Positions 1 through 64,000 of a DNA stretch of 64,000 bases are shown in pieces. Origin of the DNA: Minisyncoccota bacterium (lineage in GTDB: Bacteria > Patescibacteriota > Minisyncoccia > Phycocordibacterales > Phycocordibacteraceae). The notes beneath the pieces are model-generated. The model worked only from the letters and a program-made list of their open reading frames with translations, was not told where the DNA came from and did not search any database. A program made the translations under genes and the position numbers. How positions within the stretch are numbered: position 1 is the first letter of the stretch; the number at the start of each line of letters is the position of its first letter. The DNA is taken from the NCBI GenBank assembly GCA_035627655.1, contig DASPLI010000001.1:259355-323354 (forward strand). Reading direction: 5' to 3'.

Positions 1-3
1 GAG

Positions 4-1068
4 GTGCCTGCTGCGCCCCCGCCTCCACCACCTCCGCTAACACCAGCTCCTGTACCGACACCGACCGTTACGCTGCCTTCTGATCCTGAGAAGGAAGCGG
101 CGCTTACACGTATGAAAGCGCGGATGGTGCTTCCGCCAGAACCAAAGGCGCCAGAACCGATTGCGCCGTTGCCTCCGGTAAGCAAAGAGCCGCTTCCTCA
201 GCCTCCGCTTACTTCGTCACCAATTCATACCTACAAAACTGACTTTGCTGCGCATGTGCAAGGTTCAGGCGCTTCGCGCATTTCTATACTCGCTGCCCAG
301 CAAGACGCGTCCGCTGCGCCAGTCGTGCTTCCTGAAGTGAAGAAGAAGCGCTTCGGCATGATTGCGCTCAGCGTCTTCTTAATCGTTGTTGGTATTGTTG
401 GCGTTACAACCGCGTATCGCTATGCAACGCAGCAAGTTGTACCGCCGGAACTCTTTGTTCCGTCTCTTATTTTTGCTGACGAGCGCGTTGCTGTGTCTGG
501 AAGCGGGGAAGAACTGCGCCAGAAGCTTGGGAACCTTACTGAGGCGCGAGAGCTTTCTGATGGCGGCGTGGTTGTGACGTATATTACATACGCTTCAACC
601 ACCCCCGACGGAAAGACTGTCAATGTGCCAGCAAGCGGCGGCGCGCTCATAGAAGCACTCCGACTCTCGGCGCCAGATATTCTGCTTCGCAATATTGCTC
701 CAGAGAGCACGGTTGGCGTTGTGCGGGCGGGAAGTGAAACGCGACCGTTTTTCATACTACGCGTTACCTCATATGAACGTACGTATGCCGGCATGTTGTC
801 GTGGGAGTCGACGATGGAGCGCGATCTTGCCGTTCTTTATCCGCCCTATCCGGTCGAAGCGACGACTACGCCGCTTACGGAAACAGCATTCCGTGTCTCC
901 TTTATTGATGAGGTGATCGACAACCACGACGTGCGCGTGCTGCGCGACGCTGAAAACCGACCACTTATGCTCTACGGTTATCGCGATAAGGATACGCTGA
1001 TCATCGCCCGAGACGAGCAGGCGTTTCGAGAACTCCTCGCCCGCCTCGCTGCTACTCGCGCACGCTAG
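4..1068 (+). CDS. Proline-rich N-terminus, single TM segment, membrane-anchored hypothetical protein; ORF is open to window edge so 5' end may be truncated
   Basis: Long ORF with PPPPPPP tract, hydrophobic segment FGMIALSVFLIVVGIVGVTTAY, first codon at 4 is GTG with no upstream stop in window. Confidence 0.45.
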   Translation: MPAAPPPPPPPLTPAPVPTPTVTLPSDPEKEAALTRMKARMVLPPEPKAPEPIAPLPPVSKEPLPQPPLTSSPIHTYKTDFAAHVQGSGASRISILAAQQDASAAPVVLPEVKKKRFGMIALSVFLIVVGIVGVTTAYRYATQQVVPPELFVPSLIFADERVAVSGSGEELRQKLGNLTEARELSDGGVVVTYITYASTTPDGKTVNVPASGGALIEALRLSAPDILLRNIAPESTVGVVRAGSETRPFFILRVTSYERTYAGMLSWESTMERDLAVLYPPYPVEATTTPLTETAFRVSFIDEVIDNHDVRVLRDAENRPLMLYGYRDKDTLIIARDEQAFRELLARLAATRAR

Positions 1069-1089
1069 CGTGGTAGACTACTCGGTATT

Positions 1090-1443
1090 ATGAATACCGA
1101 TGCATATAAAAGCCGCCTGCTTGAGGAAAAAACCAATCTTGAAGCAGAGCTGCAGACCGTAGGCCGTAAGAATCCGTCGAATCCCGCAGACTGGGAAGCG
1201 GTTCCGGAAGAAACCGGACAGGAGGCAGATCAAGCAGATGCCGCTGACCTTATTGAAGGATACGAGTCGAATACGGCAATTCTCAAAGACTTGGAAATCC
1301 GTTACAACGATGTGCTTGGCGCTCTTTCACGCATTGAACAGGGAACGTATGGCACTTGTGAGGTTGGCGGGGAGCAGATTGAGGAAGACCGCCTCAGTGC
1401 AGATCCTGCAGCTCGTACCTGCAAGGCTCACCTTAACGCATAA
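1090..1443 (+). CDS. DksA/TraR-like (YteA-type) small acidic protein with C-terminal Cys pair
   Basis: 117 aa, coiled-coil N-term plus GTYGTCEVGG...ARTCKAH resembling DksA/TraR zinc-finger region (only two Cys). Confidence 0.45.
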   Translation: MNTDAYKSRLLEEKTNLEAELQTVGRKNPSNPADWEAVPEETGQEADQADAADLIEGYESNTAILKDLEIRYNDVLGALSRIEQGTYGTCEVGGEQIEEDRLSADPAARTCKAHLNA

Positions 1444-1448
1444 GATAT

Positions 1449-2036
1449 ATGTCTAATACTCTCTCGGTAAAAGAGTGCCTCAAGACCGGATGGCAGCTCT
1501 TTAAGGCGCGCCCATGGTTTTACGTCGGTATTACGCTTCTGGTGACGGTTATTCAGATGGTCATCAGCGGACTGCAGGCAGCAACGCCTGAACCGATCGC
1601 AACGCTTATTTCGTTTGTGTTCTCGACGCTTCTGTATGCCGGCATCTTGAACTTCTACCTCCGGGCGCACGAGGGAGCAGGGAAGGTGGGCGATCTCTGG
1701 AACCCAAAGCCATTTTGGAGCTATCTTGGCGTTTCGCTTCTCCTTCTGCTTATCGTTGGTATCGGCTTTCTCCTCCTTATCGTACCGGGCCTCATTCTTG
1801 CGATGATGTTCTTCTTCGCTGGCTACCTGGTGGTTGATCGTGGTCTCAATCCGATCGCAGCACTTAAGGAAAGCTACCGACTCACGAAAGGAAACCGCTG
1901 GAAACTCTTCCTGCTTACGCTTGCGGTTGCTGGTCTTGCTATCCTCGGCATGATCCCGCTGCTGCTCGGTCTTCTGATTGTCGTGCCGGTTACGGGACTT
2001 GCGAGTGTGCACGCATACCGAACGCTTTCTCGCTAA
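1449..2036 (+). CDS. Polytopic integral membrane protein, function unknown
   Basis: 195 aa, several hydrophobic helices; followed by hairpin terminator. Confidence 0.5.
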   Translation: MSNTLSVKECLKTGWQLFKARPWFYVGITLLVTVIQMVISGLQAATPEPIATLISFVFSTLLYAGILNFYLRAHEGAGKVGDLWNPKPFWSYLGVSLLLLLIVGIGFLLLIVPGLILAMMFFFAGYLVVDRGLNPIAALKESYRLTKGNRWKLFLLTLAVAGLAILGMIPLLLGLLIVVPVTGLASVHAYRTLSR

Positions 2037-2043
2037 GGTATTA

Positions 2044-2080
2044 AAACTACGCGAACCGGCCCCTCGGGTCGGTTCGTGTT
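2044..2080 (+). terminator. Intrinsic terminator (CGAACCG...CGGTTCG stem, then TGTTTGTATTAT)
   Basis: GC hairpin with CTCG loop followed by T-rich run immediately after stop of 1449..2036. Confidence 0.55.
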
Positions 2081-2234
2081 TGTATTATAAAAATAAGAAG
2101 TGAGAAGAGGGTGAAGGTTAGAGAGCGATCAGGCTCCATCTCGCTCGTGCCCACTGAATAATCGCACAACCGCTACCCCGGTAAAAGTCGGGGTCGTTTG
2201 TATATAAACTGTAGACGCTTGCTATCATTCCTGC

Positions 2235-3086
2235 ATGCGCCTCAAGAAATGGCACTACGTAATCTTGCTTATCGTAGTGCTTGCGATCAACGTACTGATT
2301 GCATTTCTCATTTTCTATACGCCAGACAAGCTTCGTGTTTCGTTTCTCGACGTCGGACAGGGAGATGCCATTTTGATCCAGGGACCGACTGGCATCGACA
2401 TGTTGGTAGATGCAGGTAAAGACCGCTCCGCGGTCCGGGAGTTGGGGAAGCAGCTGGGACCGCTCGACCGAACAATCGATATTGTTGTTGCAACACATCC
2501 AGATGCAGATCATATTGGCGGGCTTCCGGCAGTATTTGCGGGCTACCGCGTCCGTGCGTACCTCTCTCCATCTATAAAAAACGATACCGATCCAACGTAC
2601 GCGCTTGAAAGTGCGGTGGCACGCGAACAGGGGGTACGAATAGTGCCGGCACGCCGCGGTAGCAGAGTCGAACTTGGCGGCGGTGCGTACGCTGACATCC
2701 TCTTTCCAGATCGAGACGTAGATACTATTGAAACCAACACCGGTTCTGTCGTGCTGCGGGTGGTCTATGGCGACACCTCATTTCTCCTTACCGGAGACGC
2801 GCCTGATGATGTTGAGTCGTGGCTCGTCACGCTTGATGAGGGATCGATCAAAAGTGACGTGCTAAAAGCAGGACATCACGGATCTCGCACCTCGACCAGT
2901 GCTGCGTTTCTTGCAGCAGTTGACCCGAGCATCGTGGTTATTTCCGCGGGCAAAGACAATAGCTACGGTCACCCGCATCAGGAAGTAGTTGAGCGCATCC
3001 TCGCCTCCGGTGCAATTCTTGTTTCAACCATCGAAAAGGGAACCATAGTGTTTGAAAGCGATGGGGAAACCGTCATGGAGCGATAG
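2235..3086 (+). CDS. ComEC/Rec2-type metallo-beta-lactamase-fold hydrolase (stand-alone MBL domain with N-terminal TM anchor)
   Basis: Motifs DVGQGDA, HPDADHIGG, KAGHHGS, YGHP typical of ComEC C-terminal MBL domain. Confidence 0.7.
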   Translation: MRLKKWHYVILLIVVLAINVLIAFLIFYTPDKLRVSFLDVGQGDAILIQGPTGIDMLVDAGKDRSAVRELGKQLGPLDRTIDIVVATHPDADHIGGLPAVFAGYRVRAYLSPSIKNDTDPTYALESAVAREQGVRIVPARRGSRVELGGGAYADILFPDRDVDTIETNTGSVVLRVVYGDTSFLLTGDAPDDVESWLVTLDEGSIKSDVLKAGHHGSRTSTSAAFLAAVDPSIVVISAGKDNSYGHPHQEVVERILASGAILVSTIEKGTIVFESDGETVMER

Positions 3087-3148
3087 CTTGCAAATAATAA
3101 ATTACTGTGGGATAGTTTTATCTGGAAAGGCACGTCTATCGAACTGAC

Positions 3149-3718
3149 GTGAATGGGTACTACATGCTCTTAGAACTCGGAAGGAAGCCGGTTCGATCTG
3201 CACTCACTACCTTCATTCCGGTAGTGTTCGCAGTCGGGTGCTTTTGGTTGCTGCTTGCGACCTTTAAGGATCTTGGCGTTGCCGTCTACGGCACGCTTAT
3301 CGTTACCGCGCTTCTCGCTGTGGTTTCTTTCTTCATGCAGTTGTCGGTGTGGCCATCATTCGCACAGACCGTTGCCGTTGTCGGAGTCTTTCTCGGCTTT
3401 GTGTACGAAGGGGCGATTGAGACGCTTGTCGTCTGGCCGCCGCTTGCTGCAGCACTGGCTGGCGTTGCCGTCAGTGTTGCGAAGGGAGACAGGGAATCGG
3501 GGGACCGCACGATTGGTGTGATGTCGAAGTTCTTCTTCGATCTCGCGCTCTATTCGGGTGTGTTCCTCTCGGTACTCCTTCTGTTCTTCACGTATACGCC
3601 GGGAAGTCCCTACCAGTCGTACGGTCCGCCGCTTCTGGGCGTCCTGCTCACTATGGGATTCTGTCTCTGGTGGAGTATGAATGCTGCACGGAATCGGCCG
3701 CGTGACCCTCGGCGATAA
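3149..3718 (+). CDS. Integral membrane protein, hypothetical
   Basis: 189 aa hydrophobic ORF; start uncertain. Confidence 0.45.
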   Translation: MNGYYMLLELGRKPVRSALTTFIPVVFAVGCFWLLLATFKDLGVAVYGTLIVTALLAVVSFFMQLSVWPSFAQTVAVVGVFLGFVYEGAIETLVVWPPLAAALAGVAVSVAKGDRESGDRTIGVMSKFFFDLALYSGVFLSVLLLFFTYTPGSPYQSYGPPLLGVLLTMGFCLWWSMNAARNRPRDPRR

Positions 3719-3722
3719 CACA

Positions 3723-3756
3723 AAACGCGGGAGCTTGTTGCTCCCGCGTTTTTCGT
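3723..3756. terminator. Bidirectional intrinsic terminator between 3149..3718(+) and rpmB(-)
   Basis: AACGCGGGAGC-TTGTT-GCTCCCGCGTT hairpin followed by TTTTTCG. Confidence 0.7.
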
Positions 3757-3762
3757 ATTCGT

Positions 3763-4005
3763 TTAGATAACGCCTGCTTTCTTGAAGGTCTTGAAGGCGC
3801 CGTTCTTCTTGATGTGGCGCAGACCCTTGGCGCTGATGTCGACGAGGACAGACTTGCCGAGCTCAGGGACATAGACGCGGCGTTTCTGGAGATTTGCCTT
3901 GCGGCGAACCTTGCCCGTGTGGTTGTACTGCGTTGCGCGGGTACGGTTTGAATACCGCCCGCCAATCTGCGTGCTCTTTCCGGTAATGTCGCAAGCGCGT
4001 GCCAT
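3763..4005 (-). CDS. rpmB: 50S ribosomal protein L28
   Basis: MARACDITGKSTQIGGRYSNRTRATQYNHTGKVRRKANLQKRRVYVPELGKSVLVDISAKGLRHIKKNG matches L28; ATG at 4003-4005 (ORF-track upstream extension rejected). Confidence 0.85.
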   Translation of the reverse strand: MARACDITGKSTQIGGRYSNRTRATQYNHTGKVRRKANLQKRRVYVPELGKSVLVDISAKGLRHIKKNGAFKTFKKAGVI

Positions 4006-4128
4006 AGTGGGGGCATCGTAACACGGCCTATATAAACGGGCAACCAAGAGGAGGTTGACTTTATACATATGAAGTAGCATAATCATTCTTATATCGACGC
4101 AATAGTCGATGATTGGAAGGAGTTCCTC

Positions 4129-4353
4129 GTGTCTAGTTTGGGTCCGATGCTGATGTTGGCACTTACCTTCATCGGCAAATGTATCCTCTGGTTGGTATTG
4201 CTCGTGGTCTTCGTGATCTGCGCGCACTACTTTCCTGACCTTTGGAATATGGTCCGCGCCAGCTTCGGCGCCGGCCCAGCAGATCCATTCACCACGATCG
4301 TCTTTGCCTTCTCTGGGGGCATGGCGGGAGTCATCGTGTTTGGTTCACGCTGA
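4129..4353 (+). CDS. Small hydrophobic membrane protein, hypothetical
   Basis: 74 aa, two predicted TM helices; weak support. Confidence 0.3.
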   Translation: MSSLGPMLMLALTFIGKCILWLVLLVVFVICAHYFPDLWNMVRASFGAGPADPFTTIVFAFSGGMAGVIVFGSR

Positions 4354-4405
4354 AACAGCTCGAGGCCGTCGCGTCACTGCGGCGGCCTTTGCTATACTCC
4401 ATGCA

Positions 4406-5038
4406 ATGAATGATCCCGAACTGATGGTGTTTACGGTCGTTGTACTCATCTTCTCTGTGATTGTGCATGAGGTCGCGCACGGTTGGATCGCAAACGCGCT
4501 TGGCGATCCGACCGCCAAGCTTGCTGGACGACTCACGCTCAACCCGTTGCCGCACATTGATCCGATCGGCTCCGTACTCTTGCCGGGGCTTCTCGTTGCG
4601 TCGGGCTCCGGTTTTCTCTTTGGTTGGGCAAAGCCGGTTCCGTATAACCCGTATAACCTCAGAAATCAGCGATGGGGGGAGGCGATCGTTGGAGTGGCAG
4701 GCGTCGCGACGAATCTTGTGCTTGCAATTGTGTTTGCGCTTGTCGCTCGGTATGCCGCAAGTGTTGGTATGCTCGAATTCGCGTCGCTCGCTGCGATTGT
4801 GTGCTGGGTAAACCTCTTTCTCGGCCTCTTCAACCTGATTCCATTTCCGCCACTCGATGGTTTTACGGTGTTGCGCGGGCTCCTCCCGCTGCGTTTCTCC
4901 GTTCCGTTCCGCGCGGTTGAGGCGCAGCTTGGCGGATTTACCGGACTTCTTGTTTTCCTTTTGATATTCAACTTTGTTCTTGTTGAGCCGTTTGCCGCCT
5001 TCGCACAAAGCATCTTCTCGCTACTGCTCGGGAGTTGA
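4406..5038 (+). CDS. Site-2 protease family (M50) zinc metalloprotease
   Basis: HEVAHG (HExxH) inside first TM helix, multiple TM, LDG-like motif PLDGF; ATG at 4406 (ORF-track TTG start at 4304 rejected). Confidence 0.7.
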   Translation: MNDPELMVFTVVVLIFSVIVHEVAHGWIANALGDPTAKLAGRLTLNPLPHIDPIGSVLLPGLLVASGSGFLFGWAKPVPYNPYNLRNQRWGEAIVGVAGVATNLVLAIVFALVARYAASVGMLEFASLAAIVCWVNLFLGLFNLIPFPPLDGFTVLRGLLPLRFSVPFRAVEAQLGGFTGLLVFLLIFNFVLVEPFAAFAQSIFSLLLGS

Positions 5039-5098
5039 CTTTTATAGATTCTAGTTGTATAGATAATTGCCCTTGTTTGTAGGGTTGCACATTAGGAG

Positions 5099-5614
5099 GT
5101 GCACGTGACTTATGGTGCGGATGATTGGGAGGAAAACCCTCCCGCTCCACCACCGCGTCGTCGGCGCTTCAAGCTTCCCGAGAGCTCTCTCGGGAATGCC
5201 CTTGAAGCCGTCTTCACGTACGGGGTGAGCTTCTTCATCTATCTACCCATCAATGCCCTGCTCATCTTCGGTCCGTGGGAAATGAATCTCTCGTCTCCCA
5301 CGTTCTGGACGCTCTGGATCGGGCTGTCACTGGCGGTGGATGCGGGCAACCGCATCGCTGCCAATATCGGCATTCAGGAAAAGTTCGCCAGCAAGACGAT
5401 GCGTCTGTTCGCCGACCTCTTGTCGTCGGTGAGCCCGCTGCTGATCCCGCTCCTCATGATCATTCTGACCTTGACGGGCGTGTATCACGCGTCCTACGCG
5501 GACGGCGTGATCGCGATCCTCATGTCGTGGTTCTGCCTGAACGACGTGTTCGGCAACAGCAACATCGTCCATACGGCATTGCGTCGCGTCAACGAAGTCG
5601 CGCGCGATATCTGA
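5099..5614 (+). CDS. Integral membrane protein, hypothetical (probable start GTG 5105 after AGGAGG)
   Basis: AGGAGG at 5094-5099, hydrophobic helices. Confidence 0.45.
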   Translation: MHVTYGADDWEENPPAPPPRRRRFKLPESSLGNALEAVFTYGVSFFIYLPINALLIFGPWEMNLSSPTFWTLWIGLSLAVDAGNRIAANIGIQEKFASKTMRLFADLLSSVSPLLIPLLMIILTLTGVYHASYADGVIAILMSWFCLNDVFGNSNIVHTALRRVNEVARDI

Positions 5615-5730
5615 ATGACGGCAAACTCGAACGGCGCGCCTCTGGTGCGCCGTTTTGTTTTTATACCCACCCCCGTCTTGGCGTTCCACGATAAGTTTTA
5701 TACTTAAAGGGTTAGTACTAACGTTTCATC

Positions 5731-6120
5731 ATGCCCCTCACCATATTCCTTGCCCAAGTATTCGGTCTCTACATGATCATTGCTGGTATCGCTATCATTG
5801 CGAACCAGCGAAACATCATGCTTGCAGTTGCCGCTCTTGTTGAAGAGCGTTTCTCGCAGCTTCTTGTTGGCGTGCTCAGCCTCCTGCTCGGTCTCTTTCT
5901 CGTCAATTCGCATAACGATTGGTCCACGCTTCCAGCTGGCATCGTATCGCTCATCGGTTGGCTCTCGCTCGTAAAAGGTATCTTCTACCTCTTTACGCCT
6001 GAAAATTCCCTCACCAAGATCATCAGGAAGCTGAATCAGCGCAAGTGGTACATGATCGACGGAATCATCGCCATCCTCATCGGCGCGTATCTTGCCGGCT
6101 TTGGATACGGCTGGTTCTAA
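5731..6120 (+). CDS. Small polytopic membrane protein, hypothetical
   Basis: 129 aa hydrophobic ORF followed by strong terminator. Confidence 0.5.
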   Translation: MPLTIFLAQVFGLYMIIAGIAIIANQRNIMLAVAALVEERFSQLLVGVLSLLLGLFLVNSHNDWSTLPAGIVSLIGWLSLVKGIFYLFTPENSLTKIIRKLNQRKWYMIDGIIAILIGAYLAGFGYGWF

Positions 6121-6130
6121 CGTTCCATAC

Positions 6131-6165
6131 AAAAACAGCCCGCACGTGCGGGCTGTTTTTGTTTT
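6131..6165. terminator. Bidirectional intrinsic terminator (CAGCCCGCACGTGCGGGCTG + TTTTTGTTTT)
   Basis: Perfect 8-bp GC stem with T-run; also marks left edge of low-GC island. Confidence 0.8.
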
Positions 6166-6169
6166 CAGG

Positions 6170-6529
6170 TTATCGGTTTCGTAAGCTGGTCCAAGTAATT
6201 ACCACTATGCTGATGATGGAGAAGAGTCCGGCCATCAGCCACGTAACCATTTCTTTGGTAACCGAATAAAGCGGCATCCAGGTGTTGTTTGAATCAGGAG
6301 TAACTGCGATTAGAACAATTGAAAGTGGAAGCCACCACGCAGCAAGCTTTGCCCACGCCCCAAAGACCCCCTTCTTCTTTAGGAAAACTAGCAGAAGAGC
6401 AGGTATAAAAGTTGCTAAGCCAAGAATGTAGAGCGGTTCGCTTAACCAGGGATCATAAAGATCAAAATAATCAAAGATGTACCCAAGCGCACTTATTAAG
6501 ATTGTGGCGATTAGAATTTTTAATCTCAT
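6170..6529 (-). CDS. Membrane protein, hypothetical (within low-GC island)
   Basis: 119 aa, 3-4 TM helices, AT-rich codon usage. Confidence 0.45.
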   Translation of the reverse strand: MRLKILIATILISALGYIFDYFDLYDPWLSEPLYILGLATFIPALLLVFLKKKGVFGAWAKLAAWWLPLSIVLIAVTPDSNNTWMPLYSVTKEMVTWLMAGLFSIISIVVITWTSLRNR

Positions 6530-6534
6530 ATTTC

Positions 6535-9315
6535 CTAGAATATATTTTTGAACCAGGTAAGGATTTCTTTCATAATACTGTATAAGAGTCTAGGTAAATC
6601 GAAGAACCAATTTTGTGAATTTAGGGAGTCGTATATAGAGGCGGTTTGTGTACGTACCGAGCTAACCACTTCCTCGGTCGTTGTAGGTCCAGTCTCTAAT
6701 TCCATAGTGGTTGTTTGTGATACAGGTATCAGCCAGTTGAAAAATTCTGGAGTTGGAGGAGGTGTACTGGTGATAGTCGGGATTAAGTATTCGGGGGCGT
6801 CTTTCTCATCACTCTTTACAACTCGATTCGACCCTCTGCTGGAAGAAGATCCCGTTATTTCCTGAGGTTCGTAAGCGACAGTTTCCCCAGATGTCATAGC
6901 AATAAGAATCTCTGTTTCTCCGTCTCCATTTTCATCAATAGCGAGTGGTGTTGCATCTTCAATTCCATTGCTGATTGCAAAAGTTGCAAACGTATTAGGA
7001 GAAACAGGAAGGTTGGTTACAGTGCTTGTCTGGGTCACGTTCCCATCCTCCATCTCTTGAATATCGAGAGAAAAGGTACCTTCGTCTAATCCGTGTAACT
7101 CAACTCGGTACTCTGCTCCAGCCGGCGCAATAATGTATTGAACCTCTCCAAATCTTCCGTAGTGCGAGTCTGGAACATTTTCCTCTTCTGACCCATCGTC
7201 AACTGGTCCTGTTCGGTTCCCCCTGTTGTCGTGAAGTTCGAGAGTAAGAGGAGAGTGAAGGAAAAATATAAGTTTCTTAGTTTCTTGCTGTTGAATAACT
7301 GGAGAATCTTTTATAAATACAACTTCTCTGTCTTCTTGAAGAAGGAGATTGGAGATAAATGTTTGAACATCATCCATTTCCAAGAAGTTACCGTGGTCTC
7401 TGTCGGTATTGTCTTTATTGTGGTCCCGTATATTTACCCAAAAATTTTGTATGTTTAATATCTCTTCCTCCATCATAAGAGCACTGGCAACTGGAACAAC
7501 CCCATCACCGTCCTCTATAAATACTGGACGGTACTTTTTATTGCAGGACGTTCCACATTCCTCGTAGAACTCAATTCCAGAAATCGTGTCTTCACCCCAG
7601 CCAGCTATTTGATAAAGAGTGACTTCTCCAGGAGGAGTCCAGCTGTCTATTGAAGTATGTATCTGCTCTGCATAGCTGAGTAATGTTGAGTGAAGAACAT
7701 TTGCATTCTCGAAGTCAGAAGTGTCAGGCTTTGAACGCCCTCCCTCAGCTGCCTGAAGGAAGTCTTTAAGTTCAGCAAAGTTATCAATAGTTTCCCCGTA
7801 CATGTTTCGTTCAGCACTGTATGTTTCACTAAACCGGGCAACAGGATGCGTTCCACTATTCTTAGTGGATTCAAAATAGCGCTCTGTCGGGAGAAGGTGA
7901 TATCCCATGGGAGAGCGCTCTGCAAAATCGCGAGCAGTCGCTGGAGACACTAAAAATGGAAACCACCACGGCAGCCCTTCTTTGTAGCCGAACAAAAGAG
8001 CTCCAATAGCCTGCGGAGCACCGCTTTGTGGGACACCTACAAAAATCACATTATCGACAAGTTCTTCGGTTGCTTCAGGGCCAAGTTTCTCGAAAAGAGC
8101 TTTGGCAACCAATCCGCCATTTGAATGGGCAATGATAGTAACTTTCCCGGTCTTTGAGTTTGCAGCTAGTGAACGAAGTGTTTGTTCAATGTAAGGAGTA
8201 GATGTTGCTTCGCCGTAAAATATCCTTCCGTCGCGTTCAGCGCCCGTTTCAACAATGTCCTCAAGTGAGAGTCGCCAGTCATACGCTACTGGACGCCATT
8301 CGTTTATAGCTCCGTTCACTTGGAGATCATCCATATGCTCAATGAAGTCATCGTAGATATCGATGAACGACATGACTGAATCAATGACGTCGCCTTCTTT
8401 TGTATAAATCGCCTCCTGACTCTTCCCGTCTTCGTTTAGCAACAGCAGATTGATATCGTCTTCTCCTAATGGGTCCCACACTTTTTCTTCTGATCCGTTA
8501 TTGATATAGAGGCGACTCCCTTTAATTCCTGGTAAGAAAAGAACGTTTGATGCGCAAGGCGCTTCGCACACGGGTTCCGATTCTTCAAAATCACTAGCGG
8601 TTACCTGTAAGAATATCTCTGTCTCATTTGCGCCTTTTGTATAAATAACCCCATTAGTCCACCGCGGGTCTCCATTGACGCGGTACACAAGTGAAATTTC
8701 ATATTGCGCACCAGCTTCAAGCACGCAGTCGCTTTCTGGATGATCGAAAGTAATGAGCGCAACTGTCGACGCATCTCCAACCGGGATAGCGGCATAGTTT
8801 TCATGAGCATATCCGCTACCGTTTTCTTGTGCACTTAAGAGCCAACAAATATGCTCATGGGTTTCTGGCGACTTCAGTTCAATGGAAAGCCAGTTACCAG
8901 AAATGCGCGGCTCAGACGTGATGGTATTTTGCGCGAGATACAAACGCACTTTTGAAACATGACCGCTTGCGAGAGCGGTGTATATAGGACGAGGAGTAAG
9001 TTCGTGATATTCACCTCCAGCTGCTCCCGAGAATTCAATTTCATAAGAAGAATCGTCTTGCACTAGCAATAAGTCAGAGTCAGATCCAAGCGTAAGTATC
9101 TCAAAAGAAGATTCCGCTTCTGGAATTTCTCCAAGCGGAATATTTTCTGAGGAAATTTCTATTTCTGGAAGTGTTGGATCCTCAGGTTGAGAAATTATCT
9201 CGGGAAGTACTTTTTCAAGCGACCCGCCCAGCACCTCTTCCTCGGCGTGGGTAGTAATACCAAGTACCGGCAGCAACAGGGCCACCACTAGCGAGAGATA
9301 TGCTGCCCGCAGCAT
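6535..9315 (-). CDS. Large secreted alpha/beta-hydrolase (lipase/esterase-like, GxSxG = AHSNGG) with signal peptide and extended beta-rich N-terminal region
   Basis: 926 aa; signal peptide MLRAAYLSLVVALLLPVLGITTHA; lipase nucleophile elbow TIIAHSNGGLVA; Thr/Pro-rich C-terminal tail; low GC. Confidence 0.6.
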   Translation of the reverse strand: MLRAAYLSLVVALLLPVLGITTHAEEEVLGGSLEKVLPEIISQPEDPTLPEIEISSENIPLGEIPEAESSFEILTLGSDSDLLLVQDDSSYEIEFSGAAGGEYHELTPRPIYTALASGHVSKVRLYLAQNTITSEPRISGNWLSIELKSPETHEHICWLLSAQENGSGYAHENYAAIPVGDASTVALITFDHPESDCVLEAGAQYEISLVYRVNGDPRWTNGVIYTKGANETEIFLQVTASDFEESEPVCEAPCASNVLFLPGIKGSRLYINNGSEEKVWDPLGEDDINLLLLNEDGKSQEAIYTKEGDVIDSVMSFIDIYDDFIEHMDDLQVNGAINEWRPVAYDWRLSLEDIVETGAERDGRIFYGEATSTPYIEQTLRSLAANSKTGKVTIIAHSNGGLVAKALFEKLGPEATEELVDNVIFVGVPQSGAPQAIGALLFGYKEGLPWWFPFLVSPATARDFAERSPMGYHLLPTERYFESTKNSGTHPVARFSETYSAERNMYGETIDNFAELKDFLQAAEGGRSKPDTSDFENANVLHSTLLSYAEQIHTSIDSWTPPGEVTLYQIAGWGEDTISGIEFYEECGTSCNKKYRPVFIEDGDGVVPVASALMMEEEILNIQNFWVNIRDHNKDNTDRDHGNFLEMDDVQTFISNLLLQEDREVVFIKDSPVIQQQETKKLIFFLHSPLTLELHDNRGNRTGPVDDGSEEENVPDSHYGRFGEVQYIIAPAGAEYRVELHGLDEGTFSLDIQEMEDGNVTQTSTVTNLPVSPNTFATFAISNGIEDATPLAIDENGDGETEILIAMTSGETVAYEPQEITGSSSSRGSNRVVKSDEKDAPEYLIPTITSTPPPTPEFFNWLIPVSQTTTMELETGPTTTEEVVSSVRTQTASIYDSLNSQNWFFDLPRLLYSIMKEILTWFKNIF

Positions 9316-9364
9316 ATGGCTCTAGTATATAGCCCTAAAGCAACTTTAGCGGTAGGCTCATTGC

Positions 9365-10078
9365 ATGGAAGTCTGGCAGATCGTCGGTGTTGTGATGGTC
9401 CTTACGTACATTGCGTATTGGGGCGGGAATCTCTTTTTCAAAGCACGTGCCGCTCGTGCGCTCATGAGCGACGAGCGTCCGTTTACAGACGACACGGGAA
9501 ATTACGAGAAGACACTTCTTGTCTTGGGAGACTCAACCGGCTCAGGCGTTGGCGCAGCAGCTCCGGAAGAATCGGTTGCCGGACGACTCGCTACCTATAT
9601 AGGAGCAACGCATGTCGAGAACTATGCGGAATCCGGAGCAGAGGTGCGCGACCTGCCAGAGCAAATCGCAAAAGCGAAGCTTCCTCGGTACGATCTTATT
9701 CTCGTTCACATCGGCGGCAACGACATTCTTTGGTTCCATAACGCCAAAGCAACCGCTCATCGGCTCAAAGAGGTACTCGGAACCCTTCCGGACGCTGGCC
9801 AGGTTCTCCTAGTAACTGCGGGCAATGTCGGGGGCGCAACCCTCTTCCCACCAACCTTCCGGTACCTCCATATGTGGACGACCCTCCAGTTCCATAAGGA
9901 ATTTACGAAGGCGGCAAGCGTAGTCGGCGCGACCTACGTAAACCTCTACGAGGCGCCAAATGTCGATCCGTTTATGGACGAGCCCGAGCGCTACCTTGCC
10001 GAAGATGGCCTCCATCCCTCCTCAGAAGGGTACCGGCTCTGGTTTGAGAAGGTGAAGGCCGCCCTTAGGGCCATTTAG
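9365..10078 (+). CDS. SGNH/GDSL-family hydrolase with N-terminal TM anchor
   Basis: GDS(T)G block LGDSTGSG, GGNDI, DGLHP (DxxH) blocks. Confidence 0.7.
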   Translation: MEVWQIVGVVMVLTYIAYWGGNLFFKARAARALMSDERPFTDDTGNYEKTLLVLGDSTGSGVGAAAPEESVAGRLATYIGATHVENYAESGAEVRDLPEQIAKAKLPRYDLILVHIGGNDILWFHNAKATAHRLKEVLGTLPDAGQVLLVTAGNVGGATLFPPTFRYLHMWTTLQFHKEFTKAASVVGATYVNLYEAPNVDPFMDEPERYLAEDGLHPSSEGYRLWFEKVKAALRAI

Positions 10079-10079
10079 G

Positions 10080-10135
10080 TTGCATTCCGTAGGCCGCTCC
10101 TATATAGTCTCCCTATCCCGCAGGGCGGGATTTTC
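10080..10135 (+). promoter_or_regulatory. Putative sigma70-type promoter (TTGCAT-N15/16-TATATA) plus leader hairpin ATCCCGCAGGGCGGGAT-TTTT upstream of rpsL
   Basis: Hexamers at 10080-10085 and 10101-10106; hairpin 10116-10134. Confidence 0.35.
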
Positions 10136-10143
10136 ATTACCAC

Positions 10144-10554
10144 ATGCCAACTATCAATCAGCTCCAGAAGAAGCGCCGCAAGTCGCCCGCGAGGAAGTCC
10201 AAAGTCCTCGCTCTTGGTCGTGGTTTCAACCACCTGGAAAACCGCCCTACGTTCTACCCGTCTCCTTTTAAGCGTGGCGTCTGCGTCAAGGTAACCACCA
10301 AGACCCCTCGCAAGCCGAACTCCGCTATCCGCAAGATCGCTCGCGTACGCCTCACTAACGGCATGGAAGTCACCGCCTACATTCCGGGCGAGGGCCACAA
10401 CCTCCAGGAGCACTCAGTCGTTATGCTTCGCGGTGGTCGCGTGAAGGATATCGGTGTCCAGTACACGATCGTCCGTGGCCGCCTTGATACCGCCGGTATC
10501 GAGAAGCGCCGCCGTGGCCGCTCTCGCTACGGAGCTAAGAAGCCTAAGAACTAA
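10144..10554 (+). CDS. rpsL: 30S ribosomal protein S12
   Basis: [24 protein letters not shown]...PKKPNSA; canonical S12. Confidence 0.95.
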
Positions 10555-10556
10555 GC

Positions 10557-11018
10557 ATGCGTCGACCTATTAAAAAGCGTGCCCCGCGCGTTCCCGACAT
10601 TGAATACAAGTCGGAAGCTATTGCGCGCTTCATCAATACCGTCATGCTCGACGGTAAGAAGGATACTGCTCGTAAGGTAGTCTATGATGCCTTGAACATC
10701 ATCAAGAAGGATGCTGATCCGCTTGAAACCTTTGAGACTGCAATCCGCAACGTCTCTCCGCTTATGGAAGTCCGCTCTCGCCGCGTCGGTGGTGCAAACT
10801 ACCAGGTGCCGCGCGAGGTTCCCCAGCAGCGCCGCGTCTCTTTGGCCTACCGCTGGCTCATCAACGCAGCCCGCGCAAAGAAAGGGAAGCCAATGGCCGA
10901 GAAGCTTGCAAACGAAATCTTGATGGCCGCCAAGAACGAAGGCGAGGCAATCAAGAAGAAGGACGATATGCACCGCATGGCAGAAGCCAACAAGGCCTTC
11001 GCTCACTTCGCCTGGTAA
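10557..11018 (+). CDS. rpsG: 30S ribosomal protein S7
   Basis: Canonical S7 sequence, immediately after rpsL. Confidence 0.95.
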
Positions 11019-11033
11019 GACCGAATATACGAG

Positions 11034-11060
11034 AAAAAGCGCCCACCGGGGCGCTTTTTC
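11034..11060 (+). terminator. Intrinsic terminator after rpsG (AAAGCGCCC-ACCG-GGGCGCTTT + TTT)
   Basis: Hairpin plus T-run; separates rpsL-rpsG from fusA. Confidence 0.8.
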
Positions 11061-11142
11061 ATATATTGACCAACCGTATTATTTATGGTATTGTCAAGCC
11101 AGACTCGGGGTTGTCCCGAGCGTACTTGAAAAGGAGAAACAG

Positions 11143-11979
11143 ATGCAGCTTCGCAATCTCATCATTGCGATCCTCTGCGGCTTCCTGGTCGGCGCGATCG
11201 TGACCTACCACCCGCTTGCGCTCAACAACCCGGACTACTGGGCACTGGGAGCGATTGCGGGCGGCGTGATCGGCTGGATCGTCTACGACGTGAAGGCGTT
11301 TTTCGCCGCCGTCCAGCGTGCAGCGATGCGCACGTGGGCGGACCTGACGCGGGAGCGCGTTCGCGAGCCGAAAGAGCGCTTCGTGCTCTCGCGGCTTGAG
11401 CGCAGCTACGTGTTCTGGTGCGAAATGAAAAATTTCGCGATCAACTCGTCGTTCATGGCGTTGTTCTTCCTCGTCGTCGGCCTTGGCACCTACGAGCTCG
11501 CCGACGGCGAGATCCGCTTGTCTGCCTCGATGATGATGTCGTCCGTGATGTACGGATTCGTCATGACGCTCTACGCGCTGTCCGTCCTCTTTGCGCCGCT
11601 CTTCTCGGGCGGGCGCGAAGTTGTGCGGTCGGCTCGCCGGAACGAACTGAATCCCGAACAGCACCTCGCTGATCGGATCGCCATCCTCAAAAAGGAAGCG
11701 GGCGAATACAACGTCGTCGCGATCACCTACTTGCTCGTCGCGCACGGTATTCCGGCGGCGATCTTCTGGGTCGTCCGCGGAGCCTTCCTGCTGCTGAAGT
11801 ACACCTATCTCTTCTCGGCGTGCAACGGCCGCATGGCGTCCTTTATCGGCGTCACAGCCGGTCTCGCATCTGCCGCGTTCCTCAACAACCTACCGCTTGG
11901 TCTGGGCATCGGCCTCTTCACGGGGTTCGTGCTCTGGAGCATGCAGTTCGGCGTTGAGCGCGTGCGAGCCTGGAAGTAA
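11143..11979 (+). CDS. Polytopic membrane protein, paralog 1 of a duplicated module
   Basis: 278 aa; N-terminal region similar in pattern to 13319..14077 product; own promoter TTGACC-N17-TATTGT at ~11069-11097 and leader hairpin. Confidence 0.5.
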   Translation: MQLRNLIIAILCGFLVGAIVTYHPLALNNPDYWALGAIAGGVIGWIVYDVKAFFAAVQRAAMRTWADLTRERVREPKERFVLSRLERSYVFWCEMKNFAINSSFMALFFLVVGLGTYELADGEIRLSASMMMSSVMYGFVMTLYALSVLFAPLFSGGREVVRSARRNELNPEQHLADRIAILKKEAGEYNVVAITYLLVAHGIPAAIFWVVRGAFLLLKYTYLFSACNGRMASFIGVTAGLASAAFLNNLPLGLGIGLFTGFVLWSMQFGVERVRAWK

Positions 11980-11990
11980 TCCAACAAAAA

Positions 11991-12024
11991 GGGCGCGGAC
12001 ACACTAGTCCGCGCCCTTGATGCA
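11991..12024. terminator. Bidirectional terminator, GGGCGCGGAC...GTCCGCGCCC family (copy 1)
   Basis: 10-bp stem flanked by A-run (5') and T-rich (3'). Confidence 0.6.
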
Positions 12025-12025
12025 T

Positions 12026-12361
12026 TTATCGCCACGAGAAGTACACGAGTCCGTGACAAAGCGTCACCGATACCATCACCTCCGCACCCCAGCCGCGCGC
12101 ATCGACCCACTCTTTTATGAGCGATCGCACGTGATGTTCTTCAGCATGGTTGTGAAGCGCGAGAAGTGCGCTGTGGATCTGCTTGCACACTCGATGATCC
12201 ATTCCGTATCGGTAGCTGCGGTTATTTGCGCTTTCGATGACACCTTCCTCAAGGAGGTTGATTTCCTCATGAAAGGCTTTCTTCAGTGCTTGGATCTTCT
12301 TGCGCACTCGGCCGTTGTACAGTCGTCGGTTTCGCCGTATGGCTTCCAACACCTTCGACAT
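12026..12361 (-). CDS. Hypothetical helical protein (start MSKVLEAIRRNRR...)
   Basis: Convergent with upstream gene, shares bidirectional terminator; protein-like composition; no recognisable domain. Confidence 0.3.
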   Translation of the reverse strand: MSKVLEAIRRNRRLYNGRVRKKIQALKKAFHEEINLLEEGVIESANNRSYRYGMDHRVCKQIHSALLALHNHAEEHHVRSLIKEWVDARGWGAEVMVSVTLCHGLVYFSWR

Positions 12362-12456
12362 GTGGGACCTCCTTCCGGGTCGGACGATAGCACTTTTTGC
12401 GATATCGAGCACGACGCGTATACTCGCCAGAGAAGTTACTTATGGAGCGAGAAACC

Positions 12457-13203
12457 ATGCAAGTCATTGCAACTTCTACGGAGTTGCGCAAGGAACCGGA
12501 CTATTCTGCTTCGCTTGAAACAGAATTGTTAGCAGGCACATTGTTTGAGGTGGAGGGTGAACACCACCATCCTCTGGACAACAGCCGGTGGTACTTCGGG
12601 CGCTCTGCGTTTGATGGGTATGTTGGCTGGGTCAACAGTTCTGGACTCAGTCGCATCATCACGACGCCGACGCACCGTGTTTCGGTTGTGCGCACACCTG
12701 TGTATTTCGAACCCGACTTCAAGAGTCCGCGCCGTTCGATGCTCTCCATGAACGCACAGGTGTGCGTCGTAGAAGAGAAGGACGAATACGCGAAACTCGA
12801 CCACTTCGGATGGGTCTTTAAAGATCAATTGGTCTTGGCAGGGAAGCAGGCGACTGATTTTGTGGCGGAAGCTATGAAGCTGGTCGGTACGCCCTATTAC
12901 TGGGGTGGATTCGATACCAATCATGGTATCGACTGCTCGGCAGTGGTGCAGCATGCGCTCTTTGCTTGCGGCATCACGGTTCCGCGCAATAGCGGCGATC
13001 AGCAGAAAGCCATCGGGGTTGCCTGCGACGATCTTCCGTGTGAGCGTGGCCAGCTCTTGTTCTGGCCGGGGCATGTCGGGATCGTGGTAAGTTCTACCGA
13101 ACTCCTCCATGCCTCGATCTTCTGCCGGAACGTCGCGATCGAACCGCTTGAAAAAGCGATTGCCGAGCGCGGCGAGCCGACGGCTCGAAAGCGCATTGCG
13201 TAA
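12457..13203 (+). CDS. NlpC/P60-family cell-wall peptidase with N-terminal SH3b-like domain (YkfC/gamma-D-Glu-L-diamino acid endopeptidase-like)
   Basis: YYWGG, GIDCSAVVQ (Cys nucleophile), conserved His downstream; ATG 12457 with upstream GGAGCG. Confidence 0.7.
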   Translation: MQVIATSTELRKEPDYSASLETELLAGTLFEVEGEHHHPLDNSRWYFGRSAFDGYVGWVNSSGLSRIITTPTHRVSVVRTPVYFEPDFKSPRRSMLSMNAQVCVVEEKDEYAKLDHFGWVFKDQLVLAGKQATDFVAEAMKLVGTPYYWGGFDTNHGIDCSAVVQHALFACGITVPRNSGDQQKAIGVACDDLPCERGQLLFWPGHVGIVVSSTELLHASIFCRNVAIEPLEKAIAERGEPTARKRIA

Positions 13204-13210
13204 GTAGGAA

Positions 13211-13244
13211 GGGCGCGGACCAGCTCCGCGCCCTTTGACTTTTG
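13211..13244 (+). terminator. Terminator, GGGCGCGGA...TCCGCGCCC family (copy 2), overlapping -35 of next promoter
   Basis: 9-bp stem + TTTGACTTTTG. Confidence 0.6.
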
Positions 13245-13262
13245 TATAAATAGTTGTAGAAT
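13235..13262 (+). promoter_or_regulatory. Putative promoter TTGACT-N16-TAGAAT for paralog 2
   Basis: Near-consensus hexamers. Confidence 0.45.
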
Positions 13263-13318
13263 GCTTTTCAGACGCGGGCCCCTTCGGGCCCTTGTCGTTT
13301 GTGAGAAAGGAAACAGTT

Positions 13319-14077
13319 ATGAGTCTCTACCGGACTCTGATTGGCGTTATCTGCGGCTTTGCCGCGGGCGCCATTCTGACCTCGCTCTTGCTTGCGGGAA
13401 CGCACTGGGCCATCGGCGGACTATTCGGCGCTTTCGTCGGATGGGTTGCAGTGGATCCTGTTGCATTCTTCGTCGGCATCAAAGACGCGTTCGCAGCGAC
13501 GATTCGCAAATACCAGCAACGGCCGCAATGGACGAAGCTCCAGCGCGATCATCGGTTCTGGTACATCGCGGAAATGGCCGCGATGCAGCAATCGATCATC
13601 GTCTGGTTCGGCATCCCCTTCTCGTACTTCACCTTCACGGTGGCCGTGGATGGGATTACGCCGCTCGAAATCACGCTGTATATGATCGGCACGCTGAACG
13701 TCGTCTTCCTGATGATGAACACGAGCCTATTTTTCAGCGCGCCTCGCCATGAAGGTGAAGAATGGATGCAGAAATCGATCGCCGAGCGCAAGCAAATCGT
13801 GCGCGAATGGAATCCGATCGTGGCACCTGTGAGCTTCGTCCGCCTCGTGTGGCGATCTCGACATGCGGTCATTCACTTCGTGCAGGGCGTCTGGGACCGG
13901 ACGGTCTCCGATGCGCGGCTTATCGCTGCCATCGGCGCCTCTGCTGGCCTTGCGGCTGCGCACTTTGGCGGCGGAAACGCTGTCGCGCATGCACTCGGGC
14001 TCGGCTTCGGGCTTCTGCTTGCGACCGGATTTCACGTCGGCTACCGCCGGCGCCCGGTGAAGGTCAAGAACGACTAA
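13319..14077 (+). CDS. Polytopic membrane protein, paralog 2 of duplicated module
   Basis: ATG 13319 after GAGAAAGGAAACAGTT; N-term LIGVICGFAAGAIL.. resembles IIAILCGFLVGAIV.. of paralog 1. Confidence 0.5.
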   Translation: MSLYRTLIGVICGFAAGAILTSLLLAGTHWAIGGLFGAFVGWVAVDPVAFFVGIKDAFAATIRKYQQRPQWTKLQRDHRFWYIAEMAAMQQSIIVWFGIPFSYFTFTVAVDGITPLEITLYMIGTLNVVFLMMNTSLFFSAPRHEGEEWMQKSIAERKQIVREWNPIVAPVSFVRLVWRSRHAVIHFVQGVWDRTVSDARLIAAIGASAGLAAAHFGGGNAVAHALGLGFGLLLATGFHVGYRRRPVKVKND

Positions 14078-14088
14078 CCACAAACGAA

Positions 14089-14122
14089 AGGCGCGGACTA
14101 TCTTGGTCCGCGCCTTTTTGTA
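14089..14122. terminator. Bidirectional terminator, AGGCGCGGAC...GTCCGCGCCT family (copy 3)
   Basis: 10-bp stem + TTTTTG. Confidence 0.7.
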
Positions 14123-14123
14123 G

Positions 14124-14663
14124 TTATGACAGTAGTGGTGGCGGTGGGTGAGTGTATACCTTATCCACCACGAATCCTGCCGTCGGCATCACCGACTCTT
14201 CGTGATATTCCTGTGTTTCGCTTATGAGCAGCGCCGCGCATTTCGTTTCCTGGAAGGTCTCCAAGAATGCGTGCGCCCACGTGTTGCTCGCGTTTCCCGC
14301 GCTTTGCACCAGAAACTCAAACGGAACATCCTCAGCGGCATCTGTTGTCAGGTTCGCCATCAAGGGTCCGATCAGTTTCTTGAGCATCTGGCGTCCCGGC
14401 ATTGGAATGCGGAAGGCCACGATCAGTTCCGGATCCGGCGACTCAAGCTCCCAGAGATAGATCTCGGGTGAGAGCGTGTGGTCGCGCATGTAGGTGAAGC
14501 AGGGAGTCAGCTGCGCAAGATCAAGCAGGCGGTAGGCGAGCGTGACCGTCGGATAGAGCCGGGGAAGTCCCGGCACGCTTCCAAGGCCCACATTCGTAAA
14601 CGCAGGAGGGGCATCAAGAACAAGTCGATGTACGCCGGCGGCCACAATCCAGGCCAATTTCAT
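14124..14663 (-). CDS. Hypothetical cytoplasmic protein
   Basis: ATG at 14661-14663 preceded by GGAGG; 179 aa; no recognisable domain. Confidence 0.4.
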   Translation of the reverse strand: MKLAWIVAAGVHRLVLDAPPAFTNVGLGSVPGLPRLYPTVTLAYRLLDLAQLTPCFTYMRDHTLSPEIYLWELESPDPELIVAFRIPMPGRQMLKKLIGPLMANLTTDAAEDVPFEFLVQSAGNASNTWAHAFLETFQETKCAALLISETQEYHEESVMPTAGFVVDKVYTHPPPPLLS

Positions 14664-14783
14664 TGGGTACCTCCAGTGGTAATCAACGTCCAAGCGAAAC
14701 CGTAGCATACGTTGCGTTTTTCCTCGAGACTCAGTATTCTTCGAAGTAACGCTTCGGCGCCTTTTTATTTACTCTACCTATAT

Positions 14784-16931
14784 ATGAATCGCGATTATCC
14801 ACTAGAGCGAGTGCGCAACTTCGGTATCGTCGCCCACGTCGACGCCGGCAAGACCACCACGTCTGAGCGCGTCCTCTACTACACCGGTGCACAGCACAAG
14901 ATCGGCGAAGTGCACGAGGGTGAAACCACGACCGACTGGATGGAGCAGGAGCGCGAGCGCGGCATCACCATCACTGCAGCTGCTATTACCTGCTTCTGGT
15001 CCAAGTCCCAGGAAAAGGACAAGAAGGATCAGTCCAAGAAGTACCGCTTCAACATCATCGACACGCCAGGTCACATCGACTTCACCGCCGAAGTGAAGCG
15101 CTCCATGCGTGTCTTGGATGGCGCGATCGTCGTGTTCGACGGCGTTGCTGGCGTTGAGCCGCAGTCGGAGACCAACTGGCGCTACGCCGACGAGGCGAAC
15201 GTGCCGCGCGTTTGTTTCATCAACAAGCTCGACCGCACCGGCGCATCGTTCGAGGATTCCTACAAGTCCATCCTCGACCGCCTTTCAAAGAAGGCAGTGC
15301 GCGCACAGATCCCTATGGGCGCAGAGGGAAATTTCGAGGGTGTCGTCGACCTTCTTTCGATGAAGGCATACACCTTCTCCGGCAAGATGGGCGAGGAAGT
15401 TATTGAGGGCGAGATCCCAGCAGAATTCGTCGAAGAGGCGAAGAAGTATCGCGGGGAATTCGTCGAGCGCATCGTCTCGACTGACGAGAACGCAATGAAC
15501 GCATACCTTGAAGGCAATGAGCCGTCGCTTGAGGATCTTAAGGCGCTCCTCCGCAAGGCAGTTATTGCAAACGAAATCTTCCCGGTCTACACCGGTTCCG
15601 CACTCAAGAACAAGGGCGTGCAGCTCGTCTTGGACGCGGTCGTCGACTATCTCCCGTCTCCGCTCGATCTCCCGGCAGTGAAGGGAACCAACCCGAAGAC
15701 GAACGAAGAGATCACCCGTCAGGCGTCTGATAGCGAGCCGTTCACCGCGCTTGCGTTCAAGCTGCAGACCGACCCGTTCGTGGGTGCTCTTACCTTCTTC
15801 CGCGTATATGCAGGTTCGGTATCTGCCGGTTCTTACATCTATAACGCGAACACCGGATCAAAGGAGCGCGTCGGCCGCATCGTGCGCCTCCAGGCTGACA
15901 AGCGCGAAGAAGTGGAACAGGTCTTCACTGGTGAAATTGCCGCTTTCGTTGGTCTGAAAGATACGAAGACTTCCCATACGCTCTGCGACGAAAACAATCC
16001 GATCATCCTCGAGCAGATTAAGTTCCCTGAGCCAGTGGTGTCGCTTCGCATCGAGCCGGCAACCAAGGCTGACCAGGAAAAGATGGGCATGGCTATCAGG
16101 AAGCTTGCGGACGAAGATCCGACTTTCAAGGTTTCTTCTGACGAAGAGACGGCCGAGACGATCATCTCCGGCATGGGCGAGCTCCATCTTGAAATTCTCG
16201 TTGATCGCATGAAGCGCGAATTCAACGTCGTCGCAAACGTCGGTAAGCCGCAGGTGGCATACCGCGAGACGATTCTCGGCTCTGCAGATGCAGAAGGTAA
16301 GTACATCAAGCAGACGGGCGGTAAGGGTCAGTACGGCCACGTGAAGATCAAGATGAAGCATCTTGAACCGCTTGATCCGGAGGCAAAGATCGCGAAGAAC
16401 GTCACGCGCGAGGATCACTTCGAATTTATTAACAACATCAAGGGAGGTGCGATTCCGGGCGAATTCATCAACCCGATTGAGAAGGGTATTCGCGAGGCAA
16501 TGTCCCGCGGTATTCTCGCCGGTTATCCGGTCGTCGACGTGTCAGTCGACCTCTACGACGGCTCCTTCCACGATGTCGACTCCTCGGAAATCGCCTTCAA
16601 GATCGCAGCATCGATGGCCTTCCAGGACGGCGCCAACAAGGCAAAGCCAGTCATCCTTGAGCCGATCATGGCCGTTGAGGTTGTGGTTCCGGAGCAGTTC
16701 ATGGGTGATATCACCGGTTCGCTCTCGGGTAAGCGCGGTGCGATCGAGGGCATGGAAGATCGCGGCATGAATAAGGCCATCAAGGCCAAGGTGCCGCTCT
16801 CTGAAATGTTCGGCTACACCACCACACTTCGCTCCATGACGGAGGGCCGCGGTTCCATGACCATGGAATTCGACCACTACGAAGTGGTGCCGCAGAACGT
16901 CGCGAACGAAATCATCGCCGCGAGGAAATAG
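14784..16931 (+). CDS. fusA: Elongation factor G
   Basis: [19 protein letters not shown], full EF-G domain set; ATG at 14784. Confidence 0.95.
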
Positions 16932-16940
16932 CAGCACGCA

Positions 16941-16970
16941 AAAGCGCCCCTCTCGGGGCGCTTTTCGTAT
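16941..16970. terminator. Bidirectional intrinsic terminator after fusA
   Basis: AAAGCGCCCC-TCTC-GGGGCGCTTT + TCGTATT. Confidence 0.8.
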
Positions 16971-17407
16971 TAGCTTGTTTGTTCCAAGTCCTCCTCTGGG
17001 GGTTCGTAGAGGGCGTCCACCACAATGATGGTCGCCTTACAGTCGTTGTTACGGCATTGATACGCTTCGGGTTCAATAGTCTCAAATGCATCGCGGCGTT
17101 CGCGGCGCCAGCCGGGCGGTTTTGCGCCTGCTTTGAGCATGGGAGATCCGCACTGTGTGCAGATGCTGATGACCGGATAGCGAAGTTCCATCGGGCACTT
17201 CGAGCAGCGTTGCTCGATGTACGTGATGTACGACTTTTTGGTCGGATCGTGACCGGGGATTCTCGAGAAGTCTATTTCGACCGCGCGCCGTTGGGGCGGG
17301 TCGTACTTGTGGAGGCATTCGCTGTGCGCCTGCCGTACCAAGTCACGGAGTTCTCGGATCGGTCCTCGATCCTTGCTGGGATCAGTCGGTTGCGTCCGTG
17401 CGAACAT
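16970..17407 (-). CDS. Cys-rich zinc-ribbon protein, hypothetical
   Basis: CSKCP...CTQCGSP and CRNNDC motifs. Confidence 0.45.
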   Translation of the reverse strand: MFARTQPTDPSKDRGPIRELRDLVRQAHSECLHKYDPPQRRAVEIDFSRIPGHDPTKKSYITYIEQRCSKCPMELRYPVISICTQCGSPMLKAGAKPPGWRRERRDAFETIEPEAYQCRNNDCKATIIVVDALYEPPEEDLEQTS

Positions 17408-17517
17408 GTTCCCTCCAGAGGGGCTGGTTAAACAAAAAGAAAGGGCGTCTGGTCCCTCATAGTAGATACCACAGGTGAAGACAGAATGAGAAGAGGGGTG
17501 GGGTATACTACCTACAC

Positions 17518-18006
17518 ATGGCCTTTTTCGAACGAGGAAAGCAGGAAGCGCAGAAAGCGATGCTCAGAGAATATGTGGATTCCAAGTCGCTTGAATATGA
17601 CGCTGCAATGCAAAATGCAGAGCGAATCCAGTCAGAACTTTTGCTTGCCCAGACGCGTCTGAGTGAAATCGAGCATACAAATCAGGAGCGTGCGGTAACC
17701 AAGAAGCAGAAGGAGCACACCTCACTCTTCACTACTGCAAAAGACGCCTGCGTCGGACTCAAGGCATGGTTTGAAACGAAGGGTGGTCTCAAAGAACGTA
17801 ATCAAATGGCAGAAGGTGCCTATCGTGCACGCCGAGAGACGCGACAGATAGAACTCGATGGCTTAACTGAGCGTCGTGACGACCTCTCTCGCTCCCTTGA
17901 ACAGATGCGTATGGCGATGGGACGCATTCGCGAACGTCGTTCGCGCCTCTTTGCAGACAACAACACGCTGCTTGAAACCTCTCGCAGCATTCTTGCCGCC
18001 GCCTAA
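17518..18006 (+). CDS. Coiled-coil hypothetical protein
   Basis: 162 aa, charged helical composition. Confidence 0.4.
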   Translation: MAFFERGKQEAQKAMLREYVDSKSLEYDAAMQNAERIQSELLLAQTRLSEIEHTNQERAVTKKQKEHTSLFTTAKDACVGLKAWFETKGGLKERNQMAEGAYRARRETRQIELDGLTERRDDLSRSLEQMRMAMGRIRERRSRLFADNNTLLETSRSILAAA

Positions 18007-18008
18007 CT

Positions 18009-18254
18009 ATGAACCTACCCATTCTTAAACTCCTAGTAGAACGAAGCGCACTGAGCGACGAGCGTATGATTCAGGCGCGAGCTATCTTCGCCCGCGCGGA
18101 CGAACGAGGTTCCCTGGTTGGGGAGGAGCAGGCAGCGATCGCGAAACTCTTTGAGGAGGAGGTGCAGGAGAATACCCGGATGATCAAGGAGCTTGATGAG
18201 GCCGCCGCCATGCTTGATCGTGCGATGCGACCGCTTGCTATTGCGGTTCCCTAA
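18009..18254 (+). CDS. Small hypothetical protein
   Basis: 81 aa, adjacent/coupled to upstream ORF. Confidence 0.3.
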   Translation: MNLPILKLLVERSALSDERMIQARAIFARADERGSLVGEEQAAIAKLFEEEVQENTRMIKELDEAAAMLDRAMRPLAIAVP

Positions 18255-18291
18255 AAAGTGCTAGCATAGTCTCGGGAGTAGAGGAGGTTCT

Positions 18292-18762
18292 GTGATGACA
18301 GACCTTATTACATCTGAAGAAGCACTTGAAGTGTGCGCTGATTTTCTGGAGGAGTTTGAGTACTCGTTTTCGATGACTTCCAAGTCGATCGACCTTCGCT
18401 TGCGGACTGGGGTCTTCAACGACCATCACATCCGTATCCAAGCGTGCGACGACGAAAGCGTGTATGTCGGCACCATCCTCGCGCAAAGCGTCCCGGACGG
18501 GTTTGGCAGTTGGCTCTATGAGCTTGGCTGCTGGAGTTCTGGACGGGTCCAGTTGTTTGATGAGCAGCTTGCCTGGGGTGTGCGGCTTGAACCGCACGAA
18601 CTGGCAGACTTTGCGAGCGTTGATCAGGTCATCTCCTGGATTGAGCGTGAAAGCTTCATTGCTGAATGCGTCTTGGAACTCTACGAGAGAACCAAGCGCT
18701 TCTCCACGTCAGTTTTGTTCGTTGGCTTTGGCCAACACAGCGAATTTGACTGGCGGTGCTAA
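18292..18762 (+). CDS. Acidic cytoplasmic hypothetical protein
   Basis: 156 aa ORF, RBS GGAGG upstream. Confidence 0.4.
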   Translation: MMTDLITSEEALEVCADFLEEFEYSFSMTSKSIDLRLRTGVFNDHHIRIQACDDESVYVGTILAQSVPDGFGSWLYELGCWSSGRVQLFDEQLAWGVRLEPHELADFASVDQVISWIERESFIAECVLELYERTKRFSTSVLFVGFGQHSEFDWRC

Positions 18763-18767
18763 TACAA

Positions 18768-18800
18768 AAGCGCCCCGATTTGATTTCGGGGCGCTTGAAT
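18768..18800. terminator. Bidirectional hairpin terminator (AAGCGCCCCGA...TCGGGGCGCTT)
   Basis: T-run present in minus orientation (terminates 18804..19028), hairpin also follows plus gene. Confidence 0.6.
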
Positions 18801-18803
18801 TGG

Positions 18804-19028
18804 TCACGAGTTCTTGTCCGCGTGCCAATATTTATATGATTCGACCGTCCATACTGCGACGAAAATGACTCCTAGCAGAGAAAGCAGGAGCACGCCAAGC
18901 ATGAACATGACTGGTTCCCACCAGTTGGCCACAACGAACAGGAGGCCGCACATAAGCAGGACCGGGAAGATAGCCGTCTTGGACATGAACCCGAACGTGC
19001 TCGTGAAGCCCTTGAAGACATGGCGCAT
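18804..19028 (-). CDS. Small two-TM membrane protein
   Basis: ATG at 19026-19028 preceded by GGAGGTG. Confidence 0.45.
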   Translation of the reverse strand: MRHVFKGFTSTFGFMSKTAIFPVLLMCGLLFVVANWWEPVMFMLGVLLLSLLGVIFVAVWTVESYKYWHADKNS

Positions 19029-19148
19029 GTATCACCTCCGCCCCCACCTTCCTCCGAAAGGGGGTACCTGTCAACAGCGCTTGACCGCTCCACCAGCGCG
19101 CGCTACCTTGTAGCTAACGCGGATTTGCGCTCTTTTTATTTACCTCAC

Positions 19149-19220
19149 GGCCCTTGGGCCGGCGGGGGTGGTAAAAGGCGCTTCGCGGGCAATACGCAAA
19201 GCGCCTTTTGCTGTTTTTAG
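19149..19220 (+). promoter_or_regulatory. Structured leader upstream of tuf: palindrome CGGCCCTTGGGCCG and hairpin AAAGGCGCTT...AAGCGCCTTT followed by TGCTGTTTTT
   Basis: 10-bp stem and T-run ~50 nt before tuf ATG. Confidence 0.35.
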
Positions 19221-19264
19221 GCAAAGGCCGTTTATCACTAGTCTTACTGATAACTTAGAAACCT

Positions 19265-20464
19265 ATGGCAGATGCATTCGATCGCAGCAAGCCGCATATG
19301 AACGTGGGTACCATCGGTCACGTCGACCATGGTAAGACCACGCTCACGGCTGCAATCCTGAATGTCCTCAACCTCAACTCTGCTGCTGGCTACAAGGCCC
19401 GCGTCGAGAAGGTTGAGAACATCGACAACGCTCCTGAGGAAAAGGCACGCGGTATTACTATCGCGCTCCACCACTCGGAGTACGAGAGCCCGAAGCGCCA
19501 CTACGCGCACATCGACGCTCCTGGTCACGCTGACTACATCAAGAACATGATTACGGGTGCCGCCCAGATGGACGGCGCAGTTCTCGTGGTTGCCGCAACT
19601 GACGGCGCAATGCCGCAGACCCGCGAGCACATTCTTCTTGCAAAGCAGGTCGGTGTGCCTCGTCTCATTGTCTTCCTCAACAAGGTAGACATGGTAGATG
19701 ACAAGGACATGGTTGACCTCGTTGAAGAGGAAATCCGTGAGCTCCTTACGAAGCAGGGCTTCGATAAGGACACTCCTATGATCCGTGGTTCCGGTCTCAA
19801 GGCTCTTGAGGCATCGGATGCAAACGATGAGTGGGCCCTCAAGGTCAAGGAACTCGTCGACACCATGGACTCGTACTTCCCAGATCCGAAGCGCGAGACC
19901 GACAAGCCGTTCCTCATGGCAATCGAGGACATCTTCTCGATTGAAGGTCGCGGTACCGTCGTTACCGGCCGCATCGATCGCGGTGTGGTCAAGGTAGGTG
20001 AGGAAGTCGAAATCGTTGGTCTTCAGGACACGGCGAAGACGACCGTCACCGGTATCGAAATGTTCAACAAGCAGCTTCCGGAAGGTCAGGCTGGCGACAA
20101 CGCTGGTATTCTCCTTCGCGGTACCAAGAAGGAAGACGTGCATCGCGGTCAGGTGCTTGCCAAGGTAGGCTCTGTGACCCCGCACACCGATTTCGAGGCA
20201 GAGGTATACATTCTCTCCAAGGATGAAGGTGGTCGCCACACGCCGTTCTTCACTGGCTACAAGCCGCAGTTCTACATCCGCACGACGGACGTAACGGGCG
20301 AAGTAACCCTTCCTGAAGGAAAGGAAATGGTGATGCCGGGTGACACCGTGACCTTCAAGGTCAAGCTCACCGCACCGGTCGCCATGGAGGAGCAGATGCG
20401 CTTTGCTATCCGCGAGGGCGGCAAGACGGTCGGCGCCGGCGTTGTGACGAAAATCACTGCGTAA
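19265..20464 (+). CDS. tuf: Elongation factor Tu
   Basis: [22 protein letters not shown]; canonical EF-Tu. Confidence 0.97.
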
Positions 20465-20488
20465 GCACTAACCGCTTATCGTACTCGT

Positions 20489-20851
20489 ATGGCAACTGCA
20501 AAAGCGACCAAAAAAACTGCGAAAGCCGACTCGGCACCAGCTGGTGAAGCGAAGCTTCGCATCCGGGTCCGCGCCTACGAGCACAAGATCCTCGACCTCT
20601 CCGTCAAGCAGATCATGGATACTGCGAACCGATTTGAGGCGAAGATCGTTGGACCAGTGCCGCTTCCAACCGAAGTAAAGCGCTGGACCGTCAACCGCTC
20701 CACGTTCGTCCATAAGGACGCACGCGAGCAGTTCGAGATGCGCATCCACAAGCGCCTCATCGATATCCTTTCGCCGAATCCGAAGGTCATCGAGGCTCTC
20801 ACGAACCTCAACCTTCCGTCCGGCGTGACGATCGACGTGAAGATGGTCTAA
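20489..20851 (+). CDS. rpsJ: 30S ribosomal protein S10 with ~18-aa Lys/Ala-rich N-terminal extension
   Basis: IRVRAYEHKILD...GPVPLPT matches S10. Confidence 0.93.
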   Translation: MATAKATKKTAKADSAPAGEAKLRIRVRAYEHKILDLSVKQIMDTANRFEAKIVGPVPLPTEVKRWTVNRSTFVHKDAREQFEMRIHKRLIDILSPNPKVIEALTNLNLPSGVTIDVKMV

Positions 20852-20863
20852 CGACCACTAGCA

Positions 20864-20897
20864 AAACCGCCCCAGAGATGGGGCGGTTTTGTCTTTC
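20864..20897. terminator. Intrinsic terminator after rpsJ
   Basis: AAAACCGCCCC-AGAGAT-GGGGCGGTTTT + GTCTTTCC. Confidence 0.8.
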
Positions 20898-20898
20898 C

Positions 20899-21228
20899 CT
20901 AGTGCCGGGTTTCGTTCCCAGGCATTTGCGTAATGTTGTTTGGGGGTGGAGCGGTCTCTGGCATCGCGGCTACGATGCTTGCGCCAACAACAGCATCGCC
21001 AACCTGCTCGCGCTGAGCGACTGCTGCTTTGACCGAATCACCAAACTGCTGTTCGAGGTCCATGCTATGGCCGCTGCGAAACAGAATCTGGCCGTTGTAC
21101 TTGAGCGTGTCATGCATCACGTCGATGTTGCTTTTAGCAATAGCGGCAGGATCGCGAGTGATGGGAGCTGCTTCAGACTTTCGTTTCCAAAACATAGAGT
21201 ACGTATGGTTAGAGGGTACGTATTCCAT
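20899..21228 (-). CDS. Hypothetical protein
   Basis: 109 aa ORF in minus frame; the overlapping plus ORF is Cys/Trp-rich and less protein-like. Confidence 0.3.
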   Translation of the reverse strand: MEYVPSNHTYSMFWKRKSEAAPITRDPAAIAKSNIDVMHDTLKYNGQILFRSGHSMDLEQQFGDSVKAAVAQREQVGDAVVGASIVAAMPETAPPPNNITQMPGNETRH

Positions 21229-21313
21229 TGTTGCACGGGTATACCGGTGGGCAAGACAAGTTATTGCGTATTTTGAAACAAGTGTTTTACTGGTGCGAGG
21301 AAAGGAGGCCCGT

Positions 21314-21529
21314 ATGAAAGCATTGATCGGGTACCTGATGTTGGCAGTTTTTGGTTTGATCGGTCTGGCGCTTGCGGCAGCGGGGGTGCTGATGCTTATC
21401 TACAGCCCCCTCGATGTTCGCGGGTTCCTCTTCGATCTTTCCGAAACGGAACTGCACCGTTTTGCCTGGCTTCTGGTCGCGGGAGGGGGTTCCGTCCTCA
21501 TTCTGCTCCTGGTTGCCAGTCGAAACTAA
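21314..21529 (+). CDS. Small two-TM membrane protein
   Basis: ATG 21314 preceded by AAGGAGG. Confidence 0.45.
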   Translation: MKALIGYLMLAVFGLIGLALAAAGVLMLIYSPLDVRGFLFDLSETELHRFAWLLVAGGGSVLILLLVASRN

Positions 21530-21557
21530 GCTGAAGGGCTGCATAGTGCAGCCCTTC

Positions 21558-21670
21558 TTGCATATTCAGAGGTACCCCTGTATAGTGCCCGAGTCGCTAT
21601 GTCCTGCGGGACCACTAGCTCGGGAGAGGGAAGCCTCGAACGCGCCTAGTGAAGGCGCGCTTTATTTTTT
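21558..21670 (+). promoter_or_regulatory. S10-operon promoter (TTGCAT-N17-TATAGT) and structured leader ending in terminator-like hairpin CGCGCC-TAGTGAA-GGCGCG + TTTATTTTTT abutting the rplC ATG
   Basis: Hexamers 21558-21563/21581-21586; nested hairpins 21587-21660. Confidence 0.45.
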
Positions 21671-22282
21671 ATGAAATTCATTCTCGCGCGGAAAGACCGC
21701 ATGACCCAGATCTTCCAGGCGGACGGTCGGGTCAAGGCTGGCACGGTCCTCAAGACCGGCCCGATGACCGTTACCCAGGTAAAGGGTCCGGAGACCAAGG
21801 ACGGCTACAACGCCGTGCAGGTTGGTTTTGAAGCTAAGAAGCCTGAGAAGGTGAACAAGGCACAGCGCGCCACCAAACCATTTCGCGTACTCAAGGAATA
21901 CAAGGTAGAAAACCCAGCTGATTTCTCCGTCGGCTCCCCGGTTTCGCTTGATACCTTCGCCGTGGGCGATGAGGTTCGTGTTGTTGGTACCTCAAAGGGT
22001 AAGGGCTTTACGGGCGTCGTGAAGCGCTACAACTTCAAGGGCGGTCGCCGCACGCACGGTCAGAAGCACTCTGAGCGCGAGCGTGGTTCCTCCGGCGGCG
22101 GTCCAGGCCGTGCTGGCGGTCGTGTCGCACTTGGTATGCGCATGGCAGGTCGTGCTGGTACCGATCGCGTTACCGTGAAGAACCTTCGCGTGCTTCACAT
22201 TGATGCTGCAGCGGGCGAGATCATCATCTCAGGTGCCGTTCCAGGCGCACGTGGCTCCTTGGTCGAGATTATCGCTGCGTAA
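21671..22282 (+). CDS. rplC: 50S ribosomal protein L3
   Basis: Canonical L3. Confidence 0.95.
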   Translation: MKFILARKDRMTQIFQADGRVKAGTVLKTGPMTVTQVKGPETKDGYNAVQVGFEAKKPEKVNKAQRATKPFRVLKEYKVENPADFSVGSPVSLDTFAVGDEVRVVGTSKGKGFTGVVKRYNFKGGRRTHGQKHSERERGSSGGGPGRAGGRVALGMRMAGRAGTDRVTVKNLRVLHIDAAAGEIIISGAVPGARGSLVEIIAA

Positions 22283-22292
22283 TTATTTTCGT

Positions 22293-23051
22293 ATGGCAAC
22301 TACTAAAAAAGCACCGGCAAAGAAGAAGGCAGCCAAGAAGGCAGTCGCTCCGAAGGCAGCGAAGAAGGAGGTCGTCGCAGCAAGCGGCGAGGCGGTCGTC
22401 TACGGCATGAACGGTGCAAAGAGTGGTACCATCGCTCTTCCGGCCGAGCTCTTCGGCGCAAAGTGGAACGCTGACCTCGTACACCAGGTCGTCGTTGGCA
22501 TGCAGGCAAATGCTCGCCCGACGGTCGCACACACTAAGTTCCGCTCGGAGGTATCCGGCGGCGGTAAGAAGCCGTGGAAGCAGAAGGGTACCGGCCGCGC
22601 ACGCCACGGCTCGACGCGCTCTCCGATCTGGGTCGGCGGTGGTACGACGCACGGTCCTCGCGCTGAGCGCGACTACACCGTGAAGATCAATCGCAAGATG
22701 CGCGCTCGCGCCCTTGCTTCGCTTCTCTCAAAGAAGCTTGCTGATGGCGAAGTGATTTTTGTGGAGAAGCTCGCCTTCTCAAAGCCAGCAACCAAGGAGG
22801 CAAAGGCAGCGCTCGTTGCAATTGCAAAGGGTGCAGGCGCAGACATGCTTGCGACCAAGCGCCAGAACGCTGCAGTCATCGCGCTTTCTTCGAAGGATCG
22901 CAATGCCGAGCGCTCGTTCCGCAACATTGGCAGCCTCATCACGGAAGAGGTGCGCAACCTCAACCCGGTTGATCTCGTAACGAAGAAGTACATCGTTATC
23001 GAGAATCCGGTAGACGCGCTTCCGGTACTCGTTTCCCGTCTCACCAACTAG
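22293..23051 (+). CDS. rplD: 50S ribosomal protein L4 with Lys/Ala-rich N-terminal extension
   Basis: ATG 22293; canonical L4 core. Confidence 0.92.
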   Translation: MATTKKAPAKKKAAKKAVAPKAAKKEVVAASGEAVVYGMNGAKSGTIALPAELFGAKWNADLVHQVVVGMQANARPTVAHTKFRSEVSGGGKKPWKQKGTGRARHGSTRSPIWVGGGTTHGPRAERDYTVKINRKMRARALASLLSKKLADGEVIFVEKLAFSKPATKEAKAALVAIAKGAGADMLATKRQNAAVIALSSKDRNAERSFRNIGSLITEEVRNLNPVDLVTKKYIVIENPVDALPVLVSRLTN

Positions 23052-23054
23052 CGT

Positions 23055-23417
23055 ATGGCACTCTTTTCTAACAAAACCAAGAAGTCCGAGAAGAAGGCAG
23101 CTTCAAAGGCTCCGGCTCCTGCAAAGGCGCTTGAGAACTCAAAGCTCGAAGTCGCACTCGCTGCTCCGTGGATGAGCGAGAAGGCGCTTATCGGTACCGA
23201 GCGCGGTGTCTACGTCTTTGCTGTTCCGGCTGACGTCACCAAGACTGACGTTGCGCAGGCAGTCGAGCGCATCTACAAGGTCGTGCCGACGAAGGTGAAC
23301 ATTGCGAATCTTCCGGCTAAGCGCAAGGCGCTCCGCACTCGCCGCGGCTTTGGTGTTCGCGCACGTCGCCACAAGGCCTACGTCTACCTCAAGAAGGGCG
23401 AGACCCTCGAGTTCTAA
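23055..23417 (+). CDS. rplW: 50S ribosomal protein L23 with N-terminal extension
   Basis: Canonical L23 core. Confidence 0.92.
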   Translation: MALFSNKTKKSEKKAASKAPAPAKALENSKLEVALAAPWMSEKALIGTERGVYVFAVPADVTKTDVAQAVERIYKVVPTKVNIANLPAKRKALRTRRGFGVRARRHKAYVYLKKGETLEF

Positions 23418-23427
23418 TGCAATTCAT

Positions 23428-24270
23428 ATGAAAACCTACAAGCCATACACCAAGAGTCGTCGCAACATGACCACGCTTCCGTACCGGGAGCTCCTCTCTG
23501 GCGATCGCCCAATGAAGTCTCTCTTGAAGTCCAAGAAGGCGCAGGCAGGCCGCAACTCGCAGGGTCGCGTCACGACGCGCCATCAGGGCGGCGGGCATAA
23601 GAAGCGCTACCGCGATGTCGACTTCGTTTATAACAAGAAGGACATTCCGGCACGCGTCGAGACCGTTGAGTACGATCCGTACCGCACCGGCTTTATTGCG
23701 CGCGTTGTCTACGCAGACGGCGAGCGCCGCTACGTCCTTGCACCGAAGGACCTCAAGGTTGGCAGCACCTTCGTCGTCTCTGAAAACGCGCCGGTGAAAG
23801 TTGGTAACCGCCTTCCGCTTGGAAAGATTCCGACCGGCACCTTTGTCTACAACATTGAGCTCAAAGCAGGCGCAGGCGCAAAGCTTGCACGCTCTGCTGG
23901 TAACTACGCAGAAGTCGTCGCACATGACGCCGGATTCGCGCAGCTCAAGATGCCATCGACCGAAGTTCGCAAGATCACGGACAAGGCATGGGCATCCGTT
24001 GGCGCTGTGGGCAACGAAGAGTCCCGCCTCGTGAAGTTTGGTAAGGCTGGCCGCTCTCGCTGGCACGGCATTCGCCCGACCGTTCGCGGTACTGCCATGA
24101 ACCCGGTAGATCATCCGCACGGCGGCGGCGAAGGACGCCAGGGCCGCGGCCTCCGACGCGCAAAGTCCATGTGGGGCAAGCCAACCGGCAAGGGCCAGAA
24201 GACTCGCACCCCAAAGAAGTACTCGAACGTTTTCATCGTCTCGAGGCGTAAAGTGGGCAAGAAGGGCTAA
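23428..24270 (+). CDS. rplB: 50S ribosomal protein L2
   Basis: ATG 23428; PVDHPHGGGEG motif. Confidence 0.95.
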   Translation: MKTYKPYTKSRRNMTTLPYRELLSGDRPMKSLLKSKKAQAGRNSQGRVTTRHQGGGHKKRYRDVDFVYNKKDIPARVETVEYDPYRTGFIARVVYADGERRYVLAPKDLKVGSTFVVSENAPVKVGNRLPLGKIPTGTFVYNIELKAGAGAKLARSAGNYAEVVAHDAGFAQLKMPSTEVRKITDKAWASVGAVGNEESRLVKFGKAGRSRWHGIRPTVRGTAMNPVDHPHGGGEGRQGRGLRRAKSMWGKPTGKGQKTRTPKKYSNVFIVSRRKVGKKG

Positions 24271-24279
24271 TAAAGAACA

Positions 24280-24310
24280 AGCTCCGCAATCGCGGGGCTT
24301 TTTCTTTTCT
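24280..24310 (+). terminator. Intrinsic terminator directly after rplB (unusual position: S10 operon normally continues into rpsS)
   Basis: AGCTCCGC-AATC-GCGGGGCT + TTTTCTTTTC. Confidence 0.7.
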
Positions 24311-24349
24311 TGTATACTGCCGGCAGACTTGTACGAAAGGAAACAAGCA

Positions 24350-25192
24350 ATGACCGCGATACGCATCAAAGAGCTCGCGGAGATCGGACTGGTGTACATC
24401 AGTTACCCGCCCGAGCTGCGTGCTGCCATGGCAAAAGCAATGGAGTCCTGGAGAGTGTTCTACGCGCTCCCGGATGAGCAGAAGCTTCGCTTCGGCTATA
24501 TTCCTGACGCCAAGACGAGCGGCAACGGCTACGAACTCAAAGGCAAGGCCGGCGATGTGGACCGTAAAGAGAACATTCACCTGCGCCCCATCGTTCGCGA
24601 CGAGCTTATGGAGGCAGCGCATCGCGTTGACTCGGTGATCGCTCCGCGGTTCATCGAAGACGCGCTTGCCTTGAATCCGCTCATCGCTCCGCTCTTGCGA
24701 GCGTTTGGTGAAGCGGTTGAACGCGAGTACGACGTGCCCGGGTTCGCCGACGACATTATGGCCAAGCAGTCCGAATGGTTGCTGCGGTTCCTGCACTATC
24801 CGGGAGGCCGCAAGGTGGGCGAGGTGATCGCGCATCCGCATGTCGACAAAGGAGGATTCTCACTTCACCTCGACGAAAGTCATGGTGGCGTGCAGCGCCT
24901 CTCCTACGGCACGCGGGAGTGGGAACCGATGCCGCTCTCTCACAAGGAGACGGCCATCTTCACCGGTACCGGACTTCAGCATCGTTCGCAATGTCGCTTG
25001 CGTGCACTCAGCCACCGCGTGGTGGCGGTGCCGGGTGCTGCTGAAGAAGGTCGGGATTCCGCTGTCTGCTTCGTCGACTTTGCGCATCGCCGCTACTTCA
25101 ACAAAGAGAAGTTCGGCTCGCAGCAAGACTGGGCGCCAGGCGCGTTCTACGACATGCCGTTTGAAGAATACGACAAGCTCTTCATTGACTAA
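24350..25192 (+). CDS. 2-oxoglutarate/Fe(II)-dependent oxygenase superfamily protein (isopenicillin-N-synthase-like)
   Basis: HPHVDKGGFSLHLD (HxD) ... LSHRVV (distal His) pattern; ATG 24350 after GAAAGGAAACAAGCA. Confidence 0.55.
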   Translation: MTAIRIKELAEIGLVYISYPPELRAAMAKAMESWRVFYALPDEQKLRFGYIPDAKTSGNGYELKGKAGDVDRKENIHLRPIVRDELMEAAHRVDSVIAPRFIEDALALNPLIAPLLRAFGEAVEREYDVPGFADDIMAKQSEWLLRFLHYPGGRKVGEVIAHPHVDKGGFSLHLDESHGGVQRLSYGTREWEPMPLSHKETAIFTGTGLQHRSQCRLRALSHRVVAVPGAAEEGRDSAVCFVDFAHRRYFNKEKFGSQQDWAPGAFYDMPFEEYDKLFID

Positions 25193-25195
25193 GGA

Positions 25196-25233
25196 AACGG
25201 CCCGGGATACTCCCCGGGCCGTTCTCTCGTTTA
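25196..25233. terminator. Bidirectional hairpin terminator
   Basis: AACGGCCCGGG-ATACTCC-CCGGGCCGTT. Confidence 0.6.
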
Positions 25234-25240
25234 TGACAAG

Positions 25241-26041
25241 TTAGCGGTAGCGAGTCTTGAGAAGATCAGCAAGATCGCTTCGCGAGATGCGTGCTTCCTG
25301 GGTGCCGAGCGCCCATGGGCCAACCTGATACGGCGGGAAGATAAGGACGAGATCGGCACCATCAAGATAGAACGTGGTGAAGTTGCTTATCTGAGCCTCG
25401 GTTCCCGCATCAATCATACTGGTGTCCATCTCCGACTGCGGGATGTTCATCGCCTGCGCAATCTTTGGATAAAGGATGGCACGGGAAGTTTCGGAGAGTA
25501 CAGGGAGGAAGTTTGCGCCCGGGGTAAACAAGTCGTCGATCGTCAGTTCTTCGCCGCTCATGCGGTCAAACGTAAACGTCTTGTAGTAGGCATTCGGATG
25601 CGCACCCATCGTATCGGCATAGATGAGGTAAATGTAAGAGAGCGTTACGGGTGACGTTCGTGTTTCGTACTCCATGCCGAATGCGAACTTCCGATCTCCG
25701 CCAAGACCCATCATATCGATGTCTGCTTGAGTGAGCGTCGCAAGACCGCTGTCCGTCTTGAATTGCGCGATCTGCGCTTCAGCAAAGGTTTTCATGAGTG
25801 CGACGGCAGCTGCATCGGCTTGTGCGCCCGCAGTCGCGCGAAGTGGGGTGTCGCCCGGGTAGGTGACGGCAATTTCGTGGTACTGGCCGTCCTCGGTGAT
25901 GTACTGAGGGCCGGAAACGGAGCTTCCCTCAGGGGCAAGCTCGATACCTGGGGAAGGGCGGGAGAGTACATACCAGAGCACGCCTCCAGCAAGGGCAAGA
26001 ACGACGACTGCAGCAACGACAGGCAAGGGTTTAAGTTCCAT
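25241..26041 (-). CDS. N-terminally membrane-anchored protein with DUF3298/DUF4163-like (RsiV C-terminal-like) domain
   Basis: GAHPNAYYKTFTFDRMSGEELTIDDLF pattern typical of DUF3298. Confidence 0.5.
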   Translation of the reverse strand: MELKPLPVVAAVVVLALAGGVLWYVLSRPSPGIELAPEGSSVSGPQYITEDGQYHEIAVTYPGDTPLRATAGAQADAAAVALMKTFAEAQIAQFKTDSGLATLTQADIDMMGLGGDRKFAFGMEYETRTSPVTLSYIYLIYADTMGAHPNAYYKTFTFDRMSGEELTIDDLFTPGANFLPVLSETSRAILYPKIAQAMNIPQSEMDTSMIDAGTEAQISNFTTFYLDGADLVLIFPPYQVGPWALGTQEARISRSDLADLLKTRYR

Positions 26042-26111
26042 ATACGTTCCATCATAGCCTACCTTGACTTTGTCTTGAAAATGTCGTAAACCGCGGACAG
26101 CACTTGCTTTT

Positions 26112-26130
26112 TCTGTCTACTTAGTGTACA
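26112..26130. promoter_or_regulatory. Palindromic candidate operator TAGTGT-N7-ACACTA in divergent promoter region upstream of PP2C gene
   Basis: Same half-sites and spacing as site upstream of pnuC (49709-49727). Confidence 0.45.
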
Positions 26131-26218
26131 AATGACACTAGGTAGCGAAATGGCGCTGCAGTTCCTTGAAAGGACCCATAACCCATTGCATCTAATCAAT
26201 TGAAAGGGGGTTGATCCC

Positions 26219-27052
26219 ATGGAGCTACTTCCGTTCTCGGTCGCCGGCGGTTCAGTCCCCGGTACCGAGCACACCAAGCCAGGGCAACCCGGCTGGACCA
26301 ACAACCAAGACGCATTCGCATGGTCGCAGGTACCAGGCGCACTTGCCGCTGTCGTTTGTGACGGCTGCGGAGGCGCGCCAAAGAGCGAAGTTGGGTCGCA
26401 GCTCGCTGCACCCTTCATCGCCTTGCGGCTCGCAGAACTGTGTCGAAGCATGAGCGTCGATGAGGCGCTCCTACTCGTCAATCTTCAGTTGAAGAATTTC
26501 TTGAGTGCGACCGCCAACCACTTGGCGCACAGCGTTCATGATGTTCCCAACATCGCAGGTGACTACTTCCTGTTCACGGTGCTCGGCGTCGTCATGACGC
26601 CCGAGCGTACCGTGATCTTTGAAGCGGGGGATGGCGTCTACGCCGTAAATGGCGAAGTCGTATGCATCCCGCCTTATCCCGATAACGCGCCGCCCTACTT
26701 GGGGCATCGTCTGACGGGGTGGTATCCGCAAGAGAAGATCGGTATTCGCATCCGTGCGGATCTGCCGACAGCGAAGGTCAACACCATTCTTATCGGCACC
26801 GACGGAGTCGCAGACGCGATAGCCGTCGCCGATGAGTTACTTCCCGGCAAACGACAGGGAGAGGTTTTCGGACCGATCCAACAATTTGTCGAGAACGATC
26901 TCTTCGTTCGTAATCCAGACGCAATTCGTCGGCGCCTCGCGCTTGCGAATCGCGAGCTGGTAGACGGAGAACATATCAAGAAAGGTCTGCTGCCAGACGA
27001 CACGACTCTCGTTGTCGTGCAGCGGCGGATCGAAGGAGGCAGCAATGCCTGA
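26219..27052 (+). CDS. PP2C-family (PPM) Ser/Thr protein phosphatase
   Basis: GxxHxxNQD, VCDGCGG, GTDGV, DDTTLVVV blocks; RBS AAGGGGG. Confidence 0.75.
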   Translation: MELLPFSVAGGSVPGTEHTKPGQPGWTNNQDAFAWSQVPGALAAVVCDGCGGAPKSEVGSQLAAPFIALRLAELCRSMSVDEALLLVNLQLKNFLSATANHLAHSVHDVPNIAGDYFLFTVLGVVMTPERTVIFEAGDGVYAVNGEVVCIPPYPDNAPPYLGHRLTGWYPQEKIGIRIRADLPTAKVNTILIGTDGVADAIAVADELLPGKRQGEVFGPIQQFVENDLFVRNPDAIRRRLALANRELVDGEHIKKGLLPDDTTLVVVQRRIEGGSNA

Positions 27053-28910
27053 CTATGTCATCAACGGCAGAACGCTTACGCTTCGGCCAAAAGACGCAGT
27101 CGGGAAGGGAGGAGAAGCGGACGTCTTCATCGAAGGCGGACGCGCGATCAAGATCTACAAGTCGCCGCGTCACCCGGACTTTACGGGCGACCCTGAAGCG
27201 CAAGCTGCGGCGCGCGATCGGATCGAAGAGCATCAGCGAAAACTCCCCGCATTCCCGCGCGGGCTTCCGGGGCGAGTCATCGTCCCGTCGGAGCTCGTGT
27301 ACGACACACACGGTCGCATTGCCGGCTACAGCATGAAGCCCCTCTTGGGTGCTGAAGTACTGTATCGGTACGGCGAACGTTCCTTCCGCGATGCCGGCGT
27401 CAAAGACGAAACGGCGGTCGCGGTTCTTGCCGACCTTCGCGGCACGGTAGAAGCCGTGCATAACGCGAATGTCGTCATCGGCGATTTCAACGACCTCAAC
27501 GTACTCGTCCTCGGACGAAACGCGCATCTGATTGACGCAGACAGCATGCAGTTCGGATCGTTCTATACGCGCGTGTTCACGACGAAATTCGTGGACCCGC
27601 TCATCTGCGATCCGAGAGCGAAGGCGCTCATCATGCGGGAGCCGCACAACAAAGCTTCCGACTGGTACGCCTACGCTGTCATGCTGATGCAGACACTACT
27701 GTTCGTAGGACCCTATGGCGGCGTGTATGCGCCGCAGGATCCTACCAAGCGGATTCCGCACGATCTGCGGCCGCTTCGGCGGGTGACGGTGTTTGACGGA
27801 GACGTCAGATATCCGAAACCTGCACGCCACTACCGCATCCTTCCGGATGACCTTCTCGAGTACTTCAAAAAAACCTTCGAGAAGGACGAACGCGTCGTGC
27901 CGCCTGCGCGCCTCGTCGAGAGCCTCCGGTTCACGACGTGTGCAAAGTGTGGCACCAATCATGCGCGGGCTCACTGCCCGTCCTGCGTGCACGTTACGGC
28001 GCCCATGCAGAAGGAAGTCCATAAAGGAGGCATCTCTGCCTTCAAGGAATTCTCGACTGACGGCGTCATACTGCATGCAGTGCTTGATCGCGATACGTTG
28101 CGGTTCGTTTATCACGACACGCAGATGTATCGGCGGGAGGATGGTTCTGAGCTCGCTTCTGGCGCGCTTGATCCACACTTCCGTTACCGCATTAGCGGCA
28201 CCAAAACGATCATGGGTCGCGGCGAACACGCCATCGTCTTTGACGGTGGGCGTCGCGATCAACTTGCAGTTGAGTCCTACGGACTCTTGCCCCTCTTCGA
28301 CGCCAACGCGAAGAACGTGTTCTTCGTGCGCGACGGAGGGTTGTGGCGTATCGGCACGCTCGGGATCTCGTATCCTGAGCGCTACGGAGACGTGCTTTCC
28401 GGCCAGACGCTGTTCTGGGTCGGAGAGCAACTTGGTTTCGGTTTGTATCGGGCGGGGGAGCTCTCACGCTTCTTCGTCTTCGATGCGAATCGAGCGGGTA
28501 TCAACGATTCGGTCAAACTTCCGCCGCTACGGGGGAAGATCGTCGATGCGACTTGTTCCTTCGGCGATGATCGGATCTGGTTCCTTGTCTCGACCGCTTA
28601 CGGCGGGAAGACGACGAACTACTGCTACGTCCTCGACGGACGAGGCGCACTCCTTGGACAGGCCGAAGCAGAAGCCGGAGACGGCAGCTGGCTCTCGACT
28701 CTCCGAGGCAAGTGCGCAACGAAAGGATTTCTCCTTGCGGCGACGGACGAGGGCGTAACGCGGATTGAATCCGCTAACGGTCTTGTTCAAGTCGCGAAGG
28801 AGTTTCCTGCGACTGCTGAGTTTGTCGACGCCGAAACGCGGTTGCTCCTTGGTTCCCAAGGGCTCTATGCGATTCGGCGCGGCGAAATCTGGAAACTAGT
28901 CCTCAAATAG
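27045..28910 (+). CDS. Protein-kinase-like (PKL/APH-type fold) protein with central CxxC...CxxC zinc ribbon and C-terminal beta-rich domain
   Basis: VGKGGEADVF...AIKIYK (Gly loop + Lys), HNANVVIGDFNDLNVLV and IDADS catalytic-like blocks; ATG overlaps PP2C stop (ATGCCTGA) after GAAGGAGG. Confidence 0.6.
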   Translation: MPDYVINGRTLTLRPKDAVGKGGEADVFIEGGRAIKIYKSPRHPDFTGDPEAQAAARDRIEEHQRKLPAFPRGLPGRVIVPSELVYDTHGRIAGYSMKPLLGAEVLYRYGERSFRDAGVKDETAVAVLADLRGTVEAVHNANVVIGDFNDLNVLVLGRNAHLIDADSMQFGSFYTRVFTTKFVDPLICDPRAKALIMREPHNKASDWYAYAVMLMQTLLFVGPYGGVYAPQDPTKRIPHDLRPLRRVTVFDGDVRYPKPARHYRILPDDLLEYFKKTFEKDERVVPPARLVESLRFTTCAKCGTNHARAHCPSCVHVTAPMQKEVHKGGISAFKEFSTDGVILHAVLDRDTLRFVYHDTQMYRREDGSELASGALDPHFRYRISGTKTIMGRGEHAIVFDGGRRDQLAVESYGLLPLFDANAKNVFFVRDGGLWRIGTLGISYPERYGDVLSGQTLFWVGEQLGFGLYRAGELSRFFVFDANRAGINDSVKLPPLRGKIVDATCSFGDDRIWFLVSTAYGGKTTNYCYVLDGRGALLGQAEAEAGDGSWLSTLRGKCATKGFLLAATDEGVTRIESANGLVQVAKEFPATAEFVDAETRLLLGSQGLYAIRRGEIWKLVLK

Positions 28911-28939
28911 GTTGAGGACCATCACAACGGAGACGTAAC

Positions 28940-30028
28940 ATGGCTCAATCTGTAGCCAGACAACTTCCCACCCCGCCGCTCTTCAATCCGAAGAACGCGG
29001 GCAACTGGGGCTATCGCCCCGACCAGCGTGCAATCTTCGAAACCGCCGCTGCCTGGAAAGGCCAACACGGTCTCAAGGCAGCGCGGCTCGATGGACAAAA
29101 AGTCATGCTGCTGCTGATCGACGTGCAGAAGGACTTCTGCCATCCGGAAGGCGCCCTCTACGTGGGCGGCCGGTCGGGTCGCGGTGCGATCGACGACTCG
29201 GCGCGCATTGCCGAGTTCATCTATCGCAATCTGAACGTCGTCTCCGACATCGCGACGACCTTGGATACGCACTTCGCGTACCAGATCTTCTCGCCGTCAT
29301 TCGTCGTCGACGAGAGCGGACAGCCGCTCAAGCCGTTCGACGTCGTGCTTGAAAACTGCGACATCATGCGCGCGGGCGTGTGCGTCGGGAAGGCTTCGGT
29401 CAGCCCGGCCGCCGCCGCGGTCGTCGCCAACGGCGACTACGCGACGCTGCAAAAGCAGTTCGAGTATTACTGCAAGACGCTTGGCCAAGGCGGCAAATAC
29501 AACCTCATCATGTGGCCCGAGCACTGCTTGCTCGGGTCCGAGGGCCACACCCTGGTCGGCGTCATTCACGAAGCGCGTCTCTTCCACGCGTACGCCCGCG
29601 CCTCGCAGTCGCACTGCGAGATCAAGGGCGGCAGCCCGTACACCGAGAACTACTCGGTGCTACAGCCGGAAGTGATGACCACGTTCGACGGCAAAGCCCT
29701 CCCGGGCGTGCAGAAGAACGCGCGATTCATCAAAATGCTGCTCAACTACGACCGCGTTATCGTCGCGGGCCAGGCGGGCAGTCACTGCGTGAAGAGTTCG
29801 ATCGACGACTTCCTCGCGGAAATCGTCGTGCAGGACCCGGCGCTTGCGCGCAAGGTCTACGTGCTCGAAGACTGCATGTCCGCAGTCACCGTGCCTGACG
29901 GCAAGGGCGGTTTCATCGCCGACTACACGCCGGACATGGACGCCGCGCTCGCCAAATTCGGCAACGCCGGCATGCATGTCGTGAAGTCCACAACGCCAGT
30001 CTCCGACTGGCCGGGCTTCCTGCAGTAA
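28940..30028 (+). CDS. pncA: Nicotinamidase (isochorismatase-fold), long form
   Basis: LLLIDVQKDFC, DTH metal site, IVAGQAGSHCVKSS catalytic Cys block closely parallel to E. coli PncA motifs. Confidence 0.7.
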   Translation: MAQSVARQLPTPPLFNPKNAGNWGYRPDQRAIFETAAAWKGQHGLKAARLDGQKVMLLLIDVQKDFCHPEGALYVGGRSGRGAIDDSARIAEFIYRNLNVVSDIATTLDTHFAYQIFSPSFVVDESGQPLKPFDVVLENCDIMRAGVCVGKASVSPAAAAVVANGDYATLQKQFEYYCKTLGQGGKYNLIMWPEHCLLGSEGHTLVGVIHEARLFHAYARASQSHCEIKGGSPYTENYSVLQPEVMTTFDGKALPGVQKNARFIKMLLNYDRVIVAGQAGSHCVKSSIDDFLAEIVVQDPALARKVYVLEDCMSAVTVPDGKGGFIADYTPDMDAALAKFGNAGMHVVKSTTPVSDWPGFLQ

Positions 30029-30102
30029 CGGTCATCCGGGCGTGTGCGGCGAGAGTAATCTCGCCGCATGGGCCCATCACATCAACCAGGGAAGGACATC
30101 CC

Positions 30103-30888
30103 ATGAACTCAACTGACGTTGGCGCTCTATTTAGCGCCGCAGGTAAAGACGGAACGCTCTCCAAAGGAGCGCTCTCGGTGCTCGACGCCGAAGACATCGG
30201 CGCCGTGATCAACCAAGGACTCGGCATCACACCCGACGACATCACTGCAAGCGAGGTCAACAACGTGTTCATGCTGCTCGACGACTCCAGTTCGATCGAG
30301 CATGCGGGCAACACGCAGCATGTTCGCGACGGGCACAACCTGATCGTGGACTCGCTACTGAAGACCAAGCAGGCGGATGCCATCATCATGTGCGGTCGCG
30401 CCCTCAATCGCGGGCAGATCTACCCGTGCGTTCGCCTCCCGGATGTGCCGCGTCTTGACGCGAGCAACTACAATCCGTCGGGCGGCACGCCGTTGTATGA
30501 CGAATCGACGATCATTCTCGGCATGGCGGCCGCCAAGCATCAGCAGTTTGCTGACAATGGCGTGCCGTGCCGGACGATCGTGCCGATCATCACCGACGGC
30601 GCCGACGTGGGCTCCCGCAAGCAGCGGCCAGACCACGTGCGGACCATCGTGCAAGATCTTCTGCGCACCGAGCAGTTCATCGTGATCGGCGTCGGCATCG
30701 ACGACGGCGTGACGAACTTCCGGTCGGTGTTCCAAAGCATGGGCATCGACGACCGCTGGATCCTGACCCCAGGCAATTCGCCAAGCGAAATTCGCAAGGC
30801 GTTTGCGATGGTGTCCCAGTCGGTATCGCGTGCGAGCCAGAACGCGCAAGCGTTCAGCACGGCTGCAATGGGCGGGTTTGCGGGGTAA
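30103..30888 (+). CDS. von Willebrand factor A (vWA) domain protein, TerY-like
   Basis: MIDAS DxSxS (LLDDSSSI), GGTPL, ITDGAD. Confidence 0.75.
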   Translation: MNSTDVGALFSAAGKDGTLSKGALSVLDAEDIGAVINQGLGITPDDITASEVNNVFMLLDDSSSIEHAGNTQHVRDGHNLIVDSLLKTKQADAIIMCGRALNRGQIYPCVRLPDVPRLDASNYNPSGGTPLYDESTIILGMAAAKHQQFADNGVPCRTIVPIITDGADVGSRKQRPDHVRTIVQDLLRTEQFIVIGVGIDDGVTNFRSVFQSMGIDDRWILTPGNSPSEIRKAFAMVSQSVSRASQNAQAFSTAAMGGFAG

Positions 30889-30921
30889 GATCCGCAGACC
30901 TCGGGTCCTGTTCTTTACAGG

Positions 30922-30946
30922 AAGCAGGAGGAGCATGATGCTCCTC
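30922..30946. repeat. Near-perfect 25-bp palindrome CAGGAGGAGCAT-G-ATGCTCCTCCTG
   Basis: 12-bp inverted arms around single central base. Confidence 0.6.
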
Positions 30947-30960
30947 CTGCAATCCTCGCT

Positions 30961-31024
30961 GAGATTCCTTCGGGAATCTCCTTTATAGGAGGCTTGAATC
31001 CTTCGAGCCTCCTTCAAGGAGAGA
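30961..31024 (+). promoter_or_regulatory. Structured leader element copy A (outer TCTCCTT/AAGGAGA helix enclosing GGAGGCT...AGCCTCC hairpin; 3' arm overlaps ARH RBS)
   Basis: Paralogous to 32039-32088 with compensatory stem substitutions. Confidence 0.5.
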
Positions 31025-31029
31025 GTTCT

Positions 31030-31992
31030 TTGCAACAACAGATCTCGCTCATCGAACGCTATCGCGGCGCGATGATTGGCGTACATGTCGGAGATGCGCT
31101 TGGGGCACCATACGAAACGTGGCCCGAAGAACGTATTCTCGCGGACATGCAGGCGCGCGACGGGCTCGTGCTCTTCGACTACGAAGACCCGTGGGGTAAG
31201 GACGGCCTCTTTCCGGCCGGATGCCCGACGGACGACTCGGAGTTGACCGCCGTACTCGCCGAACATCTTATTGAGAACCCAGAAGATCTTGAAGATCTCT
31301 ACGCACGCTTTCGCAGCTGCGTGGTGGATCGCAAGAGCCGCTTGTGCGCGCTTCCAGCATATGGATTTGGCGGCACAACGCGACGGGCGCTCAAGGAGCC
31401 GACGTATCGGGAAGCAGTTCAGCAGCCTAATACGCGGCCGCCGATTCCAAGCAACGGAGCGTTGATGCGGGCAGTGCCGATACCGCTTCGGTTCTTCGGT
31501 AGTCCGCGACAGGTCTCCGACTGCGCGTACGTTACATCGCTTATGACGCACCGGCATCCGCAAGCCATCGACGCATCCGTCGTCTATGCGCATCTGCTCT
31601 ATGGCGTTCTCGAACACGGGAACTACGAGCAGGCGGTCGCACGACTCGTCGGCATGTTGCCCGGTCTCACTGTCGACCAGGCGATTATCGACATCTTCCA
31701 TTCGCCGGCTCAAAAACCGGTGTTTGAAGGAAAGTTCGGCGGCGGCGCGCTCCATACACTTTGTGTGGTGCATTGGGCCGTCTCGACATCCACTTCCTTT
31801 GAAGAGGGGATGACGAAAGCAATCACGATCGGTAGTGATACCGATACGTACGGCGCGGTCGCTGGCGGTCTCCTCGGCGCCACCTACGGTGTACGAGGGA
31901 TCCCAGCCAAGTGGAAACATGGATTGCTTGGCGGCGTTCGTATGTGGCAGCTTGCTGAGAAGCTGCATGCGCTCGCCAATCCAGCGTCGTAA
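31030..31992 (+). CDS. ADP-ribosylglycohydrolase family protein (DraG/ARH-like)
   Basis: IERYRGAMIGVHVGDALGAPYE N-terminal signature, DDSELT, GSDTDTYGAVAGGLLGATYG C-terminal signature; likely TTG start at 31030 after AAGGAGAG (ORF-track start 30994 also TTG). Confidence 0.75.
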   Translation: MQQQISLIERYRGAMIGVHVGDALGAPYETWPEERILADMQARDGLVLFDYEDPWGKDGLFPAGCPTDDSELTAVLAEHLIENPEDLEDLYARFRSCVVDRKSRLCALPAYGFGGTTRRALKEPTYREAVQQPNTRPPIPSNGALMRAVPIPLRFFGSPRQVSDCAYVTSLMTHRHPQAIDASVVYAHLLYGVLEHGNYEQAVARLVGMLPGLTVDQAIIDIFHSPAQKPVFEGKFGGGALHTLCVVHWAVSTSTSFEEGMTKAITIGSDTDTYGAVAGGLLGATYGVRGIPAKWKHGLLGGVRMWQLAEKLHALANPAS

Positions 31993-31996
31993 TGCG

Positions 31997-32024
31997 TGGT
32001 GTGCGGGCCTTCGGGCCTGCACAC
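31997..32024 (+). other. GC hairpin with UUCG loop (GTGTGCGGGCC-TTCG-GGCCTGCACAC) after ARH gene
   Basis: 10/11-bp stem, no T-run. Confidence 0.4.
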
Positions 32025-32038
32025 TCCGCTTGTTCTAG

Positions 32039-32088
32039 CGAGATCTCCTTTATGGAGCGTTTGAGTTTCTCGAACGCTCCTCAAGGAA
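32039..32088 (+). promoter_or_regulatory. Structured leader element copy B upstream of nadE
   Basis: GAGATCTCCTTTATGGAGCGTTTGA...TCGAACGCTCCTCAAGGAAA; stem GGAGCGTT/AACGCTCC. Confidence 0.5.
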
Positions 32089-32142
32089 ATTGTGATCTTT
32101 GAGAACTATCGAACTCACCACTTCTAACAGAAGGAGGACTAC

Positions 32143-34014
32143 ATGCTTGGTTCACCGGTCCGGATCGTCGTCGCGCAAGTGGGGGCGGTTCCGGGTGATG
32201 TTGCGACCAACTTCGCAAACATATTCGACACGATTGCGACTGCGCGACGCGCGGCCGCCGATATCGTGGTGTTGCCGGAGCTTGCAACCACGGCATATGT
32301 GCTCGGCGATCGCTGGGAATACGACGCGTTCATTCGCGAAACCCAAGAAATCAACGAGCGGATCCGCGAAGCCTCCCGAGGACTCACTGTCATCTGGGGC
32401 TCGATCAAAGCGGATTTCGGCAAGATGGGCGAAGACGGTCGCGTGCGAAAATACAACGCCGCCTTCATCGCATCTCACGGCCGCTGGATCTCAAACGGCA
32501 CGCTGGACGGGTTCGTTCCCAAGACGAATCTGCCTAAGTACCGCATCTTCGACGATGCGCGCCACTTCTACCCGGCGGGGAAACTCGCCGCGGAAATGCA
32601 GACGCGTCTTGAAACGCTGCTCGCACCCTTCCCGCTGGTCATCAAAGGCAAGCGCTACAACATTGCGCTCTCTGTCTGCGAAGACCTCTGGCAGGACGAG
32701 TACAACGAGAAACCGGCGCAGATCTACAGTGCGCACGACTCCGATCTCATCATCGACATCTCGTGCTCGCCGTGGACGTACGGCAAGTGGCATGCGCGCG
32801 AAAATATGCTGAAGCGCCGCGTGAAGGACACGGGCATCCCGATCCTCTACGTGAACGCGATCGGCCTCGAAAACAACACCAAGAACTTGATTTGGTTCGA
32901 TGGCGACTCAGCGCTCATCGACGCCGAAGGACGGTTCCGGTGGCGCGGCCAACAGCACAAAGAGCAGATCCACATCCTCGATCTCGATGATCTCGACGGC
33001 CCACTCCCTGAGCGGACCTATACGGGTATCAAAGAGATTCACGACGCGACAGTCGCGGCAATGAAAGCCTTCTACGCTCCGTTCGCACGGGTCGTCGTCG
33101 GGCTTTCAGGCGGCATCGATTCGGCGCTCGCGCTCGCGCTTCTCACCGAAGCGCTCGGCGCCAAGCGACTGCTTGCGGTCAACATGCCGACCGAGTTCAA
33201 CTCGGAAACTACCCGAGGACTCGCAGCGCTCTGCGCTCGGAACCTCGGTGTCGAGTACGTCATCTCTCCGATCCAAGAAGCGTACGAGGAAGAACTTCGT
33301 GCGCTTCAAAAGCTCGGCATGACGCCGTCCGCACTCGATCGGGAAAACATCCAGGCAGTCTTGCGCGGCACGCGTCTCAACGCGATCGCCAAAGCGCAAG
33401 GCAGTATGCATGGCGGCGCCGGCGCATTCACCTGCAACGGCAACAAGACCGAGATGGCCCTCAACTACTTCACCCTCTATGGGGACGGAGCGGGCGCTGC
33501 GGCCTTTCTAGCCGATCTCTGGAAGGGTCAGATCTACGAGCTTGCACGCTACATCAACGAGCGTGCGGGCCGCGAGCTGATCCCGCAAGGGATTCTCGAC
33601 ATCGTGCCGTCGGCGGAACTCTCGAAGGATCAAGCGGTCGATGAGGGGAAGGGAGATCCTATCTTCTTCCCGTATCACGACCAGCTCCTGCGGGCGTTCA
33701 CCGAACTGCGCTGGGATCCGACCACGGTGCTCGAGCACTTGTGCGAAAGCAACGAGGCGCTCGAGCAGAAGCTCGGCTGTGCTCCCGGCACCGTCGCTCG
33801 GTACTTCAACTCGCGCCGCACGCTCGTCGATAACCTCGAATGGGCGTGGCGCCAGTACAACACCGAGTTCAAGCGCGGACAGACGCCGCCGGTCTTCCTC
33901 ACGTCGCGCCGAGCCTTCGGGTTCGACCGACGCGATACGATCGCCGCGGGATACCTGACGAAGCGCTACCAAGAACTCAAGCAAGCGTACTTGGCCGGCG
34001 AACTCGTCGCGTGA
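32143..34014 (+). CDS. nadE: Glutamine-dependent NAD+ synthetase (N-terminal CN-hydrolase/nitrilase domain + C-terminal NAD synthetase domain)
   Basis: 623 aa; nitrilase-type N-domain; GLSGGIDSAL PP-loop in C-domain; RBS AGGAGG. Confidence 0.88.
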   Translation: MLGSPVRIVVAQVGAVPGDVATNFANIFDTIATARRAAADIVVLPELATTAYVLGDRWEYDAFIRETQEINERIREASRGLTVIWGSIKADFGKMGEDGRVRKYNAAFIASHGRWISNGTLDGFVPKTNLPKYRIFDDARHFYPAGKLAAEMQTRLETLLAPFPLVIKGKRYNIALSVCEDLWQDEYNEKPAQIYSAHDSDLIIDISCSPWTYGKWHARENMLKRRVKDTGIPILYVNAIGLENNTKNLIWFDGDSALIDAEGRFRWRGQQHKEQIHILDLDDLDGPLPERTYTGIKEIHDATVAAMKAFYAPFARVVVGLSGGIDSALALALLTEALGAKRLLAVNMPTEFNSETTRGLAALCARNLGVEYVISPIQEAYEEELRALQKLGMTPSALDRENIQAVLRGTRLNAIAKAQGSMHGGAGAFTCNGNKTEMALNYFTLYGDGAGAAAFLADLWKGQIYELARYINERAGRELIPQGILDIVPSAELSKDQAVDEGKGDPIFFPYHDQLLRAFTELRWDPTTVLEHLCESNEALEQKLGCAPGTVARYFNSRRTLVDNLEWAWRQYNTEFKRGQTPPVFLTSRRAFGFDRRDTIAAGYLTKRYQELKQAYLAGELVA

Positions 34015-34159
34015 CGTTCGATGTGCAGGAGGGTTTCGGCCCTCCTGCATACCGTCCTTTCCTCGGGAAAGGACTTCGTATGGGGCGCCTAAGCAGATGC
34101 TTGGACGCCGCAACGGAGTTACAGATCTTTTTCACCTATAGACAACAGAAAGGAAACCA

Positions 34160-35527
34160 ATGACTGACTTCGTGGGGCGCGTACTGCGTCCTGAAAAAGA
34201 CGATTGGGTAATCCGGTCGCTTCTCGACGTGGACTTTTACAAGTTCACGATGGGGCTCTTTATCTTCCTGCTGCATCGCGGCGTGGAGGTGGAGTTCTGC
34301 CTGATCAACCGAAACCTAAAGCTTCCCCTCGCCGATATCGTCGACGAGGAGGAGCTTCGGCGACAGCTCGATCACGTGCGTACGCTGTGCCTCTCGCGCA
34401 CGGACGTCGTGTACTTGCGTGGCCAGGATGTGTACGGGCACAACATGTTCCCGGAAAACTATCTGGCGTTCTTGCGGCAGCTCGCGCTGCCCGAGTACAC
34501 GCTTCGGCGCGTCGGCAATCAGTATGAGCTGAAGTTCAAGGGTTCGTGGGAAACGGTGACGTTTTGGGAAACCATCGCGCTCGCCATCATTTCGGAACTC
34601 TTCTACCGCGCGCTCATGCAGTCGATGCCTGAGCACGAATTGCGCGTGCTATTTGGCCGCGCGATTGATCGCCTCTATCGGAAGCTCGAGAAGCTCAAGA
34701 CGCGTCCCTGGATTCGGTTCGCCGATTTCGGGCAGCGTCGCCGCTTCAGCTTCCTCTGGCAGCGGTTCGTTGATCAGACGTGTCGCGAGGTCGTGCCGCA
34801 GCAATTTGTGGGGACCAGTAACACCTGGATGGCCTTCAATCAGGACTTGGTGCCCATCGGTACCAATGCGCACGAGCTTCCCATGGTCCTCACCGCGCTT
34901 GCGGAGGGGGACGAAGCGAAGCGGTACGCGCAGTATCAGGTGCTCAGGGAGTGGGGAGGCATGTTCCCGCAAAACGCCCTGCGCATCATGCTGCCGGATA
35001 CCTACGGCTCCGAGCAGTTCTTCCAGAACATGCCGGCCGATCTTGCCGAAGAAGTTGCCGAAACCTGGCGCGGCCAGCGTCAGGATTCGGGCGATCCGAT
35101 CACGGAATGCCGCCGCTACACATCGTGGCTGCGCGGTTATATCCAGCCGGCACGCATTCGTTCAGAGCGCCTCAACATCTTTTCCGACGGCCTCGACATC
35201 GATCCCATCTTTGAGTTCGATGACCAGGTCAGAGACGAGATCCTCATCTCAAACGGGTGGGGTACGACGCTCACGAACGACTTCATCGATTGCCATCCGC
35301 GACCAGACGACCGTGCGGTCGTGCGCGGCAAAACGCTCGAGCTGACGAACCGTCAGTTGTGGCGTGGGCACTCGATCGTCTGCAAAGTCGAGTACGCCAA
35401 CGGGCGTCCGGCGGTAAAACTTTCAAACAACATTAACAAGGCGACCGGTCCTTCCAAGGAAGCGATCGCCGAGTACGTGCGCATCTTTGGCAACGAAGGT
35501 CGCGCAGCGCAGGATGTTGTCGTCTAA
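34160..35527 (+). CDS. pncB: Nicotinate phosphoribosyltransferase
   Basis: SLLDVDFYKFTMG, FGQRRRFS, GTSNTW, QDSGDP blocks align with E. coli PncB. Confidence 0.88.
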   Translation: MTDFVGRVLRPEKDDWVIRSLLDVDFYKFTMGLFIFLLHRGVEVEFCLINRNLKLPLADIVDEEELRRQLDHVRTLCLSRTDVVYLRGQDVYGHNMFPENYLAFLRQLALPEYTLRRVGNQYELKFKGSWETVTFWETIALAIISELFYRALMQSMPEHELRVLFGRAIDRLYRKLEKLKTRPWIRFADFGQRRRFSFLWQRFVDQTCREVVPQQFVGTSNTWMAFNQDLVPIGTNAHELPMVLTALAEGDEAKRYAQYQVLREWGGMFPQNALRIMLPDTYGSEQFFQNMPADLAEEVAETWRGQRQDSGDPITECRRYTSWLRGYIQPARIRSERLNIFSDGLDIDPIFEFDDQVRDEILISNGWGTTLTNDFIDCHPRPDDRAVVRGKTLELTNRQLWRGHSIVCKVEYANGRPAVKLSNNINKATGPSKEAIAEYVRIFGNEGRAAQDVVV

Positions 35528-35574
35528 AAATACTTGAACCCCCTACGCGAACATGTTCGCGTAGGGGGTTCTTT

Positions 35575-36462
35575 TTATGGTCGTGTGCGAGTCAGGAGTC
35601 GATGACCAAGCGTGTGGTGCCAGGGCACCAAGCGCTCGATCAGCGCATCGCGCTTCACCCAGTGGACGCTATCCGCGTCGTCTGCCGCAGTGGGCGTACC
35701 GGAGAGGTACGTGCCACGGAAGAAGGTGGTCGTGATGCCGTCCGTGCTGTTGCGATAGCGAGGATCGTTGATCGGGTCTGACCCCAACCACGTGAGTTCG
35801 CTGATCTCAACGCCCGGCACTTCTTCGCCAAACTCGCGCGGAGCGGCGTCTTCGTCGCGTTCGCCGACATTGACGTGTCCGCCCGGGAAGGACAACAGAC
35901 CTTCGTGCCGATTCTTGCCGATGAGAAGTACCTCATCGGTCGACGGCCGTTCGATCGCGATGTCGACCGTGCGGAACGCAATCGGATACCGACTGTTTAC
36001 CTGCCAGATCGCCGCGTCGCGCGCGTCCCGGGTATTCATGAGTCGCGCCGACTTCCGCAGGGCGGTGCCGCTTTCGCGCGCATCTTCCGACGCAAGCTCA
36101 ACGGTCGGGAATGTGCCCGAGTAGAGCGGTAGGAAGCTGTCGCGCGATCCGTAGAGGGTGATCGGGTTGAATGGAAATTCTTTCCGGATCAGTGCATCCA
36201 GATCGCGCGACCAGAAGGTCGGGTTGATCGGATGATCGAAGATCTCAAGGATCTTCGCCCGCGGATACGCGGATTTCATCATGTCCCGCCGCGCTTCGAA
36301 GGGAAGCGGGTTTTCCCGCGTCGCCTGACCTCCGGTAGAGGCAAGGACGACGAGCAGGTAGGCATGATTGTCGCGAGCGGTGTTGAGCACATGCAAATGG
36401 CCGCGGTGAAGATAGGGCACTTGGAAGCGTCCTACCACCACCCCAACCGATGGCAGTCCCAT
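35575..36462 (-). CDS. nadM: Bifunctional nicotinamide/nicotinate mononucleotide adenylyltransferase - Nudix (ADP-ribose pyrophosphatase) fusion, NadM-Nudix type
   Basis: N-term GVVVGRFQVPYLHRGHL (HxGH nucleotidyltransferase), C-term Nudix box GGHVNVGERDEDAAPREFGEEVPGV; ATG 36460-36462 after AAGGAGA. Confidence 0.75.
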   Translation of the reverse strand: MGLPSVGVVVGRFQVPYLHRGHLHVLNTARDNHAYLLVVLASTGGQATRENPLPFEARRDMMKSAYPRAKILEIFDHPINPTFWSRDLDALIRKEFPFNPITLYGSRDSFLPLYSGTFPTVELASEDARESGTALRKSARLMNTRDARDAAIWQVNSRYPIAFRTVDIAIERPSTDEVLLIGKNRHEGLLSFPGGHVNVGERDEDAAPREFGEEVPGVEISELTWLGSDPINDPRYRNSTDGITTTFFRGTYLSGTPTAADDADSVHWVKRDALIERLVPWHHTLGHRLLTRTRP

Positions 36463-36475
36463 GGCATTTCTCCTT

Positions 36476-36491
36476 TTCTTGCTAGAAAGAA
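36476..36491. promoter_or_regulatory. 16-bp palindrome TTCTTGCTAGAAAGAA abutting nadM Shine-Dalgarno
   Basis: 7/8 matched inverted half-sites. Confidence 0.35.
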
Positions 36492-36495
36492 CGGA

Positions 36496-36524
36496 TGAAA
36501 AAAGGCAGGCTGGAATGCCTGCGC
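36496..36524 (-). terminator. Hairpin + U-run (minus orientation) between nrtR-like gene and nadM (terminator or attenuator)
   Basis: GCAGGC-ATTCCA-GCCTGC followed by TTTTTTCAT on minus strand. Confidence 0.55.
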
Positions 36525-36562
36525 TTTCTGTATTCAATCGTAAAAAAGGGGGAGTGTCAATG

Positions 36563-37249
36563 TTACAGCACCTCGATTTCCTTCACGTCCTTGGATGCAA
36601 ACGTATAGAGCTGGGCAGGGCGGGAACGGCCCCCGCGACGCTTTTTCGGGAGTTCCTTCAGGATCCCGAGCTTGAGGATTTTCTTGCGGAAGTTTCGCTT
36701 GTCGAGATCGCGCTCCAAAATGCATTCATAGGTGCGCTCAAGCTCGGTGAGCGTGAATTCCTCAGGCATCAGCTGTGCGATGAGGGTGGTGTACGTGATG
36801 CGCGAGCGCAGGCGCGCCCGGGCCGCTGCAAGCACTTCGTTGTGATCGTAGGCGAGGGTTGTCTTTTCGTGTGCCGGGCTCCACCAGGAATCGTCTGTGT
36901 CTTTGCGCTCCTCCTCCGTCAGGGCATCCCAGGGGACGCAGGCGATATAAGCGACCGCAACCGCCCGGCTGCGGGGGTCTCGATTCACTGCGCTGAAGGT
37001 CGCCAGCTGCTCCATATAGATGTGGGAGGAGGAAATGCCGGTACGACCCTTCAGGTGGCGAATAGCGGCCTCTTCAGCCGTTTCTGTGGCATCCAGGAGA
37101 CCTCCGGGAAGGCCGGGGACCCCCGGGAAGTGGGGTGGGCGGTTCACCCGGATGAGGCGGACCAAGAGGGTCGCCTCCCGAATCGTAAAGAGCGCGATGT
37201 CCGCAGCAAGGACCGCAAACCGCAACGGCTCCGGATTTTGAGGGGTCAT
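36563..37249 (-). CDS. nrtR: Nudix-related transcriptional regulator (NrtR-like: degenerate Nudix domain + C-terminal winged-helix)
   Basis: Degenerate Nudix box GLPGGLLDATETAEEAAIRHLKGRTGI (catalytic Glu positions altered), basic helix-rich C-terminus; gene context with NAD salvage genes. Confidence 0.55.
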   Translation of the reverse strand: MTPQNPEPLRFAVLAADIALFTIREATLLVRLIRVNRPPHFPGVPGLPGGLLDATETAEEAAIRHLKGRTGISSSHIYMEQLATFSAVNRDPRSRAVAVAYIACVPWDALTEEERKDTDDSWWSPAHEKTTLAYDHNEVLAAARARLRSRITYTTLIAQLMPEEFTLTELERTYECILERDLDKRNFRKKILKLGILKELPKKRRGGRSRPAQLYTFASKDVKEIEVL

Positions 37250-37292
37250 ATGGACACTATAGCAAGGCGCCAGGCCGAATGATACGAAAAGT

Positions 37293-37347
37293 TTGACATA
37301 CCTTCGCGTTTCCTATAGATTTTGCGTATCCGCCTCAGGCGGCTTTT
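37293..37347 (+). promoter_or_regulatory. Promoter TTGACA-N17-TAGATT and leader hairpin CCGCC-TCA-GGCGG + CTTTT upstream of rpsS
   Basis: Consensus hexamers 37293-37298 / 37316-37321. Confidence 0.55.
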
Positions 37348-37355
37348 GACTACTC

Positions 37356-37694
37356 ATGTCCCGCTCACTCAAGAAAGGACCCTACGTCGACGTCAAGTTG
37401 ATGAAGAAGGTTAAAGACAAGAAACCCGCATCCGCTGGGGTTATTCGAACATGGGCGCGCCAGTCGCAGATTGCGCCTGAGTTCGTCGGCTTTACCTTTG
37501 GCGTCCATAACGGCAAGACGCACGTGGATGTCCTCGTCACCGAGGATATGGTCGGCCACAAGCTTGGCGAATTCTCGCCAACCAAGAAGTTCCTCCGTCA
37601 CGGCGGAAAGATGCAGAAGGAGCTTGAGCAAAAGAAGAAGGAGGCTGAGATTGCCGCTGCAAAGGCGTCAAAGTCAGAGCCGGCTAAGAAATAA
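37356..37694 (+). CDS. rpsS: 30S ribosomal protein S19 with Lys-rich C-terminal extension
   Basis: Canonical S19 core. Confidence 0.93.
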
Positions 37695-37696
37695 GT

Positions 37697-38014
37697 ATGA
37701 AAGCGTCGCTCAAGAGTCATAATCAGGCACCGCGCAAGGTTCGCCTTGTCACGGACCTCGTAAAAGGGAAGACCGTTCCCGAGGCACTTGCTGCGCTCTC
37801 GTTCCTTCCGAAGCGCGCTGCAGAGCCAATCAAGAAGCTCATTGCTTCTGCTGCGGCAAACGCAAAGGCAAAGGGCGAGAATCCTGACACGCTTCGCGTG
37901 AAGTCGATCACTGTCGACTCTGCAGGCATGATGGTGAAGTACATGCCGCGCGCTATGGGCCGGGCAACCCCGATTCGCCGCCGCAAGAGCCAAGTGCACG
38001 TTGAGCTTGCCTAA
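37697..38014 (+). CDS. rplV: 50S ribosomal protein L22
   Basis: Canonical L22. Confidence 0.93.
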   Translation: MKASLKSHNQAPRKVRLVTDLVKGKTVPEALAALSFLPKRAAEPIKKLIASAAANAKAKGENPDTLRVKSITVDSAGMMVKYMPRAMGRATPIRRRKSQVHVELA

Positions 38015-38022
38015 CTTTTTAT

Positions 38023-38709
38023 ATGACACACACCGTACATCCTTACGCACACCGCCTCGGCATCATCCGTGATTGGAAGAGCCGCTGGTTCGCGCTTGAT
38101 AAGAAGAGCTACCGCGAGAACCTCAAGGTCGACGCGTCTATTCGCGCATTCCTCAAGAAGAAGCTCCGCTCTGCCTACCTTGCAGACGTTGAGATCGAGC
38201 GCTCGCAGACCGAGCTTCGCGTCATCGTTTCTACCGCACGTCCTGGTCTGGTGATCGGCCGCTCGGGCGAGAACGCCGCAAAGCTTCGCAAGGAGCTCTC
38301 TGACCTCGTACGCTCTGTTGCGCCGAAGCATAACCGCCAGGTAAAGCTTGATATCGTCGAGATCCGCCAGCCGGAAACCAACGCCGCAGTCGTCGGCTAC
38401 ATGGTTGCTGAAGGTCTTGAGAAGCGCCTTCCGTTCCGCCGCGTCCTCAAGAGCACGGTTGAGAAAGTCATGGCCGTCCGCGAAGTGATCGGTGTCCGCA
38501 TCGTCATTTCCGGTCGTCTTGGCGGCGCAGACATGTCCCGCATCGAGCAGATCAAGCGCGGCCGCATTCCGCTGCAGACTTTCCGTGCAAACATCGATTA
38601 CGCACACACCGAGGCGCACCTGCCATACGGCCAGATCGGCATCAAAGTATGGATCTACCTTGGCGACACGTACGCTGAGCGCGAGAAGCCGGCAGCCCGC
38701 ACCCGATAA
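38023..38709 (+). CDS. rpsC: 30S ribosomal protein S3
   Basis: Canonical S3 (KH + S3-C domains). Confidence 0.95.
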   Translation: MTHTVHPYAHRLGIIRDWKSRWFALDKKSYRENLKVDASIRAFLKKKLRSAYLADVEIERSQTELRVIVSTARPGLVIGRSGENAAKLRKELSDLVRSVAPKHNRQVKLDIVEIRQPETNAAVVGYMVAEGLEKRLPFRRVLKSTVEKVMAVREVIGVRIVISGRLGGADMSRIEQIKRGRIPLQTFRANIDYAHTEAHLPYGQIGIKVWIYLGDTYAEREKPAARTR

Positions 38710-38715
38710 ACGAGT

Positions 38716-39135
38716 ATGCTATTCCCGAAAAAAGTTAAGCACCGCAAGTGGCAGACTGGACGCAAGAGTCCGGAGCGCCTCGCGCGCCCTGATACCCGTG
38801 GCACCACTGTCGCGTTCGGTTCCCATGGCATGAAGGCAACCACGCCTGCACGCGTCACCTCAAACCAGATTGAGGCGGCTCGTAAGGTGCTTACGCGCGC
38901 AACCGGCAAGGGCGGCAAGCTCTGGATCCGCATCTTCCCAGACCGTCCGGTCACCAAGAAGCCGGCGGAAGTGGGCATGGGTTCGGGTAAGGGTAATCCG
39001 GAGTTCTTCGTCTTCGAGGTGCGCCCGGGTCGCGTGCTCTTCGAGCTTGATGGTGTTGAAGACGCTGTTGCGCGCGATGCAATGCGCCGCGCTGGCTCCA
39101 AGCTCCCGGTGAAGACCACCGTCATCACCCGCTAA
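38716..39135 (+). CDS. rplP: 50S ribosomal protein L16
   Basis: Canonical L16. Confidence 0.95.
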   Translation: MLFPKKVKHRKWQTGRKSPERLARPDTRGTTVAFGSHGMKATTPARVTSNQIEAARKVLTRATGKGGKLWIRIFPDRPVTKKPAEVGMGSGKGNPEFFVFEVRPGRVLFELDGVEDAVARDAMRRAGSKLPVKTTVITR

Positions 39136-39138
39136 TTT

Positions 39139-39330
39139 TTGAGTATGGCAAAGAAGACCTCATTGAATGAAAAGTCGAAGGCGGAGCTCACCAAGCTCTT
39201 GGCTGAGAAGCGCGAGGAGCTGCGCAAGCTTCGCTTTGAAGCTGCAGGCGCCCGGGTGAAAGACACCAACGCTCCTTCGAAAGTGCGCAAGGATATTGCA
39301 CGCATCATGACCGCGCTTGCGAACGTATAA
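39139..39330 (+). CDS. rpmC: 50S ribosomal protein L29
   Basis: Canonical L29. Confidence 0.9.
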   Translation: MSMAKKTSLNEKSKAELTKLLAEKREELRKLRFEAAGARVKDTNAPSKVRKDIARIMTALANV

Positions 39331-39334
39331 CACC

Positions 39335-39574
39335 ATGACTACCACTACTACCAAACCCCAGAGCTTCCGCGGCGTCGTCGTCAAGACGGCAATGAAAGAC
39401 ACGGCTACCGTTGCGGTTTCCCGCTACGTGAAGCATCCGAAGTACAAGAAGTACCAGACGCGCACGAAGAAGTACCTCGTCCACGATCCGGGCAACACCG
39501 CCCAGGTAGGGGACAAGGTCACGATCGTCGCATGCCGCCCGCTTTCTAAACTGAAGCGCTTTAAGCTTGCCTAA
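39335..39574 (+). CDS. rpsQ: 30S ribosomal protein S17
   Basis: ATG 39335 after rpmC stop; FRGVVVKTAMKDTATVAV core. Confidence 0.9.
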   Translation: MTTTTTKPQSFRGVVVKTAMKDTATVAVSRYVKHPKYKKYQTRTKKYLVHDPGNTAQVGDKVTIVACRPLSKLKRFKLA

Positions 39575-39583
39575 TACACGCGT

Positions 39584-39961
39584 ATGATCCAGGACCGTTC
39601 CATCGTCACGATTGCAGATAACACCGGCGCCAAGGTCGGACGCGTGTTCAAGGTGCTTGGTGGCTCAAAGCGCCGCTACTCCGAGCTTGGCGATGTCGTC
39701 GTGATTTCCATTCAGACCGCCGAGCCGCGCAAGGCCGTGAAGAAGAAGGATGTCGTCCGCGCGGTCGTTGTTCGCCAGCGAAAGCCGTATCGCCGTGCAA
39801 ACGGCTCGTACATCCGCTTTGACGACAACGCCGTCGTTATTATTGAGAAGCAGGGTAAGGAGATGGGTCCGAAAGGAAACCGCGTCTTCGGTCCGGTTGC
39901 TCGCGAACTTACCGAAAAGGGGTGGCAGAACATTGCGTCTCTAGCACCAGAAATCGTCTAG
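39584..39961 (+). CDS. rplN: 50S ribosomal protein L14
   Basis: MIQDRSIVTIADNTGAK canonical. Confidence 0.95.
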   Translation: MIQDRSIVTIADNTGAKVGRVFKVLGGSKRRYSELGDVVVISIQTAEPRKAVKKKDVVRAVVVRQRKPYRRANGSYIRFDDNAVVIIEKQGKEMGPKGNRVFGPVARELTEKGWQNIASLAPEIV

Positions 39962-39964
39962 CGT

Positions 39965-40288
39965 ATGAGGAAATACACCGACACACAGCAGAAGTCCTAC
40001 ACTGCCGGCCGCCGCAAGCGAAATGCGCGCAAGCCGCTTCCGGTCCGCGTGATCAAGATGAAGGTCAAGCGCGGCGACACCGTTGAGGTGATCACCGGCA
40101 AGGACAAGGGCAAGAAGGGCGAGGTAAGCCGCGTACTCCCGAAGGAGAACCGCGTCGTGATTGATGGCGTCAACGTCGTCAAGCGCAGCCTCCGCCGCAC
40201 CGGCACCCGCCAGTCTGGCCGCATTATCGAGCGCCCGGCGCCGATCCACGCATCAAACGTGCGCGTCGTAACGAAGAAGTCTAAGTAA
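39965..40288 (+). CDS. rplX: 50S ribosomal protein L24 (possibly with 31-aa basic N-terminal extension; alternative start ATG 40058)
   Basis: KVKRGDTVEVITGKDKGKKGEV core. Confidence 0.88.
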   Translation: MRKYTDTQQKSYTAGRRKRNARKPLPVRVIKMKVKRGDTVEVITGKDKGKKGEVSRVLPKENRVVIDGVNVVKRSLRRTGTRQSGRIIERPAPIHASNVRVVTKKSK

Positions 40289-40295
40289 TACTCGT

Positions 40296-40829
40296 ATGAT
40301 GCTTTCCAAACAAAAACAGCAGACCTCCTTCGAAGCGCTTGCGCCTTCCTTGGGCTACACCAACCGCATGGCGGCTCCCCGCATCATGAAGGTGGTAGTG
40401 TCTTCCGGCGTCGGCAAGAAGCGCGACAAGGCACAGCTTGCGCTTGTGGCTGACCGCCTTGCAAAGATTACCGGCCAGAAGGCGTCTCCGCGCGCGGCAC
40501 GCCTCTCCATTGCGCAGTTCAAGATGCGCGAAGGCGATATCGTCGGCTACCAGGTGACGCTTCGCGGCTCCCGCATGTTCGACTTCCTCGACAAGCTCAT
40601 CCACATCGCGCTTCCGCGCACCCGCGACTTCCGCGGTATCAATGAGAGCGCCGTCGACGAAATGGGCAATCTCACGATCGGTATCCGCGAGCACACCATT
40701 TTCCCGGAGACTGCCGATGAGGACCTCAAGGACGTGTTCGGTCTTGCCATCACGGTCGTCACGACCGCTAAGACCAAGGAGGAAGCGTCCGCATTCTTCC
40801 GCCACCTCGGCGTTCCCTTCAAGAAGTAG
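40296..40829 (+). CDS. rplE: 50S ribosomal protein L5
   Basis: Canonical L5. Confidence 0.95.
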   Translation: MMLSKQKQQTSFEALAPSLGYTNRMAAPRIMKVVVSSGVGKKRDKAQLALVADRLAKITGQKASPRAARLSIAQFKMREGDIVGYQVTLRGSRMFDFLDKLIHIALPRTRDFRGINESAVDEMGNLTIGIREHTIFPETADEDLKDVFGLAITVVTTAKTKEEASAFFRHLGVPFKK

Positions 40830-40838
40830 GAAAACAAC

Positions 40839-40872
40839 AAAGGCCCGAGCGAGAGCTCGGGCCTTTTTGCGT
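40839..40872. terminator. Bidirectional terminator after rplE
   Basis: AAAGGCCCGAGC-GAGA-GCTCGGGCCTTT + TTGCGTTT. Confidence 0.8.
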
Positions 40873-41163
40873 TTAGGGGAAGGGAATAAAGAAGAAGCCC
40901 AGGCCGCCACCGATGAAAATCCCAGCGAAAAGCGCCTGGATGGAGCCAATACAGAGGCAGTAGAATATCGAGTCATCGATCATGGTCACGTAGAACGTGT
41001 CCGTGGATCGACGCCTCGAGACTAATGCGGCCGCCAGCTCCTCTTCAAAGAGGCGAGCTTCCTTAAAGGACGTTCGAGCCCATTTCAGCATCAGGATACC
41101 GGCCAGTATCCCGCAGATCGCGACGAGCAGCTTTATTCCCAGAATGCCCAGTAGCGCATCCAT
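40873..41163 (-). CDS. Small membrane protein (inserted between rplE and rpsN)
   Basis: ATG 41161-41163 preceded by AGGAGA; hydrophobic. Confidence 0.45.
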   Translation of the reverse strand: MDALLGILGIKLLVAICGILAGILMLKWARTSFKEARLFEEELAAALVSRRRSTDTFYVTMIDDSIFYCLCIGSIQALFAGIFIGGGLGFFFIPFP

Positions 41164-41300
41164 GTACCTATCTCCTATCGTTGCCGTCTGCCGCAACAGT
41201 ACACGCAACAAAGACTGCGTCAAGGATTCGCACACTCGCGTCTATTGACTTCCCCTAGGACAGGCATAGGGTATTAAGTACCCCAAGAAAGGAGGGGTCG

Positions 41301-41681
41301 ATGAAACAGTTACTCATCATCGCCGCAGCGCTTGCTCTCGGGTGGTTCACCCCAGAAGCACGAGCGCAGGAGTACTTGCACCTTGATACACCGCCGCTTG
41401 CCCAGGAGGAGAAAGAACTTCCTCTTGAGCTTTCGTACACGCAAGACCGCCAGCAGTCCTTCGGCATCTTCTCGCCACTCGTTGAGAATGATGTAGAGAG
41501 CGACCGCTTGGTTTTGGTCTCGCCGGAAGTCCGGTTTGCCGAGGGAATCACTGGTTCCTTCTATGAGATTCGGGTTTCATGCCCGGTCTCGCGCCAGGAC
41601 TATCCAGCTGGCTGTCCGCCGGCGTACGAAAGCGTGAAAGCATACGGCGTGGTACTCCGCATACGCCTACCATTTCGGTAA
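41301..41681 (+). CDS. Small secreted protein with signal peptide
   Basis: MKQLLIIAAALALGWFTPEARA signal; RBS AAAGGAGGGG. Confidence 0.5.
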   Translation: MKQLLIIAAALALGWFTPEARAQEYLHLDTPPLAQEEKELPLELSYTQDRQQSFGIFSPLVENDVESDRLVLVSPEVRFAEGITGSFYEIRVSCPVSRQDYPAGCPPAYESVKAYGVVLRIRLPFR

Positions 41682-41686
41682 GGCGA

Positions 41687-41729
41687 AGGGGCGGACCCAT
41701 CCAAAAGACGGGCCCGCCCTTTTGTTTGA
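41687..41729 (+). terminator. Intrinsic terminator
   Basis: GGGGCGGACCC...GGGCCCGCCC + TTTTGTTTG. Confidence 0.7.
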
Positions 41730-41783
41730 CACCCCCCTCCGGCATTGATAGTATGTCGACACGCGAAACGCGGCTTTTTTATT

Positions 41784-42053
41784 ATGGCTAAACGATCCCA
41801 ACTGGCACGAAATGCCAAGAAGGCAAAACTCGCCGAGCGCTTCAAGGAGAAGCGCGCGGCTCTTAAGGCTGCCGGGGACTACGAGGGCCTCCAGAAGCTC
41901 CCTCGCAACTCCTCCCCGGTCCGCATCAAGAACCGCTGCGCCATCTCTGGCCGTGGTCGGGGCTATATCCGTGCCTTTGGCCTCTCCCGCATCCAGTTCC
42001 GCGAGCTTGCTCGCGAGGGTAAGATCCCGGGCGTTAAGAAGGCTTCCTGGTAA
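41784..42053 (+). CDS. rpsN: 30S ribosomal protein S14 (long, non-zinc type)
   Basis: ATG 41784; [16 protein letters not shown]... [15 protein letters not shown] core. Confidence 0.9.
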
Positions 42054-42063
42054 TACTTTTCAT

Positions 42064-42456
42064 ATGATTAGCGACCGCGTCGGCGATTTCATCATCCGTC
42101 TCAAGAATGCAGGTGCCATTGGGCAGGAGTCTATTACCTTGCCGCACTCAAACCACCTCGAGGCTATTGCGAAGAAGCTTAAGGAGCTTGGCTTTGTTGC
42201 TGACGTCTCCGTTTCCAAGAAGGACCCGAAGCAGCTTGAAGTTGCGCTTGCGTACGACGCGCAGGGCAACCACAAGATCAACGACGTGAAGCGCATTTCA
42301 AAGCCGGGCCGCCGTCTCTACGCTGGCGCCAAGGACGCACACAACGTGAAGAATGGTGCAGGTGCTCGCATCCTCTCAACGCCGAAGGGCATCCTCTCTG
42401 ACGCTGAGGCACGCAAGGTGCGCGCCGGCGGCGAAACCCTCTTTGAGGTCTGGTAA
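42064..42456 (+). CDS. rpsH: 30S ribosomal protein S8
   Basis: ATG 42064; MISDRVGDFIIRLKNA canonical. Confidence 0.93.
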   Translation: MISDRVGDFIIRLKNAGAIGQESITLPHSNHLEAIAKKLKELGFVADVSVSKKDPKQLEVALAYDAQGNHKINDVKRISKPGRRLYAGAKDAHNVKNGAGARILSTPKGILSDAEARKVRAGGETLFEVW

Positions 42457-42462
42457 TCCTAT

Positions 42463-42996
42463 ATGTCACGCCTTGCAAAAAAACCGATTCCCGTCCCGCC
42501 GAAGGTCCAGGTGACCGCGGCTGATGGCGTGCTTACGGTCAAGGGTGCCAAGGAGACCCTGACGCGCTCGGTGCATTCCTCGGTTGATATCACCGTTGAA
42601 TCTGAGGGTGTTGTCATCAAGCCAAAGAACACCTCCCGTCTCGCACGCGCGCTCACCGGCACCTTTGCCGCACACGTTCGCGCCATGATGCAGGGCGTCG
42701 AGACGCCATTTAAGAAGGTCTTGGTCCTCAACGGCGTCGGGTACCGCGTCGAGCTCAAAGGCAAGGATCTTGTCTTTGCCGTTGGTTTCTCGCATCCGGT
42801 TACGCTCCCTATTCCGGAGGGCATCACTGCCACCGTCGCAAAGAACGTCATCACGATTGAAGGCGCTGACAAGCAGCAGGTTGGTCAGTTTGCCGCTGAG
42901 GTTCGCGGCGTGAAGCCGCCGGAGCCGTATCTCGGCAAGGGTATCAAGTACGAGGACGAGGTCATCCTCCGTAAGCAGGGCAAGAAGGCCGTCTAG
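42463..42996 (+). CDS. rplF: 50S ribosomal protein L6
   Basis: Canonical L6. Confidence 0.95.
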   Translation: MSRLAKKPIPVPPKVQVTAADGVLTVKGAKETLTRSVHSSVDITVESEGVVIKPKNTSRLARALTGTFAAHVRAMMQGVETPFKKVLVLNGVGYRVELKGKDLVFAVGFSHPVTLPIPEGITATVAKNVITIEGADKQQVGQFAAEVRGVKPPEPYLGKGIKYEDEVILRKQGKKAV

Positions 42997-43005
42997 TAAT
43001 TTCGT

Positions 43006-43350
43006 ATGCCAACTCTCTCTAAAGCAGCATCTCGTGTTCGCCGCCATAAGCGCGTTCGCGCAAAGATCAAAGGTACTACCGAGCGTCCTCGTCTTGCGGT
43101 GTACCGTTCCAATCGCTTCATCAGCGTGCAGGTTATCGATGATGTGAAGGGTGCAACGCTCGCAAGCGCGCATGGTCGCGAATTCCCGGGTTCTCTCGGC
43201 AAGCAGGCTGCTGCTATCGGCAAGGCAATTGCTGAGCGCGCAAAAAAGGCAGGCGTCTCTGCGGTCGTGTTTGATCGTGGTGGCTATGCCTATGCCGCAC
43301 AGGTGAAGTCGATTGCAGATGCAGCACGCGAGGGCGGACTTACTTTCTAA
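43006..43350 (+). CDS. rplR: 50S ribosomal protein L18
   Basis: Canonical L18. Confidence 0.93.
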
Positions 43351-43356
43351 ACTTTT

Positions 43357-43914
43357 ATGGCTGAAACTACGACCGTTATGGATACTCCAAAGACAGACGC
43401 TCCGCGCGGGGGTCGTGGACCGGCACGTGGCCGTGGCGGACAGCGCTCGGGCGGACGTCCTCGTGAGCGTGCTCCCCGCGAGCGCAGCGAGTTCGATCAG
43501 GTGAACATCGAGGTTCGCCGTGTGGCTCGCGTTATGGCCGGTGGTCGCCGCTTCTCCTTCAGCGTTGCGGTGGTGATCGGTGATCGCAAGGGCCGCGTCG
43601 GCGTTGGTCTTGGTAAGGGTGCGGACACCGCGCTTGCTATCGATAAGGCAGTCCGCGATGCGCGCCGCAACCTCATTACGGTGCCGCTCACCAAGGACCG
43701 CTCGATTGCGCACGATGTTTCTGCTTCCTACGCATCAACCACGCTCACGATTATCCCGAGCCCGGGCCGCGGTCTCGTTGCAGGATCTGCTATGCGCACC
43801 GTGCTTGAATACGCCGGTATCGGAAACGTCGTCGGCAAGATTCTTACCCGCACGAAGAACAAGCTCACGATTGCTCGTGCGACCGTTGCCGCTCTCAAGA
43901 AGCTTTCCAAATAA
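43357..43914 (+). CDS. rpsE: 30S ribosomal protein S5
   Basis: Canonical S5 with Gly/Arg-rich N-term. Confidence 0.95.
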   Translation: MAETTTVMDTPKTDAPRGGRGPARGRGGQRSGGRPRERAPRERSEFDQVNIEVRRVARVMAGGRRFSFSVAVVIGDRKGRVGVGLGKGADTALAIDKAVRDARRNLITVPLTKDRSIAHDVSASYASTTLTIIPSPGRGLVAGSAMRTVLEYAGIGNVVGKILTRTKNKLTIARATVAALKKLSK

Positions 43915-43916
43915 GT

Positions 43917-44363
43917 ATGCAGTCAAACACTCTCGCTCCGAAGAATGCCCGCATCAAGAGCCCGCGCGTTGGTCGCGGTGGCAAGCGTGGTAAGACCTCT
44001 GGTCGTGGTACCAAGGGTCAGAAGGCTCGCTCAGGTCGCAAGATGCGCCCGGAGATGCGCGACCTTATCAAGAAGCTTCCGAAGCTTCGCGGTCATGGTA
44101 AGAACCGCAGCCGCACGGTCCGCAACCGCGCTGGCTTTGTGCCAGTAAATCTCGCTGCGCTTGAGGCAATCTTCGATAACGGCGCAACCGTCACTCCGGC
44201 AGTGCTCGTTGATAAGGGTCTTGCTCGCGTTCGCGGTGGTCGCATGCCGCGCGTGAAGATTCTTGGCACGGGCGAACTCACGAAGGCGCTCTCGGTCTCG
44301 GGCTGCGCAGCATCAGACAGCGCAAAGGCAGCCATTGAGAAGGCAGGGGGTTCCGTCCTCTAG
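43917..44363 (+). CDS. rplO: 50S ribosomal protein L15 (directly follows rpsE; no rpmD/L30 gene)
   Basis: Canonical L15. Confidence 0.93.
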   Translation: MQSNTLAPKNARIKSPRVGRGGKRGKTSGRGTKGQKARSGRKMRPEMRDLIKKLPKLRGHGKNRSRTVRNRAGFVPVNLAALEAIFDNGATVTPAVLVDKGLARVRGGRMPRVKILGTGELTKALSVSGCAASDSAKAAIEKAGGSVL

Positions 44364-44370
44364 GCGATCA

Positions 44371-45642
44371 ATGAATGCCCTCATCCACAAGCTAAAGCTT
44401 ATCTTCGGGGACCCGGTGCTTCGCATGCGTCTCCTCTTCGTGCTTGCCGCGTTTGCGGTCTACCGCCTCCTGGCTGCTATTCCGATTCCGGGCGTCAACG
44501 AGTTCGCACTCGCGCAGTTTTTCCAGAATAACCAGTTCCTCGGACTGCTCTCCGTCTTCTCCGGCGGCGGTTTCGCAACGCTTTCGTTGGTGATGCTTGG
44601 CGTCGGTCCGTACATTACTGCATCGATCTTGATGCAGCTTCTGACCGTGATCTTCCCGGCGGTAAAGCGCATGTATACCGAAGAAGGGGAGGCGGGCCGC
44701 ACTAAGTTCATCGCGTGGGGTCGCATGCTCACCATTCCGTTTGCTATTTTGCAGGCGGTCGCGTTCCTTTCGCTTCTGGAGACCCAGGGCGTGGTCGCAG
44801 CACTCTCTCCGTTTGAGTTTGCGGTCAACGTCTTTCTCGTAGCCGGAGGCTCCGTACTCCTTATGTGGATCGGCGAGTTGATTACGGAATTTGGTATTGG
44901 CAATGGCGTCTCGCTCATTATCTACGCCGGTATCATTGCCTCCATTCCATCCGCAATCTCGCAGATTCTCTTTACGGCAAGCGCACAGAACATTCCGTCC
45001 TACCTCGGCTTCCTCGTGCTTGCGCTTGCAACCATCTACGCCGTGGTGACGGTCTCCGAAGCTGAGCGCTCAATTCCGATTGCCTATGCACGCCAGGTGC
45101 GCGGCGCTGCGTCTGCAGCAGGTGCTGCAACCTACCTCCCGATCCGCCTTCTACAGGCTGGCGTGATTCCAATCATCTTTGCGCTCTCGCTCCTCCTCTT
45201 GCCGCAGATGGCGCTTACCGCGCTTGCAGCGGTCGGGGTAACCTGGGCAGTTTCAGCAAACCTCGCCTACGCTGCGTTTGCGGCAAACCCGCTTGCGTAC
45301 GGCGCCGTCTACTTCGTGCTCGTCGTGATGTTCACGTACTTCTATACCTCCATCACGTTTGAGCCGCACCGCGTCGCGGAGAATCTTCAGAAGACGGGTG
45401 CGTTTGTGCCAGGCGTTCGTCCGGGTCGCGAGACGGAGAAGTATGTCGGAAACGTTGTTTCGCGCGTGACGCTCCCAGGCGCGCTCTTCCTCGGCTTGGT
45501 TGCCGTGATTCCATTCGTCGTGCAGGGACTGACCGGCATCTCCGCAATTCTCGTTGGCGGTACGGCGCTTCTTATTGCCGTTACCGTGCTGCTTGATCTT
45601 ATCCGTAAGGTGGATGCGCAGGCGTCACTTCGCGAATACTAA
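44371..45642 (+). CDS. secY: Preprotein translocase subunit SecY
   Basis: ATG 44371; 10 TM, canonical SecY. Confidence 0.93.
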   Translation: MNALIHKLKLIFGDPVLRMRLLFVLAAFAVYRLLAAIPIPGVNEFALAQFFQNNQFLGLLSVFSGGGFATLSLVMLGVGPYITASILMQLLTVIFPAVKRMYTEEGEAGRTKFIAWGRMLTIPFAILQAVAFLSLLETQGVVAALSPFEFAVNVFLVAGGSVLLMWIGELITEFGIGNGVSLIIYAGIIASIPSAISQILFTASAQNIPSYLGFLVLALATIYAVVTVSEAERSIPIAYARQVRGAASAAGAATYLPIRLLQAGVIPIIFALSLLLLPQMALTALAAVGVTWAVSANLAYAAFAANPLAYGAVYFVLVVMFTYFYTSITFEPHRVAENLQKTGAFVPGVRPGRETEKYVGNVVSRVTLPGALFLGLVAVIPFVVQGLTGISAILVGGTALLIAVTVLLDLIRKVDAQASLREY

Positions 45643-45668
45643 AAGGCCCTTTGAGGGCCTTTTTGGTC
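45642..45668 (+). terminator. Intrinsic terminator after secY
   Basis: AAAGGCCC-TTTGA-GGGCCTTT + TTGG. Confidence 0.7.
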
Positions 45669-45686
45669 GCGGTACACTCTGTTTAC

Positions 45687-46250
45687 ATGACTCCGAGAAC
45701 TATTTTCTTTATTGGTAAGCCAGGCTGCGGCAAGGGTACGCAGGCGCGGCTCTTGTCTGAGCATACCGGCTGGCCAATCATCGGCGCGGGCGCGCAGTTT
45801 CGCCAGATCGCTGCAGAGGAAACGCCGGCAGGTGAGCGCACGAAGCGGGATATCGACCAGGGACTTCTCATGCCGCACTGGTTTGCTATGTATCTCTACC
45901 TGAAGGGACTCTTCTCGCTTCCGGGGAATGCGTCAGTCATTTTCGATGGCTTCAACCGCAAACTTGCCGAAGCAGAACTTATCGTCGCATCGCTCACCTG
46001 GCTTGAGCGCCCGTTTGATGTTGTGCATATCGCCGTCTCTGACGAGGAGGTGCGCCGCCGCCTTGAAGGACGCAAATCTGAGGGTCGTGCAGACGATCAT
46101 TCGGTCGATACACGGCTGACCGAGTACGAGACCTACACCACCAAGGCCATCTCTCTGTTTGAGACACATGGCGTACTCAAGACCGTCAACGGCGAGCAAC
46201 CGCCAGAAGCAATTGCCAAGGATGTGCTTGCCGTCCTCAATCTTGCATGA
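45687..46250 (+). CDS. adk: Adenylate kinase (short type lacking zinc LID)
   Basis: P-loop FFIGKPGCGKGTQA; position after secY. Confidence 0.8.
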   Translation: MTPRTIFFIGKPGCGKGTQARLLSEHTGWPIIGAGAQFRQIAAEETPAGERTKRDIDQGLLMPHWFAMYLYLKGLFSLPGNASVIFDGFNRKLAEAELIVASLTWLERPFDVVHIAVSDEEVRRRLEGRKSEGRADDHSVDTRLTEYETYTTKAISLFETHGVLKTVNGEQPPEAIAKDVLAVLNLA

Positions 46251-47023
46251 CCGTACGAAACACTCTAGAGCGTGGGCGTATCGTTGAGGCCGGCCGCCGG
46301 CTTGGCGTGGTGCTTGAAGCAGTGTCGCAGAAGGTTGCGCCCGGGGTAACGACCCGTGAGCTTGATCAGCTTGCCGAGCAGTTGATTCGTGCAGAGGGTG
46401 ATGTGCCGGCCTTTAAGGGCTACACCCCAGAAGGCGCACCTCGGCCGTACCCGGCAGCGCTTTGTGTGTCGGTAAACGACGAGGTTGTGCACGGCATTCC
46501 AGGAGATCGTAAGCTCGTGGAAGGCGATATCGTGTCACTTGATCTTGGCCTCGTGCACGAAGGGCTGATCGTGGATTCGGCTGTCACGGTGCCTGTTGGG
46601 AAGGTGAGTGAGACGTCGCTCAAACTTATGCGAGCAACCGAAGCGGCGCTCGCTGCAGCAATTGCCGCTGCGCGCCCGGGCGGGTATGTCGGTGATATTG
46701 CACACGCAACAGAAACGGCATTTTCCGGTACCGGATTTTCCGTCGTGAAGGTGCTTGGTGGACACGGTGTTGGCACTGCAGTACACGAGGAGCCGTACAT
46801 TCCAAACGCTGGCAGGGCAGGCACGGGAGAGAAGTTAGTTGAAGGCATGGTGCTTGCGCTTGAGCCGATTGCAAACGAAGGAAAAGCGGGAGTCGTGCTT
46901 GCAAGCGACGGCTATACGTATCGCGCGAAGGACGGATCGCGTTCCGCGCATTTTGAGCACACGATTCTCCTTGAGGGGGATGGCGCCATCATCTTGACGC
47001 GTCGTCCGAGCGAAGTGGCGTAA
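46247..47023 (+). CDS. map: Methionine aminopeptidase type I
   Basis: Pita-bread fold metal ligands; ATG overlaps adk stop. Confidence 0.9.
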   Translation: MTVRNTLERGRIVEAGRRLGVVLEAVSQKVAPGVTTRELDQLAEQLIRAEGDVPAFKGYTPEGAPRPYPAALCVSVNDEVVHGIPGDRKLVEGDIVSLDLGLVHEGLIVDSAVTVPVGKVSETSLKLMRATEAALAAAIAAARPGGYVGDIAHATETAFSGTGFSVVKVLGGHGVGTAVHEEPYIPNAGRAGTGEKLVEGMVLALEPIANEGKAGVVLASDGYTYRAKDGSRSAHFEHTILLEGDGAIILTRRPSEVA

Positions 47024-47078
47024 GGAACGGCTTTCCGCTATACTCCGGACATATAAGAGCCTTAGGGCTATTTTTCGT

Positions 47079-47687
47079 ATGGTACATCCACACCCGGCAA
47101 CCGAGCGTACGTTCGTCATTCTGAAGCCTGATGCGGTCCAGCGCGGACTCATCGGCGAGATTATCAAGCGCTTTGAGCGCGTGGGCCTCAAGGTCACGCA
47201 CCTCTCATTTCAAATGCTTGACCAGAAGCGCGTAAACGAGCATTACGGCAAAGAAGACGAGTGGTATTTGCGTAAAGGAAACGGCATTATCGAGAACCGC
47301 AAGGCGCACGGCCTCCCAGTGGAGAAGGATGCGCTTGAGTACGGCAAGGACATCATCCGCGTCGTCGAGGCGTACATGATCTCTGGTCCGGTAGTCATCC
47401 TCGTATTGCAGGGGAATCAGGCGGTTGCGGTGGTGAAGAAGCTGGTTGGTTCAACCGAACCGACGACCTCAGACGTTGGTACGATCCGCGGTGATTTTAC
47501 GCTCGACTCGTACAGCATCTCTGCGCTTGATGATCGCGGTATCCGCAACCTGATTCACTGCTCGGACTCTCCGGAGGAAGCAGAGCGCGAGATCAAGCTC
47601 TGGCTTACGGAAGACCAGATCCTCAAGTACCGCCTCGTCTCCGAACAGATTCTCTACGACGTGAACCTCGACGGGATCATGGAGTAA
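47079..47687 (+). CDS. ndk: Nucleoside diphosphate kinase with ~45-aa insertion
   Basis: FVILKPDAVQRGLIGEII, NLIHCSD (catalytic His). Confidence 0.8.
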   Translation: MVHPHPATERTFVILKPDAVQRGLIGEIIKRFERVGLKVTHLSFQMLDQKRVNEHYGKEDEWYLRKGNGIIENRKAHGLPVEKDALEYGKDIIRVVEAYMISGPVVILVLQGNQAVAVVKKLVGSTEPTTSDVGTIRGDFTLDSYSISALDDRGIRNLIHCSDSPEEAEREIKLWLTEDQILKYRLVSEQILYDVNLDGIME

Positions 47688-47690
47688 GGA

Positions 47691-47720
47691 AAACGGCCTG
47701 AAATCGGGCCGTTTTTCGTA
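47691..47720 (+). terminator. Intrinsic terminator after ndk
   Basis: AAACGGCC-TGAAATC-GGGCCGTTT + TTCGTAT. Confidence 0.75.
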
Positions 47721-47941
47721 TCCACACGACCTTCATAGCTGCGCGGTATACTAAGTGTAGGCCGCTTCGTATAAACGCAACTTGCTCTCTTTCAGGGAAT
47801 CCTACATTCAGGCGTCTCGGGTGAACATTTCATGCTCTAACGGGCGCCATGCGGATACCCACGTGGCATACAAAAGTTGCCACACGCGGAGCGGCTCTGA
47901 GACATCCCGCCTTAGAAAAGGGCGGGATTTCTCATGCTAGG

Positions 47942-48313
47942 ATGATCCTATCTATGCGTTTTCCGTGGCTTATTGCGGCGCTCTTGTTCGCCGCACTCCT
48001 CTCACTGTTGCAGCATTGGGCGCTCGCCGATTTTCTGTACTGGCGCTATGTCTGGTTTGACGTGCCGATGCACTATCTTGGTGGCGTGGCGCTCGGCTCA
48101 TTCTTGATCGCGCTTTCGCCGCAGTTTCGGCCGCGTGTGTACTTGCTTGGCATCATCATTTTGATTATCGGATGGGAGGTGTTCGAGTACATTTTTGGTC
48201 TTCCGCGCGAGCATAACTACGTACTTGATACGTCGATCGACCTTCTTATGGGAACCCTGGGAGCGCTGACGACTTATATCATCGCCCGTCGAACGTTATG
48301 GCGCTCCGTCTAA
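47942..48313 (+). CDS. Small polytopic membrane protein
   Basis: ATG 47942; hydrophobic. Confidence 0.4.
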   Translation: MILSMRFPWLIAALLFAALLSLLQHWALADFLYWRYVWFDVPMHYLGGVALGSFLIALSPQFRPRVYLLGIIILIIGWEVFEYIFGLPREHNYVLDTSIDLLMGTLGALTTYIIARRTLWRSV

Positions 48314-49689
48314 CGACTTACGGAGGAGCCGAGACAGTCACCGGCTCCAACTTTCTTGTCGAAGGAAGTCACGGCAAGGTGTTGGTTGATTGCGGTATTG
48401 AACAGGGGAAAGAGTATGCGGAGCGGCGAGCGTATGAGCCGTTTCCCTACGATGTCTCATCTATCGACGCGCTTGTGATTACGCACGCGCACCTTGATCA
48501 TGTCGGGCGTGCGCCGCGACTCGTGCGCGAGGGATTTCGCGGCAAAGTGTACATGACCGCGCCAACGCGCGATCTTACCGCTGCCATTCTTCATGACAGC
48601 ATTGCAATTCTTGCAGATAACGCTCGCAAGCATAACCTTCCGGTGCTCTATGAAGCGCATGACGTAGAAACCTTGCTCTCGCATATCGTGGTCGTGCCGT
48701 ATCGCAAGGAGACGGAAATAGCGCCAGGACTGACGATGCTTCTTCGCGACACCGGGCACATTCTTGGATCAGCGAGTGTTCGCTTGCGTGACGAGGATGG
48801 GAGTACGCTTGCTATCACGAGCGACATCGGCAATTCGCCTGCGCTCCTCCTGCCGGATGCAGAGCCGGTAACTGATGCGAGCGTCGTGCTCATGGAGAGT
48901 GTGTACGGAGACCGGGAGAACCCGGAGAAGGCGCATCGGGAAGAGAAGCTTCGAGATACACTCAAGGCTGCGATTGCGCGCGGCGGCACCATTCTCATGC
49001 CAGCGTTCTCCATAGAGCGCACGCAGCTCATGCTCTACGAGATTTCGCGCATGTTTACGGAAGGCCAGCTGCCGAAAGTTCCGGTCTTTCTGGACTCGCC
49101 GCTTGCGATTTCCGTTACCGATATCTATCGATCGTGGGGAGGGGAGTATTTCAATACTGAGGCGAAAAACGAAATGCATGCCCATGACCTGTTCTCGTTT
49201 CCGTTTCTGCATATGACGCGTTCGCGCGAAGAATCGCAAACCATCGGCCACGAGCCGGATCCAAAGATCATCATCGCGGGGGCGGGCATGAGCCACGGCG
49301 GTCGGATAGGGAGGTGGGAAGTGCGCTACCTGCCCGACCCAAAGACGACGCTCATTTTGGTTGGGTACCAGGCGCCGGGAAGTCCGGGACGCATGATGCA
49401 GGATGGGGCGAAGAAGGTACGAATTGACGGCAAGGAGGTAAAGATCCGAGCGACAATTGAAACCCTGCACGGATGGTCTGGACACGCAGACCGTGACGGA
49501 CTCCTCCGGTTTGCCGAAGCGTGTACGGGCGCGAAAGCATTCATTGTCGGAATAGGGGAGCCGTCCTCTGCCCGGTTTCTCGCCCAAAGAATCCATGATT
49601 TTGTAGGAAAAAAGGCCGTAGTTCCCGTCTCTGGCGAGACGTTCGAGATCACCCCGGCCGGTCTGGTTCGAGGAGAGTTCCGTGCTTGA
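48298..49689 (+). CDS. beta-CASP family MBL-fold RNA-metabolising hydrolase
   Basis: THAHLDHVG (HxHxDH), beta-CASP motifs, C-terminal RMMBL-like region. Confidence 0.75.
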   Translation: MALRLTTYGGAETVTGSNFLVEGSHGKVLVDCGIEQGKEYAERRAYEPFPYDVSSIDALVITHAHLDHVGRAPRLVREGFRGKVYMTAPTRDLTAAILHDSIAILADNARKHNLPVLYEAHDVETLLSHIVVVPYRKETEIAPGLTMLLRDTGHILGSASVRLRDEDGSTLAITSDIGNSPALLLPDAEPVTDASVVLMESVYGDRENPEKAHREEKLRDTLKAAIARGGTILMPAFSIERTQLMLYEISRMFTEGQLPKVPVFLDSPLAISVTDIYRSWGGEYFNTEAKNEMHAHDLFSFPFLHMTRSREESQTIGHEPDPKIIIAGAGMSHGGRIGRWEVRYLPDPKTTLILVGYQAPGSPGRMMQDGAKKVRIDGKEVKIRATIETLHGWSGHADRDGLLRFAEACTGAKAFIVGIGEPSSARFLAQRIHDFVGKKAVVPVSGETFEITPAGLVRGEFRA

Positions 49690-49727
49690 CAGCCTCTTCC
49701 CTATCAGTTAGTGTAGATTATACACTA
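49686..49727 (+). promoter_or_regulatory. pnuC promoter (TTGACA-N17-TAGTGT) overlapped by 21-bp palindrome TTAGTGTAgATtATACACTAA
   Basis: TAGTGT-N7-ACACTA at 49709-49727 overlapping -10. Confidence 0.55.
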
Positions 49728-49740
49728 ACAAATAAGGCTT

Positions 49741-50436
49741 ATGACTATCCGCGCACTTCTGGGAACCAAGCACGATGTCCTCGAGCAGACCTATGTTGCC
49801 CTTGCCATGCTCGTGGTGACGTTTCTCTACGAGGGCATCACCGCTTACGCCATTCCTGGCTTTACGTTCAACATCTATGAAGCAGTCGGTACCTGGACAG
49901 GTCTCGTCTGTGTCTGGCTTTCACGGACGCGTAACATCCTGTGCTGGCCGTGGGGGATTGTGAGTGCGCTCTCGCTCGGGTTCTTCTTCTCCCAGATTGG
50001 TCTTCCTGGGCAGCAGTGGCTCAACTGGGTCTACTTCATGATCATTCAGCTGTGGGCATGGCCGCACTGGGCCTTTGGCGGAGCGGATAAGACCGAACTT
50101 CCGGTAACAGAGCTCTCCTGGAAAGGGAAGGTGCTGACAGTTCTCGCGATCCTCGCTGGTACCGCACTCGTCTACTACGCGATCGGCTACTTTGCGCCAG
50201 GTTCCTTCCATCCGCTGCTCGACGCTCTGGTCGTCGCCTCAAGCGTGGTTGCGCAGTACCTGCTTGGTAAGAAGAAGGTGGAGAGTTGGATTCTCTGGCT
50301 GGGACCGGTGAACCTGGTTTCGATCGTGCTCTTTGCGATGGCAGGCGCGTATACAGTTGCCGCCCTCTACCTCGCATTCTTTATCCATGCGATCTTCGCG
50401 CTTGGTGCGTGGACGAAGGCGAAGAGCCATGTATAA
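49741..50436 (+). CDS. pnuC: Nicotinamide riboside transporter PnuC
   Basis: Blocks YEAVGTWTGLVCVWLS, QIGL...WLNW, VESWILWLGPVNLVSIVLFAMAGAY align with E. coli PnuC. Confidence 0.85.
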   Translation: MTIRALLGTKHDVLEQTYVALAMLVVTFLYEGITAYAIPGFTFNIYEAVGTWTGLVCVWLSRTRNILCWPWGIVSALSLGFFFSQIGLPGQQWLNWVYFMIIQLWAWPHWAFGGADKTELPVTELSWKGKVLTVLAILAGTALVYYAIGYFAPGSFHPLLDALVVASSVVAQYLLGKKKVESWILWLGPVNLVSIVLFAMAGAYTVAALYLAFFIHAIFALGAWTKAKSHV

Positions 50437-51400
50437 GCGCGGCCTCGTCATCGGCAAGTTCTATCCGCCGCATCGCGGGCATAAGTACCTTATCGATACC
50501 GCAGTCTCAAAGTGTGAGACGGTCACCGTCATCGTCTGCTGGAAGAAGAACGAGGTAATTCCAGGACCGCTTCGTGCCGACTGGATCCGAAAGATTCACC
50601 CGGGCGTCGAGGTGAAGGTAGTCGTCGACGACCATCTGTCCGATGACGACTCCAAGGGATGGGCGGAGGAGACTATTAAAGTGCTTGGGTATGTACCAGA
50701 CGCGGTGTTTACGTCAGAAGCGTATGGAGACCCCTACGCTTCCTATATGGGTTGCGTGCATGTGCTCGTTGATAAAGAGCGAGCAACCGTTCCCATCTCC
50801 GGCACGATGGTGCGAAGCGACCCGCAGCGCCATGGAGCGTTTCTCGAGCCGATCGTCCGTGCGTATTTCGCTAAGCGCGTCTGCGTACTTGGTGCAGAAT
50901 CAACCGGCACCACAACGCTTGCTCGCGCGCTTGCCGAGCACTACAAGACCGTTTGGGTGCCCGAATACGGGCGCTTCTACTCGGAAGGGAAGTTGTATGG
51001 CGGGGAAGAGGCTGCGTGGCGGAGCGAAGAGTTTACGGCCATTGCCGAAGCTCAGTGCGCACTTGAGGATTCGCTTGCAGAGGCAAGCACTGGCCTGGTG
51101 ATCTGCGATACGGACGCCTTTGCCACCAGTCTCTGGCACGAGCGGTATATGGGCACCCGCTCTCCTGCAGTCGAGGAGATCGCAGCCAAGCGGCAGTACG
51201 ACCTCTACCTTCTCACAGGGGATGAGATTCCATTTGAACAAGATGGAACCCGAGACGGGGAGCACATTCGCCACGACATGCATGCGCGGTTTATCGAGCG
51301 GCTCACGGAGGAGGGGAAACCGTACCTTCTAGTAACAGGAAGTAGGGAAGAGCGGCTTGCAGCAGCAGTTGCGGCGATAGATAAACTCCGAGCGGGCTAG
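50429..51400 (+). CDS. nadR: Bifunctional NMN adenylyltransferase / ribosylnicotinamide kinase NadR, lacking N-terminal HTH domain
   Basis: GKFYPPHRGHKYLID (HxGH) then Walker A VCVLGAESTGTTTLARALAEHY; overlaps pnuC stop. Confidence 0.85.
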   Translation: MYKRGLVIGKFYPPHRGHKYLIDTAVSKCETVTVIVCWKKNEVIPGPLRADWIRKIHPGVEVKVVVDDHLSDDDSKGWAEETIKVLGYVPDAVFTSEAYGDPYASYMGCVHVLVDKERATVPISGTMVRSDPQRHGAFLEPIVRAYFAKRVCVLGAESTGTTTLARALAEHYKTVWVPEYGRFYSEGKLYGGEEAAWRSEEFTAIAEAQCALEDSLAEASTGLVICDTDAFATSLWHERYMGTRSPAVEEIAAKRQYDLYLLTGDEIPFEQDGTRDGEHIRHDMHARFIERLTEEGKPYLLVTGSREERLAAAVAAIDKLRAG

Positions 51401-51415
51401 TGCTACTATGTGCAG

Positions 51416-51634
51416 ATGTTTGGCATCTTCAAAGGGCTCGATACCTTCCAGGGGGAGGATGAACATAAGAAACGTGTCGCCCGATCAACGCTGGGGGAGG
51501 CGGATGAGATTCTCCGCCGGGCCATTGCGGCAGGAGATCGCGGCGCAACCCTGACCCAACTCGAACGCGATATTCTCAAACATCATCACGGCGACGTGTT
51601 TGAAGAGGGCGGAGAAGGGAACAAGGCAGCATAA
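51416..51634 (+). CDS. Small hypothetical protein
   Basis: 72 aa helical ORF followed by terminator. Confidence 0.35.
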   Translation: MFGIFKGLDTFQGEDEHKKRVARSTLGEADEILRRAIAAGDRGATLTQLERDILKHHHGDVFEEGGEGNKAA

Positions 51635-51636
51635 CG

Positions 51637-51664
51637 AAAAAGGCCCCGTACGGGGCCTTTTCGC
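51637..51664. terminator. Bidirectional terminator (AAAAGGCCCCGTACGGGGCCTTTT)
   Basis: Perfect hairpin between convergent genes. Confidence 0.8.
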
Positions 51665-52011
51665 TAACCAACCTTGTCTGTGATCCGCTTGAAGACGGTG
51701 GGGTGCTTGGCGGCAACGGTTGCGAGAACCTTGCGATCAAGTACGACGCCCTGCTTCTTTAGCTTTGATACAAACGTGCTGTAGGACTTCTGTCCGTTCT
51801 CGCGGACCGCAGCGTTGAGGCGGACGATCCAGAGCTGGCGGAAGTCGTTCTTCTTATCGCGGCGGTGCGCAAAGGCATTGCGGCCTGCATGCACGAGCGA
51901 CTCCTTTGCGGCACGCTCCTTCTTCGAGCGGCCGTGGCGGTAGCCCTTGGCGCGCTTGAGCACGTTGCGGCGGCGCTTCAACGATATAACTCCTCCTTTG
52001 ACGCGTGGCAT
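51664..52011 (-). CDS. rplT: 50S ribosomal protein L20
   Basis: Canonical L20. Confidence 0.93.
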   Translation of the reverse strand: MPRVKGGVISLKRRRNVLKRAKGYRHGRSKKERAAKESLVHAGRNAFAHRRDKKNDFRQLWIVRLNAAVRENGQKSYSTFVSKLKKQGVVLDRKVLATVAAKHPTVFKRITDKVG

Positions 52012-52022
52012 ATGAAATTAGA

Positions 52023-52208
52023 TTACTTGCCCGGAAGGAAACGGCGGGTAAGGCGCTTGTTGAGCGTAAGGCTAACCGAGCGCTTCTTGGCGCCCTTCGT
52101 CCTGCCGCGTTCCTTGGCATTGAAATGGTCCTGACCCGACTTGCGAGCGATAAGCTTGCCGTTTCGGGTGACGCGGATCCTCTTGCTGAATGACTTATTG
52201 GTTTTCAT
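52023..52208 (-). CDS. rpmI: 50S ribosomal protein L35
   Basis: MKTNKSFSKRIRVTRNGKLIARKSG...; internal Met start. Confidence 0.85.
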   Translation of the reverse strand: MKTNKSFSKRIRVTRNGKLIARKSGQDHFNAKERGRTKGAKKRSVSLTLNKRLTRRFLPGK

Positions 52209-52800
52209 CGGTGTGTGTCGGTTTCTTCGCGGCCGCGGCATCACGCTCGATGATTCCGGCAAATCCCTTAGGAGACTTGGTAACCGGTTCGGCGATCTTG
52301 TACGCGTACGGTATGAGGAGCAGGAACTTCTCGAGCCGCTGCTTTAGGAAGGCTTCGTCCATGCCCTTGTAGCGCCCCTTGAGGAATAGCTCGGCACGCA
52401 CCCGATGCCCTTCGGCAAGCCATTCGGCCGCCTTTTTGGCTTTGAGGCGCATGTCGTTCTCCCCGGTGCCTACCTTGATCTGGACCTCCTTGGTCTCAGA
52501 AACCTTGGCTTTAGCCCTAGCAGCCCGTTCTTTCTTGCTTCGCTCGTACTCGAATTTACCATAATCAGCCACTTTAGCAACGGGCGGGACAGCATTCGGA
52601 GAAATCTCAATGAGGTCAAGCCCCTTATCCTGGGCGATTTTAAGGGCCTCATCAAAGGAAATGACTCCGAGGTTCTCTCCCTCAGAGCCAATAACGCGCA
52701 ACTCGGTTGCGCGGATCTCTCGATTGATACGGGTCTTATCAGTAGTCAAAGCGGTGTTGTGATGGACTGTAGCACGTAAATAGGTGTGCAGCAATAACAC
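52195..52800 (-). CDS. infC: Translation initiation factor IF-3 (start codon uncertain, likely non-AUG near TTDKTRINREIRA)
   Basis: INREIRATELRVIG...VISFDEALKIAQDKGLDLIEISPNAVPPVAKVADYGK canonical IF-3. Confidence 0.88.
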   Translation of the reverse strand: MLLLHTYLRATVHHNTALTTDKTRINREIRATELRVIGSEGENLGVISFDEALKIAQDKGLDLIEISPNAVPPVAKVADYGKFEYERSKKERAARAKAKVSETKEVQIKVGTGENDMRLKAKKAAEWLAEGHRVRAELFLKGRYKGMDEAFLKQRLEKFLLLIPYAYKIAEPVTKSPKGFAGIIERDAAAAKKPTHTDENQ

Positions 52801-52836
52801 CTGCCCTCGAATCGAGAGCAGGTGTTTGCTTTTTCG

Positions 52837-53136
52837 TTACTGCGGAGTCGGTGGGGTGGTGGTGGCGCTTGAGGTTGCCGCCGTTACGTCCTCACGGAAC
52901 TCTTCAAGCACATCCGCAAGCTCTTCAAGCGCATCCTGGCAAGCGTCTTCGTTCATTTCAGGGCCTTCGCACTTCTTTTCAATCTCCGCACGAACATCAA
53001 TCAGGTTTTCACGACCTTCTTCAAGCACCTGGTTCAGATCCTTGTTGTTGGCGTCGTTCCACATCATGCCAAGGAGCACGAGAATAACGACGGCCAACAG
53101 GGCCGCAATAATCCATCCGGTTCGATTTTGATTCAT
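52837..53136 (-). CDS. Small N-terminally anchored acidic protein
   Basis: 99 aa; one TM then acidic helical region. Confidence 0.4.
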   Translation of the reverse strand: MNQNRTGWIIAALLAVVILVLLGMMWNDANNKDLNQVLEEGRENLIDVRAEIEKKCEGPEMNEDACQDALEELADVLEEFREDVTAATSSATTTPPTPQ

Positions 53137-53258
53137 AGCTATGGTTAGTGAATAAACCTAGGATCGGTTCTACAGAATGGTGCATGAATCGGACATGAAG
53201 CATCTTTCATCATCTATGGTATTGTGCCCTCGGCTTGTTATTTGAAAGGAGCCAACCA

Positions 53259-54341
53259 ATGCCAACGGACGTAACGACTATCGTCCTGACCGGCGGCCCT
53301 TGTGGCGGGAAAACAACAGCGCTTGCACACCTTGAATGGGAACTACCGCGCCATGGCGTCCGGGTCATTACTGTCCCGGAGGCGGCACGGATGCTGATGT
53401 CTTCCGGCCTCATTCCGGCGCAGGTCGGATGGGGTGCATTTCAGGAAGCCATACTTCGTACCCAGCTTGCGCATGAGGATACGTTTCGCTCGCTTGCGTC
53501 TCGGTACGAGAGCGGGCCGACCGTCATGCTCTGCGACCGCGGAGCCATAGACAACCGGGCGTATGTTTCCGAAGAAGTGTTCCAGAATCTCTTGGACCAC
53601 GTCGGCGTGAAGCTTACGGAAGTGCGCGACAATCGCTACGACGCCGTGCTGCATCTGCTGACGGCGGCAAGTGGTGCGGAAGCGCACTATGTGCAGGACA
53701 ATGAGCGACTCGAGTCGCTCGAGGATGCGCGCCGTCTTGATCAGGCGACGCAGCATGCATGGGTCGGCCATCCGCACTTGCGGGTGATCGACAACTCAAC
53801 CGACTTTGAAGGCAAGAAGCAGCGCGTCCTTGATGAAGTGTTGCGCATTCTCGGGCTGCCCGTGCCGCTTGAGATCGAGCGTAAGTACATCATTGAACGC
53901 TGGGTCTTAAAGAAGCTTCCAGCGCATGCGCAGATGGTTGAAGTCGAGCAGTACTATCTCGACGGCAGCGGAGATGCGTATCAAGAGCGCATTCGCAGAC
54001 GCACGCAGCATGGCTGCTCCGTCTTCTATCGCACGTACAAAGTAAAAGTTGGTACCGGGGTCAATGAGGAGCGCGAATGGCGTATCACGGAAGAGGAGTT
54101 CAACCTTGAACGAGATACGCGCGCACTCACGCGGGTGTGCAAGAATCGCTGGTGCTTCCTCTATGAGCATCAGTACTTCGAGCTCGACGACTTCTCGCCG
54201 ATGGGACGCGATCTGTGCCTCATGGAGCTTGAACTAACCCACGAGCAGCAGACGCCCGTGTTTCCCGACTGGATGGGGAAGGTGATTGATGTCACCGATA
54301 ACCCGAGCTACGGGAATTACGCGCTCGCGTTTCCGGTCTAA
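53259..54341 (+). CDS. P-loop NTPase (NadR-kinase-like AAA_28-type) fused to C-terminal CYTH (triphosphate tunnel metalloenzyme) domain
   Basis: Walker A TIVLTGGPCGGKTTALAHL; CYTH signature EIERKYII at domain start; ATG 53259 after AAGGAG. Confidence 0.55.
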   Translation: MPTDVTTIVLTGGPCGGKTTALAHLEWELPRHGVRVITVPEAARMLMSSGLIPAQVGWGAFQEAILRTQLAHEDTFRSLASRYESGPTVMLCDRGAIDNRAYVSEEVFQNLLDHVGVKLTEVRDNRYDAVLHLLTAASGAEAHYVQDNERLESLEDARRLDQATQHAWVGHPHLRVIDNSTDFEGKKQRVLDEVLRILGLPVPLEIERKYIIERWVLKKLPAHAQMVEVEQYYLDGSGDAYQERIRRRTQHGCSVFYRTYKVKVGTGVNEEREWRITEEEFNLERDTRALTRVCKNRWCFLYEHQYFELDDFSPMGRDLCLMELELTHEQQTPVFPDWMGKVIDVTDNPSYGNYALAFPV

Positions 54342-54346
54342 GACTG

Positions 54347-54380
54347 AAGCCCGCACCGCAAAGGTGCGGGCTTTTCTTTG
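54347..54380 (+). terminator. Intrinsic terminator
   Basis: AAGCCCGCACC-GCAAA-GGTGCGGGCTT + TTCTTTG. Confidence 0.8.
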
Positions 54381-54397
54381 GGCTATACTTAAACCGA

Positions 54398-55153
54398 ATG
54401 AATATCTTCAAGAAGATCAACTCCATTACGGGAAAGTTGCCGCTTGCGGGTAATGAAGCGACGCGCGGCGTTATGCGCGAGGGCATCATCCGGGAGCCTG
54501 ATATAGAGAAGCGCATGAAGCGCATGGGGTTTGCGATGGGTTTTACGTCGGTCATGGTCATCTTCCATGCCTTTCAGGCGGATATGGGAGCTGAGAAGGG
54601 CCGCGAGCTCATGGAAGATTCGTACGAGCAGTTTCTCCAAGATGGCACGATCGATACTTCCGACCTGTCACAAGAAGCTGCAGCCGCATTCGCCTACATC
54701 TACGCGCTCGTCAATATCATGGTGGTCATTTCGCAGCTGTACGTGGCGTATCGCGCAGTCGCTGGCACTCGTTCACTGCTTGAAGAGAAGCAGCGAGCGT
54801 TTTTCGCAGAAATTGGTATTCATCCGGAGGGAAACAGCGACGTGGATACGCAGAAGTTGGTGCAGTATGTACTTGCGGCTGCTCGCGGAGATAAGCAGAA
54901 GCAGGACGTGCTCAAGATTGCGGTAGGGGAGAAGCCCATGCGACGACTGCTTGATGCGCTTACGCAGTCAGATCAGTGGGACACGCTTTCCATGTCTTAC
55001 GAAGAATTTGAAGCGATCATCGACCGTTTGTATAAGAACCAATGTCCGATCTATAACACCTACCCGCCCGGCAAGCCTCCCCGGATAGGCCTTCGCAATG
55101 CCGTAGAGCTTCTGGTTACTGGAGCTGCACAGGCCGTGATGCTCTCGATTTAG
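54398..55153 (+). CDS. Hypothetical protein
   Basis: 251 aa ORF with good coding appearance. Confidence 0.45.
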   Translation: MNIFKKINSITGKLPLAGNEATRGVMREGIIREPDIEKRMKRMGFAMGFTSVMVIFHAFQADMGAEKGRELMEDSYEQFLQDGTIDTSDLSQEAAAAFAYIYALVNIMVVISQLYVAYRAVAGTRSLLEEKQRAFFAEIGIHPEGNSDVDTQKLVQYVLAAARGDKQKQDVLKIAVGEKPMRRLLDALTQSDQWDTLSMSYEEFEAIIDRLYKNQCPIYNTYPPGKPPRIGLRNAVELLVTGAAQAVMLSI

Positions 55154-55223
55154 TCCAATTGTCGGTTTGCCTATTTGTTGTATAGTCCGCTCACGTTCTT
55201 TCTAATTAAAGGAGGTTGTACAC

Positions 55224-55763
55224 GTGAAGAAATTCTTTACGGACATGCTCGGGGTTCTTGCCCTGGTCGCGCTCCTAAGCCCCTACCTTGCGCTTATACT
55301 CGGGCTTTCGCTCATCGCGACAGGAGCTGCGGCACTTCTTGGGGTCTCAGCTGTGGCAGGGTATTTCTCCGTCGGCGTGATTGTCTACGGAGTATTCGCG
55401 ATCTTCACGTTCGCGTATCTCGTGACATTCGCCTATCTGCAGTGCTGTGTTGGTCTGGACTCGTTCTGGAACCATCTGCGGCATCGCGGGTGGCAAGAAA
55501 CGGGTTTCGACCTGCTTGGCGCAGTGATCTGGCCGTGGGTGTGGTTTGTGTTCGATCGGAACCTTCACGCCTTCAGGCTGACTTTCGCTGATAGCGTACT
55601 CCACGTACTGCAACAGTGGTTTGTTGGTTCGTGGCGTGGCACATCGCTCACGGTCTTCAATCCGGCAACCGGCGAAACGAAGACAGTGTACGTGAAGTCC
55701 GGCGAGCAATCTTCTGCGATGATTGCAAAAGAGATCCTGCACAAGGACGAAAAGCTGCACTAG
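55224..55763 (+). CDS. Polytopic membrane protein (GTG start after AAAGGAGG)
   Basis: Hydrophobic helices. Confidence 0.45.
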   Translation: MKKFFTDMLGVLALVALLSPYLALILGLSLIATGAAALLGVSAVAGYFSVGVIVYGVFAIFTFAYLVTFAYLQCCVGLDSFWNHLRHRGWQETGFDLLGAVIWPWVWFVFDRNLHAFRLTFADSVLHVLQQWFVGSWRGTSLTVFNPATGETKTVYVKSGEQSSAMIAKEILHKDEKLH

Positions 55764-55775
55764 CCGTATAACGGC

Positions 55776-55806
55776 AGAGCCGCCTCGATGAGAGGCGGCT
55801 CTTTCC
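55776..55806 (+). terminator. Intrinsic terminator
   Basis: AGAGCCGCCTC-GATGAG-AGGCGGCTCT + TTCC. Confidence 0.7.
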
Positions 55807-55814
55807 TATATATA

Positions 55815-56172
55815 GGTGGAGGTGGGGAGAATTGAACTCCCGTCCGAATCCGTCTTTGAGAGCGAGTCTACGACGCGTAGTCCTGATTAGGTGCTAGGGC
55901 AGGGTGCGAGGAATCGGGACGAAACCACTCCTGCCTGATCCCGATTATCTAGGCATTCCGTTCGGGAAGACGGATGCCGATCTCGTAGAAGATTCCGCCC
56001 ATATCAACCGCTACGAGAACCGGAAGATATGAACGTCGCGAAGGCGAAAACCCGGAGGTTACGCGTAGGCGAACGCAAAGTCCTTCATACCGAAGTACGG
56101 GGACTTAACGCTTGCAAAGGTATTCTTGGCAAGTTTGGGTGTGTACGTTGGTAAAGCGGTCAGCACACCTCC
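55815..56172 (-). ncRNA. ssrA: tmRNA (SsrA)
   Basis: tRNA-like 3' end on minus strand ...GGACGGGAGUUCAAUUCUCCCCACCUCCACC (T-arm + acceptor, cf. E. coli ...GGACGCGGGUUCAACUCCCGCCAGCUCCACCA); 5' GGAGGUG pairs 7/7 with 3' CACCUCC; adjacent to smpB; candidate tag ORF ...(M)KDFAFAYA-UAA. Confidence 0.7.
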
Positions 56173-56265
56173 GCTGCGTCGCACGTCTCTCAAAGAACAG
56201 ACCGTCAAAGCCGGTCACCCCCAGGAAGAAGACGATACACCGATCATCTGCTTACGGCGAGCTTC

Positions 56266-56715
56266 CTACTTTCGCTTCAGGATGCGCGCAACTTCGCGCT
56301 CCGCATCCTTCTTTTTCAGGTCTTCACGCTTGTCCGCTTTTCCTTTGCCGCGGACAACCGCGACGCGAACCTTTAGATATCTATCATTATACACCTCAAA
56401 AGGCACTATTGTCAAGCCTTTCTTCGACTCCGCATCAGCAAGTTCCGCCACTTCTTCCTTCTTAAGAAGAAGTTTTCGCGGACGCTCAGGGTCGTAGCCC
56501 TTGCCGGCGTTTGCAACCTGGTAAGGAGGGATGGTCGCGCCGATGAGATATGCCTCGCCGCCGCGCACCACAACACGCGCACCATCAAGCGATCCCTGCT
56601 TCTGGCGAAGAGACTTTGCTTCACTTCCGGTAAGCTCAATGCCCGCCGAATATGATTCGACGGTGAAAAAGCGAAGCTTGGCCTTTTTGTTCTCGAGGAG
56701 AACCATAATTCGCAT
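56266..56715 (-). CDS. smpB: SsrA-binding protein SmpB
   Basis: Canonical SmpB sequence. Confidence 0.9.
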   Translation of the reverse strand: MRIMVLLENKKAKLRFFTVESYSAGIELTGSEAKSLRQKQGSLDGARVVVRGGEAYLIGATIPPYQVANAGKGYDPERPRKLLLKKEEVAELADAESKKGLTIVPFEVYNDRYLKVRVAVVRGKGKADKREDLKKKDAEREVARILKRK

Positions 56716-56754
56716 TGTCCTACAGGAGCCTCCTACTGTATAGTGCTTGTATCT

Positions 56755-58692
56755 ATGGCACCAAAACGGGAACCGGTAAAAAAACCGGTAATAAAAAACG
56801 GTAAGAAGGGAGCACCGAAGACGCCGCGCGGACTTGTACCGGGTGGCGGCATTGGCGGCAACCTCCTCTACGTCATCATTGTGTTCTTGCTCATCATGAG
56901 CGTGTACACGCTCATTACGGGAAACAAGCCGACCGAAGAGATTGCACTCTCGCAGGTTGCCGGAGACGTGCGCGCTGGTCTTGTGACAACGGTTGAGGTG
57001 TCCGGAGACGAACTTACCCTCACGTACGTTGATGGCGCGACCAAGACATCTATGAAGGATCCGGATGCAGCGCTCACCGAGACGCTGGCATCCTATGGCG
57101 CAACTGCTGAAGAGCTTTCTAAAGTAACGATCAACATCAAGGGTCGCGGCGGATTTGAATTCTGGTTTGCAACGCTTGCGCCAATTATCCTGCCGATCAT
57201 CTTCCTGGCAGTCCTATTCTGGTTCCTCGCGCGCCAGGTACGGGGTGCCGGCATGCAAGCCTTTACGTTTGGCCAGTCCAAGGCGCGCATGATTGATCCG
57301 AAGGACACGGCGCAGCGCGTCGTGTTCGCTGATGTTGCAGGCGCGAAAGAAGCAAAGGAAGAGCTTTTGGAGATTGTCGACTTCCTCAAGAACCCGAAGA
57401 AGTTTCTTGATATTGGTGCTCGCATCCCGAAGGGCATCATTCTCATGGGTGCGCCTGGTACGGGCAAGACCCTGCTTGCGCGCGCAGTAGCTGGAGAGGC
57501 GGGCGTGCCGTTCTTCTCCATTTCCGGTTCTGAGTTCGTAGAAATGTTCGTCGGTGTGGGCGCATCTCGCGTACGCGACCTCTTCCAGATGGCAAAGCGT
57601 GCCGCGCCATCGATTATCTTCGTCGACGAAATTGATGCGGTGGGACGCGTGCGCGGATCGGGTATTGGTGGTGGTAACGACGAGCGCGAGCAGACCCTCA
57701 ACCAGATTCTCGTTGAGATGGACGGCTTTGATCCAGCTGAAAAGGTGATCATTATGGCTGCTACAAACCGCCCAGACGTGCTTGATCCGGCCCTGCTTCG
57801 CCCTGGACGCTTTGACCGCCGCGTGACGATTGACCTGCCGGACCGCAAAGACCGCGAGGATATTCTCATGATTCATGCGCGCAAGAAGCCGCTTGGACCG
57901 GATGTCGACCTCTCCGTTATCGCTGAGCGCACACCGGGCTTCTCGGGCGCCGAGCTCTACTCGCTTATGAACGAGGGCGCGATTCTCGCAGCACGCGAAA
58001 ACCGTAAAGAGGTAACGCAATACGACCTCATCCGCTCAATCGAGAAGGTGATGCTTGGCCCTGAGCGCAAGAGCCACCTCCTTTCGAAGAAGGAGAAGAA
58101 GGTAACGGCGTATCACGAAGCGGGGCATGCGCTCGTCTCGTCGGTGCTGCCGAACTCCGATCCGGTCCACAAGATTTCCATTATTAGCCGCGGCCGAGCA
58201 GGCGGCTACACGCTCAAGCTTCCGTTTGAGGACCGCAAGATGCAGTCGCGCAAGGAATTCCTCGATGACATTGCAACGACGCTTGGCGGCTACGTAGCGG
58301 AAGAGATGATCTTCGGCGACATTACGACCGGCCCTTCAAACGATCTTGCCGTGCTCACCTCGCTTGCGCGCAATATGGTTGCTCGCTACGGCATGTCTGA
58401 CACGCTTGGTCCGGTTGCCTTCGTCACCGATCGCGGCCTTGAAGCGGGCGAGCAGGTATCGCAGGAAGTTGCGGCAAAGATTGATGCGGAAGTGTCGCGC
58501 ATCATCGCCGAGGCGCGCGAGCGCGCAAAGAAAGTGCTTCTTGATCACCGGGGTGCGCTTGATGCGATCGCCAACCGCTTGGTGGAAGTAGAGACGGTAG
58601 AGCGTGCAGAGTTTGAAGATCTGCTTCGTGCAAACGGCATTACGCCAAAGAAGCGGGAAGAGTACGAAGAAGCAGTCACTATCACTGACTAA
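56755..58692 (+). CDS. ftsH: ATP-dependent zinc metalloprotease FtsH
   Basis: AAA Walker [20 protein letters not shown]. Confidence 0.93.
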
Positions 58693-58696
58693 AGAA

Positions 58697-58734
58697 GAGA
58701 CGCCGCGGCACGAAACCGCGGCGTCTTTCGTTTT
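58697..58734. terminator. Bidirectional terminator
   Basis: AGACGCCGCGG-CACGAAA-CCGCGGCGTCT + TTCGTTTT. Confidence 0.8.
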
Positions 58735-59662
58735 AGATGAGCAGGAACTCAAGGAGTGCCATGCGAACGAAGAGTCCGTTTTGCATCTGGATGAAGTAGC
58801 CGGCGCGCGGATCGGCGTCGATTGAGCGCGGCAGTTCATCGTTTCTAGGGAAGGGGTGCATGATGATCGCGTTTTTCGGAAGCTGATTTTTCATCTCTTC
58901 CGTAAACACGAGCACGTTCGTGATCTTCTTCTCGCCGCCCGTAACCCGGTACTCGTCTTGTGCGCGGGTGACGTACACCAGATCGAAGTCTCGGAAGTTT
59001 GGCGGGCGCGAGAGGTCGAAGCTGTGCGTGATTCCCGAGTTCAAGACCTGGTCCTGCACGTCGGGCGGTGGCACACCAGCTCCTTCCGGTCCGTAGTAGC
59101 ACAGCTGCTGCGGATGGATCTGCAGCTCAGCGCCATAGGACACCAAGAGTTTCGTGAGCGAGCGCACGGTTCTGCTTTGGTTGTTATCGCCAAAGAAGAG
59201 AATGCGCGGACTGCTCGGCAGCCGGCGACGCTCCATGAACCGCCAGATCGTGTAGAGATCGATATACGCCTGCGTCGGGTGTTCGTTATTTCCATCGCCG
59301 GCGTTGATGATCGGTACGGGAGATACGGCTGCTGCGCGCGCTGCCGCGCCCGACCTGTCGTGCCGAAGCACGATACAGTCGGCGTAACAGGCTTCCGTGA
59401 GGATCGTGTCTTCAAGCACCTCGCCCTTCACTTCGGACGAATAGTTCTTCATTTCCGGCATCTTGAGGACGCCGGCCCCGAGCCGCTTGGCCGCAGCATC
59501 GAATGAGTCGATGGTGCGGGTCGACGGCTGGTAGAAGAGAAGCGAGACGATGCGATCCGTGAGCACGTCGTAGCGCTGCTTCTTGTACTCGGTTGCCCGC
59601 CAGAAGACCTTCCGCAGCTCGATGGCTGAGAGGTCAGTGACGCTCACTATGTGTCTCACCAT
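58733..59662 (-). CDS. pyrB: Aspartate carbamoyltransferase catalytic subunit
   Basis: PSTRT, HPTQ, MHPFPR (HPLPR-type) motifs. Confidence 0.75.
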   Translation of the reverse strand: MVRHIVSVTDLSAIELRKVFWRATEYKKQRYDVLTDRIVSLLFYQPSTRTIDSFDAAAKRLGAGVLKMPEMKNYSSEVKGEVLEDTILTEACYADCIVLRHDRSGAAARAAAVSPVPIINAGDGNNEHPTQAYIDLYTIWRFMERRRLPSSPRILFFGDNNQSRTVRSLTKLLVSYGAELQIHPQQLCYYGPEGAGVPPPDVQDQVLNSGITHSFDLSRPPNFRDFDLVYVTRAQDEYRVTGGEKKITNVLVFTEEMKNQLPKNAIIMHPFPRNDELPRSIDADPRAGYFIQMQNGLFVRMALLEFLLI

Positions 59663-59781
59663 GTGAATTCTCCTTCTTGTAAGGTGCGACTGAGCGAAAC
59701 TGTAGACCTGGAAAGGATAAAAAGCAAAGACGCTTGTCGTTGCTTTGCAATTGGGTCTGCGCCCGCTACCATGCTCTATAT

Positions 59782-59994
59782 ATGGATCCGTCCTCGCACA
59801 ACATAGAGCAGTTGCTTGCAGAAAATCTTCGCATCGCTTCAGAAAACGCAGAAGAACTGAAGCGTATCCGGAAAGAACTTATGTGGATGAGTATTTTGCG
59901 CATCGTGGTGTGGCTTATCCTTGCCGGCGTCCCGGTGTTCGTTTACCTCCATCTCGTGAAGCCACCGCTTCAAAATATCTTCGGCCTTTCATGA
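59782..59994 (+). CDS. Small C-terminally anchored membrane protein, translationally coupled to next gene (ATGA overlap)
   Basis: 70 aa; ATG 59782. Confidence 0.4.
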   Translation: MDPSSHNIEQLLAENLRIASENAEELKRIRKELMWMSILRIVVWLILAGVPVFVYLHLVKPPLQNIFGLS

Positions 59995-60803
59995 TCCGAA
60001 CGATCGTCGCGTTTCTTGTGCTTGCGCTCGTAACAGGAGGGGTACTGGTGGTCTTGTTTCGCCAGCCGTCCAACGAAAAGACTTGGAAGGACTATCTCGC
60101 CGTACCAACAAACGTGACCTTCTCCGAAGACGGTGAGTCTGTGACGCTTAGCAGCGTGCGCGACTGGACCTACAACGAGGAAGAAGCGGTCTCGCGCACA
60201 TACGTGGACCGCACGTATGACCTCGGTTCCGTTTCAGGGCTCTGGTTTGTCGTCGAGCCGTTCCCGGACATGCCATCGTTCGGGCACACCTTGCTGGTAT
60301 TTGAGTTTACGGACGCGCCGCCAATCGCGTTCTCCGTCGAAGCGCTGCTTGAGGAAGGGGAGAACTACTCAGCATGGAAAGGACTCTTCAACGAATATGA
60401 GCTTGCCTATACGTGGGGCACGGAGCGAGACTTCCTTACGCGCCGGGCGGTGATGCTTGGCCATGAGATTTACCGGTACCAGCTGGCCGTCTCGCCAGAA
60501 GTCGCACGCGAAGTATTCGTTTCTTTCCTCAAGGGAACGCAGACGCTCGCTGAGCGCCCCGTCTTTTACAACACCCTCCTTCATAACTGCACGAACGAAC
60601 TCGCACATCTCATAAACGAACGCACGCCAGGTGCGCTTCCGTGGGATTGGTCGCGCGTGTTTACGGGCACGGCTGATCAGTATCTGTATAAGCTTGGATA
60701 CATCACCGGATCTTCTTTCAAAGAGGCGCAGGCAGCCGCACGCATCACTGAGCGCGTACGGGAACTTTCCTTGGATCCGGCATTCTCTGAGAAACTTCGT
60801 TAG
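59991..60803 (+). CDS. DUF4105 (Lnb N-terminal-like) domain protein with N-terminal TM anchor
   Basis: PSFGHTLLVFEF ... YNTLLHNCTNE pattern. Confidence 0.5.
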   Translation: MIRTIVAFLVLALVTGGVLVVLFRQPSNEKTWKDYLAVPTNVTFSEDGESVTLSSVRDWTYNEEEAVSRTYVDRTYDLGSVSGLWFVVEPFPDMPSFGHTLLVFEFTDAPPIAFSVEALLEEGENYSAWKGLFNEYELAYTWGTERDFLTRRAVMLGHEIYRYQLAVSPEVAREVFVSFLKGTQTLAERPVFYNTLLHNCTNELAHLINERTPGALPWDWSRVFTGTADQYLYKLGYITGSSFKEAQAAARITERVRELSLDPAFSEKLR

Positions 60804-60877
60804 TCCACCCGCTTGGACTCGAACCAAGGACCGCCGAGGTATAAGCTCGGAGCTCTAACCAACTGAGCTACGGGTGG
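60804..60877 (-). tRNA. tRNA with anticodon UAU (reads AUA; tRNA-Ile(UAU)-like), CCA not encoded
   Basis: rc = CCACCCG UA GCUC AGUUGGUUAG AGC U CCGAG CUUAUAC CUCGG CGGUC CUUGG UUCGAGU CCAAG CGGGUGG A; all four stems pair. Confidence 0.75.
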
Positions 60878-60922
60878 CTCCCTGCACTGTAGCGCAGGGA
60901 AGAAGGGAAGGCGACCCCTGGT

Positions 60923-61816
60923 ATGATGACCTACATGCTTGAAATACCGTGGTATGTCTTTGCGCTCCTTGGCGCACTGTTCGTATCCTTTGCGTCGGTG
61001 TTTGAGAAGAAAGTGCTCATCCACGACGAGCCGCTCCATTTCTCCGCCTCTTCTTCCGCGCTCATCGGCATCCTCTCGCTTCCGTTTCTGTTTTTCGTGG
61101 ACTGGAGTGCGATTCCTTCGATCGCGTTTCTTATCATGTACGGCGTTTCCATTCTTGCGATGCTCGCGTTTTGTTTGGTCGCCTTCTCGCTTCGAGCGCT
61201 CGAAGCAGGGGAGCAAACGCTGATTCTTGCGCTGACGCCTGCCGTTACCGCGCTCTTCGGGTTTTTATTTTTGGGAGAGACGCTTTCCACGCAAGCGTTT
61301 CTCGGTCTCATACTGATTGTGGTTGGACTGATCGTGCTTGAGTTTCCAAGCGCAAAAGCAGGATTGCACTCCCACGCCTTTCGCAAGAAGCTCGTGCCGA
61401 TATTTCTCGCCTTCGGTGCGGTGGTGGTCTACTCCCTCAGTGCCGTCGGCGACCGCATCGTACTCGGGCACTACGACGTCGACATCATCGACTTTCTGAT
61501 GATCGTGCAAGTTATGGCGCTTGCGAACTTCCTGGTGCTGAGCTGGTTTGATCGATCGCACAAGAAGTTGCTCACCTCCTCGTTCCGCCGGCACCCAATG
61601 CAGGTTGCCACGTTCTCGATCTTGCTGATCCTCTCGCGCCTTATGCACTCCCAGGCAGTATCCATGGCATACGTTGCGCTTGCCGCTGCCATCAAGCGAA
61701 GCGGCGCGCTTTTTACGATCGTGATCGCCCGCACGTATCTCAAAGAGCGCAGCGTCGGACATAAGCTGCTTGCCGGAGGCATTATTCTTGCAGGCGTCTT
61801 GTCCATCATTCTCTAA
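60923..61816 (+). CDS. EamA/DMT-family transporter
   Basis: 10 TM, two EamA-like repeats. Confidence 0.65.
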   Translation: MMTYMLEIPWYVFALLGALFVSFASVFEKKVLIHDEPLHFSASSSALIGILSLPFLFFVDWSAIPSIAFLIMYGVSILAMLAFCLVAFSLRALEAGEQTLILALTPAVTALFGFLFLGETLSTQAFLGLILIVVGLIVLEFPSAKAGLHSHAFRKKLVPIFLAFGAVVVYSLSAVGDRIVLGHYDVDIIDFLMIVQVMALANFLVLSWFDRSHKKLLTSSFRRHPMQVATFSILLILSRLMHSQAVSMAYVALAAAIKRSGALFTIVIARTYLKERSVGHKLLAGGIILAGVLSIIL

Positions 61817-61820
61817 ATTA

Positions 61821-61848
61821 AAAAAGCTCGCCCCCGGGAGGGGGCGAG
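61821..61848. terminator. Hairpin terminator (U-run in minus orientation)
   Basis: GCTCGCCCCC-GGGA-GGGGGCGAG preceded by AAAAAA on plus. Confidence 0.6.
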
Positions 61849-61868
61849 GATAGGCGAGGGGTTGTTTG

Positions 61869-62177
61869 TCAGTGGTGGCGCAGATACTGCGCCGGGCGCT
61901 TCGTCTGCCCCTTCCACGAACGATCCTTCCACGAAGAAGGGTAGCGGTCCTGCTCCCAGCCCTTCAAGGGGCGCTGGCGCGGGCTGAGGCTACGTGCGAG
62001 ACGGGACGGGAGCGCGAACTCCGGGCCCACGTCGAACACTTCGTCCGCGAGCGTCCGTTGGTTTGGACGACGCAGGGCCGACGCGACGCGGCCGTGAGGC
62101 GGGCGACCGATCGTCTTTTCATAGACGGTACGGCCGTCGCGGATCACGAACACCGGAATTGCGTTGACGTTGAACAT
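61869..62177 (-). CDS. Hypothetical protein
   Basis: ATG after GGGGAGA; competing plus-strand ORF is Arg-rich and rejected. Confidence 0.35.
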   Translation of the reverse strand: MFNVNAIPVFVIRDGRTVYEKTIGRPPHGRVASALRRPNQRTLADEVFDVGPEFALPSRLARSLSPRQRPLKGWEQDRYPSSWKDRSWKGQTKRPAQYLRHH

Positions 62178-62238
62178 GCACATTCTCCCCTGGCTGTTCC
62201 AAGGGCAATGGTACCATATACTGGACAAATTGTCAATA

Positions 62239-63039
62239 CTATCGCGGGAAGATGTCCAGGAGGAGGTCGGAGTTATAAAAGTCAGCTGCTAGGCCGCCAA
62301 AACTATAGGTCGTACCGCCTATTTCGATGGCCGCCCCGCCTGGTTTCGGGTCGGGTTTCGGTTTTGAGCGCTCAAATCCGATGTTATAGAGGGTCGAGAG
62401 AATAGCGACTTCGCCTTCAATCGGGAAACCGGCTCGGCTCCACTGCGCTTCAATCTGCTTGAGGTACAGGCCGGCATAGAGGTAGCTCCAGTAGTGGTTG
62501 TGTTGGTCGGTCATGCGTACAAACCGCTCCGTCTTGCTGTCGGTTGTGGTTGCAGGGAAATCGAGCAGGTGTTCGTAGCGGGGCCCAAGGTAAAACGGGG
62601 AAGCAGGGTCCTTGAGATGCATCTCAACCGGGATCGCCGTCTCTTCCTTCATGCCCATGACGCCCCAGGAGAACTGTGTTTGCGGCCCGAGAATCTTGAG
62701 CGGATAGAAAAACTGCTTGTAGGCTTCGCGCTCGGTAAAGAAAAGACGCAACTGCTCGGCAACGAGGTTTGCGACAATGAGGCGCGCGGGCACCCCTGCG
62801 TCCGTCGCTGCTCGCTTGATCACGTCTTCGTCGCGACGAATCGCTTCTTCGAGCACTGCCCACTCCTCAGTATCTTCCCAAGTCACTACCTGTCCGCCTT
62901 CGATAAAGGATTCGCGCTGCTCGTCGATGATGCCGGTTTCATTCGTTAGTCCAATGCGGACGGCAACATACCCGGCGACCAGAAAGAAGCCGATGGCAGC
63001 AAAAATATAGAGAAAGACGGTAAAGATCCGTTTCAGCAT
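62239..63039 (-). CDS. N-terminally anchored hypothetical protein
   Basis: 266 aa; TM then soluble domain. Confidence 0.45.
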   Translation of the reverse strand: MLKRIFTVFLYIFAAIGFFLVAGYVAVRIGLTNETGIIDEQRESFIEGGQVVTWEDTEEWAVLEEAIRRDEDVIKRAATDAGVPARLIVANLVAEQLRLFFTEREAYKQFFYPLKILGPQTQFSWGVMGMKEETAIPVEMHLKDPASPFYLGPRYEHLLDFPATTTDSKTERFVRMTDQHNHYWSYLYAGLYLKQIEAQWSRAGFPIEGEVAILSTLYNIGFERSKPKPDPKPGGAAIEIGGTTYSFGGLAADFYNSDLLLDIFPR

Positions 63040-63083
63040 TATCTCCGGAGTATGCCGGGAGACATGAAAAGGCGCAATGAAGC

Positions 63084-64000
63084 CTATTCGCTGTAGAGGT
63101 GCTCGGCCAACAGTTGCACGCGCGCGGCAAGCAGCGGATGCGTCTTGAGTTCCGGATCCTGATCAATAATGTTTCGCGCCGCGTCTCGCGCAGCCTCTAC
63201 CATTTTGAGATTCTTGAGCGCTTCCATGGCGATATCTGAGATGCCCCACTGGCGCGCGCCATACAGTTCGCCAGTGCCGCGAAGCGCCAGATCTTCCTCA
63301 GCAAGCGCAAAGCCGCTAGCAGATGTTGTGAGCGCTTTGAGGCGCGCAACAGTCGCGTCTGATTTTGATTCGGACTGCAAAAAGCAGTACGACTGGTGCG
63401 TCGAGCGAATGACGCGCCCGCGAAGCTGATGTAGTTGGGCAAGTCCGAAACGCTCCGCGCCCTCAATGAGGATCACGGTTGCATTCGGTACGTTGACGCC
63501 TACTTCAACCACCGACGTTGCAACAAGCACTTGAATTTCGTTTGCGGCAAACTTGCGCATTTCGTCTTCCTTCTCCGCAGGCGTCATCTTGCTGTGGAGG
63601 AGGCCGACCACATAGTCTTTGAACTCAGTCTTCTGAAGACGATCGCGCTCTGCCTTGGCAGACTTTGCTTGGAGCGCGAACTCTTTGCGTGGATCCGGCT
63701 CGTCAATGCGCGGACAGATGACGTAACACTGCCGTCCCGCCTTTAGCTCCTCATGCATGCGAGCATAGGCTTTCTTTCGAAGCGCTTCCGTTACGACTTC
63801 CGTAATGACCGGCTTTCTTCCGGCAGGCATCTCATCGAGTACCGTCAGATCAAGGTCGCCGTAGATCGTGAGTGCGAGCGTGCGCGGAATTGGAGTTGCG
63901 GTCATAGAAAGGAGGTGTGGTTCCTTGCCGTCCTTGCGCGCAAGCTTCTTACGCTGCACTTTGCCGAAGCGGTGCTGCTCGTCAATGATGGCAAGCGCTA
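63084..64000 (-). CDS. recG: ATP-dependent DNA helicase RecG (C-terminal part; gene continues beyond window end)
   Basis: MTATPIPRTL helicase motif; upstream in-frame sequence to window edge reads ...IIDEQHRFG (DEQH motif II). Confidence 0.85.
   Translation of the reverse strand, partial: ALAIIDEQHRFGKVQRKKLARKDGKEPHLLSMTATPIPRTLALTIYGDLDLTVLDEMPAGRKPVITEVVTEALRKKAYARMHEELKAGRQCYVICPRIDEPDPRKEFALQAKSAKAERDRLQKTEFKDYVVGLLHSKMTPAEKEDEMRKFAANEIQVLVATSVVEVGVNVPNATVILIEGAERFGLAQLHQLRGRVIRSTHQSYCFLQSESKSDATVARLKALTTSASGFALAEEDLALRGTGELYGARQWGISDIAMEALKNLKMVEAARDAARNIIDQDPELKTHPLLAARVQLLAEHLYSE

Follow-up and report, generated by a model that had tools for sequence, protein, structure and literature searches.

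Two palindromes of the form TAGTGT-N7-ACACTA occur in the window, the 64,000-nucleotide stretch of DNA analysed here, which comes from an uncultured, ultra-small Minisyncoccota (CPR/Paceibacterota) bacterium; one precedes an operon that opens with a PP2C-type phosphatase gene and the other precedes pnuC-nadR. Both are very likely operators of an NrtR-family repressor, whose gene would be the one at 36563–37249. An initial annotation of this DNA had proposed that a single regulator ties the operon to nicotinamide riboside (NR) uptake and salvage. Three findings speak for that proposal: an ORF of the NrtR family, a motif of the type this family recognizes, and targets that are conserved in relatives. 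We regard the arrangement as one more well-supported case of an established kind of switch, and not as a new kind.

Both palindromes match the pattern exactly, and their half-sites and spacing are the same, as the initial annotation had stated. Operator 1 has the core TAGTGTACAAATGACACTA (26122–26140) within the 21-bp NrtR-type palindrome tTAGTGTACAAATGACACTAg (26121–26141). It ends 78 nt before the ATG of the PP2C gene and starts 81 nt upstream of a divergent DUF3298 gene. Operator 2 has the core TAGTGTAGATTATACACTA (49709–49727), which lies in a perfect 8+5+8 palindrome, TTAGTGTAGATTATACACTAA (49708–49728), with its end 12 nt upstream of the pnuC ATG. Neither operator is assigned to a strand. 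The coordinates given earlier for operator 2 were correct, whereas operator 1 had been placed at 26112–26130, 10 bp too low; the 21-mer quoted earlier for operator 2 corresponds to 49708–49728.

These sites are not expected by chance. Exact matches number two in the window, versus none in any of 100 dinucleotide-preserving shuffles. In a weight-matrix scan, operator 2 scored 32.1 bits and operator 1 24.2 bits; the third-ranked match in the window reached only 11.7 bits, and the best match in each of 20 shuffled sequences scored between 5.4 and 13.3 bits. The matrix was built from sites in related loci and was also used to score those training loci; hence, the independent test is the count of the window-derived pattern in related loci, described below. 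Beyond the two operators, no site in the window rose above background, and allowing two or three mismatches added matches at chance level only. Two further candidates were rejected: a site within the kinase gene (27697–27715), with two mismatches and a chance-level score of 4.0 bits, and a site at the start of nrtR (37241–37259), with three mismatches and a non-significant 4.5 bits. Only a half-site, TAGTGT, is found near the nrtR ATG, 4 nt upstream of it; one related locus (L026) has it as well.

For comparison, we assembled 853 kb of metagenome loci, using the kinase gene as anchor, plus loci from exact-protein look-ups. With at most one mismatch allowed, the pattern occurred 57 times in the 853 kb, compared to 2.2 expected. 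Together with the shuffles, this count shows that the motif does not occur at random in the window and in the related loci. Intergenic DNA, which makes up ∼10% of the sequence, held 46 of 60 sites. An unbiased consensus of the flanks, from 55 sites, reads t-TAGTGTa-N5(AT-rich)-tACACTA-a. Written as tTAGTGTa-N5-tACACTAa, the motif has the published NrtR geometry with its GT-N7-AC core (PMC2330246), in line with the earlier description of an NrtR-type palindrome of about 21 bp.

The genes downstream of these sites form a consistent set. A site falls between −400 and +90 of 20 of 22 nrtR genes, 26 of 47 PP2C genes and both pnuC genes, compared to 14 of 514 other ORFs. Further targets with a site are pncB (L067, L110), nadA-nadC (L046) and the ADP-ribosylglycohydrolase (ARH) gene (L097). 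PnuC homology led independently to four pnuC loci (L110–L113); in each of them, the top site, of 26.7–32.5 bits, lies 11–15 nt before the ATG. The operator is also found at the pnuC position in L041 and L097. Across dozens of related loci, the motif precedes nrtR, the PP2C cassette, pnuC-nadR, pncB and nadA.

The proposed regulator, a 228-aa Nudix-related transcriptional regulator (nrtR, 36563–37249, minus strand), would bind both operators. It matches PF21906 (NrtR_WHD, 3.6e-25, residues 158–217), PF00293 (Nudix, 8.4e-9) and NF050029 (3.9e-42 over residues 13–221; 144 bits, under the 400-bit equivalog cutoff). It also aligns over its full length with 3GZ5 (4e-27) and 5BS6 (8e-29), and the ORF had thus been correctly singled out as NrtR-like. 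3GZ5 is S. oneidensis NrtR, and 3GZ6 is the S. oneidensis NrtR-DNA structure. The best PDB match is AraR, a member of the NrtR family that senses arabinose rather than ADP-ribose; therefore, the assignment of an effector rests on genomic context. The Nudix box is degenerate, with GX5E kept and RHLKGR in place of REUXEE, and the catalytic glutamates are lost. Such a box would fit a sensor that takes up its ligand and leaves it unhydrolysed. On its own strand, nrtR is followed by a nadM-like gene (35575–36537, minus strand), which encodes an NMN adenylyltransferase–Nudix fusion (PF01467 and PF00293, with weak PRK05379 matches). The nrtR-nadM pair is convergent with pncB-nadE and lies 12.5 kb from pnuC-nadR. 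When GTDB genomes were scanned with NrtR, the only relatives found had ≤43% identity (Gaiellales, Lachnospiraceae and others), and neither the motif nor the cassette was seen with them.

At pnuC-nadR, the operator coincides with a putative promoter. A −35 hexamer, TTGACA (49686–49691, plus strand), can be read from the sequence and shares bases with the stop codon of the beta-CASP gene that lies upstream. A 17-nt spacing would place the −10 hexamer at TAGTGT (49709–49714, plus strand), which is the left half-site of operator 2. The spacing is as the initial annotation had it, but a consensus promoter scan does not call this promoter; in fact, the scan called nothing at either operator. It misses the pnuC promoter because TAGTGT matches TATAAT at only three of six positions, and the case for the promoter consequently rests on the conserved TTGAC and the spacing. 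TTGAC is kept in the relatives, 16–19 nt upstream of the operator in L110–L113, and the −10 of their pnuC loci is TATAGT, overlapping the half-site. In the window genome, the consensus scan recognized no promoter with operator 1 at the PP2C gene. In many relatives, the PP2C promoter takes the form TTGACA-[TAGTGT-N7-ACAC]-TAnnnT with a second operator behind it, which is a textbook repressor layout.

Downstream of operator 2 are pnuC (49741–50436, plus strand), encoding an NR transporter (PF04973, 7.2e-38; TIGR01528, 5.6e-20, above its cutoff), and a nadR-like gene (50429–51400, plus strand), encoding an NMN adenylyltransferase/ribosylnicotinamide kinase (TIGR01526, 7.6e-64), which shares its first 8 nt with the end of pnuC. 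The alignment to TIGR01526 runs from residue 35 of the ORF and position 2 of the model. Translation from the ATG at 50429 gives MYKRGLVIGKFYPPHRGH, so that NadR opens directly with the NMNAT motif; its profile matches include no HTH. NadR thus lacks an HTH, as had been claimed.

The unit downstream of operator 1 comprises seven co-directional genes, all on the plus strand. The first encodes the PP2C-type phosphatase (26219–27052; PF13672, PP2C_2, 1.7e-17). The second (27045–28910) encodes a protein-kinase-like protein with a zinc ribbon, CxxC-x8-CxxC (CAKC-x8-CPSC). It is weakly supported by HMMs (LanL kinase domain 2.2e-7, Pkinase 0.02, PDB 0.086, with hints of the zinc ribbon), while its G-loop, Lys, GDFNDLN and DxD motifs are invariant; the fold of its C-terminal domain of ∼300 aa was not recognized. 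Next comes an enlarged PncA-like protein of the isochorismatase family (28940–30028; PF00857, 8.7e-4; NF008623, 2e-6), which matches M. tuberculosis PncA (3PL1) at E 0.034. D61, K229 and C283, together with D109-x-H111, are invariant across 35 homologues, and the protein is probably a nicotinamidase. The fourth gene (30103–30888) encodes a vWA-domain protein (U261) with a MIDAS motif (DDSGS...T...D) in which D60, D61, S62, S64, T129 and D165 are invariant. It has no Pfam annotation, nor is there annotation for any homologue among those listed, and the assignment comes from the motif and a fold search. Its AlphaFold2 model (pLDDT 89, pTM 0.88) was searched with Foldseek, and the best matches were nearly all vWA or integrin I domains, with E values down to 4e-7. 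We considered U261 as a COG1058/CinA-like ADP-ribose pyrophosphatase, given one weak MoCF_biosynth match, and rejected this reading because the MIDAS motif, the Pfam VWA matches of relatives and the fold search all indicate vWA. Profile searches of PDB sequences with the vWA, PncA-like and kinase families gave marginal matches only. The remaining genes encode an ADP-ribosylglycohydrolase of the DraG/ARH family (30994–31992; PF03747, 1.7e-55), a glutamine-dependent NAD synthetase (nadE, 32143–34014; PF02540, 1.3e-34; PF00795, 5e-13) and, last in the unit, a nicotinate phosphoribosyltransferase (pncB, 34160–35527; PF04095, PF17767). Between pncB and nadM lies a bidirectional intrinsic terminator (35536–35571), with a 16-bp stem and T-runs on both strands. 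The block had been called an island; it lies between rplB and rpsS, the rpsS-side junction is kept in relatives, and the G+C content is like that of the rest of the window, findings that argue against a recent insertion.

We propose the following mechanism. A dimer of NrtR would bind tTAGTGTa-N5-tACACTAa. At pnuC-nadR, the operator would extend over the −10 region and the point where transcription from the TTGACA-N17 promoter probably starts, such that bound NrtR would block RNA polymerase. Operator 1 would act from 78 nt upstream on the unit PP2C/kinase-zinc-ribbon/PncA-like/vWA/ARH/nadE/pncB, presumably a single transcript ending at the strong terminator. As NAD is consumed, ADP-ribose would bind the catalytically dead Nudix domain, and NrtR would leave the DNA. 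Its release would turn on the uptake and conversion of NR (PnuC, NadR), the salvage of nicotinamide and nicotinate (PncA-like, PncB, NadE), and the co-transcribed genes for phospho-signalling and de-ADP-ribosylation. The choice of ADP-ribose as effector follows an analogy: it releases Synechocystis and Shewanella NrtR from DNA in vitro (PMC2330246).

That the palindromes serve some other transcription factor, with the nearby NrtR binding elsewhere or not at all, strikes us as improbable. The geometry of the motif is that of the NrtR family, and the motif precedes nrtR itself in nearly all relatives that have the gene (20/22). It also accompanies nrtR and the cassette into cyanobacteria: two loci (L114 and L115) carry the operator motif, nrtR and the PP2C, kinase-zinc-ribbon, PncA-like and vWA genes, and nothing beyond nrtR and the cassette (plus ARH in L114) is common to them and the window in the regions compared. 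NrtR is the only recognized DNA-binding protein among these shared genes. NadR, which lacks an HTH, is a poor candidate, and no NiaR- or NadQ-like gene was found among the scanned ORFs flanking both sites. What another factor would more readily accommodate is that nrtR-nadM in the window genome has no significant operator upstream, only the half-site, and that in two pnuC loci (L111, L112) nrtR is absent within 10 kb. We give still less credence to a role in RNA, in which 6-bp hairpins in the 5' leaders would affect stability, translation or termination. Both sites are near start codons on the coding strand, operator 2 within 12 nt of one, and folding is possible for any palindrome. However, the half-site sequence itself is conserved beyond complementarity; at the six core pairs, 91 deviations from the consensus are one-sided versus 3 that are compensatory, which favours a protein site over a hairpin. 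Moreover, the spacer is constant in length and rich in AT, divergent nrtR–PP2C regions have the motif in both orientations, and neither site was called as terminator-like. In many relatives, the sites lie between −35 and −10 and would therefore not be transcribed.

A more serious alternative, albeit one we consider rather unlikely, is that pnuC-nadR alone is truly under NrtR control, while operator 1 serves the cassette or DUF3298, and nadE and pncB have constitutive promoters of their own. In that case, the operon would be tied to NR salvage less broadly than we propose. Gaps of 105–150 nt precede ARH, nadE and pncB, and these could hold NrtR-independent promoters. There is also a weak terminator-like hairpin at 30889–30907, pncB has a separate site in two relatives (L067, L110), and in other genomes the cassette and the NAD genes are separable. 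On the other hand, the seven-gene unit contains no strong terminator upstream of 35536, its co-directional genes keep the same order in L028 and L029, and DUF3298 adjoins the site in only 1 of about 80 loci.

To our knowledge, the ways in which CPR/Patescibacteria regulate transcription have hardly been explored. They are reduced organisms that live on scavenged cofactor precursors. The predicted NrtR regulon offers a testable circuit in an uncultivated lineage, made up of one regulator, a defined operator of 21 bp and some nine targets, and it predicts that NAD breakdown induces NAD salvage. Across phyla, the tight coupling of the cassette to a presumably ADP-ribose-sensing repressor suggests a role in NAD/ADP-ribose signalling or defence. 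More tentatively, nrtR, its operators and the PP2C, kinase-zinc-ribbon, PncA-like and vWA genes, often with ARH, might form an undescribed ADP-ribose-induced signalling or conflict system, a reading that we regard as possible but not probable. If it is true, a TerY-P-like phosphorylation switch would be deployed together with NAD re-synthesis during NAD destruction or protein ADP-ribosylation, triggered for instance by phage attack or host-symbiont conflict, and in CPR genomes NrtR would additionally have captured the genes for NR uptake. The module occurs in CPR bacteria and cyanobacteria and, going by source names alone, in planctomycetes and myxobacteria. The four-gene cassette is widely conserved and is also present in culturable cyanobacteria such as Leptolyngbya, where its function could be tested.

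Known NrtR regulons provide the closest parallel. Operators of the family are 21-bp palindromes with a GT-N7-AC core and overlap NAD salvage promoters (pnuC-nadR, pncB, nadE, nadM); in other phyla, pnuC-nadR, pncB, nadE, nadM and draG are controlled by NrtR or lie near its gene (Rodionov et al. 2008, PMC2330246). As in those regulons, we find a Nudix plus winged-helix regulator, a 21-bp palindrome with this core, an operator that overlaps the putative pnuC-nadR promoter, nrtR clustered with its predicted targets, and a linked draG/ARH gene, as in Streptomyces; tandem sites and autoregulation are present in relatives of the window genome, whereas the window genome itself lacks an autoregulatory site. 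TAGTGT as a half-site is peculiar to this subfamily, and the main conserved target, the PP2C/kinase-zinc-ribbon/PncA-like/vWA cassette, is not listed among the targets in PMC2330246, which include an unnamed 'nrtX-nrtY'. Our literature search found no described NrtR regulon for CPR/Paceibacterota.

The enterobacterial NadR repressor has an N-terminal HTH and binds the operator TGTTTA-N6-TAAACA. There, too, expression of pnuC and NAD salvage is tied to NAD status, and in the window the NadR enzyme adjoins pnuC; however, the NadR found here has no HTH, and the sequence and spacing of the operator are unrelated.

The cassette itself recalls the TerY-P triad, which in the account given in PMC11090510 (after Anantharaman et al. 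2012 and Gao et al. 2020) consists of the vWA protein TerY, a PP2C and a Ser/Thr kinase with a C-terminal zinc ribbon. The counterparts in the cassette would be the vWA protein, whose MIDAS is intact, the PP2C and the kinase-like protein with its weak HMM support, which has a CxxC...CxxC ribbon behind it. Relative to the triad as outlined there, the cassette embeds a PncA-like gene, and its kinase has an extra C-terminal domain of ∼300 aa. Where the triad is linked to tellurite resistance or restriction genes, the cassette is linked to predicted NrtR control and NAD salvage. The PP2C, kinase, PncA-like and vWA proteins had no match at E ≤ 0.01 among the PADLOC-DB defence models.

ARG-centric systems with Nudix-HTH or WYL regulators, in which the ARG/ARH gene has no coupled ADP-ribosyltransferase or sirtuin, are predicted to reverse viral ADP-ribosylation, and their phosphatases are most often rhodanese-phosphatases, or else of the calcineurin-like, HD or HAD type (Iyer et al. 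2022, PMC9503650, section 3.8). Our scan of the operon revealed no ART or sirtuin domain alongside ARH. The two arrangements have in common an ADP-ribosylglycohydrolase, a predicted negative regulator of the Nudix-HTH (NrtR-like) type, a phosphatase and a vWA protein. In contrast to the ARG-centric systems, the phosphatase here is a PP2C, a kinase and a PncA-like enzyme form the core, ARH is variable and missing from many copies of the cassette, and the regulator is predicted also to control bona fide NAD salvage genes.

A search of the whole window for TAGTGT-N7-ACACTA returns two exact copies, site 1 at 26122-26140 (TAGTGTACAAATGACACTA), upstream of a PP2C phosphatase gene, and site 2 at 49709-49727 (TAGTGTAGATTATACACTA), upstream of pnuC. 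The initial annotation was thus right about the identical half-sites and spacing of the two palindromes, but placed the first one 10 bp too low (26112-26130). Around site 2 the symmetry reaches further, as a perfect palindrome of 8+5+8 (TTAGTGTA-GATTA-TACACTAA, 49708-49728). When the window was shuffled 100 times with its dinucleotides preserved, the exact pattern never occurred, and allowing 2-3 mismatches added only chance-level matches. With a 21-position weight matrix trained on sites from related loci, site 2 scores 32.1 bits and site 1 24.2 bits; the third-ranked position in the 64 kb reaches 11.7 bits, which lies among the top scores of shuffled sequence (5.4-13.3 bits). Another near-palindrome, ATAGGGTATTAAGTACCCCAA at 41266-41286 (GGGTA-N5-TACCC, 11.6 bits on the same matrix), lies just 5' of a 126-aa ORF without a Pfam match (41301-41681). 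Within the spc cluster, this ORF separates rplE from rpsN, and two related loci, L026 and L028, have an ORF of similar size at the same position.

Site 1 ends 78 nt before the first gene of a co-directional row. This row encodes the PP2C phosphatase (26219-27052), a kinase-like protein of 621 aa that carries a CxxC-x8-CxxC zinc ribbon (27045-28910), an enlarged PncA/isochorismatase-like protein in which a D-K-C triad and a D-x-H metal motif are invariant (28940-30028), a vWA-like protein of 261 aa without a Pfam match (30103-30888), an ADP-ribosylglycohydrolase (ARH, 30994-31992), the glutamine-dependent NAD synthetase NadE (32143-34014) and the nicotinate phosphoribosyltransferase PncB (34160-35527). 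A bidirectional terminator with a 16-bp stem (35536-35571) ends both this unit and the convergent nadM-like (35575-36537) and nrtR genes. The vWA assignment rests on an invariant MIDAS motif (DxSxS...T...D) and a confident AlphaFold2 model (pLDDT 89, pTM 0.88), for which vWA and integrin I domains make up almost all of the top Foldseek matches. The C-terminal ∼300 aa of the kinase-like protein (27945-28910, residues ∼340-632) show strong conservation, many G, W and D residues being invariant, and match nothing among Pfam, NCBIfam or PDB sequence profiles.

These genes belong to a block (∼24.3-37.3 kb) that separates rplB (end at 24270) from rpsS (start at 37356) and so interrupts the otherwise unbroken S10 ribosomal protein cluster, whose genes before the block are rpsJ-rplC-rplD-rplW-rplB. 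The interval 24271-37355 also holds a 2OG-Fe(II)-oxygenase-like gene and a DUF3298 gene, in addition to the NAD/cassette operon and nadM-nrtR. Although described at first as an island, the block is an old, lineage-typical arrangement rather than a recent acquisition, because the rpsS junction and gene order are kept in relatives with 67-70% NrtR identity, and its G+C content (0.58-0.60) is near that of its surroundings. The nrtR/rpsS junction is seen in L026, L028 and L029. Elsewhere in the window, a low-G+C stretch at 5000-9500 (0.44-0.49 versus ∼0.57) may be foreign DNA; it includes a 926-aa ORF (6535-9315, minus strand) that encodes an alpha/beta-hydrolase domain of LCAT-like type.

Site 2 ends 12 nt 5' of the pnuC ATG (49741-50436). 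The nadR-like gene starts at ATG 50429, overlapping pnuC by 8 nt, and its product opens directly with the NMNAT motif MYKRGLVIGKFYPPHRGH, bearing out the earlier view that this NadR lacks an HTH domain. Another AAA_28 protein (NadR-kinase-like P-loop, 368 aa) is encoded 2 kb 3' of nadR (53235-54341); it has no NMNAT domain, NCBIfam match or NrtR site.

An NrtR-like Nudix regulator is indeed encoded nearby, at 36563-37249 on the minus strand. It combines a Nudix domain with the NrtR winged helix (PF21906, 3.6e-25), matches the NCBIfam ADPR-responsive repressor model over residues 13-221 (3.9e-42, under the equivalog cutoff), and aligns end to end with the crystal structure of S. oneidensis NrtR (3GZ5, 4e-27) and with B. 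thetaiotaomicron AraR (5BS6, 8e-29). Its Nudix box keeps GX5E, while the catalytic REUXEE has become RHLKGR. By what is known of the family, this degeneration fits a sensor whose ligand is bound and not hydrolysed. Upstream of nrtR-nadM, the window has no significant site; a TAGTGT half-site 4 nt before the nrtR ATG scores 4.5 bits. This half-site is common to the window (37240-37260) and L026 (9990-10010), the opposite half being taken by coding sequence (ATGACCCCT), and may represent autoregulation that has decayed or that works through a half-site. In L028 and L029, a complete site (22.5 bits) precedes nrtR by 27 nt instead.

The geometry of the window motif is exactly that given for NrtR by Rodionov et al. 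(PMC2330246), a palindrome of 21 bp built on a GT-N7-AC core; these authors placed NrtR sites upstream of nadR-pnuC, pncAB, nadE, nadM-nadV and draG in various phyla and reported that ADP-ribose suppresses DNA binding in vitro. Because a GTDB genome scan found no close relatives, we scanned metagenomes with the kinase-like protein as anchor, obtaining 80 loci (853 kb). In these, the window-derived pattern with at most one mismatch occurs 57 times, compared to 2.2 expected from shuffles, and exact copies number 20 versus 0.04 expected. Of 60 sites in the loci and window together, 46 are intergenic, although intergenic sequence makes up only ∼10% of the DNA by ORF calls, and several of the "coding" sites are artefacts of ORF starts called too far upstream. 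A site lies within -400 to +90 of 20/22 nrtR, 26/47 PP2C and 2/2 pnuC genes, compared to 14/514 unannotated ORFs, and some of these 14 are themselves NAD genes (nadA-nadC and a QRPTase-like gene in L046, ARH in L097). When flanking positions unused in site selection are included, the consensus reads t-TAGTGTa-N5(AT-rich)-tACACTA-a. In L026, where NrtR is 70% identical, an exact site precedes the first gene of a rearranged operon.

As an independent test, we searched for PnuC homologues and fetched four loci (L110-L113, 83 kb). The top site in each (26.7-32.5 bits) lies 11-15 nt before the pnuC ATG and 16-19 nt 3' of a TTGAC hexamer. Only three other sites exceed 10 bits: upstream of pncB (31.2 bits) and of a Nudix-nadE pair (23.5 bits) in L110, and, as a second site there, in the nrtR<>pnuC intergenic region of L113 (18.9 bits). 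At the L110 pair (7089-9869), the gene directly 3' of the site encodes a 243-aa protein for which Nudix is the sole domain recorded and which gives no tblastn match to the window NrtR at E ≤ 1e-6; the protein may be a hydrolase under such control or else a regulator that has diverged.

At pnuC, a spacer of 17 nt separates TTGACA (49686-49691) from the left half-site TAGTGT, which agrees with a -10 element at its T, its A and its last T, in line with the suggested overlap with a TTGACA-N17 promoter. Relatives have a pnuC -10 of TATAGT overlapping the same half-site. Given this overlap, bound NrtR would block access to both the -10 region and the transcription start. The PP2C upstream regions of many relatives and of two cyanobacterial loci share the layout TTGACA-[TAGTGT-N7-ACAC]-TAnnnT, with the first operator exactly filling the -35/-10 spacer and a second over the transcription start. 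The window PP2C gene has a single operator and no convincing promoter (TTGCTT-N17-TACAAA is marginal, and a promoter scan made no call), so for this unit NrtR control is suggested by conservation. From family knowledge and anatomy, we infer repression by NrtR, ADP-ribose as effector, and a single PP2C-to-pncB transcript.

Could the palindromes instead act as RNA hairpins? Among 94 unique sites, the six core pairs deviate one-sidedly 91 times and in a compensatory fashion 3 times, and in many relatives the sites lie 5' of the -10, making this unlikely. Binding by some other regulator is likewise improbable, since most relatives have the motif in front of nrtR itself, and since it is found together with nrtR and the cassette in cyanobacteria too (L114 and L115). 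In the regions compared, these two loci have only nrtR and the cassette in common with the window (plus ARH in L114), and NrtR is the sole DNA-binding protein recognised among the common genes. A narrower reach of NrtR in this genome is a somewhat doubtful possibility, to which the insignificant nrtR-nadM half-site lends weight, as do the 105-150-nt gaps before ARH, nadE and pncB, which could house independent promoters. On balance, the conserved motif upstream of nrtR, PP2C and pnuC supports the proposal that one regulator links the PP2C operon to pnuC-nadR, and the sequence evidence supports a predicted NrtR regulon with a lineage-specific half-site in a CPR bacterium (Candidatus Paceibacterota). 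Our literature search found no paper combining NrtR with CPR.

The PP2C, kinase-zinc-ribbon, PncA-like and vWA genes form a conserved four-gene cassette. The kinase-anchored scan recovered 77 kinase, 62 PP2C, 54 PncA-like and 34 vWA homologues, and the cassette often adjoins nrtR, pncB, nadE or pnuC-nadR. Homologues of the vWA protein (∼50% identity, no Pfam annotation) occur, by source names, in Planctomycetota, Myxococcales and Cyanobacteria. In L114 (2750-10792, Leptolyngbya sp. 'hensonii') and L115 (4432-10801, from a 7.2-Mb JGI genome), nrtR is divergent from PP2C-(ARH)-kinase-PncA-like-vWA, with tandem TAGTGT-N7-ACAC operators between -35 and -10 and interspersed Uma2-family genes; a second operator pair precedes the L114 kinase gene.

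The cassette's vWA, PP2C and kinase-zinc-ribbon proteins resemble the three-part architecture of the TerY-P triad, summarised in PMC11090510 as a vWA protein with MIDAS, a PP2C and a kinase with a C-terminal zinc ribbon. Because no PADLOC defence model matches the cassette, we treat this likeness as architectural only. With its vWA protein, phosphatase, Nudix-HTH repressor and an ARH lacking a partner transferase, the operon also recalls the ARG-centric systems, predicted by Iyer et al. 2022 to counter viral ADP-ribosylation (PMC9503650); however, their phosphatases are of types other than PP2C, and neither a kinase nor a PncA-like enzyme is among the described parts. The less ordinary feature here is a coupling, conserved across phyla, between NrtR with its operator and a phospho-signalling cassette of TerY-P-like make-up in which a PncA-like enzyme is embedded.

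Follow-up and report, generated by a model that had tools for sequence, protein, structure and literature searches.

In a 64-kb stretch of patescibacterial DNA (the window), two look-alike hairpin elements stand upstream of ARH and nadE. They raise the question of whether they are selected RNA structures and, if so, what such structures do between the genes of an NAD-salvage operon. The earlier note on this locus had reported the pair and the compensatory changes in their stems. Both copies were confirmed (Table 1); they align without gaps over 45 nt each, 6 of the 12 P2 pairs are changed on both sides with pairing kept, and a U.G wobble occupies the identical stem position in both. Exact matches to ATCTCCTTTAT in the 64 kb were confined to these two copies, a composite element pattern had no match in 100 shuffles, and IGR fold z-scores ranged from -4.3 to -6.4. 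The window contains three copies in all, the third being a diverged one upstream of pncB with orthologues in the related loci L003, L004 and L015. The untranslated spacers before ARH, nadE and pncB are long (141-150 nt) and hold one full element each. This third copy had been overlooked in the earlier note, as had the hairpin H2 that abuts P1 of copy 1 and the conserved GTTCTTTG tail.

Table 1. Positions of the spacer elements, leader site and associated features in the window (CM, covariance model; P1, J and P2, parts of the element).
Feature	Position	Strand	Sequence and remarks
Predicted operon promoter	26104-26140	+	-35 TTGCTT 26104-26109, 17-nt spacer, -10 TACAAA 26127-26132
Predicted NrtR operator, operon	26122-26140	+	TAGTGTACAAATGACACTA; palindrome with GT-N7-AC core, overlaps promoter
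Leader nut-like site	26142-26173	+	Hairpin and boxA-like sequence (next two lines)
Leader hairpin	26142-26159	+	GTAGCG-AAATGG-CGCTGC
Leader boxA-like sequence	26161-26173	+	GTTCCTTGAAAGG
Small hairpin and boxA-like sequence	30889-30917	+	GACC-TCG-GGTC just 3' of the stop of the 261-aa gene, then GTTCTTTA (30910-30917)
H1 of IGR1	30924-30950	+	G+C-rich, 12-13 bp, without U tract
H2 of IGR1	30961-30980	+	GAGATTCC-TTCG-GGAATCTC; directly abuts copy 1 P1
Copy 1 (A), upstream of ARH	30977-31022	+	CM R1 72.4 bits; P1 TCTCCTT 30977-30983 / AAGGAGA 31016-31022; J UAU 30984-30986; P2 AGGAGGCTTGAA 30987-30998 / TTCGAGCCTCCT 31002-31013
Tail of copy 1	31025-31032	+	GTTCTTTG
H1 of IGR2	31998-32024	+	GTGTGCGGGCC-TTCG-GGCCTGCACAC, without U tract
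Copy 2 (B), upstream of nadE	32046-32087	+	CM R1 69.1 bits; P1 TCCTT 32046-32050 / AAGGA 32083-32087; J UAU 32051-32053; P2 GGAGCGTTTGAG 32054-32065 / CTCGAACGCTCC 32069-32080
Tail of copy 2	32094-32106	+	GATCTTTGAGAAC; 37 nt upstream of nadE ATG (32143)
H1 of IGR3	34024-34049	+	
H2 of IGR3	34054-34074	+	GTCCTTTCC-TCG-GGAAAGGAC
Copy 3, upstream of pncB	34075-34118 (with tail to ~34131)	+	CM R1 59.2 bits; P1 TTCG(T) / (A)CGGA; J UAU 34079-34081; P2 GGGGCGCCTAAGCA 34082-34095 / TGCTTGGACGCCGC 34098-34111, with conserved C.A and G.G mismatches
Tail of copy 3	34124-34130	+	GATCTTT(TTCACC)
Intrinsic terminator	35536-35571	.	Strong, bidirectional; 16-bp stem, A and T tracts; ends operon after pncB
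boxA-like sequence, leader of divergent nadM-Nudix gene	36485-36492	-	GTTCTTTC, after nrtR terminator hairpin; weaker case: single site, window only
nrtR, ADP-ribose-responsive Nudix-type repressor	36563-37249	-	PF00293 and WHD_NrtR; NF050029 144 bits
Predicted NrtR operator, pnuC	49709-49727		Upstream of pnuC

Nine related loci of Parcubacteria type carry the element at these same positions, which brings the total to 25 instances; its consensus consists of P1 (4-7 bp), an internal UAU loop and a 12-bp P2 with a variable loop. The covariance model R1 returned 23 hits of 42-80 bits, all of them in NAD-operon spacers of 9 loci, and nothing else above 18.5 bits in the 171.7 kb searched on both strands (the window plus the flanks of 10 loci). 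Among 22 distinct orthologous and paralogous sequences, 94.3% of the cells were paired compared to 79.3% in shuffles (0/500), double changes occurred at 15 of the 16 pairs, and slid controls paired at 27-53% only. Furthermore, G.U cells outnumbered A.C/C.A cells (39 vs 11), indicating that the folded species is the + strand RNA. The elements are real, selected, evolutionarily conserved RNA structures on the + strand. The compensatory changes seen between two copies thus extend to 22 distinct sequences, and the survey of relatives with a covariance model that the earlier note had proposed turned up both further copies and covariation in nine loci.

The proposed link with NAD metabolism was also borne out, as the elements precede ARH, nadE, pncB and, in L016, a nadD-like gene; the non-NAD cistrons further upstream in this operon lack them. 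Conversely, the suggestion of a small dispersed repeat family (REP/MITE) found no support, since R1 matched nothing beyond the NAD operon in the 171.7 kb. A metagenome pattern scan yielded 31 stretches, about the chance number estimated by hand, of which only L049 was real and belonged to the same operon; a genome-contig search with the ARH protein gave distant proteobacterial fragments only.

P2 comes close to a perfect inverted repeat of 12 bp, partly conserved in sequence (GGAGCGCTTGAA / TTCGAGCGCTCC), and nrtR lies nearby, as would be expected if the elements acted as DNA, be it as operators of NrtR or another protein, as internal promoters, or as mobile or recombination repeats (REP/MITE, integron attC). 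We regard this explanation as highly improbable. Loop length (2-7 nt) and arm length (10-14 bp) vary, the arms covary away from the consensus (e.g. GAGGATTCGATA / TATCGAATCCTC in L016), and the 39 G.U pairs would turn into mismatches if the opposite strand were folded. The variable arm spacing and covarying arms do not suit an NrtR operator, and the true NrtR operators with their GT-N7-AC core are located elsewhere. Nor did the spacers yield a -35/-10 pair at a workable distance. Moreover, no copies lie outside the operon in the 171.7 kb, the one extra metagenome locus being again the same operon, and orthologous positions are kept despite ARH proteins that are only 43-62% identical. As for attC, the tail does not read GTTRRRY and the synteny is fixed.

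NrtR sites are described as 21-bp palindromes with a fixed GT-N7-AC core (PMC2330246). In the window, two sites fit TAGTGTA-N5-TACACTA, one overlapping the predicted promoter of the operon and the other upstream of pnuC, which has the operator and lacks the spacer element. The same operator and promoter layout was found in L003, L004, L007, L014, L016, L019 and L020. Because NrtR is encoded next door and operators stand at the operon promoter and pnuC, NAD-responsive control of the operon is probably exerted by NrtR, and the NAD operon together with pnuC forms the predicted NrtR regulon of these organisms.

Downstream of the operator, all nine of the related loci that reach the operon start carry a small hairpin followed by G[UA]UC[CU]UUGA[AG]A. 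The hairpin lies 1-4 nt upstream of the boxA-like sequence, which reads GUUCCUUGAAAAC, GCUCUUUGAAAAC or GUUCUUUGAAAAU, and it covaries (GTGC/GCAC, AGCG/CGCT, GGCC/GGCC). L019 has the leader site and no spacer elements. At the place equivalent to GTTCTTTA, GTTCTTT is found in L004, L016 and L017. PADLOC returned no matches for the upstream genes and ARH.

We observed that all spacer copies bear, 2-9 nt 3' of the hairpin, a near-invariant G-N-U-C-U-U-U-(G/A) tail. Over the 22 distinct copies, G65 and C68 are invariant (22/22), U67 is kept in 21, U69-71 in 21-22 (U71 in 22), position 66 is Y in 19 and position 72 is G or A in 18, from which the consensus GYUCUUUR was derived. The unpaired internal-loop positions are similarly constrained (U15 22/22, A16 20/22, U17 20/22). 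The tail matches the core of boxA (GYUCUUUAANA), a consensus that is gamma-proteobacterial and may not be that of the host. It was also compared with the cyanobacterial spacer boxA consensus GAACCUUGAAAA, again with a boxA match; the cyanobacterial 16S-23S spacer has the boxA GAACCTTGAAAA and a boxB helix in the same spacer. The boxA comparison further included a Mycoplasma PCR primer sequence, GTTCTTTGAAAACTGAAT, whose target is presumably the 16S-23S spacer. The published boxA consensus is GYTCTTTAANA (PMC5725501), and the spacer copies follow its 3' half (AANA) only loosely; in three of them, boxA position 2 is an A (GAUCUUU). The match is therefore one to a 7-8 nt core, of which a relaxed 8-mer occurs about 30 times in the coding sequence of the window, so the case for boxA depends on conservation and position rather than on the word itself. 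With respect to position, rrn nut-like sites are found in leader and spacer in the order boxB-boxA (PMC8632103), and here too the hairpin lies 5' of boxA in the leader and internal spacers of a long transcript. An Rfam scan found no rRNA genes in the window or in four related loci (L003, L004, L016 and L020).

The near-invariant boxA-type sequence after each hairpin suggests that these are most likely NusB/S10 loading sites and, since the most conserved unpaired nucleotides are of boxA type, argues for Nus-factor recruitment rather than ligand binding. We propose, at a probability slightly better than even (about 0.55), that the elements are rrn-type nut-like sites, each a boxB-like hairpin with a boxA, that recruit NusB/S10 in the leader and spacers of the NAD-salvage operon. 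Binding of NusB/S10, with antitermination or repression as its effect, is what we infer from this arrangement.

The same invariant unpaired nucleotides and covarying stems would also suit a riboswitch, in which P1, the UAU loop and P2 bind an NAD-related metabolite and toggle between P1 and a competing helix (CAAGGAG with UUCUUUG), thereby controlling, for each NAD cistron, the ribosome-binding site or the availability of the tail. The element keeps strictly to NAD genes, the competing helix of purine strand and tail is predicted to lie within 1.3-2.6 kcal/mol in the ARH-spacer type, and the NAD+-I aptamer domain is a similarly small stem-loop-stem of narrow taxonomic range. Nevertheless, the ligand-responsive element suggested in the earlier note seems improbable to us. 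At the gathering score, no Rfam family was detected in the window or in L003, L004, L016 and L020, and the proposed comparison with the NAD+-I and NAD+-II models gave no match even at E<=10, where the region 30850-32200 showed only microRNA and Yfr1 noise. The internal loop measures only about 3 x 2 nt, boxA accounts for the most conserved single-stranded block, and the leader carries the same tail after a quite different small hairpin. In addition, NrtR already senses NAD/ADP-ribose for the operon and for pnuC, which has no element, and three sensors within one operon would be unusual.

Accessibility of the ribosome-binding site speaks against such a toggle as well, as constrained folding of the 23 instances revealed no consistent change in Shine-Dalgarno accessibility between the alternative P1 states. 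A four-segment switch between Shine-Dalgarno and anti-Shine-Dalgarno pairings was rejected on the same ground of inconsistent shifts. The P1 state was favored by 0.5-6 kcal/mol in 22 of the 23 instances, leaving the tail free of the adjacent purine strand. The earlier note had read AAGGAGA of copy 1 as the ARH Shine-Dalgarno, hidden by folding. The first part stands, for copy 1 alone among the copies of the window; folding would hide the ribosome-binding site only where the ARH spacer has a derived, short form (the window, L003, L014 and L015). In this form the ancestral ATG is lost and a UUG within the tail is the start, which in the window is TTG 31030-31032, the last three bases of the GTTCTTTG tail. 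Comparison with relatives shows that the predicted use of AAGGAGA as Shine-Dalgarno is a derived state; for the other 19 instances, out of 23 aligned to the CM, the true Shine-Dalgarno lies 25-45 nt downstream of P1. An RNA thermometer-like element, another of the early suggestions, is thus not supported, as a helix over a functional Shine-Dalgarno was confined to the short ARH spacer.

Several other motifs were considered and rejected. An upstream ORF starting at the tail UUG is contradicted by the missing G in 8 of 22 copies and by reading frames that bear no constant relation to the main ORF; overlaps of the ATGA kind, seen three times, look like chance. An outer helix P0 between the 5' flank and the tail failed because the flank is unconserved, being pyrimidine-rich in L016_3 and L020. 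Tandem G.A pairs of a K-turn are missing, the GGA of a CsrA site is missing in 5 copies, the hairpin-to-U71 distance varies too widely (9-17 nt) for a hairpin-dependent pause, and the sequence is unsuited to a pyrimidine-motif triplex.

The remaining structures of the spacers bear on a further explanation. In every IGR of every relative, a hairpin of variable sequence (H1) stands 3' of the stop codon, and H2 of IGR1 is shared by 8 orthologous sequences of this spacer, that of L016 bearing a compensatory change. Unlike the true terminators of this genome, the spacer hairpins 3' of stop codons have no U tracts, which is consistent with read-through of one operon. Such strong hairpins right after each stop, kept in presence and variable in sequence, could belong to an intercistronic processing or stability module that uncouples the NAD cistrons from one another in stability and translation: H1 would protect the 3' end of the upstream cistron, with P1/P2 an RNase III-type site or G-UUCUUU an RNase E/Y-type site. 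The tail is indeed single-stranded and U-rich after an invariant G, and the recurrence of paralogous structures in successive spacers recalls the R-sites of phage T7, which are paralogous structured signals in successive spacers of a polycistronic mRNA. We consider this module unlikely, because RNase III requires no conserved single-stranded sequence, whereas UAU and GNUCUUU are near-invariant; P1 and P2 add up to 16-19 bp, interrupted by an internal loop of 3 x 2 nt, which is below the usual two turns; and the leader copy lies at or near the predicted 5' end, where there is no upstream cistron to stabilize. A processing module and the Nus-factor reading are compatible with each other.

Under the preferred reading, that of nut-like sites, NrtR would gate transcription of the operon (~9.4 kb) as its NAD/ADP-ribose-responsive step. 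Past the NrtR-repressed promoter at 26.1 kb, the transcript would begin with the simpler copy (small hairpin and GUUCCUUGAAA) and would later expose, in each spacer, P1, the UAU loop, the 12-bp P2 and, 2-9 nt on, the boxA G-Y-U-C-U-U-U-R. Each emerging boxA would be bound by NusB-S10 (NusE) and, together with NusA and NusG, would form or renew a termination-resistant elongation complex able to take the polymerase across spacers that are untranslated and rich in hairpins; otherwise, Rho-dependent polarity acting there would silence the distal NAD genes. The distance from each boxA to the start codon that follows is ~45 nt at most, so that Nus factors sitting there may also reduce translation of the next cistron, as with E. 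coli suhB; for ARH in this genome, boxA and start codon even overlap. By holding the purine-rich strand (CAAGGAG) away from the pyrimidine-rich boxA, P1 would keep boxA single-stranded.

The boxB of rrn operons is dispensable and poorly conserved, and one nut site is normally enough for many kilobases. The strong conservation of the hairpin, its UAU loop and its mid-stem U.G wobble or C.A mismatch hints at a partner or function beyond the Nus model, and the presence of four to six sites per operon needs explaining under that model. P1, the UAU loop and P2 might sense an NAD-related metabolite or an operon-specific protein and so gate the adjacent boxA, which would be free for NusB/S10 when P1 is formed and hidden when the purine strand pairs with it. 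We hold this extension to be rather improbable. If true, it would amount to riboswitch-like control of processive antitermination or of Nus-mediated repression, cistron by cistron, in a bacterium of the candidate phyla radiation.

Control by boxA and Nus factors was long regarded as limited to rRNA operons and lambdoid phages. It was recently demonstrated for suhB and CRISPR arrays (Baniulyte 2017; Stringer 2020). The nut-like sites proposed here, if true, would extend Nus-dependent control to protein-coding metabolic operons and to Patescibacteria. To our knowledge, almost nothing is known of gene regulation in this group, and we found no paper on RNA motifs in CPR NAD operons. The hairpin paired with each site is supported by covariation and described in no database, and the comparative set of 25 instances with its working covariance model lends itself to testing if boxA can be gated by a structured RNA.

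Among known systems, the RNase III signals of phage T7 (R0.3, R1.1) and the intercistronic stabilizers of puf and malEFG (REP) likewise consist of internally looped paralogous hairpins in successive spacers, and extra stable hairpins behind stop codons add to the likeness. In contrast with these, the helix described here is shorter, its flanking and loop nucleotides are near-invariant, and the primary transcript has a related module at its 5' end. The NAD+-I (nadA motif) and NAD+-II (pnuC motif) riboswitches likewise precede genes of NAD metabolism as small stem/internal-loop/stem structures, and their taxonomic range is narrow too; the present element differs by having no tandem-domain or pseudoknot architecture and by a conserved single-stranded block of boxA type. 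Non-rRNA boxA sequences are found in the 5' UTR of E. coli and Salmonella suhB, in CRISPR array leaders and, as predicted sites, at most 50 nt upstream of diverse genes, with translational repression then Rho termination at suhB and antitermination at CRISPR arrays (Baniulyte 2017; Stringer 2020). These too lie in 5' UTRs ~50 nt or less from a non-rRNA start codon, but they are single, promoter-near and devoid of a conserved partner hairpin, whereas the sites described here are serial, intercistronic and coupled to a covarying hairpin, in Patescibacteria and beside NAD genes. Finally, rrn nut-like sites (boxB-boxA-boxC) share with the present ones the order of hairpin then boxA, the placement in a leader after the promoter and in internal untranslated spacers, and the core GYUCUUU, which continues as GA(A/G)AAC in many copies here. 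No boxC was identified in the NAD operons. They differ from rrn in the number of sites, which reaches five or six per operon, in a hairpin built as a conserved module of two helices, with its invariant UAU and mid-stem wobble, rather than a dispensable, variable boxB, and in the host transcript, which encodes proteins of NAD salvage and is controlled by a metabolite-responsive repressor.

The earlier note had placed two copies of a structured element upstream of ARH (copy A) and nadE (copy B), and both were found there; each spans 45 nt, and they align without gaps from ATCTCCTTTAT through TCAAGGA. An outer helix (P1), a UAU internal loop and an inner helix (P2) are followed by a boxA-like tail. 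Six of the 12 P2 pairs differ on both sides between the copies with pairing kept, and a U.G wobble occupies the identical stem position in both. Copies A and B are not chance similarities, since the 11-mer ATCTCCTTTAT occurs exactly nowhere else in the window, the composite element pattern appeared in none of 100 shuffles, and spacer folding gave z-scores of -4.3 to -6.4 against shuffled spacers. A third, diverged copy had been missed in the earlier note.

Furthermore, the spacers preceding ARH, nadE and pncB are 141-150 nt long and share one layout. From 5' to 3', it comprises a G+C-rich hairpin immediately after the stop codon (H1, all three spacers), a second hairpin abutting P1 (H2, ARH and pncB spacers), the P1/P2 element, a GNTCTTT tail and, 25-45 nt further on, the Shine-Dalgarno sequence (SD) and start codon. 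A high-GC, probably spurious ORF of 237 aa (32099-32812, +) starts at the TTG of the copy B tail and overlaps nadE in another frame.

Features of the NAD operon, its structured elements and the associated predicted NrtR sites (window positions)
Feature	Position	Strand	Remark
Predicted NrtR operator, 19-bp palindrome TAGTGTACAAATGACACTA	26122-26140		GT-N7-AC core
Leader hairpin and boxA-like site	26142-26173	+	
PP2C-type phosphatase (PP2C_2)	26219-27052	+	first gene
621-632-aa protein		+	second gene; faint kinase/LanL-like matches
362-aa protein		+	third gene; weak nicotinamidase match (nicotinamidase/isochorismatase-like)
261-aa protein		+	fourth gene; no family
boxA-like word	30910	+	after small hairpin right behind stop codon
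Copy A, P1	TCTCCTT 30977-30983 with AAGGAGA 31016-31022	+	
Copy A, P2	AGGAGGCTTGAA 30987-30998 with TTCGAGCCTCCT 31002-31013	+	loop 3 nt
ARH	31030-31992	+	
Copy B, P1	TCCTT 32046-32050 with AAGGA 32083-32087	+	
Copy B, P2	GGAGCGTTTGAG 32054-32065 with CTCGAACGCTCC 32069-32080	+	
NadE	32143-34014	+	glutamine-dependent
Copy 3	34075-34131	+	nadE-pncB spacer
PncB	34160-35527	+	
Strong bidirectional terminator	35536-35571		after pncB
boxA-like word	36492-36485	-	nadM leader
NadM-Nudix gene and nrtR			opposite strand to NAD operon
Perfect NrtR-type palindrome TAGTGTAGATTATACACTA	49709-49727		upstream of PnuC gene
PnuC, nicotinamide-riboside transporter	49741-50436		TTGACA promoter and TAGTGTAGATTATACACTA just upstream

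Gene order and the positions of the element in the same spacers are kept in related loci whose ARH is 43-62% identical to that of the window, and a metagenome scan yielded one further locus with the element. Locus L016 has an additional copy before a nadD-like gene; the element is absent from the more distant L018 and L019, where ARH lies in another context. We built a covariance model (CM) from 22 copies and searched 171.7 kb on both strands. It found 23 sites at 42-80 bits, all on the plus strand and all in NAD-operon spacers, and no other site above 18.5 bits, which speaks against the small repeat family considered previously.

In the CM-guided alignment, standard pairs filled 94.3% of cells vs 79.3% in column shuffles (0/500 shuffles reached the observed value) and 15 of 16 pairs showed changes on both sides, bearing out the proposal that the stem differences preserve pairing, as in a selected RNA structure. 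Pairing fell to 27-53% when partner columns were slid by 1-3 positions. The eight orthologous ARH spacers alone recovered H2, P1 and P2, with compensatory changes in six pairs. We also observed wholesale stem replacement (e.g., GAGGAUUCGAUA / UAUCGAAUCCUC in L016), loops of 2-7 nt, and 39 G.U cells vs 11 A.C cells. Judged from these alignments, the element is an RNA structure of the sense strand and represents a genuine structured RNA family, conserved and not previously described. DNA-level readings (operator, promoter, REP/MITE, attC) were rejected in view of the variable spacing, covariation and G.U asymmetry, together with fixed orthologous positions and no copies elsewhere in the sequence searched. 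A riboswitch had also been suggested, and comparison with Rfam, NAD+ riboswitch models included, gave no match; a ligand-gated switch, against which this counts, is quite improbable.

Among the unpaired positions of the 22 copies, conservation is highest in the 5' strand of the internal loop, where U, A and U occur in 22/22, 20/22 and 20/22, and in the tail, which lies 2-9 nt after P1. The tail has the sequence GYUCUUU(G/A), with G, C and the last U kept in 22/22 copies, each of the three other U in 21/22, Y in 19/22 and G/A in 18/22. This tail matches the core of boxA, the binding site of NusB-NusE (S10), and in many copies extends to GUUCUUUGAGAAC or GUUCUUUGCAAC. The rrn boxA is UGUUCUUUGAAAAC in Gram-positive bacteria and UGUUGUUUGAGAAC in mycobacteria; cyanobacterial 16S-23S spacers contain boxA GAACCTTGAAAA plus a boxB helix, and a Mycoplasma PCR primer that presumably targets the 16S-23S spacer reads GTTCTTTGAAAACTGAAT. 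The consensus GYTCTTTAANA was derived for gamma-proteobacteria (PMC5725501); that of this host may differ. Furthermore, the operon leader consists of the NrtR operator, a small covarying hairpin and then G[UA]UC[CU]UUGA[AG]A, an arrangement present in 9/9 related loci reaching the operon start, L019 included (e.g., GTTCCTTGAAAAC). A boxA-like GTTCTTTGAGAGA at 56187-56198 (-), inside the tmRNA gene (55814-56222) and ~25 nt from the tmRNA 5' end, may be a chance occurrence.

Sequestration of the ribosome-binding site by folding, as previously proposed, is confined to the short form of the ARH spacer, present in the window, L003, L014 and L015; in the remaining 19 of 23 CM-aligned instances, the true SD is downstream of P1. 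In relatives, ARH starts at an ATG (M-ISL...) after a separate SD, and the N terminus of L017 and L020 aligns with MQQQ-ISL... of the window. Genomes with the short spacer have lost the ancestral ATG, and translation is predicted to start at a UUG inside the boxA-like tail, with the 3' strand of P1 as SD. As read from this comparison, the UUG start with the P1 strand as SD is a derived state, AAGGAG and UUG of the element having been co-opted in place of the original SD and start codon, now lost. The MQQQ-ISL... form (start region 31030-31041) is also found in L003 and L014, compared with L004, L007, L016, L017 and L020.

The region at 26.2-35.5 kb looks like a single operon; unlike the real terminators of this genome, the hairpins that follow internal stop codons there have no A and T tracts. 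The TAGTGTACAAATGACACTA palindrome, whose core is a published feature of NrtR operators (PMC2330246), overlaps the -10 of a good predicted promoter (TTGCTT-17-TACAAA) before the first gene. Since NrtR-type palindromes precede both the operon and pnuC, these form the predicted NrtR regulon, and NAD-responsive control of the region would most simply be transcriptional, via NrtR. The pnuC leader has neither the hairpin element nor boxA. A tandem pair of NrtR-type operators (TTAGTGTATATCTGACACTAG and TTAGTGTATAGAAAACACTAA, 1080-1125) precedes the operon leader in the more distant L020.

The first four genes (26219-30888; L003 1554-5888) are conserved and belong to the same NrtR operon as the NAD enzymes. 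Across loci, the protein with faint kinase/LanL-like matches has 580-630 aa and the one with no family 250-260 aa. The order of the four varies among relatives, and PADLOC returned no match for them. ARH homologues bear Parcubacteria/Paceibacterota names, and the window comes from a metagenome-assembled contig of 742 kb. The NAD cluster and two neighbour genes (~24.3-37.3 kb) interrupt an S10-type ribosomal-protein cluster between rplB (L2, 23302-24270) and rpsS (S19, ~37.36 kb), with EF-G, EF-Tu, L3 and L4 upstream and L22, S3 and SecY downstream; this insertion is common to L003, since nrtR is followed there by S19-L22-S3 as in the window. A few kb from pnuC, a 368-aa AAA_28-domain protein (53235-54341) is suggested to be a NadR-like ribosylnicotinamide kinase, as an AAA_28 gene adjoins an NMN-transporter gene in L018. 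Positions 6001-10000 have a GC content of 0.44-0.49 vs ~0.57 elsewhere, include a 926-aa LCAT/lipase-like ORF (6535-9315, - strand) and may have been horizontally acquired.

The elements are best read as putative nut sites of the rrn type, each a boxB-like hairpin with a boxA, that recur along an NAD-salvage operon under NrtR control in a Parcubacteria clade; Nus-factor binding and the direction of its effect are what we infer. We propose that NrtR would gate initiation, that RNA polymerase would acquire NusB/S10, together with NusA and NusG, at the leader site, and that a fresh hairpin-plus-boxA in each long untranslated spacer would maintain or renew a Rho-resistant complex and thereby allow transcription of the distal NAD genes. 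Given the closeness of each boxA to the next RBS, repression of the suhB type, the precedent for a repressive boxA effect (PMC5725501), is conceivable as an alternative or additional outcome. Processing and stabilization by an RNase III- or RNase E/Y-type route, compatible with the Nus model, would suit the H1 hairpins and the serial paralogous hairpins but leave the invariant boxA-like tail and the leader copy unexplained, and we regard it as rather unlikely. Within the nut-site reading, P1 pairs the purine-rich CAAGGAG with CUCCUU, and CAAGGAG, if freed, could pair with the pyrimidine-rich boxA. As P1 ties up this competing strand and constrained folding favoured the P1 state by 0.5-6 kcal/mol in 22/23 instances, the element plausibly keeps boxA single-stranded.

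Like rrn operons, whose nut-like sites place boxA after a hairpin both in the leader and in internal spacers (PMC8632103), the NAD operon carries a hairpin followed by a boxA-like tail in its leader and internal spacers. This is an unusual place for nut-like sites, and the hairpin is unusually elaborate. Under the Nus reading, the presence of several sites within one NAD operon requires explanation, since a single nut site is normally effective for many kilobases. Furthermore, whereas the rrn boxB is dispensable and variable, the hairpin, UAU loop and mid-stem wobble (U.G in 13/22 copies, C.A mismatch in 7/22) are strongly conserved here, hinting at a gating role or at a further partner, which might be NusA, S4 or an operon-specific factor.

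Follow-up and report, generated by a model that had tools for sequence, protein, structure and literature searches.

A DraG-like ADP-ribosylhydrolase of Patescibacteria that probably belongs to the NrtR regulon of NAD salvage

The gene at positions 31030-31992 (+ strand) of the 64-kb stretch of DNA analysed here (the window) encodes a 320-amino-acid member of the ARH/DraG superfamily of ADP-ribosylglycohydrolases (ARH). The reading that we favour, by a modest degree, is that this ARH is a catalytically competent hydrolase which, in a group of Patescibacteria, regularly forms part of the NrtR regulon and frees ADP-ribose for NAD salvage. This reading draws on recurrence: NrtR, NadE, PncB or NadM is encoded within 10 kb of ARH in 21 of 22 Patescibacteria species-level loci and NrtR operators lie 5′ of ARH or of its operon, so that the linkage of ARH to NAD genes and NrtR is not due to chance. 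An earlier note, made from the sequence, had linked ARH to NAD synthesis, to a Nudix ADP-ribose pyrophosphatase and to NrtR, and that link is borne out by these data.

The source bacterium is an uncultivated, Paceibacteria-like member of the CPR/Patescibacteria with a very small genome, and the window belongs to a contig of 742.7 kb. The ARH open reading frame runs from a TTG at 31030 to a TAA at 31992, with a Shine-Dalgarno sequence, AAGGAGAG, 6-7 nt 5′ of the TTG; an independent gene call of the source contig gave the same product, and an identical protein is present in a public collection (P0001). Another TTG, at 30994, was discarded as start since the N-termini of the orthologues give it no support. 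Profile PF03747 (ADP_ribosyl_GH) covers the protein end to end (profile positions 1-286 of 287; 1.5e-55) with 189.3 bits for a curated cut-off of 26.2. When 27 orthologues are aligned, E29, T67-D68-D69 and D270-x-D272-T273 are invariant; these E, TDD and DxDT motifs, which on the basis of the ARH3 and DraG structures we take to be the binuclear Mg/Mn ligands, align to those of Thermus ARH, Tri1, Lmo0067, MJ1187 and DraG (2cwc, 6dre, 8za7, 1t5j and 2woc). The ADP-ribose loops (G112, G114, T116, N142-G143, M146, R147, T173-H174) are likewise invariant or nearly so, with N142, G143 and H174 strictly invariant, and conform to the patterns G-x-G-x-T, S/G-N-G-x-x-M-R and T-H. Judged from its sequence, the protein is therefore a real and apparently catalytically competent ADP-ribosyl-acceptor hydrolase with an intact active site. 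The earlier note, which had called it a DraG/ARH-family enzyme, held that absence of the metal-coordinating Asp/Thr residues, or a crystallin-like pseudo-enzyme, would refute its proposal; the ligands are all present, and both objections fail because the binuclear-metal site is intact.

Two features set the clade apart: a conserved insert, GGLv.FDY.DPW, between the first two motifs, and an invariant Gly (YGFGGTT) that replaces the Asp of the '(F/V)D(I/V)G' motif of DraG, Tri1 and Lmo0067, a change whose significance we presume from DraG mutagenesis. Two more precise identities were considered and rejected. DraG proper is a poor match given a score of 79 bits against the 337-bit cut-off of the DraG equivalog TIGR02662, the absence of DraT and NifH from the 64-kb window and the related loci, and the Gly in place of the Asp of PVDVGNT. 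A Tri1-type immunity hydrolase is no better a match, with 82 bits against the 490-bit cut-off of NF041672 and no adjacent Tre1-like ADP-ribosyltransferase (ART).

ARH lies in a seven-gene string on the + strand, in the order PP2C, zinc-ribbon kinase, long-form nicotinamidase-like protein, vWA, ARH, NadE and PncB, with NadM-Nudix and NrtR encoded on the opposite strand. The neighbours named in the earlier note (PP2C, kinase-like, vWA, NadE, PncB, NadM-Nudix and NrtR) are all in place; the nicotinamidase-like gene, absent from its account, sits within what it called a triad, between the kinase and vWA genes. The PP2C-type protein phosphatase (277 aa, 26219-27052, + strand; PF13672 PP2C_2, 1.7e-17) is 59% identical in the orthologous locus L006. 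The Ser/Thr-kinase-like protein (621 aa as called, 27045-28910, + strand, in an ORF that opens at 27012) has no Pfam match; it aligns with the kinase part of LanL model NF038150 (2.2e-07). Gly-loop/AIK and DFNDLN/DAD motifs can be read in its translation, as can a zinc ribbon of the form CxxC-N8-CxxC, and its long C-terminal region is uncharacterised. It is 77% identical in L006 and was found in 10 of the 22 orthologous loci, the other 12 being without a detectable kinase.

The next gene (28940-30028, + strand) encodes a long-form nicotinamidase-like cysteine hydrolase of 362 aa, with weak matches to Isochorismatase and PRK11609, which probably provides the PncA step. An identical protein is named 'nicotinamidase' by NCBI, its Myxococcota homologues are 58-60% identical, and its invariant residues include D61, K229, C283, D109 and H111. 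Sequence-only searches of the PDB with this protein and with the vWA-like one were uninformative (E 0.1 or worse) and, therefore, structure prediction (AF2) and Foldseek were used for both. The nicotinamidase-like model (pLDDT 74.6) has nicotinamidases 2wta, 3v8e and 3r2j as its top three PDB matches, with low TM-scores. The protein encoded at 30103-30888 (+ strand; 261 aa, no Pfam family) gave a model (pLDDT 90.2, pTM 0.90) of which the leading PDB matches are vWA and integrin I domains (best E ∼1e-6, probability 1.0); it has a MIDAS motif, and 30 homologues all keep D60, S62, S64, T129 and D165.

Downstream of ARH come NadE, a glutamine-dependent NAD synthetase (623 aa, 32143-34014, + strand; PF00795 and PF02540), and PncB, a nicotinate phosphoribosyltransferase (455 aa, 34160-35527, + strand; PF17767 and PF04095). 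NadE matches NF010588 at 2e-94 but with 317 bits, under the curated cut-off of 479, and passes the nadE domain model TIGR00552 (109.5 versus 63.65 bits); PncB matches NF003704 at 1.5e-100 but with 337 bits, under the cut-off of 379. Beyond a bidirectional terminator (35536-35571), i.e. a perfect palindrome of 18+18 nt flanked by T-runs, between pncB and nadM, lies a gene whose product joins a NadM-like adenylyltransferase to a Nudix hydrolase (called length 295 aa, 35575-36462, - strand; PF01467 and PF00293). This protein has the motif GRFQ..HRGH and a Nudix box, GHVNVGE-x7-REFGEE, that is near-canonical, and PRK05379-type models match it far under their cut-offs. Further away, pnuC (49741-50436; PF04973 NMN_transporter) and a nadR-like gene (50429-51400; PF13521 AAA_28 and a faint CTP_transf_like match), together 49741-51400 on the + strand, form a second NAD-salvage unit. 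The only genes followed by strong terminators are rplB, the 2OG-oxygenase gene and pncB. The GC content of the ARH island is slightly higher than that of its flanks. A mobile-element or phage origin of the island was considered and set aside: no integrase or tRNA was seen flanking it and its GC content is nearly that of its surroundings.

NrtR, a Nudix-related repressor with a winged-helix domain (228 aa, 36563-37249, - strand; PF21906 NrtR_WHD, 3.6e-25, and PF00293), has a degenerate Nudix box (RHLKGR), as expected of a sensor rather than an enzyme. Its predicted operator pattern is TTAGTGTA-N5-(G/T)ACACTA. One predicted operator, cTTAGTGTACAAATGACACTAgg (26122-26140), a perfect match to TAGTGT-N7-ACACTA, is within the 177-bp region 5′ of the PP2C gene and so heads the seven-gene string; the other, gTTAGTGTAGATTATACACTAAc (49709-49727), also a perfect match, is 14 nt upstream of pnuC and overlaps a -10-like TAGTGT that follows a TTGACA at a distance of 17 nt; pnuC-nadR would be a second NrtR-controlled NAD-salvage unit of the genome. 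Both fit the published NrtR motif, a 21-bp palindrome with the core GT-N7-AC (PMC2330246). Such sites are enriched: there are 17 perfect ones in 380 kb (22 related loci) versus 0.03 in shuffles, and 44 with at most one mismatch versus 1.0. Conserved sites are upstream of ARH or its operon in 15 related loci: the box of the first operator is at the equivalent place in L005, L006, L007, L010, L013, L017, L019, L022 and L023, and an operator is at most 200 nt upstream of ARH itself in seven loci (L008, L009, L020, L023, L024, L025 and L026). No NrtR box occurs in the leader of ARH in the window, even with up to 3 mismatches, and this leader contains stable hairpins and a weak terminator-like site (30889-30907) in a string otherwise free of strong terminators; co-transcription of ARH from the promoter at 26122 is, in consequence, presumptive. 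No NrtR gene was detected within range in L014, L015, L016 and L025, where NAD genes are present.

The orthologue set was obtained by a scan of species-representative genomes, in whose best 80 loci 22 Patescibacteria species are represented, with orthologues of 33-62% identity. Judged from these 80 loci, the orthologous group is so far essentially restricted to Patescibacteria, and ARH has the look of an accessory-island gene, not of a core function. The one locus of 22 without a linked NAD or NrtR gene is a 3.8-kb contig, yet it has two box-like sites upstream of ARH; in Parcubacteria C7867-001 the gene order of the region is identical at a different chromosomal site. Across 23 orthologous loci, each taken as 20 kb if the contig was long enough, the recurrent neighbours are NrtR, NadE, PncB, NadM, PncA, PnuC, NadR, NadV, Prs and the kinase/PP2C/vWA set, as well as a GNAT acetyltransferase (6 loci), a NadD-like gene and several unannotated clusters. 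No ART, sirtuin or macro family recurs near ARH in these loci, nor does a nuclease, Macro or NADAR neighbour. ARH diverges at about the rate of the metabolic enzymes: relative to L006 its identity is 56%, that of NadE 62% and that of PncB 55%, with a range of 52-64% for NadE, PncB, NadM and NrtR. Outside the CPR, a relaxed tblastn search for NrtR beside ARH genes of about 30% identity (Streptomyces, Kitasatospora, Bryobacterales) was positive in two loci only (L037 and L075), and linkage to NrtR is thus no general trait among the nearest of these relatives that were sampled.

How could such a regulon work? NAD-consuming reactions would leave nicotinamide and an α-linked ADP-ribosyl conjugate, with the ADP-ribose either on a protein side chain or in a small molecule, for example O-acetyl-ADP-ribose or α-NAD+. 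ARH would cleave the C1″ bond to give free ADP-ribose. It is known that ADP-ribose frees NrtR from DNA in vitro for the two NrtR proteins tested, from Synechocystis and Shewanella oneidensis (PMC2330246); if ADP-ribose sensing is extrapolated to the NrtR of the window, then ARH activity would lift the repressor off its operators and de-repress both its own operon and pnuC-nadR. From nicotinamide, the nicotinamidase-like enzyme, PncB, NadM and NadE would then rebuild NAD, and the Nudix domain of NadM would destroy ADP-ribose and so reset the switch. ARH would in this way turn bound ADP-ribose into a signal and a salvageable metabolite, with no need for a dedicated transferase partner. An incoming toxin or phage ART is a possible writer, an idea already published for orphan ARG systems (PMC9503650), and a small-molecule substrate is equally possible.

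Besides the protein-coding genes, a covarying RNA hairpin precedes ARH, nadE and pncB. The motif, a 5+12 bp hairpin followed by GTTCTTTG, was spotted by eye and confirmed by a covariance model (CM R1). Copy 1 (30975-31033, + strand; 74.2 bits) has the ARH Shine-Dalgarno sequence as its 3′ outer arm and the TTG start within its tail, and the leader there folds with z = -6.3; copy 2 (32042-32102, + strand; 75.4 bits), upstream of nadE, lies in a leader with z = -6.7. Copy 3 (34070-34132, + strand; 30.8 bits, E 1.8e-4), upstream of pncB, is more divergent and was outside the seed alignment of CM R1; equivalent hits are present in L005, L006, L013 and L026. A repeat search of 24000-37500 missed the motif because its copies differ by indels and compensatory changes. 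Rfam gave no family for the hairpins and no NAD riboswitch, either in the whole window at gathering threshold or in 30850-34200 at E up to 10, and neither GTTCTTTG nor TTCTTTRCA, taken as a genome-wide signal, is enriched in the window.

The PP2C, kinase, nicotinamidase and vWA genes form a four-gene cassette common to Patescibacteria and Myxococcota. It is under or beside NrtR in both Patescibacteria and Stigmatella, and in Myxococcota it is found without ARH. Our literature search found no published account of a triad with a built-in nicotinamidase near NrtR. PADLOC gave no match for the three triad proteins at E up to 0.01 and only a weak Nudix match for ten cluster proteins, so no known defence-system model applies to the cluster.

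The first of two rival readings that we consider similarly doubtful is that ARH serves as a dedicated counter-measure against foreign ARTs, as part of a variant ARG-centric module made of ARH, vWA, PP2C, kinase and a Nudix-type regulator: ARH would strip the modification made by phage or host ARTs, the released ADP-ribose would induce the operon, vWA would bind damaged proteins and salvage would repair the loss of NAD. The published template, i.e. an ARG without coupled ART together with a Nudix-HTH negative regulator, a phosphatase and a vWA 'chaperone' (PMC9503650), speaks for it, since all four kinds of component are present at the ARH locus and none of the 23 loci has a linked ART; moreover, the nearest characterised relatives, Tri1 and DraG, act on proteins, and TerY-P-like triads are described as known defence modules in the summary of PMC11090510. 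However, in the 12 loci without a detectable kinase ARH is linked only to NAD genes, the phosphatase is a PP2C accompanied by a kinase and thus outside the types named in PMC9503650, and a nuclease or other effector is absent. The divergence of ARH, like that of NadE and PncB, is not fast, the cassette exists without ARH in Myxococcota, and no PADLOC model matches.

The other, which we hold no more probable, is that ARH works purely in small-molecule salvage or repair, turning α-NAD+ (a dead-end anomer) and/or O-acetyl-ADP-ribose into ADP-ribose, so that proteins would not be its physiological substrate; in the case of α-NAD+, nicotinamide would also be released and feed the enzymes encoded next door. 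This would account for a regulon that is metabolic in every context, including those with only NadV, NadM, PnuC, NadR or Prs, and for the fact that hydrolysis of α-NAD+ yields exactly the compounds that the neighbouring nicotinamidase-like and Nudix enzymes use as substrates, and the ligand of NrtR. ARH1 and ARH3 do hydrolyse α-NAD+, the physiological role being an acknowledged open point (PMC9738213). The metabolic-enzyme-like divergence rate of ARH points the same way, as does the invariant Gly at the position of the DraG 'PVDVGNT' and Tri1/Lmo0067 'FDIG' Asp, although the meaning of that substitution is presumed from DraG mutagenesis. On the other hand, we know of no bacterial ARH-family member established as a dedicated small-molecule enzyme, the frequent vWA, kinase and PP2C neighbours suggest events at the level of proteins, and no sirtuin, the usual source of O-acetyl-ADP-ribose, was seen in the window. 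A bolder and equally doubtful proposal is that ARH may be an unrecognised NAD-salvage glycohydrolase acting on α-NAD+ and/or O-acetyl-ADP-ribose-like metabolites, and making the NrtR inducer, with ARH, nadE and pncB tuned by an undescribed class of RNA in three copies.

Still less credible to us is a reading that builds on the earlier note, which saw a write-erase logic with the transferase missing from the window: ARH would, as DraG does for DraT, erase a reversible regulatory ADP-ribosylation written by a transferase of the bacterium itself whose gene lies elsewhere in the genome, with a component of the triad or a NAD enzyme perhaps as the target. The DraG-like fold and intact active site agree with it, Rodionov et al. 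put the Streptomyces nrtR1-draG unit under 'reversible protein ADP-ribosylation' (PMC2330246), and about 680 kb of the genome lie outside the 64 kb inspected. The note was right that no transferase is to be seen in the window, where no called gene has an ART, sirtuin or macro Pfam match (about 25 small ORFs have no Pfam match at all). But NAD-metabolism genes recur across the 23 loci and ART, sirtuin or macro genes do not, and the framing is further weakened by the metabolic-like divergence of ARH, by its Gly in place of the Asp of DraG, Tri1 and Lmo0067, and by scores far under the DraG and Tri1 cut-offs. In addition, a writer and its eraser normally lie side by side, as with DraT/DraG and Tre1/Tri1, and genomes so small seldom retain unlinked regulatory pairs. 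Finally, that ARH is an inactive, crystallin-like paralogue or a chance neighbour of NAD genes is very improbable in view of the invariance of metal ligands and ADP-ribose motifs in 27 orthologues, the linkage in 21 of 22 genomes and the operator directly upstream of ARH in seven.

Orphan ARH/DraG-family hydrolases are common in bacteria, and substrate and purpose are known for very few. Here the genomic logic is unusually tight: in very small genomes, ARH shares an ADP-ribose-sensing regulon with a complete route from nicotinamide to NAD and an ADP-ribose pyrophosphatase, and its product would be the inducer of its own regulon, which makes a concrete circuit open to testing. It offers a way to ask whether ARH enzymes act metabolically (on α-NAD+ or O-acetyl-ADP-ribose) besides protein de-modification; should salvage of small molecules turn out to be the function, this would be the first physiological context for α-NAD+ hydrolysis by ARH enzymes. 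The locus also gives a view of how NAD homeostasis is organised in episymbiotic CPR bacteria reliant on scavenged cofactors, and exposes two further unexplored items, the cross-phylum kinase/PP2C/vWA/nicotinamidase cassette and the conserved RNA hairpin motif.

Regarding known systems, the closest solved structure to ARH is that of Thermus 2cwc, followed by Tri1, Lmo0067, MJ1187 and DraG. The Thermus thermophilus proteins (2cwc, 2yzv, 2yzw) match with 1.3e-22 for the single sequence and 3.3e-44 with a profile, align over nearly the full length and have Gly at the position of the DraG Asp; they differ in being without the FDY.DPW insert. DraG (R. rubrum, A. brasilense) and Tri1 (Serratia) are arginine-specific ADP-ribosylhydrolases with adjacent writers. 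They share with ARH the fold, the E, TDD and DxDT ligands and the NG..MR and TH motifs (profile E-values 3.6e-34 for DraG 2woc and 5.7e-41 for Tri1 6dre), but here there is no DraT, Tre1, nitrogenase or T6SS context, and the Asp of DraG 'PVDVGNT' and Tri1 'FDIGNT' gives way to the Gly of the ARH clade, with its own insert. The TerY-P triad, described by Anantharaman et al. 2012 and Gao et al. 2020 and defined, as summarised in PMC11090510, by a TerY-like vWA, a PP2C and a zinc-ribbon Ser/Thr kinase, resembles the cassette in that vWA, PP2C and a Ser/Thr kinase whose kinase domain is followed by a zinc ribbon are encoded together; the cassette differs by a vWA without Pfam family and by the nicotinamidase-like gene inside it.

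The ARG-centric systems, which were predicted as host defences against viral ADP-ribosylation (Iyer, Burroughs, Anantharaman, Aravind 2022, Viruses; PMC9503650 section 3.8), have a Nudix-HTH or WYL regulator, with Nudix-HTH proposed to sense released ADP-ribose in an induction loop. The same loop is proposed for the ARH locus, which has an NrtR-like regulator, a phosphatase, a vWA protein and an ARG without coupled ART or sirtuin. In contrast, ARG-centric hosts are actinobacteria, planctomycetes and proteobacteria rather than Patescibacteria, the phosphatases of the systems belong to the rhodanese, calcineurin-like, HD or HAD types instead of being a PP2C with kinase, they hold nucleases, Macro, NADAR or ARPP modules, absent here, and they are without NAD-salvage enzymes, which here are the most constant partners. 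The hallmarks of conflict systems, i.e. rapid evolution and variable effector modules, are not seen at the ARH locus. In Streptomyces, the nrtR1-draG-SCO1765 unit has an ARH/DraG gene beside NrtR, behind a GT-N7-AC operator, and is filed under 'reversible protein ADP-ribosylation' or 'ADPR' (Rodionov et al. 2008, NAR; PMC2330246). As at our locus, ARH is by NrtR, with an NrtR operator and no transferase in the unit, and in L008 and L024 ARH and nrtR are even adjacent. The Streptomyces regulon is separate from NAD genes, whereas here ARH shares operon or regulon with PncA-like, PncB, NadE, NadM, PnuC and NadR. The protein is at most ∼30% identical to the actinobacterial ARH hits recovered, and tblastn found no NrtR at their loci. 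Linkage between NrtR and draG and orphan ARG systems have thus already been described, and the ARH locus is a variant thereof.

The gene under study, ARH, runs on the forward strand from a TTG codon at 31030 to a TAA ending at 31992 and encodes 320 amino acids; the same product came out when genes were called separately on the source contig (ENA ERZ27252484 k141_498263, 742,731 bp, with the window at ~488,430-552,429), and an identical 320-aa protein (P0001) is present in a public collection. A Shine-Dalgarno sequence, AAGGAGAG, lies 6-7 nt 5′ of the start. Another in-frame TTG, at 30994, was considered, but orthologue N-termini favour 31030. A Pfam search shows PF03747 (ADP_ribosyl_GH) covering the protein end to end (E = 1.5e-55), and the top homologues carry the names Parcubacteria, Paceibacterota or Kaiserbacteria. 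Solved relatives were matched with the single sequence and with a 27-sequence profile (E-values in that order): the Thermus thermophilus ARH, 2cwc (1.3e-22, 3.3e-44), Tri1, 6dre (2e-17, 5.7e-41), Listeria Lmo0067, 8za7 (1.6e-14, 5.4e-38), MJ1187, 1t5j (2.1e-15, 3.3e-37), and DraG, 2woc (3.8e-15, 3.6e-34). The ADP-ribosylglycohydrolase that the earlier note had read at 31030-31992 is thus confirmed exactly. Scores against the NCBIfam equivalogs for DraG (79 bits for a cut-off of 337) and Tri1 (82 bits for 490) fall far short, and from its sequence we class the protein as a PF03747 superfamily member and predicted member of the NrtR regulon, not as a DraG or a Tri1.

Among 27 aligned orthologues (38-61% identity to the window protein), D22, E29, T67-D68-D69, G112, G114, N142-G143, M146, T173-H174 and D270-x-D272-T273 are invariant. 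These invariant residues match the GDAlgA..E, TDD, NG..MR, TH and GGD.DT motifs in all five solved relatives; as in the structures of ARH3 and DraG, the Glu, Thr-Asp-Asp and Asp-x-Asp-Thr are the residues that coordinate the two metal ions. The earlier note had proposed that a true enzyme should be doubted if metal residues were missing or if the protein were a pseudo-enzyme paralogue; since the motifs are invariant and align with those of solved relatives, neither is the case. A clade-specific conserved insert, GGLv.FDY.DPW, separates the first and second motifs. The Patescibacteria clade has an invariant G112 (YGFGGTT; window ~31363-31365) at a position filled in DraG by the Asp of 'PVDVGNT' and in Tri1 and Lmo0067 by that of 'FDIG'; Thermus 2cwc has a Gly like the clade. 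The DraG residue is D97, which its activity requires, so that the Gly clade may not act on arginine adducts as DraG does and may differ in acceptor specificity; this we regard as a lead only.

A 13-kb block (24271-37355) that holds ARH separates rplB from rpsS and so divides the S10 ribosomal-protein operon, with tuf, rpsJ, rplC, rplD, rplW and rplB (+) up to 24270 and rpsS, rplV, rpsC, rplP and onward (+) from 37356. Apart from ARH, the block contains genes for a 2OG-Fe(II)-oxygenase-like protein (24329-25192, +) and DUF3298 (25241-26041, -), a cassette of PP2C (26219-27052, +), kinase-like (27045-28910, +), nicotinamidase-like (28940-30028, +) and vWA-fold (30103-30888, +) genes, then NadE (32143-34014, +), PncB (34160-35527, +), NadM-Nudix (35575-36462, -) and NrtR (36563-37249, -), the last a Nudix-related repressor of the ADP-ribose-sensing family. 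The kinase-like protein matches nothing but the kinase portion of the LanL model (2.2e-07), and it carries a CxxC-N8-CxxC zinc ribbon. The vWA-like protein has no Pfam family; the leading PDB matches of its AF2 model (pLDDT 90.2) are vWA and integrin I domains (best E ~1e-6), and the MIDAS motif is invariant in its homologues. The 362-aa protein at 28940-30028 is named 'nicotinamidase' by NCBI, has Myxococcota homologues at 58-60% identity and keeps conserved Asp, Lys, Cys and Asp-x-His positions; its model is of medium quality (pLDDT 74.6), and the top three PDB matches are nicotinamidases, with low TM-scores. Together with PncB, NadM and NadE it would complete a nicotinamide-to-NAD route, in which the nicotinamidase step is the least secure assignment. 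The Nudix box of NadM is near canonical and that of NrtR degenerate, the usual enzyme-versus-sensor split. Elsewhere in the window, GC content drops to 0.44 at 6001-8000 (0.54-0.60 elsewhere), over a 926-aa LCAT-like gene (PF02450; ORF 6535-9315, -), which may be foreign DNA, and a tRNA-Ile with anticodon TAT (UAU) lies at 60803-60877 (-). Such a tRNA is uncommon in bacteria, where AUA is usually decoded by a lysidine-modified CAU tRNA.

When one genome was scanned for each species, the best 80 loci included 22 from Patescibacteria with an ARH orthologue (33-62% identity). With the window proteins as tblastn queries, NrtR, NadE, PncB or NadM was found within 10 kb of the orthologue in all of these but L009, a 3.8-kb contig, making 21; a kinase is present too in 10 of the 22, mostly together with the nicotinamidase-like gene. 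Clustering of all ORFs from the orthologue loci returned NrtR (15 loci), NadE (14), PncB (14), NadM (11), the kinase (12), the nicotinamidase-like protein (11), two PP2C clusters (8 and 4) and an unannotated ~250-aa protein (7), which occupies the vWA gene position in L005; PnuC, NadR, NadV, PRPP synthetase, a NadD-like gene and GNAT also recur. Parcubacteria C7867-001 has a gene order identical to that of the window, but located away from the ribosomal operon. In a second lineage (L004/L005, L007) the block likewise sits in the rplB-rpsS gap, in the order nicotinamidase-like, vWA, PP2C, kinase, ARH; three related genomes have their S10 operon broken by the island, and C7867-001 does not. A Peribacteria ARH of 27% identity (L029) is linked to NadE and the cassette. 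The ~30%-identical genes of Streptomyces, Kitasatospora and Bryobacterales lack NAD linkage, with two exceptions that have an adjacent NrtR. Between the window and C7867-001, identities are 77% for the kinase, 76% for the nicotinamidase-like protein, 64% for vWA and NrtR, 62% for NadE, 59% for PP2C, 56% for ARH, 55% for PncB and 52% for NadM, and ARH therefore does not diverge unusually fast. C7867-001 also has, between the Nudix gene and nrtR (L001/L006 ~15507-15959, -), a Nuc_deoxyri_tr2 gene (PF15891) absent from the window; the fold family includes N-glycosidases, and the product is a possible NAD/ADP-ribose-processing partner there. The cassette order PP2C, kinase, ~350-aa nicotinamidase-like, vWA is found as well in Myxococcota: in Stigmatella hybrida (L088 5226-9907), with NrtR in front and PncB nearby, and in Kofleriaceae (L089 5561-9811), neither locus having an ARH.

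Two perfect NrtR boxes (TAGTGT-N7-ACACTA) are present in the 64 kb. The first predicted operator, cTTAGTGTACAAATGACACTAgg (26122-26140), lies in the 177-bp region 5′ of PP2C; the second, gTTAGTGTAGATTATACACTAAc (49709-49727), precedes pnuC (PF04973) by 14 nt and overlaps a -10-like hexamer 17 nt after TTGACA; a nadR-like gene comes next after pnuC (unit to 51400). This second operator would put the nicotinamide-riboside route under the same regulator as the ARH string. About 2 kb past the nadR-like gene, at 53259-54341 (+), lies the gene for another AAA_28 (NadR-kinase-like) protein, 360 aa long. The motif fits published NrtR operators, 21-bp palindromes with a GT-N7-AC core (PMC2330246). A box occurs within 200 nt upstream of ARH in seven of the 22 loci (L008, L009, L020, L023, L024, L025, L026) and ahead of the gene that opens the string of cassette plus ARH in nine (L005, L006, L007, L010, L013, L017, L019, L022, L023). 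In 380 kb there are 17 perfect boxes against 0.03 expected from composition-matched shuffles, and 44 with at most one mismatch against 1.0. The window ARH leader itself has no box. Strong terminator-like sites in the block are limited to three: 24279-24300 past rplB, 25196-25223 past the oxygenase gene, and a perfect bidirectional palindrome at 35536-35571 past pncB. Ahead of rpsS lies a promoter-like site rated good, TTGACA-17-TAGATT. From the operator at the head and the placement of terminators we infer that PP2C through pncB form a single NrtR-controlled, co-transcribed unit.

Within this putative unit, a 5+12 bp RNA hairpin with GTTCTTT(G) after it occurs once 5′ of each of ARH (30975-31033, +), nadE (32042-32102, +) and pncB (34070-34132, +), and also in L005, L006, L007, L013, L014, L015 and L026. 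The leaders can be aligned across genomes although the ARH proteins are just 54-62% identical, and an eight-sequence seed has compensatory changes in 8 of 17 pairs. A covariance model found additional copies exclusively on the sense strand and at the same three types of position (L013, L014, L015, L026), with none elsewhere in the window. With 16 copies aligned, pairing holds in 94% of cells and double changes are seen at 15 of the 17 pairs, counts biased towards structure since the alignment was fitted to the model; none of 500 shuffles reached this, and slid controls stayed at or below 54%. The sense strand contains G-U pairs, which speaks for an RNA element and against a DNA operator. The ARH copy has the Shine-Dalgarno sequence as its outer 3′ arm and the TTG start within its tail; a hairpin further upstream, GAGATTCC/GGAATCTC, is in competition for its outer 5′ arm. 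The spacers, at 140-150 nt long for so compact a genome, fold with z = -6.3 and -6.7 relative to shuffles. GC-rich 10-12 bp hairpins without a U-tract are seen at 30924-30950, 32000-32025 and 34024-34049, each soon after a stop codon (of the vWA gene, of ARH and of nadE, respectively). Rfam has no family for the leader hairpins, which we propose as a candidate new cis-regulatory element. At present we can only guess, by analogy with PyrR, at a regulated attenuator or translation control; the Bacillus pyr operon has three PyrR attenuators.

Sequence comparison thus gives ARH an intact active site, predicted NrtR regulon membership and constant NAD-salvage and ADP-ribose pyrophosphatase partners. 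The 'recycle' logic that the earlier note drew from the NAD and Nudix neighbours was right and is backed by the comparative loci and the operators. We lean, by a modest degree, towards a general circuit in which ARH would free ADP-ribose from alpha-linked conjugates and the free ADP-ribose would take NrtR off DNA, as it does in vitro for two proteins, from Synechocystis and Shewanella oneidensis (PMC2330246); the de-repressed regulon would then remake NAD from nicotinamide and import nicotinamide riboside, and the Nudix domain would reset the switch by clearing ADP-ribose. The substrate may be protein adducts, as suggested by the nearest characterised relatives, the vWA, kinase and PP2C partners, and predicted orphan 'ARG-centric' systems in which Nudix-HTH regulators, phosphatases and vWA chaperones would undo modifications by foreign ARTs (PMC9503650); the sharper version, in which ARH is dedicated to such a defence, we think rather unlikely. 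It may instead be small molecules, to which point the purely metabolic setting of 12 of the 22 loci, a divergence rate within the ordinary, Gly in place of the DraG Asp and the lack of a linked writer; an enzyme for small molecules alone we give a similarly low probability. An unlinked endogenous writer, with ARH as its eraser, is improbable: the partner transferase that the earlier note thought missing is not needed by the circuit and finds no support, no ART, sirtuin or macro family being recurrent near ARH among the clustered ORFs. That ARH is a pseudo-enzyme or a chance neighbour is barely credible for a gene that is real, active-looking and meaningfully placed.

A full-text literature search, whose incomplete coverage makes its negatives absence of evidence only, yielded no paper that joins ADP-ribosylglycohydrolase to Parcubacteria or to 'NAD salvage' and operon, or nicotinamidase to vWA and PP2C, and no description of a nicotinamidase built into a TerY-P-like triad; NrtR and ADP-ribosylglycohydrolase appeared together only in PMC9503650. 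The architecture quoted for the TerY-P triad (PMC11090510) is the same as that of the window kinase/PP2C/vWA set, whose proteins match no PADLOC model. The Streptomyces NrtR-draG unit noted in 2008 lies apart from NAD genes (PMC2330246), whereas the window ARH is found together with NAD-salvage genes; the orphan ARG systems that include Nudix regulators and vWA proteins, predicted in 2022 in other phyla (PMC9503650), have neither NAD-salvage genes nor PP2C/kinase pairs, and the window has both. The system in the window is, as far as its sequence allows us to judge, a variation on the described NrtR-ARH and orphan-ARG themes, and one that offers an unusually clean, testable circuit.
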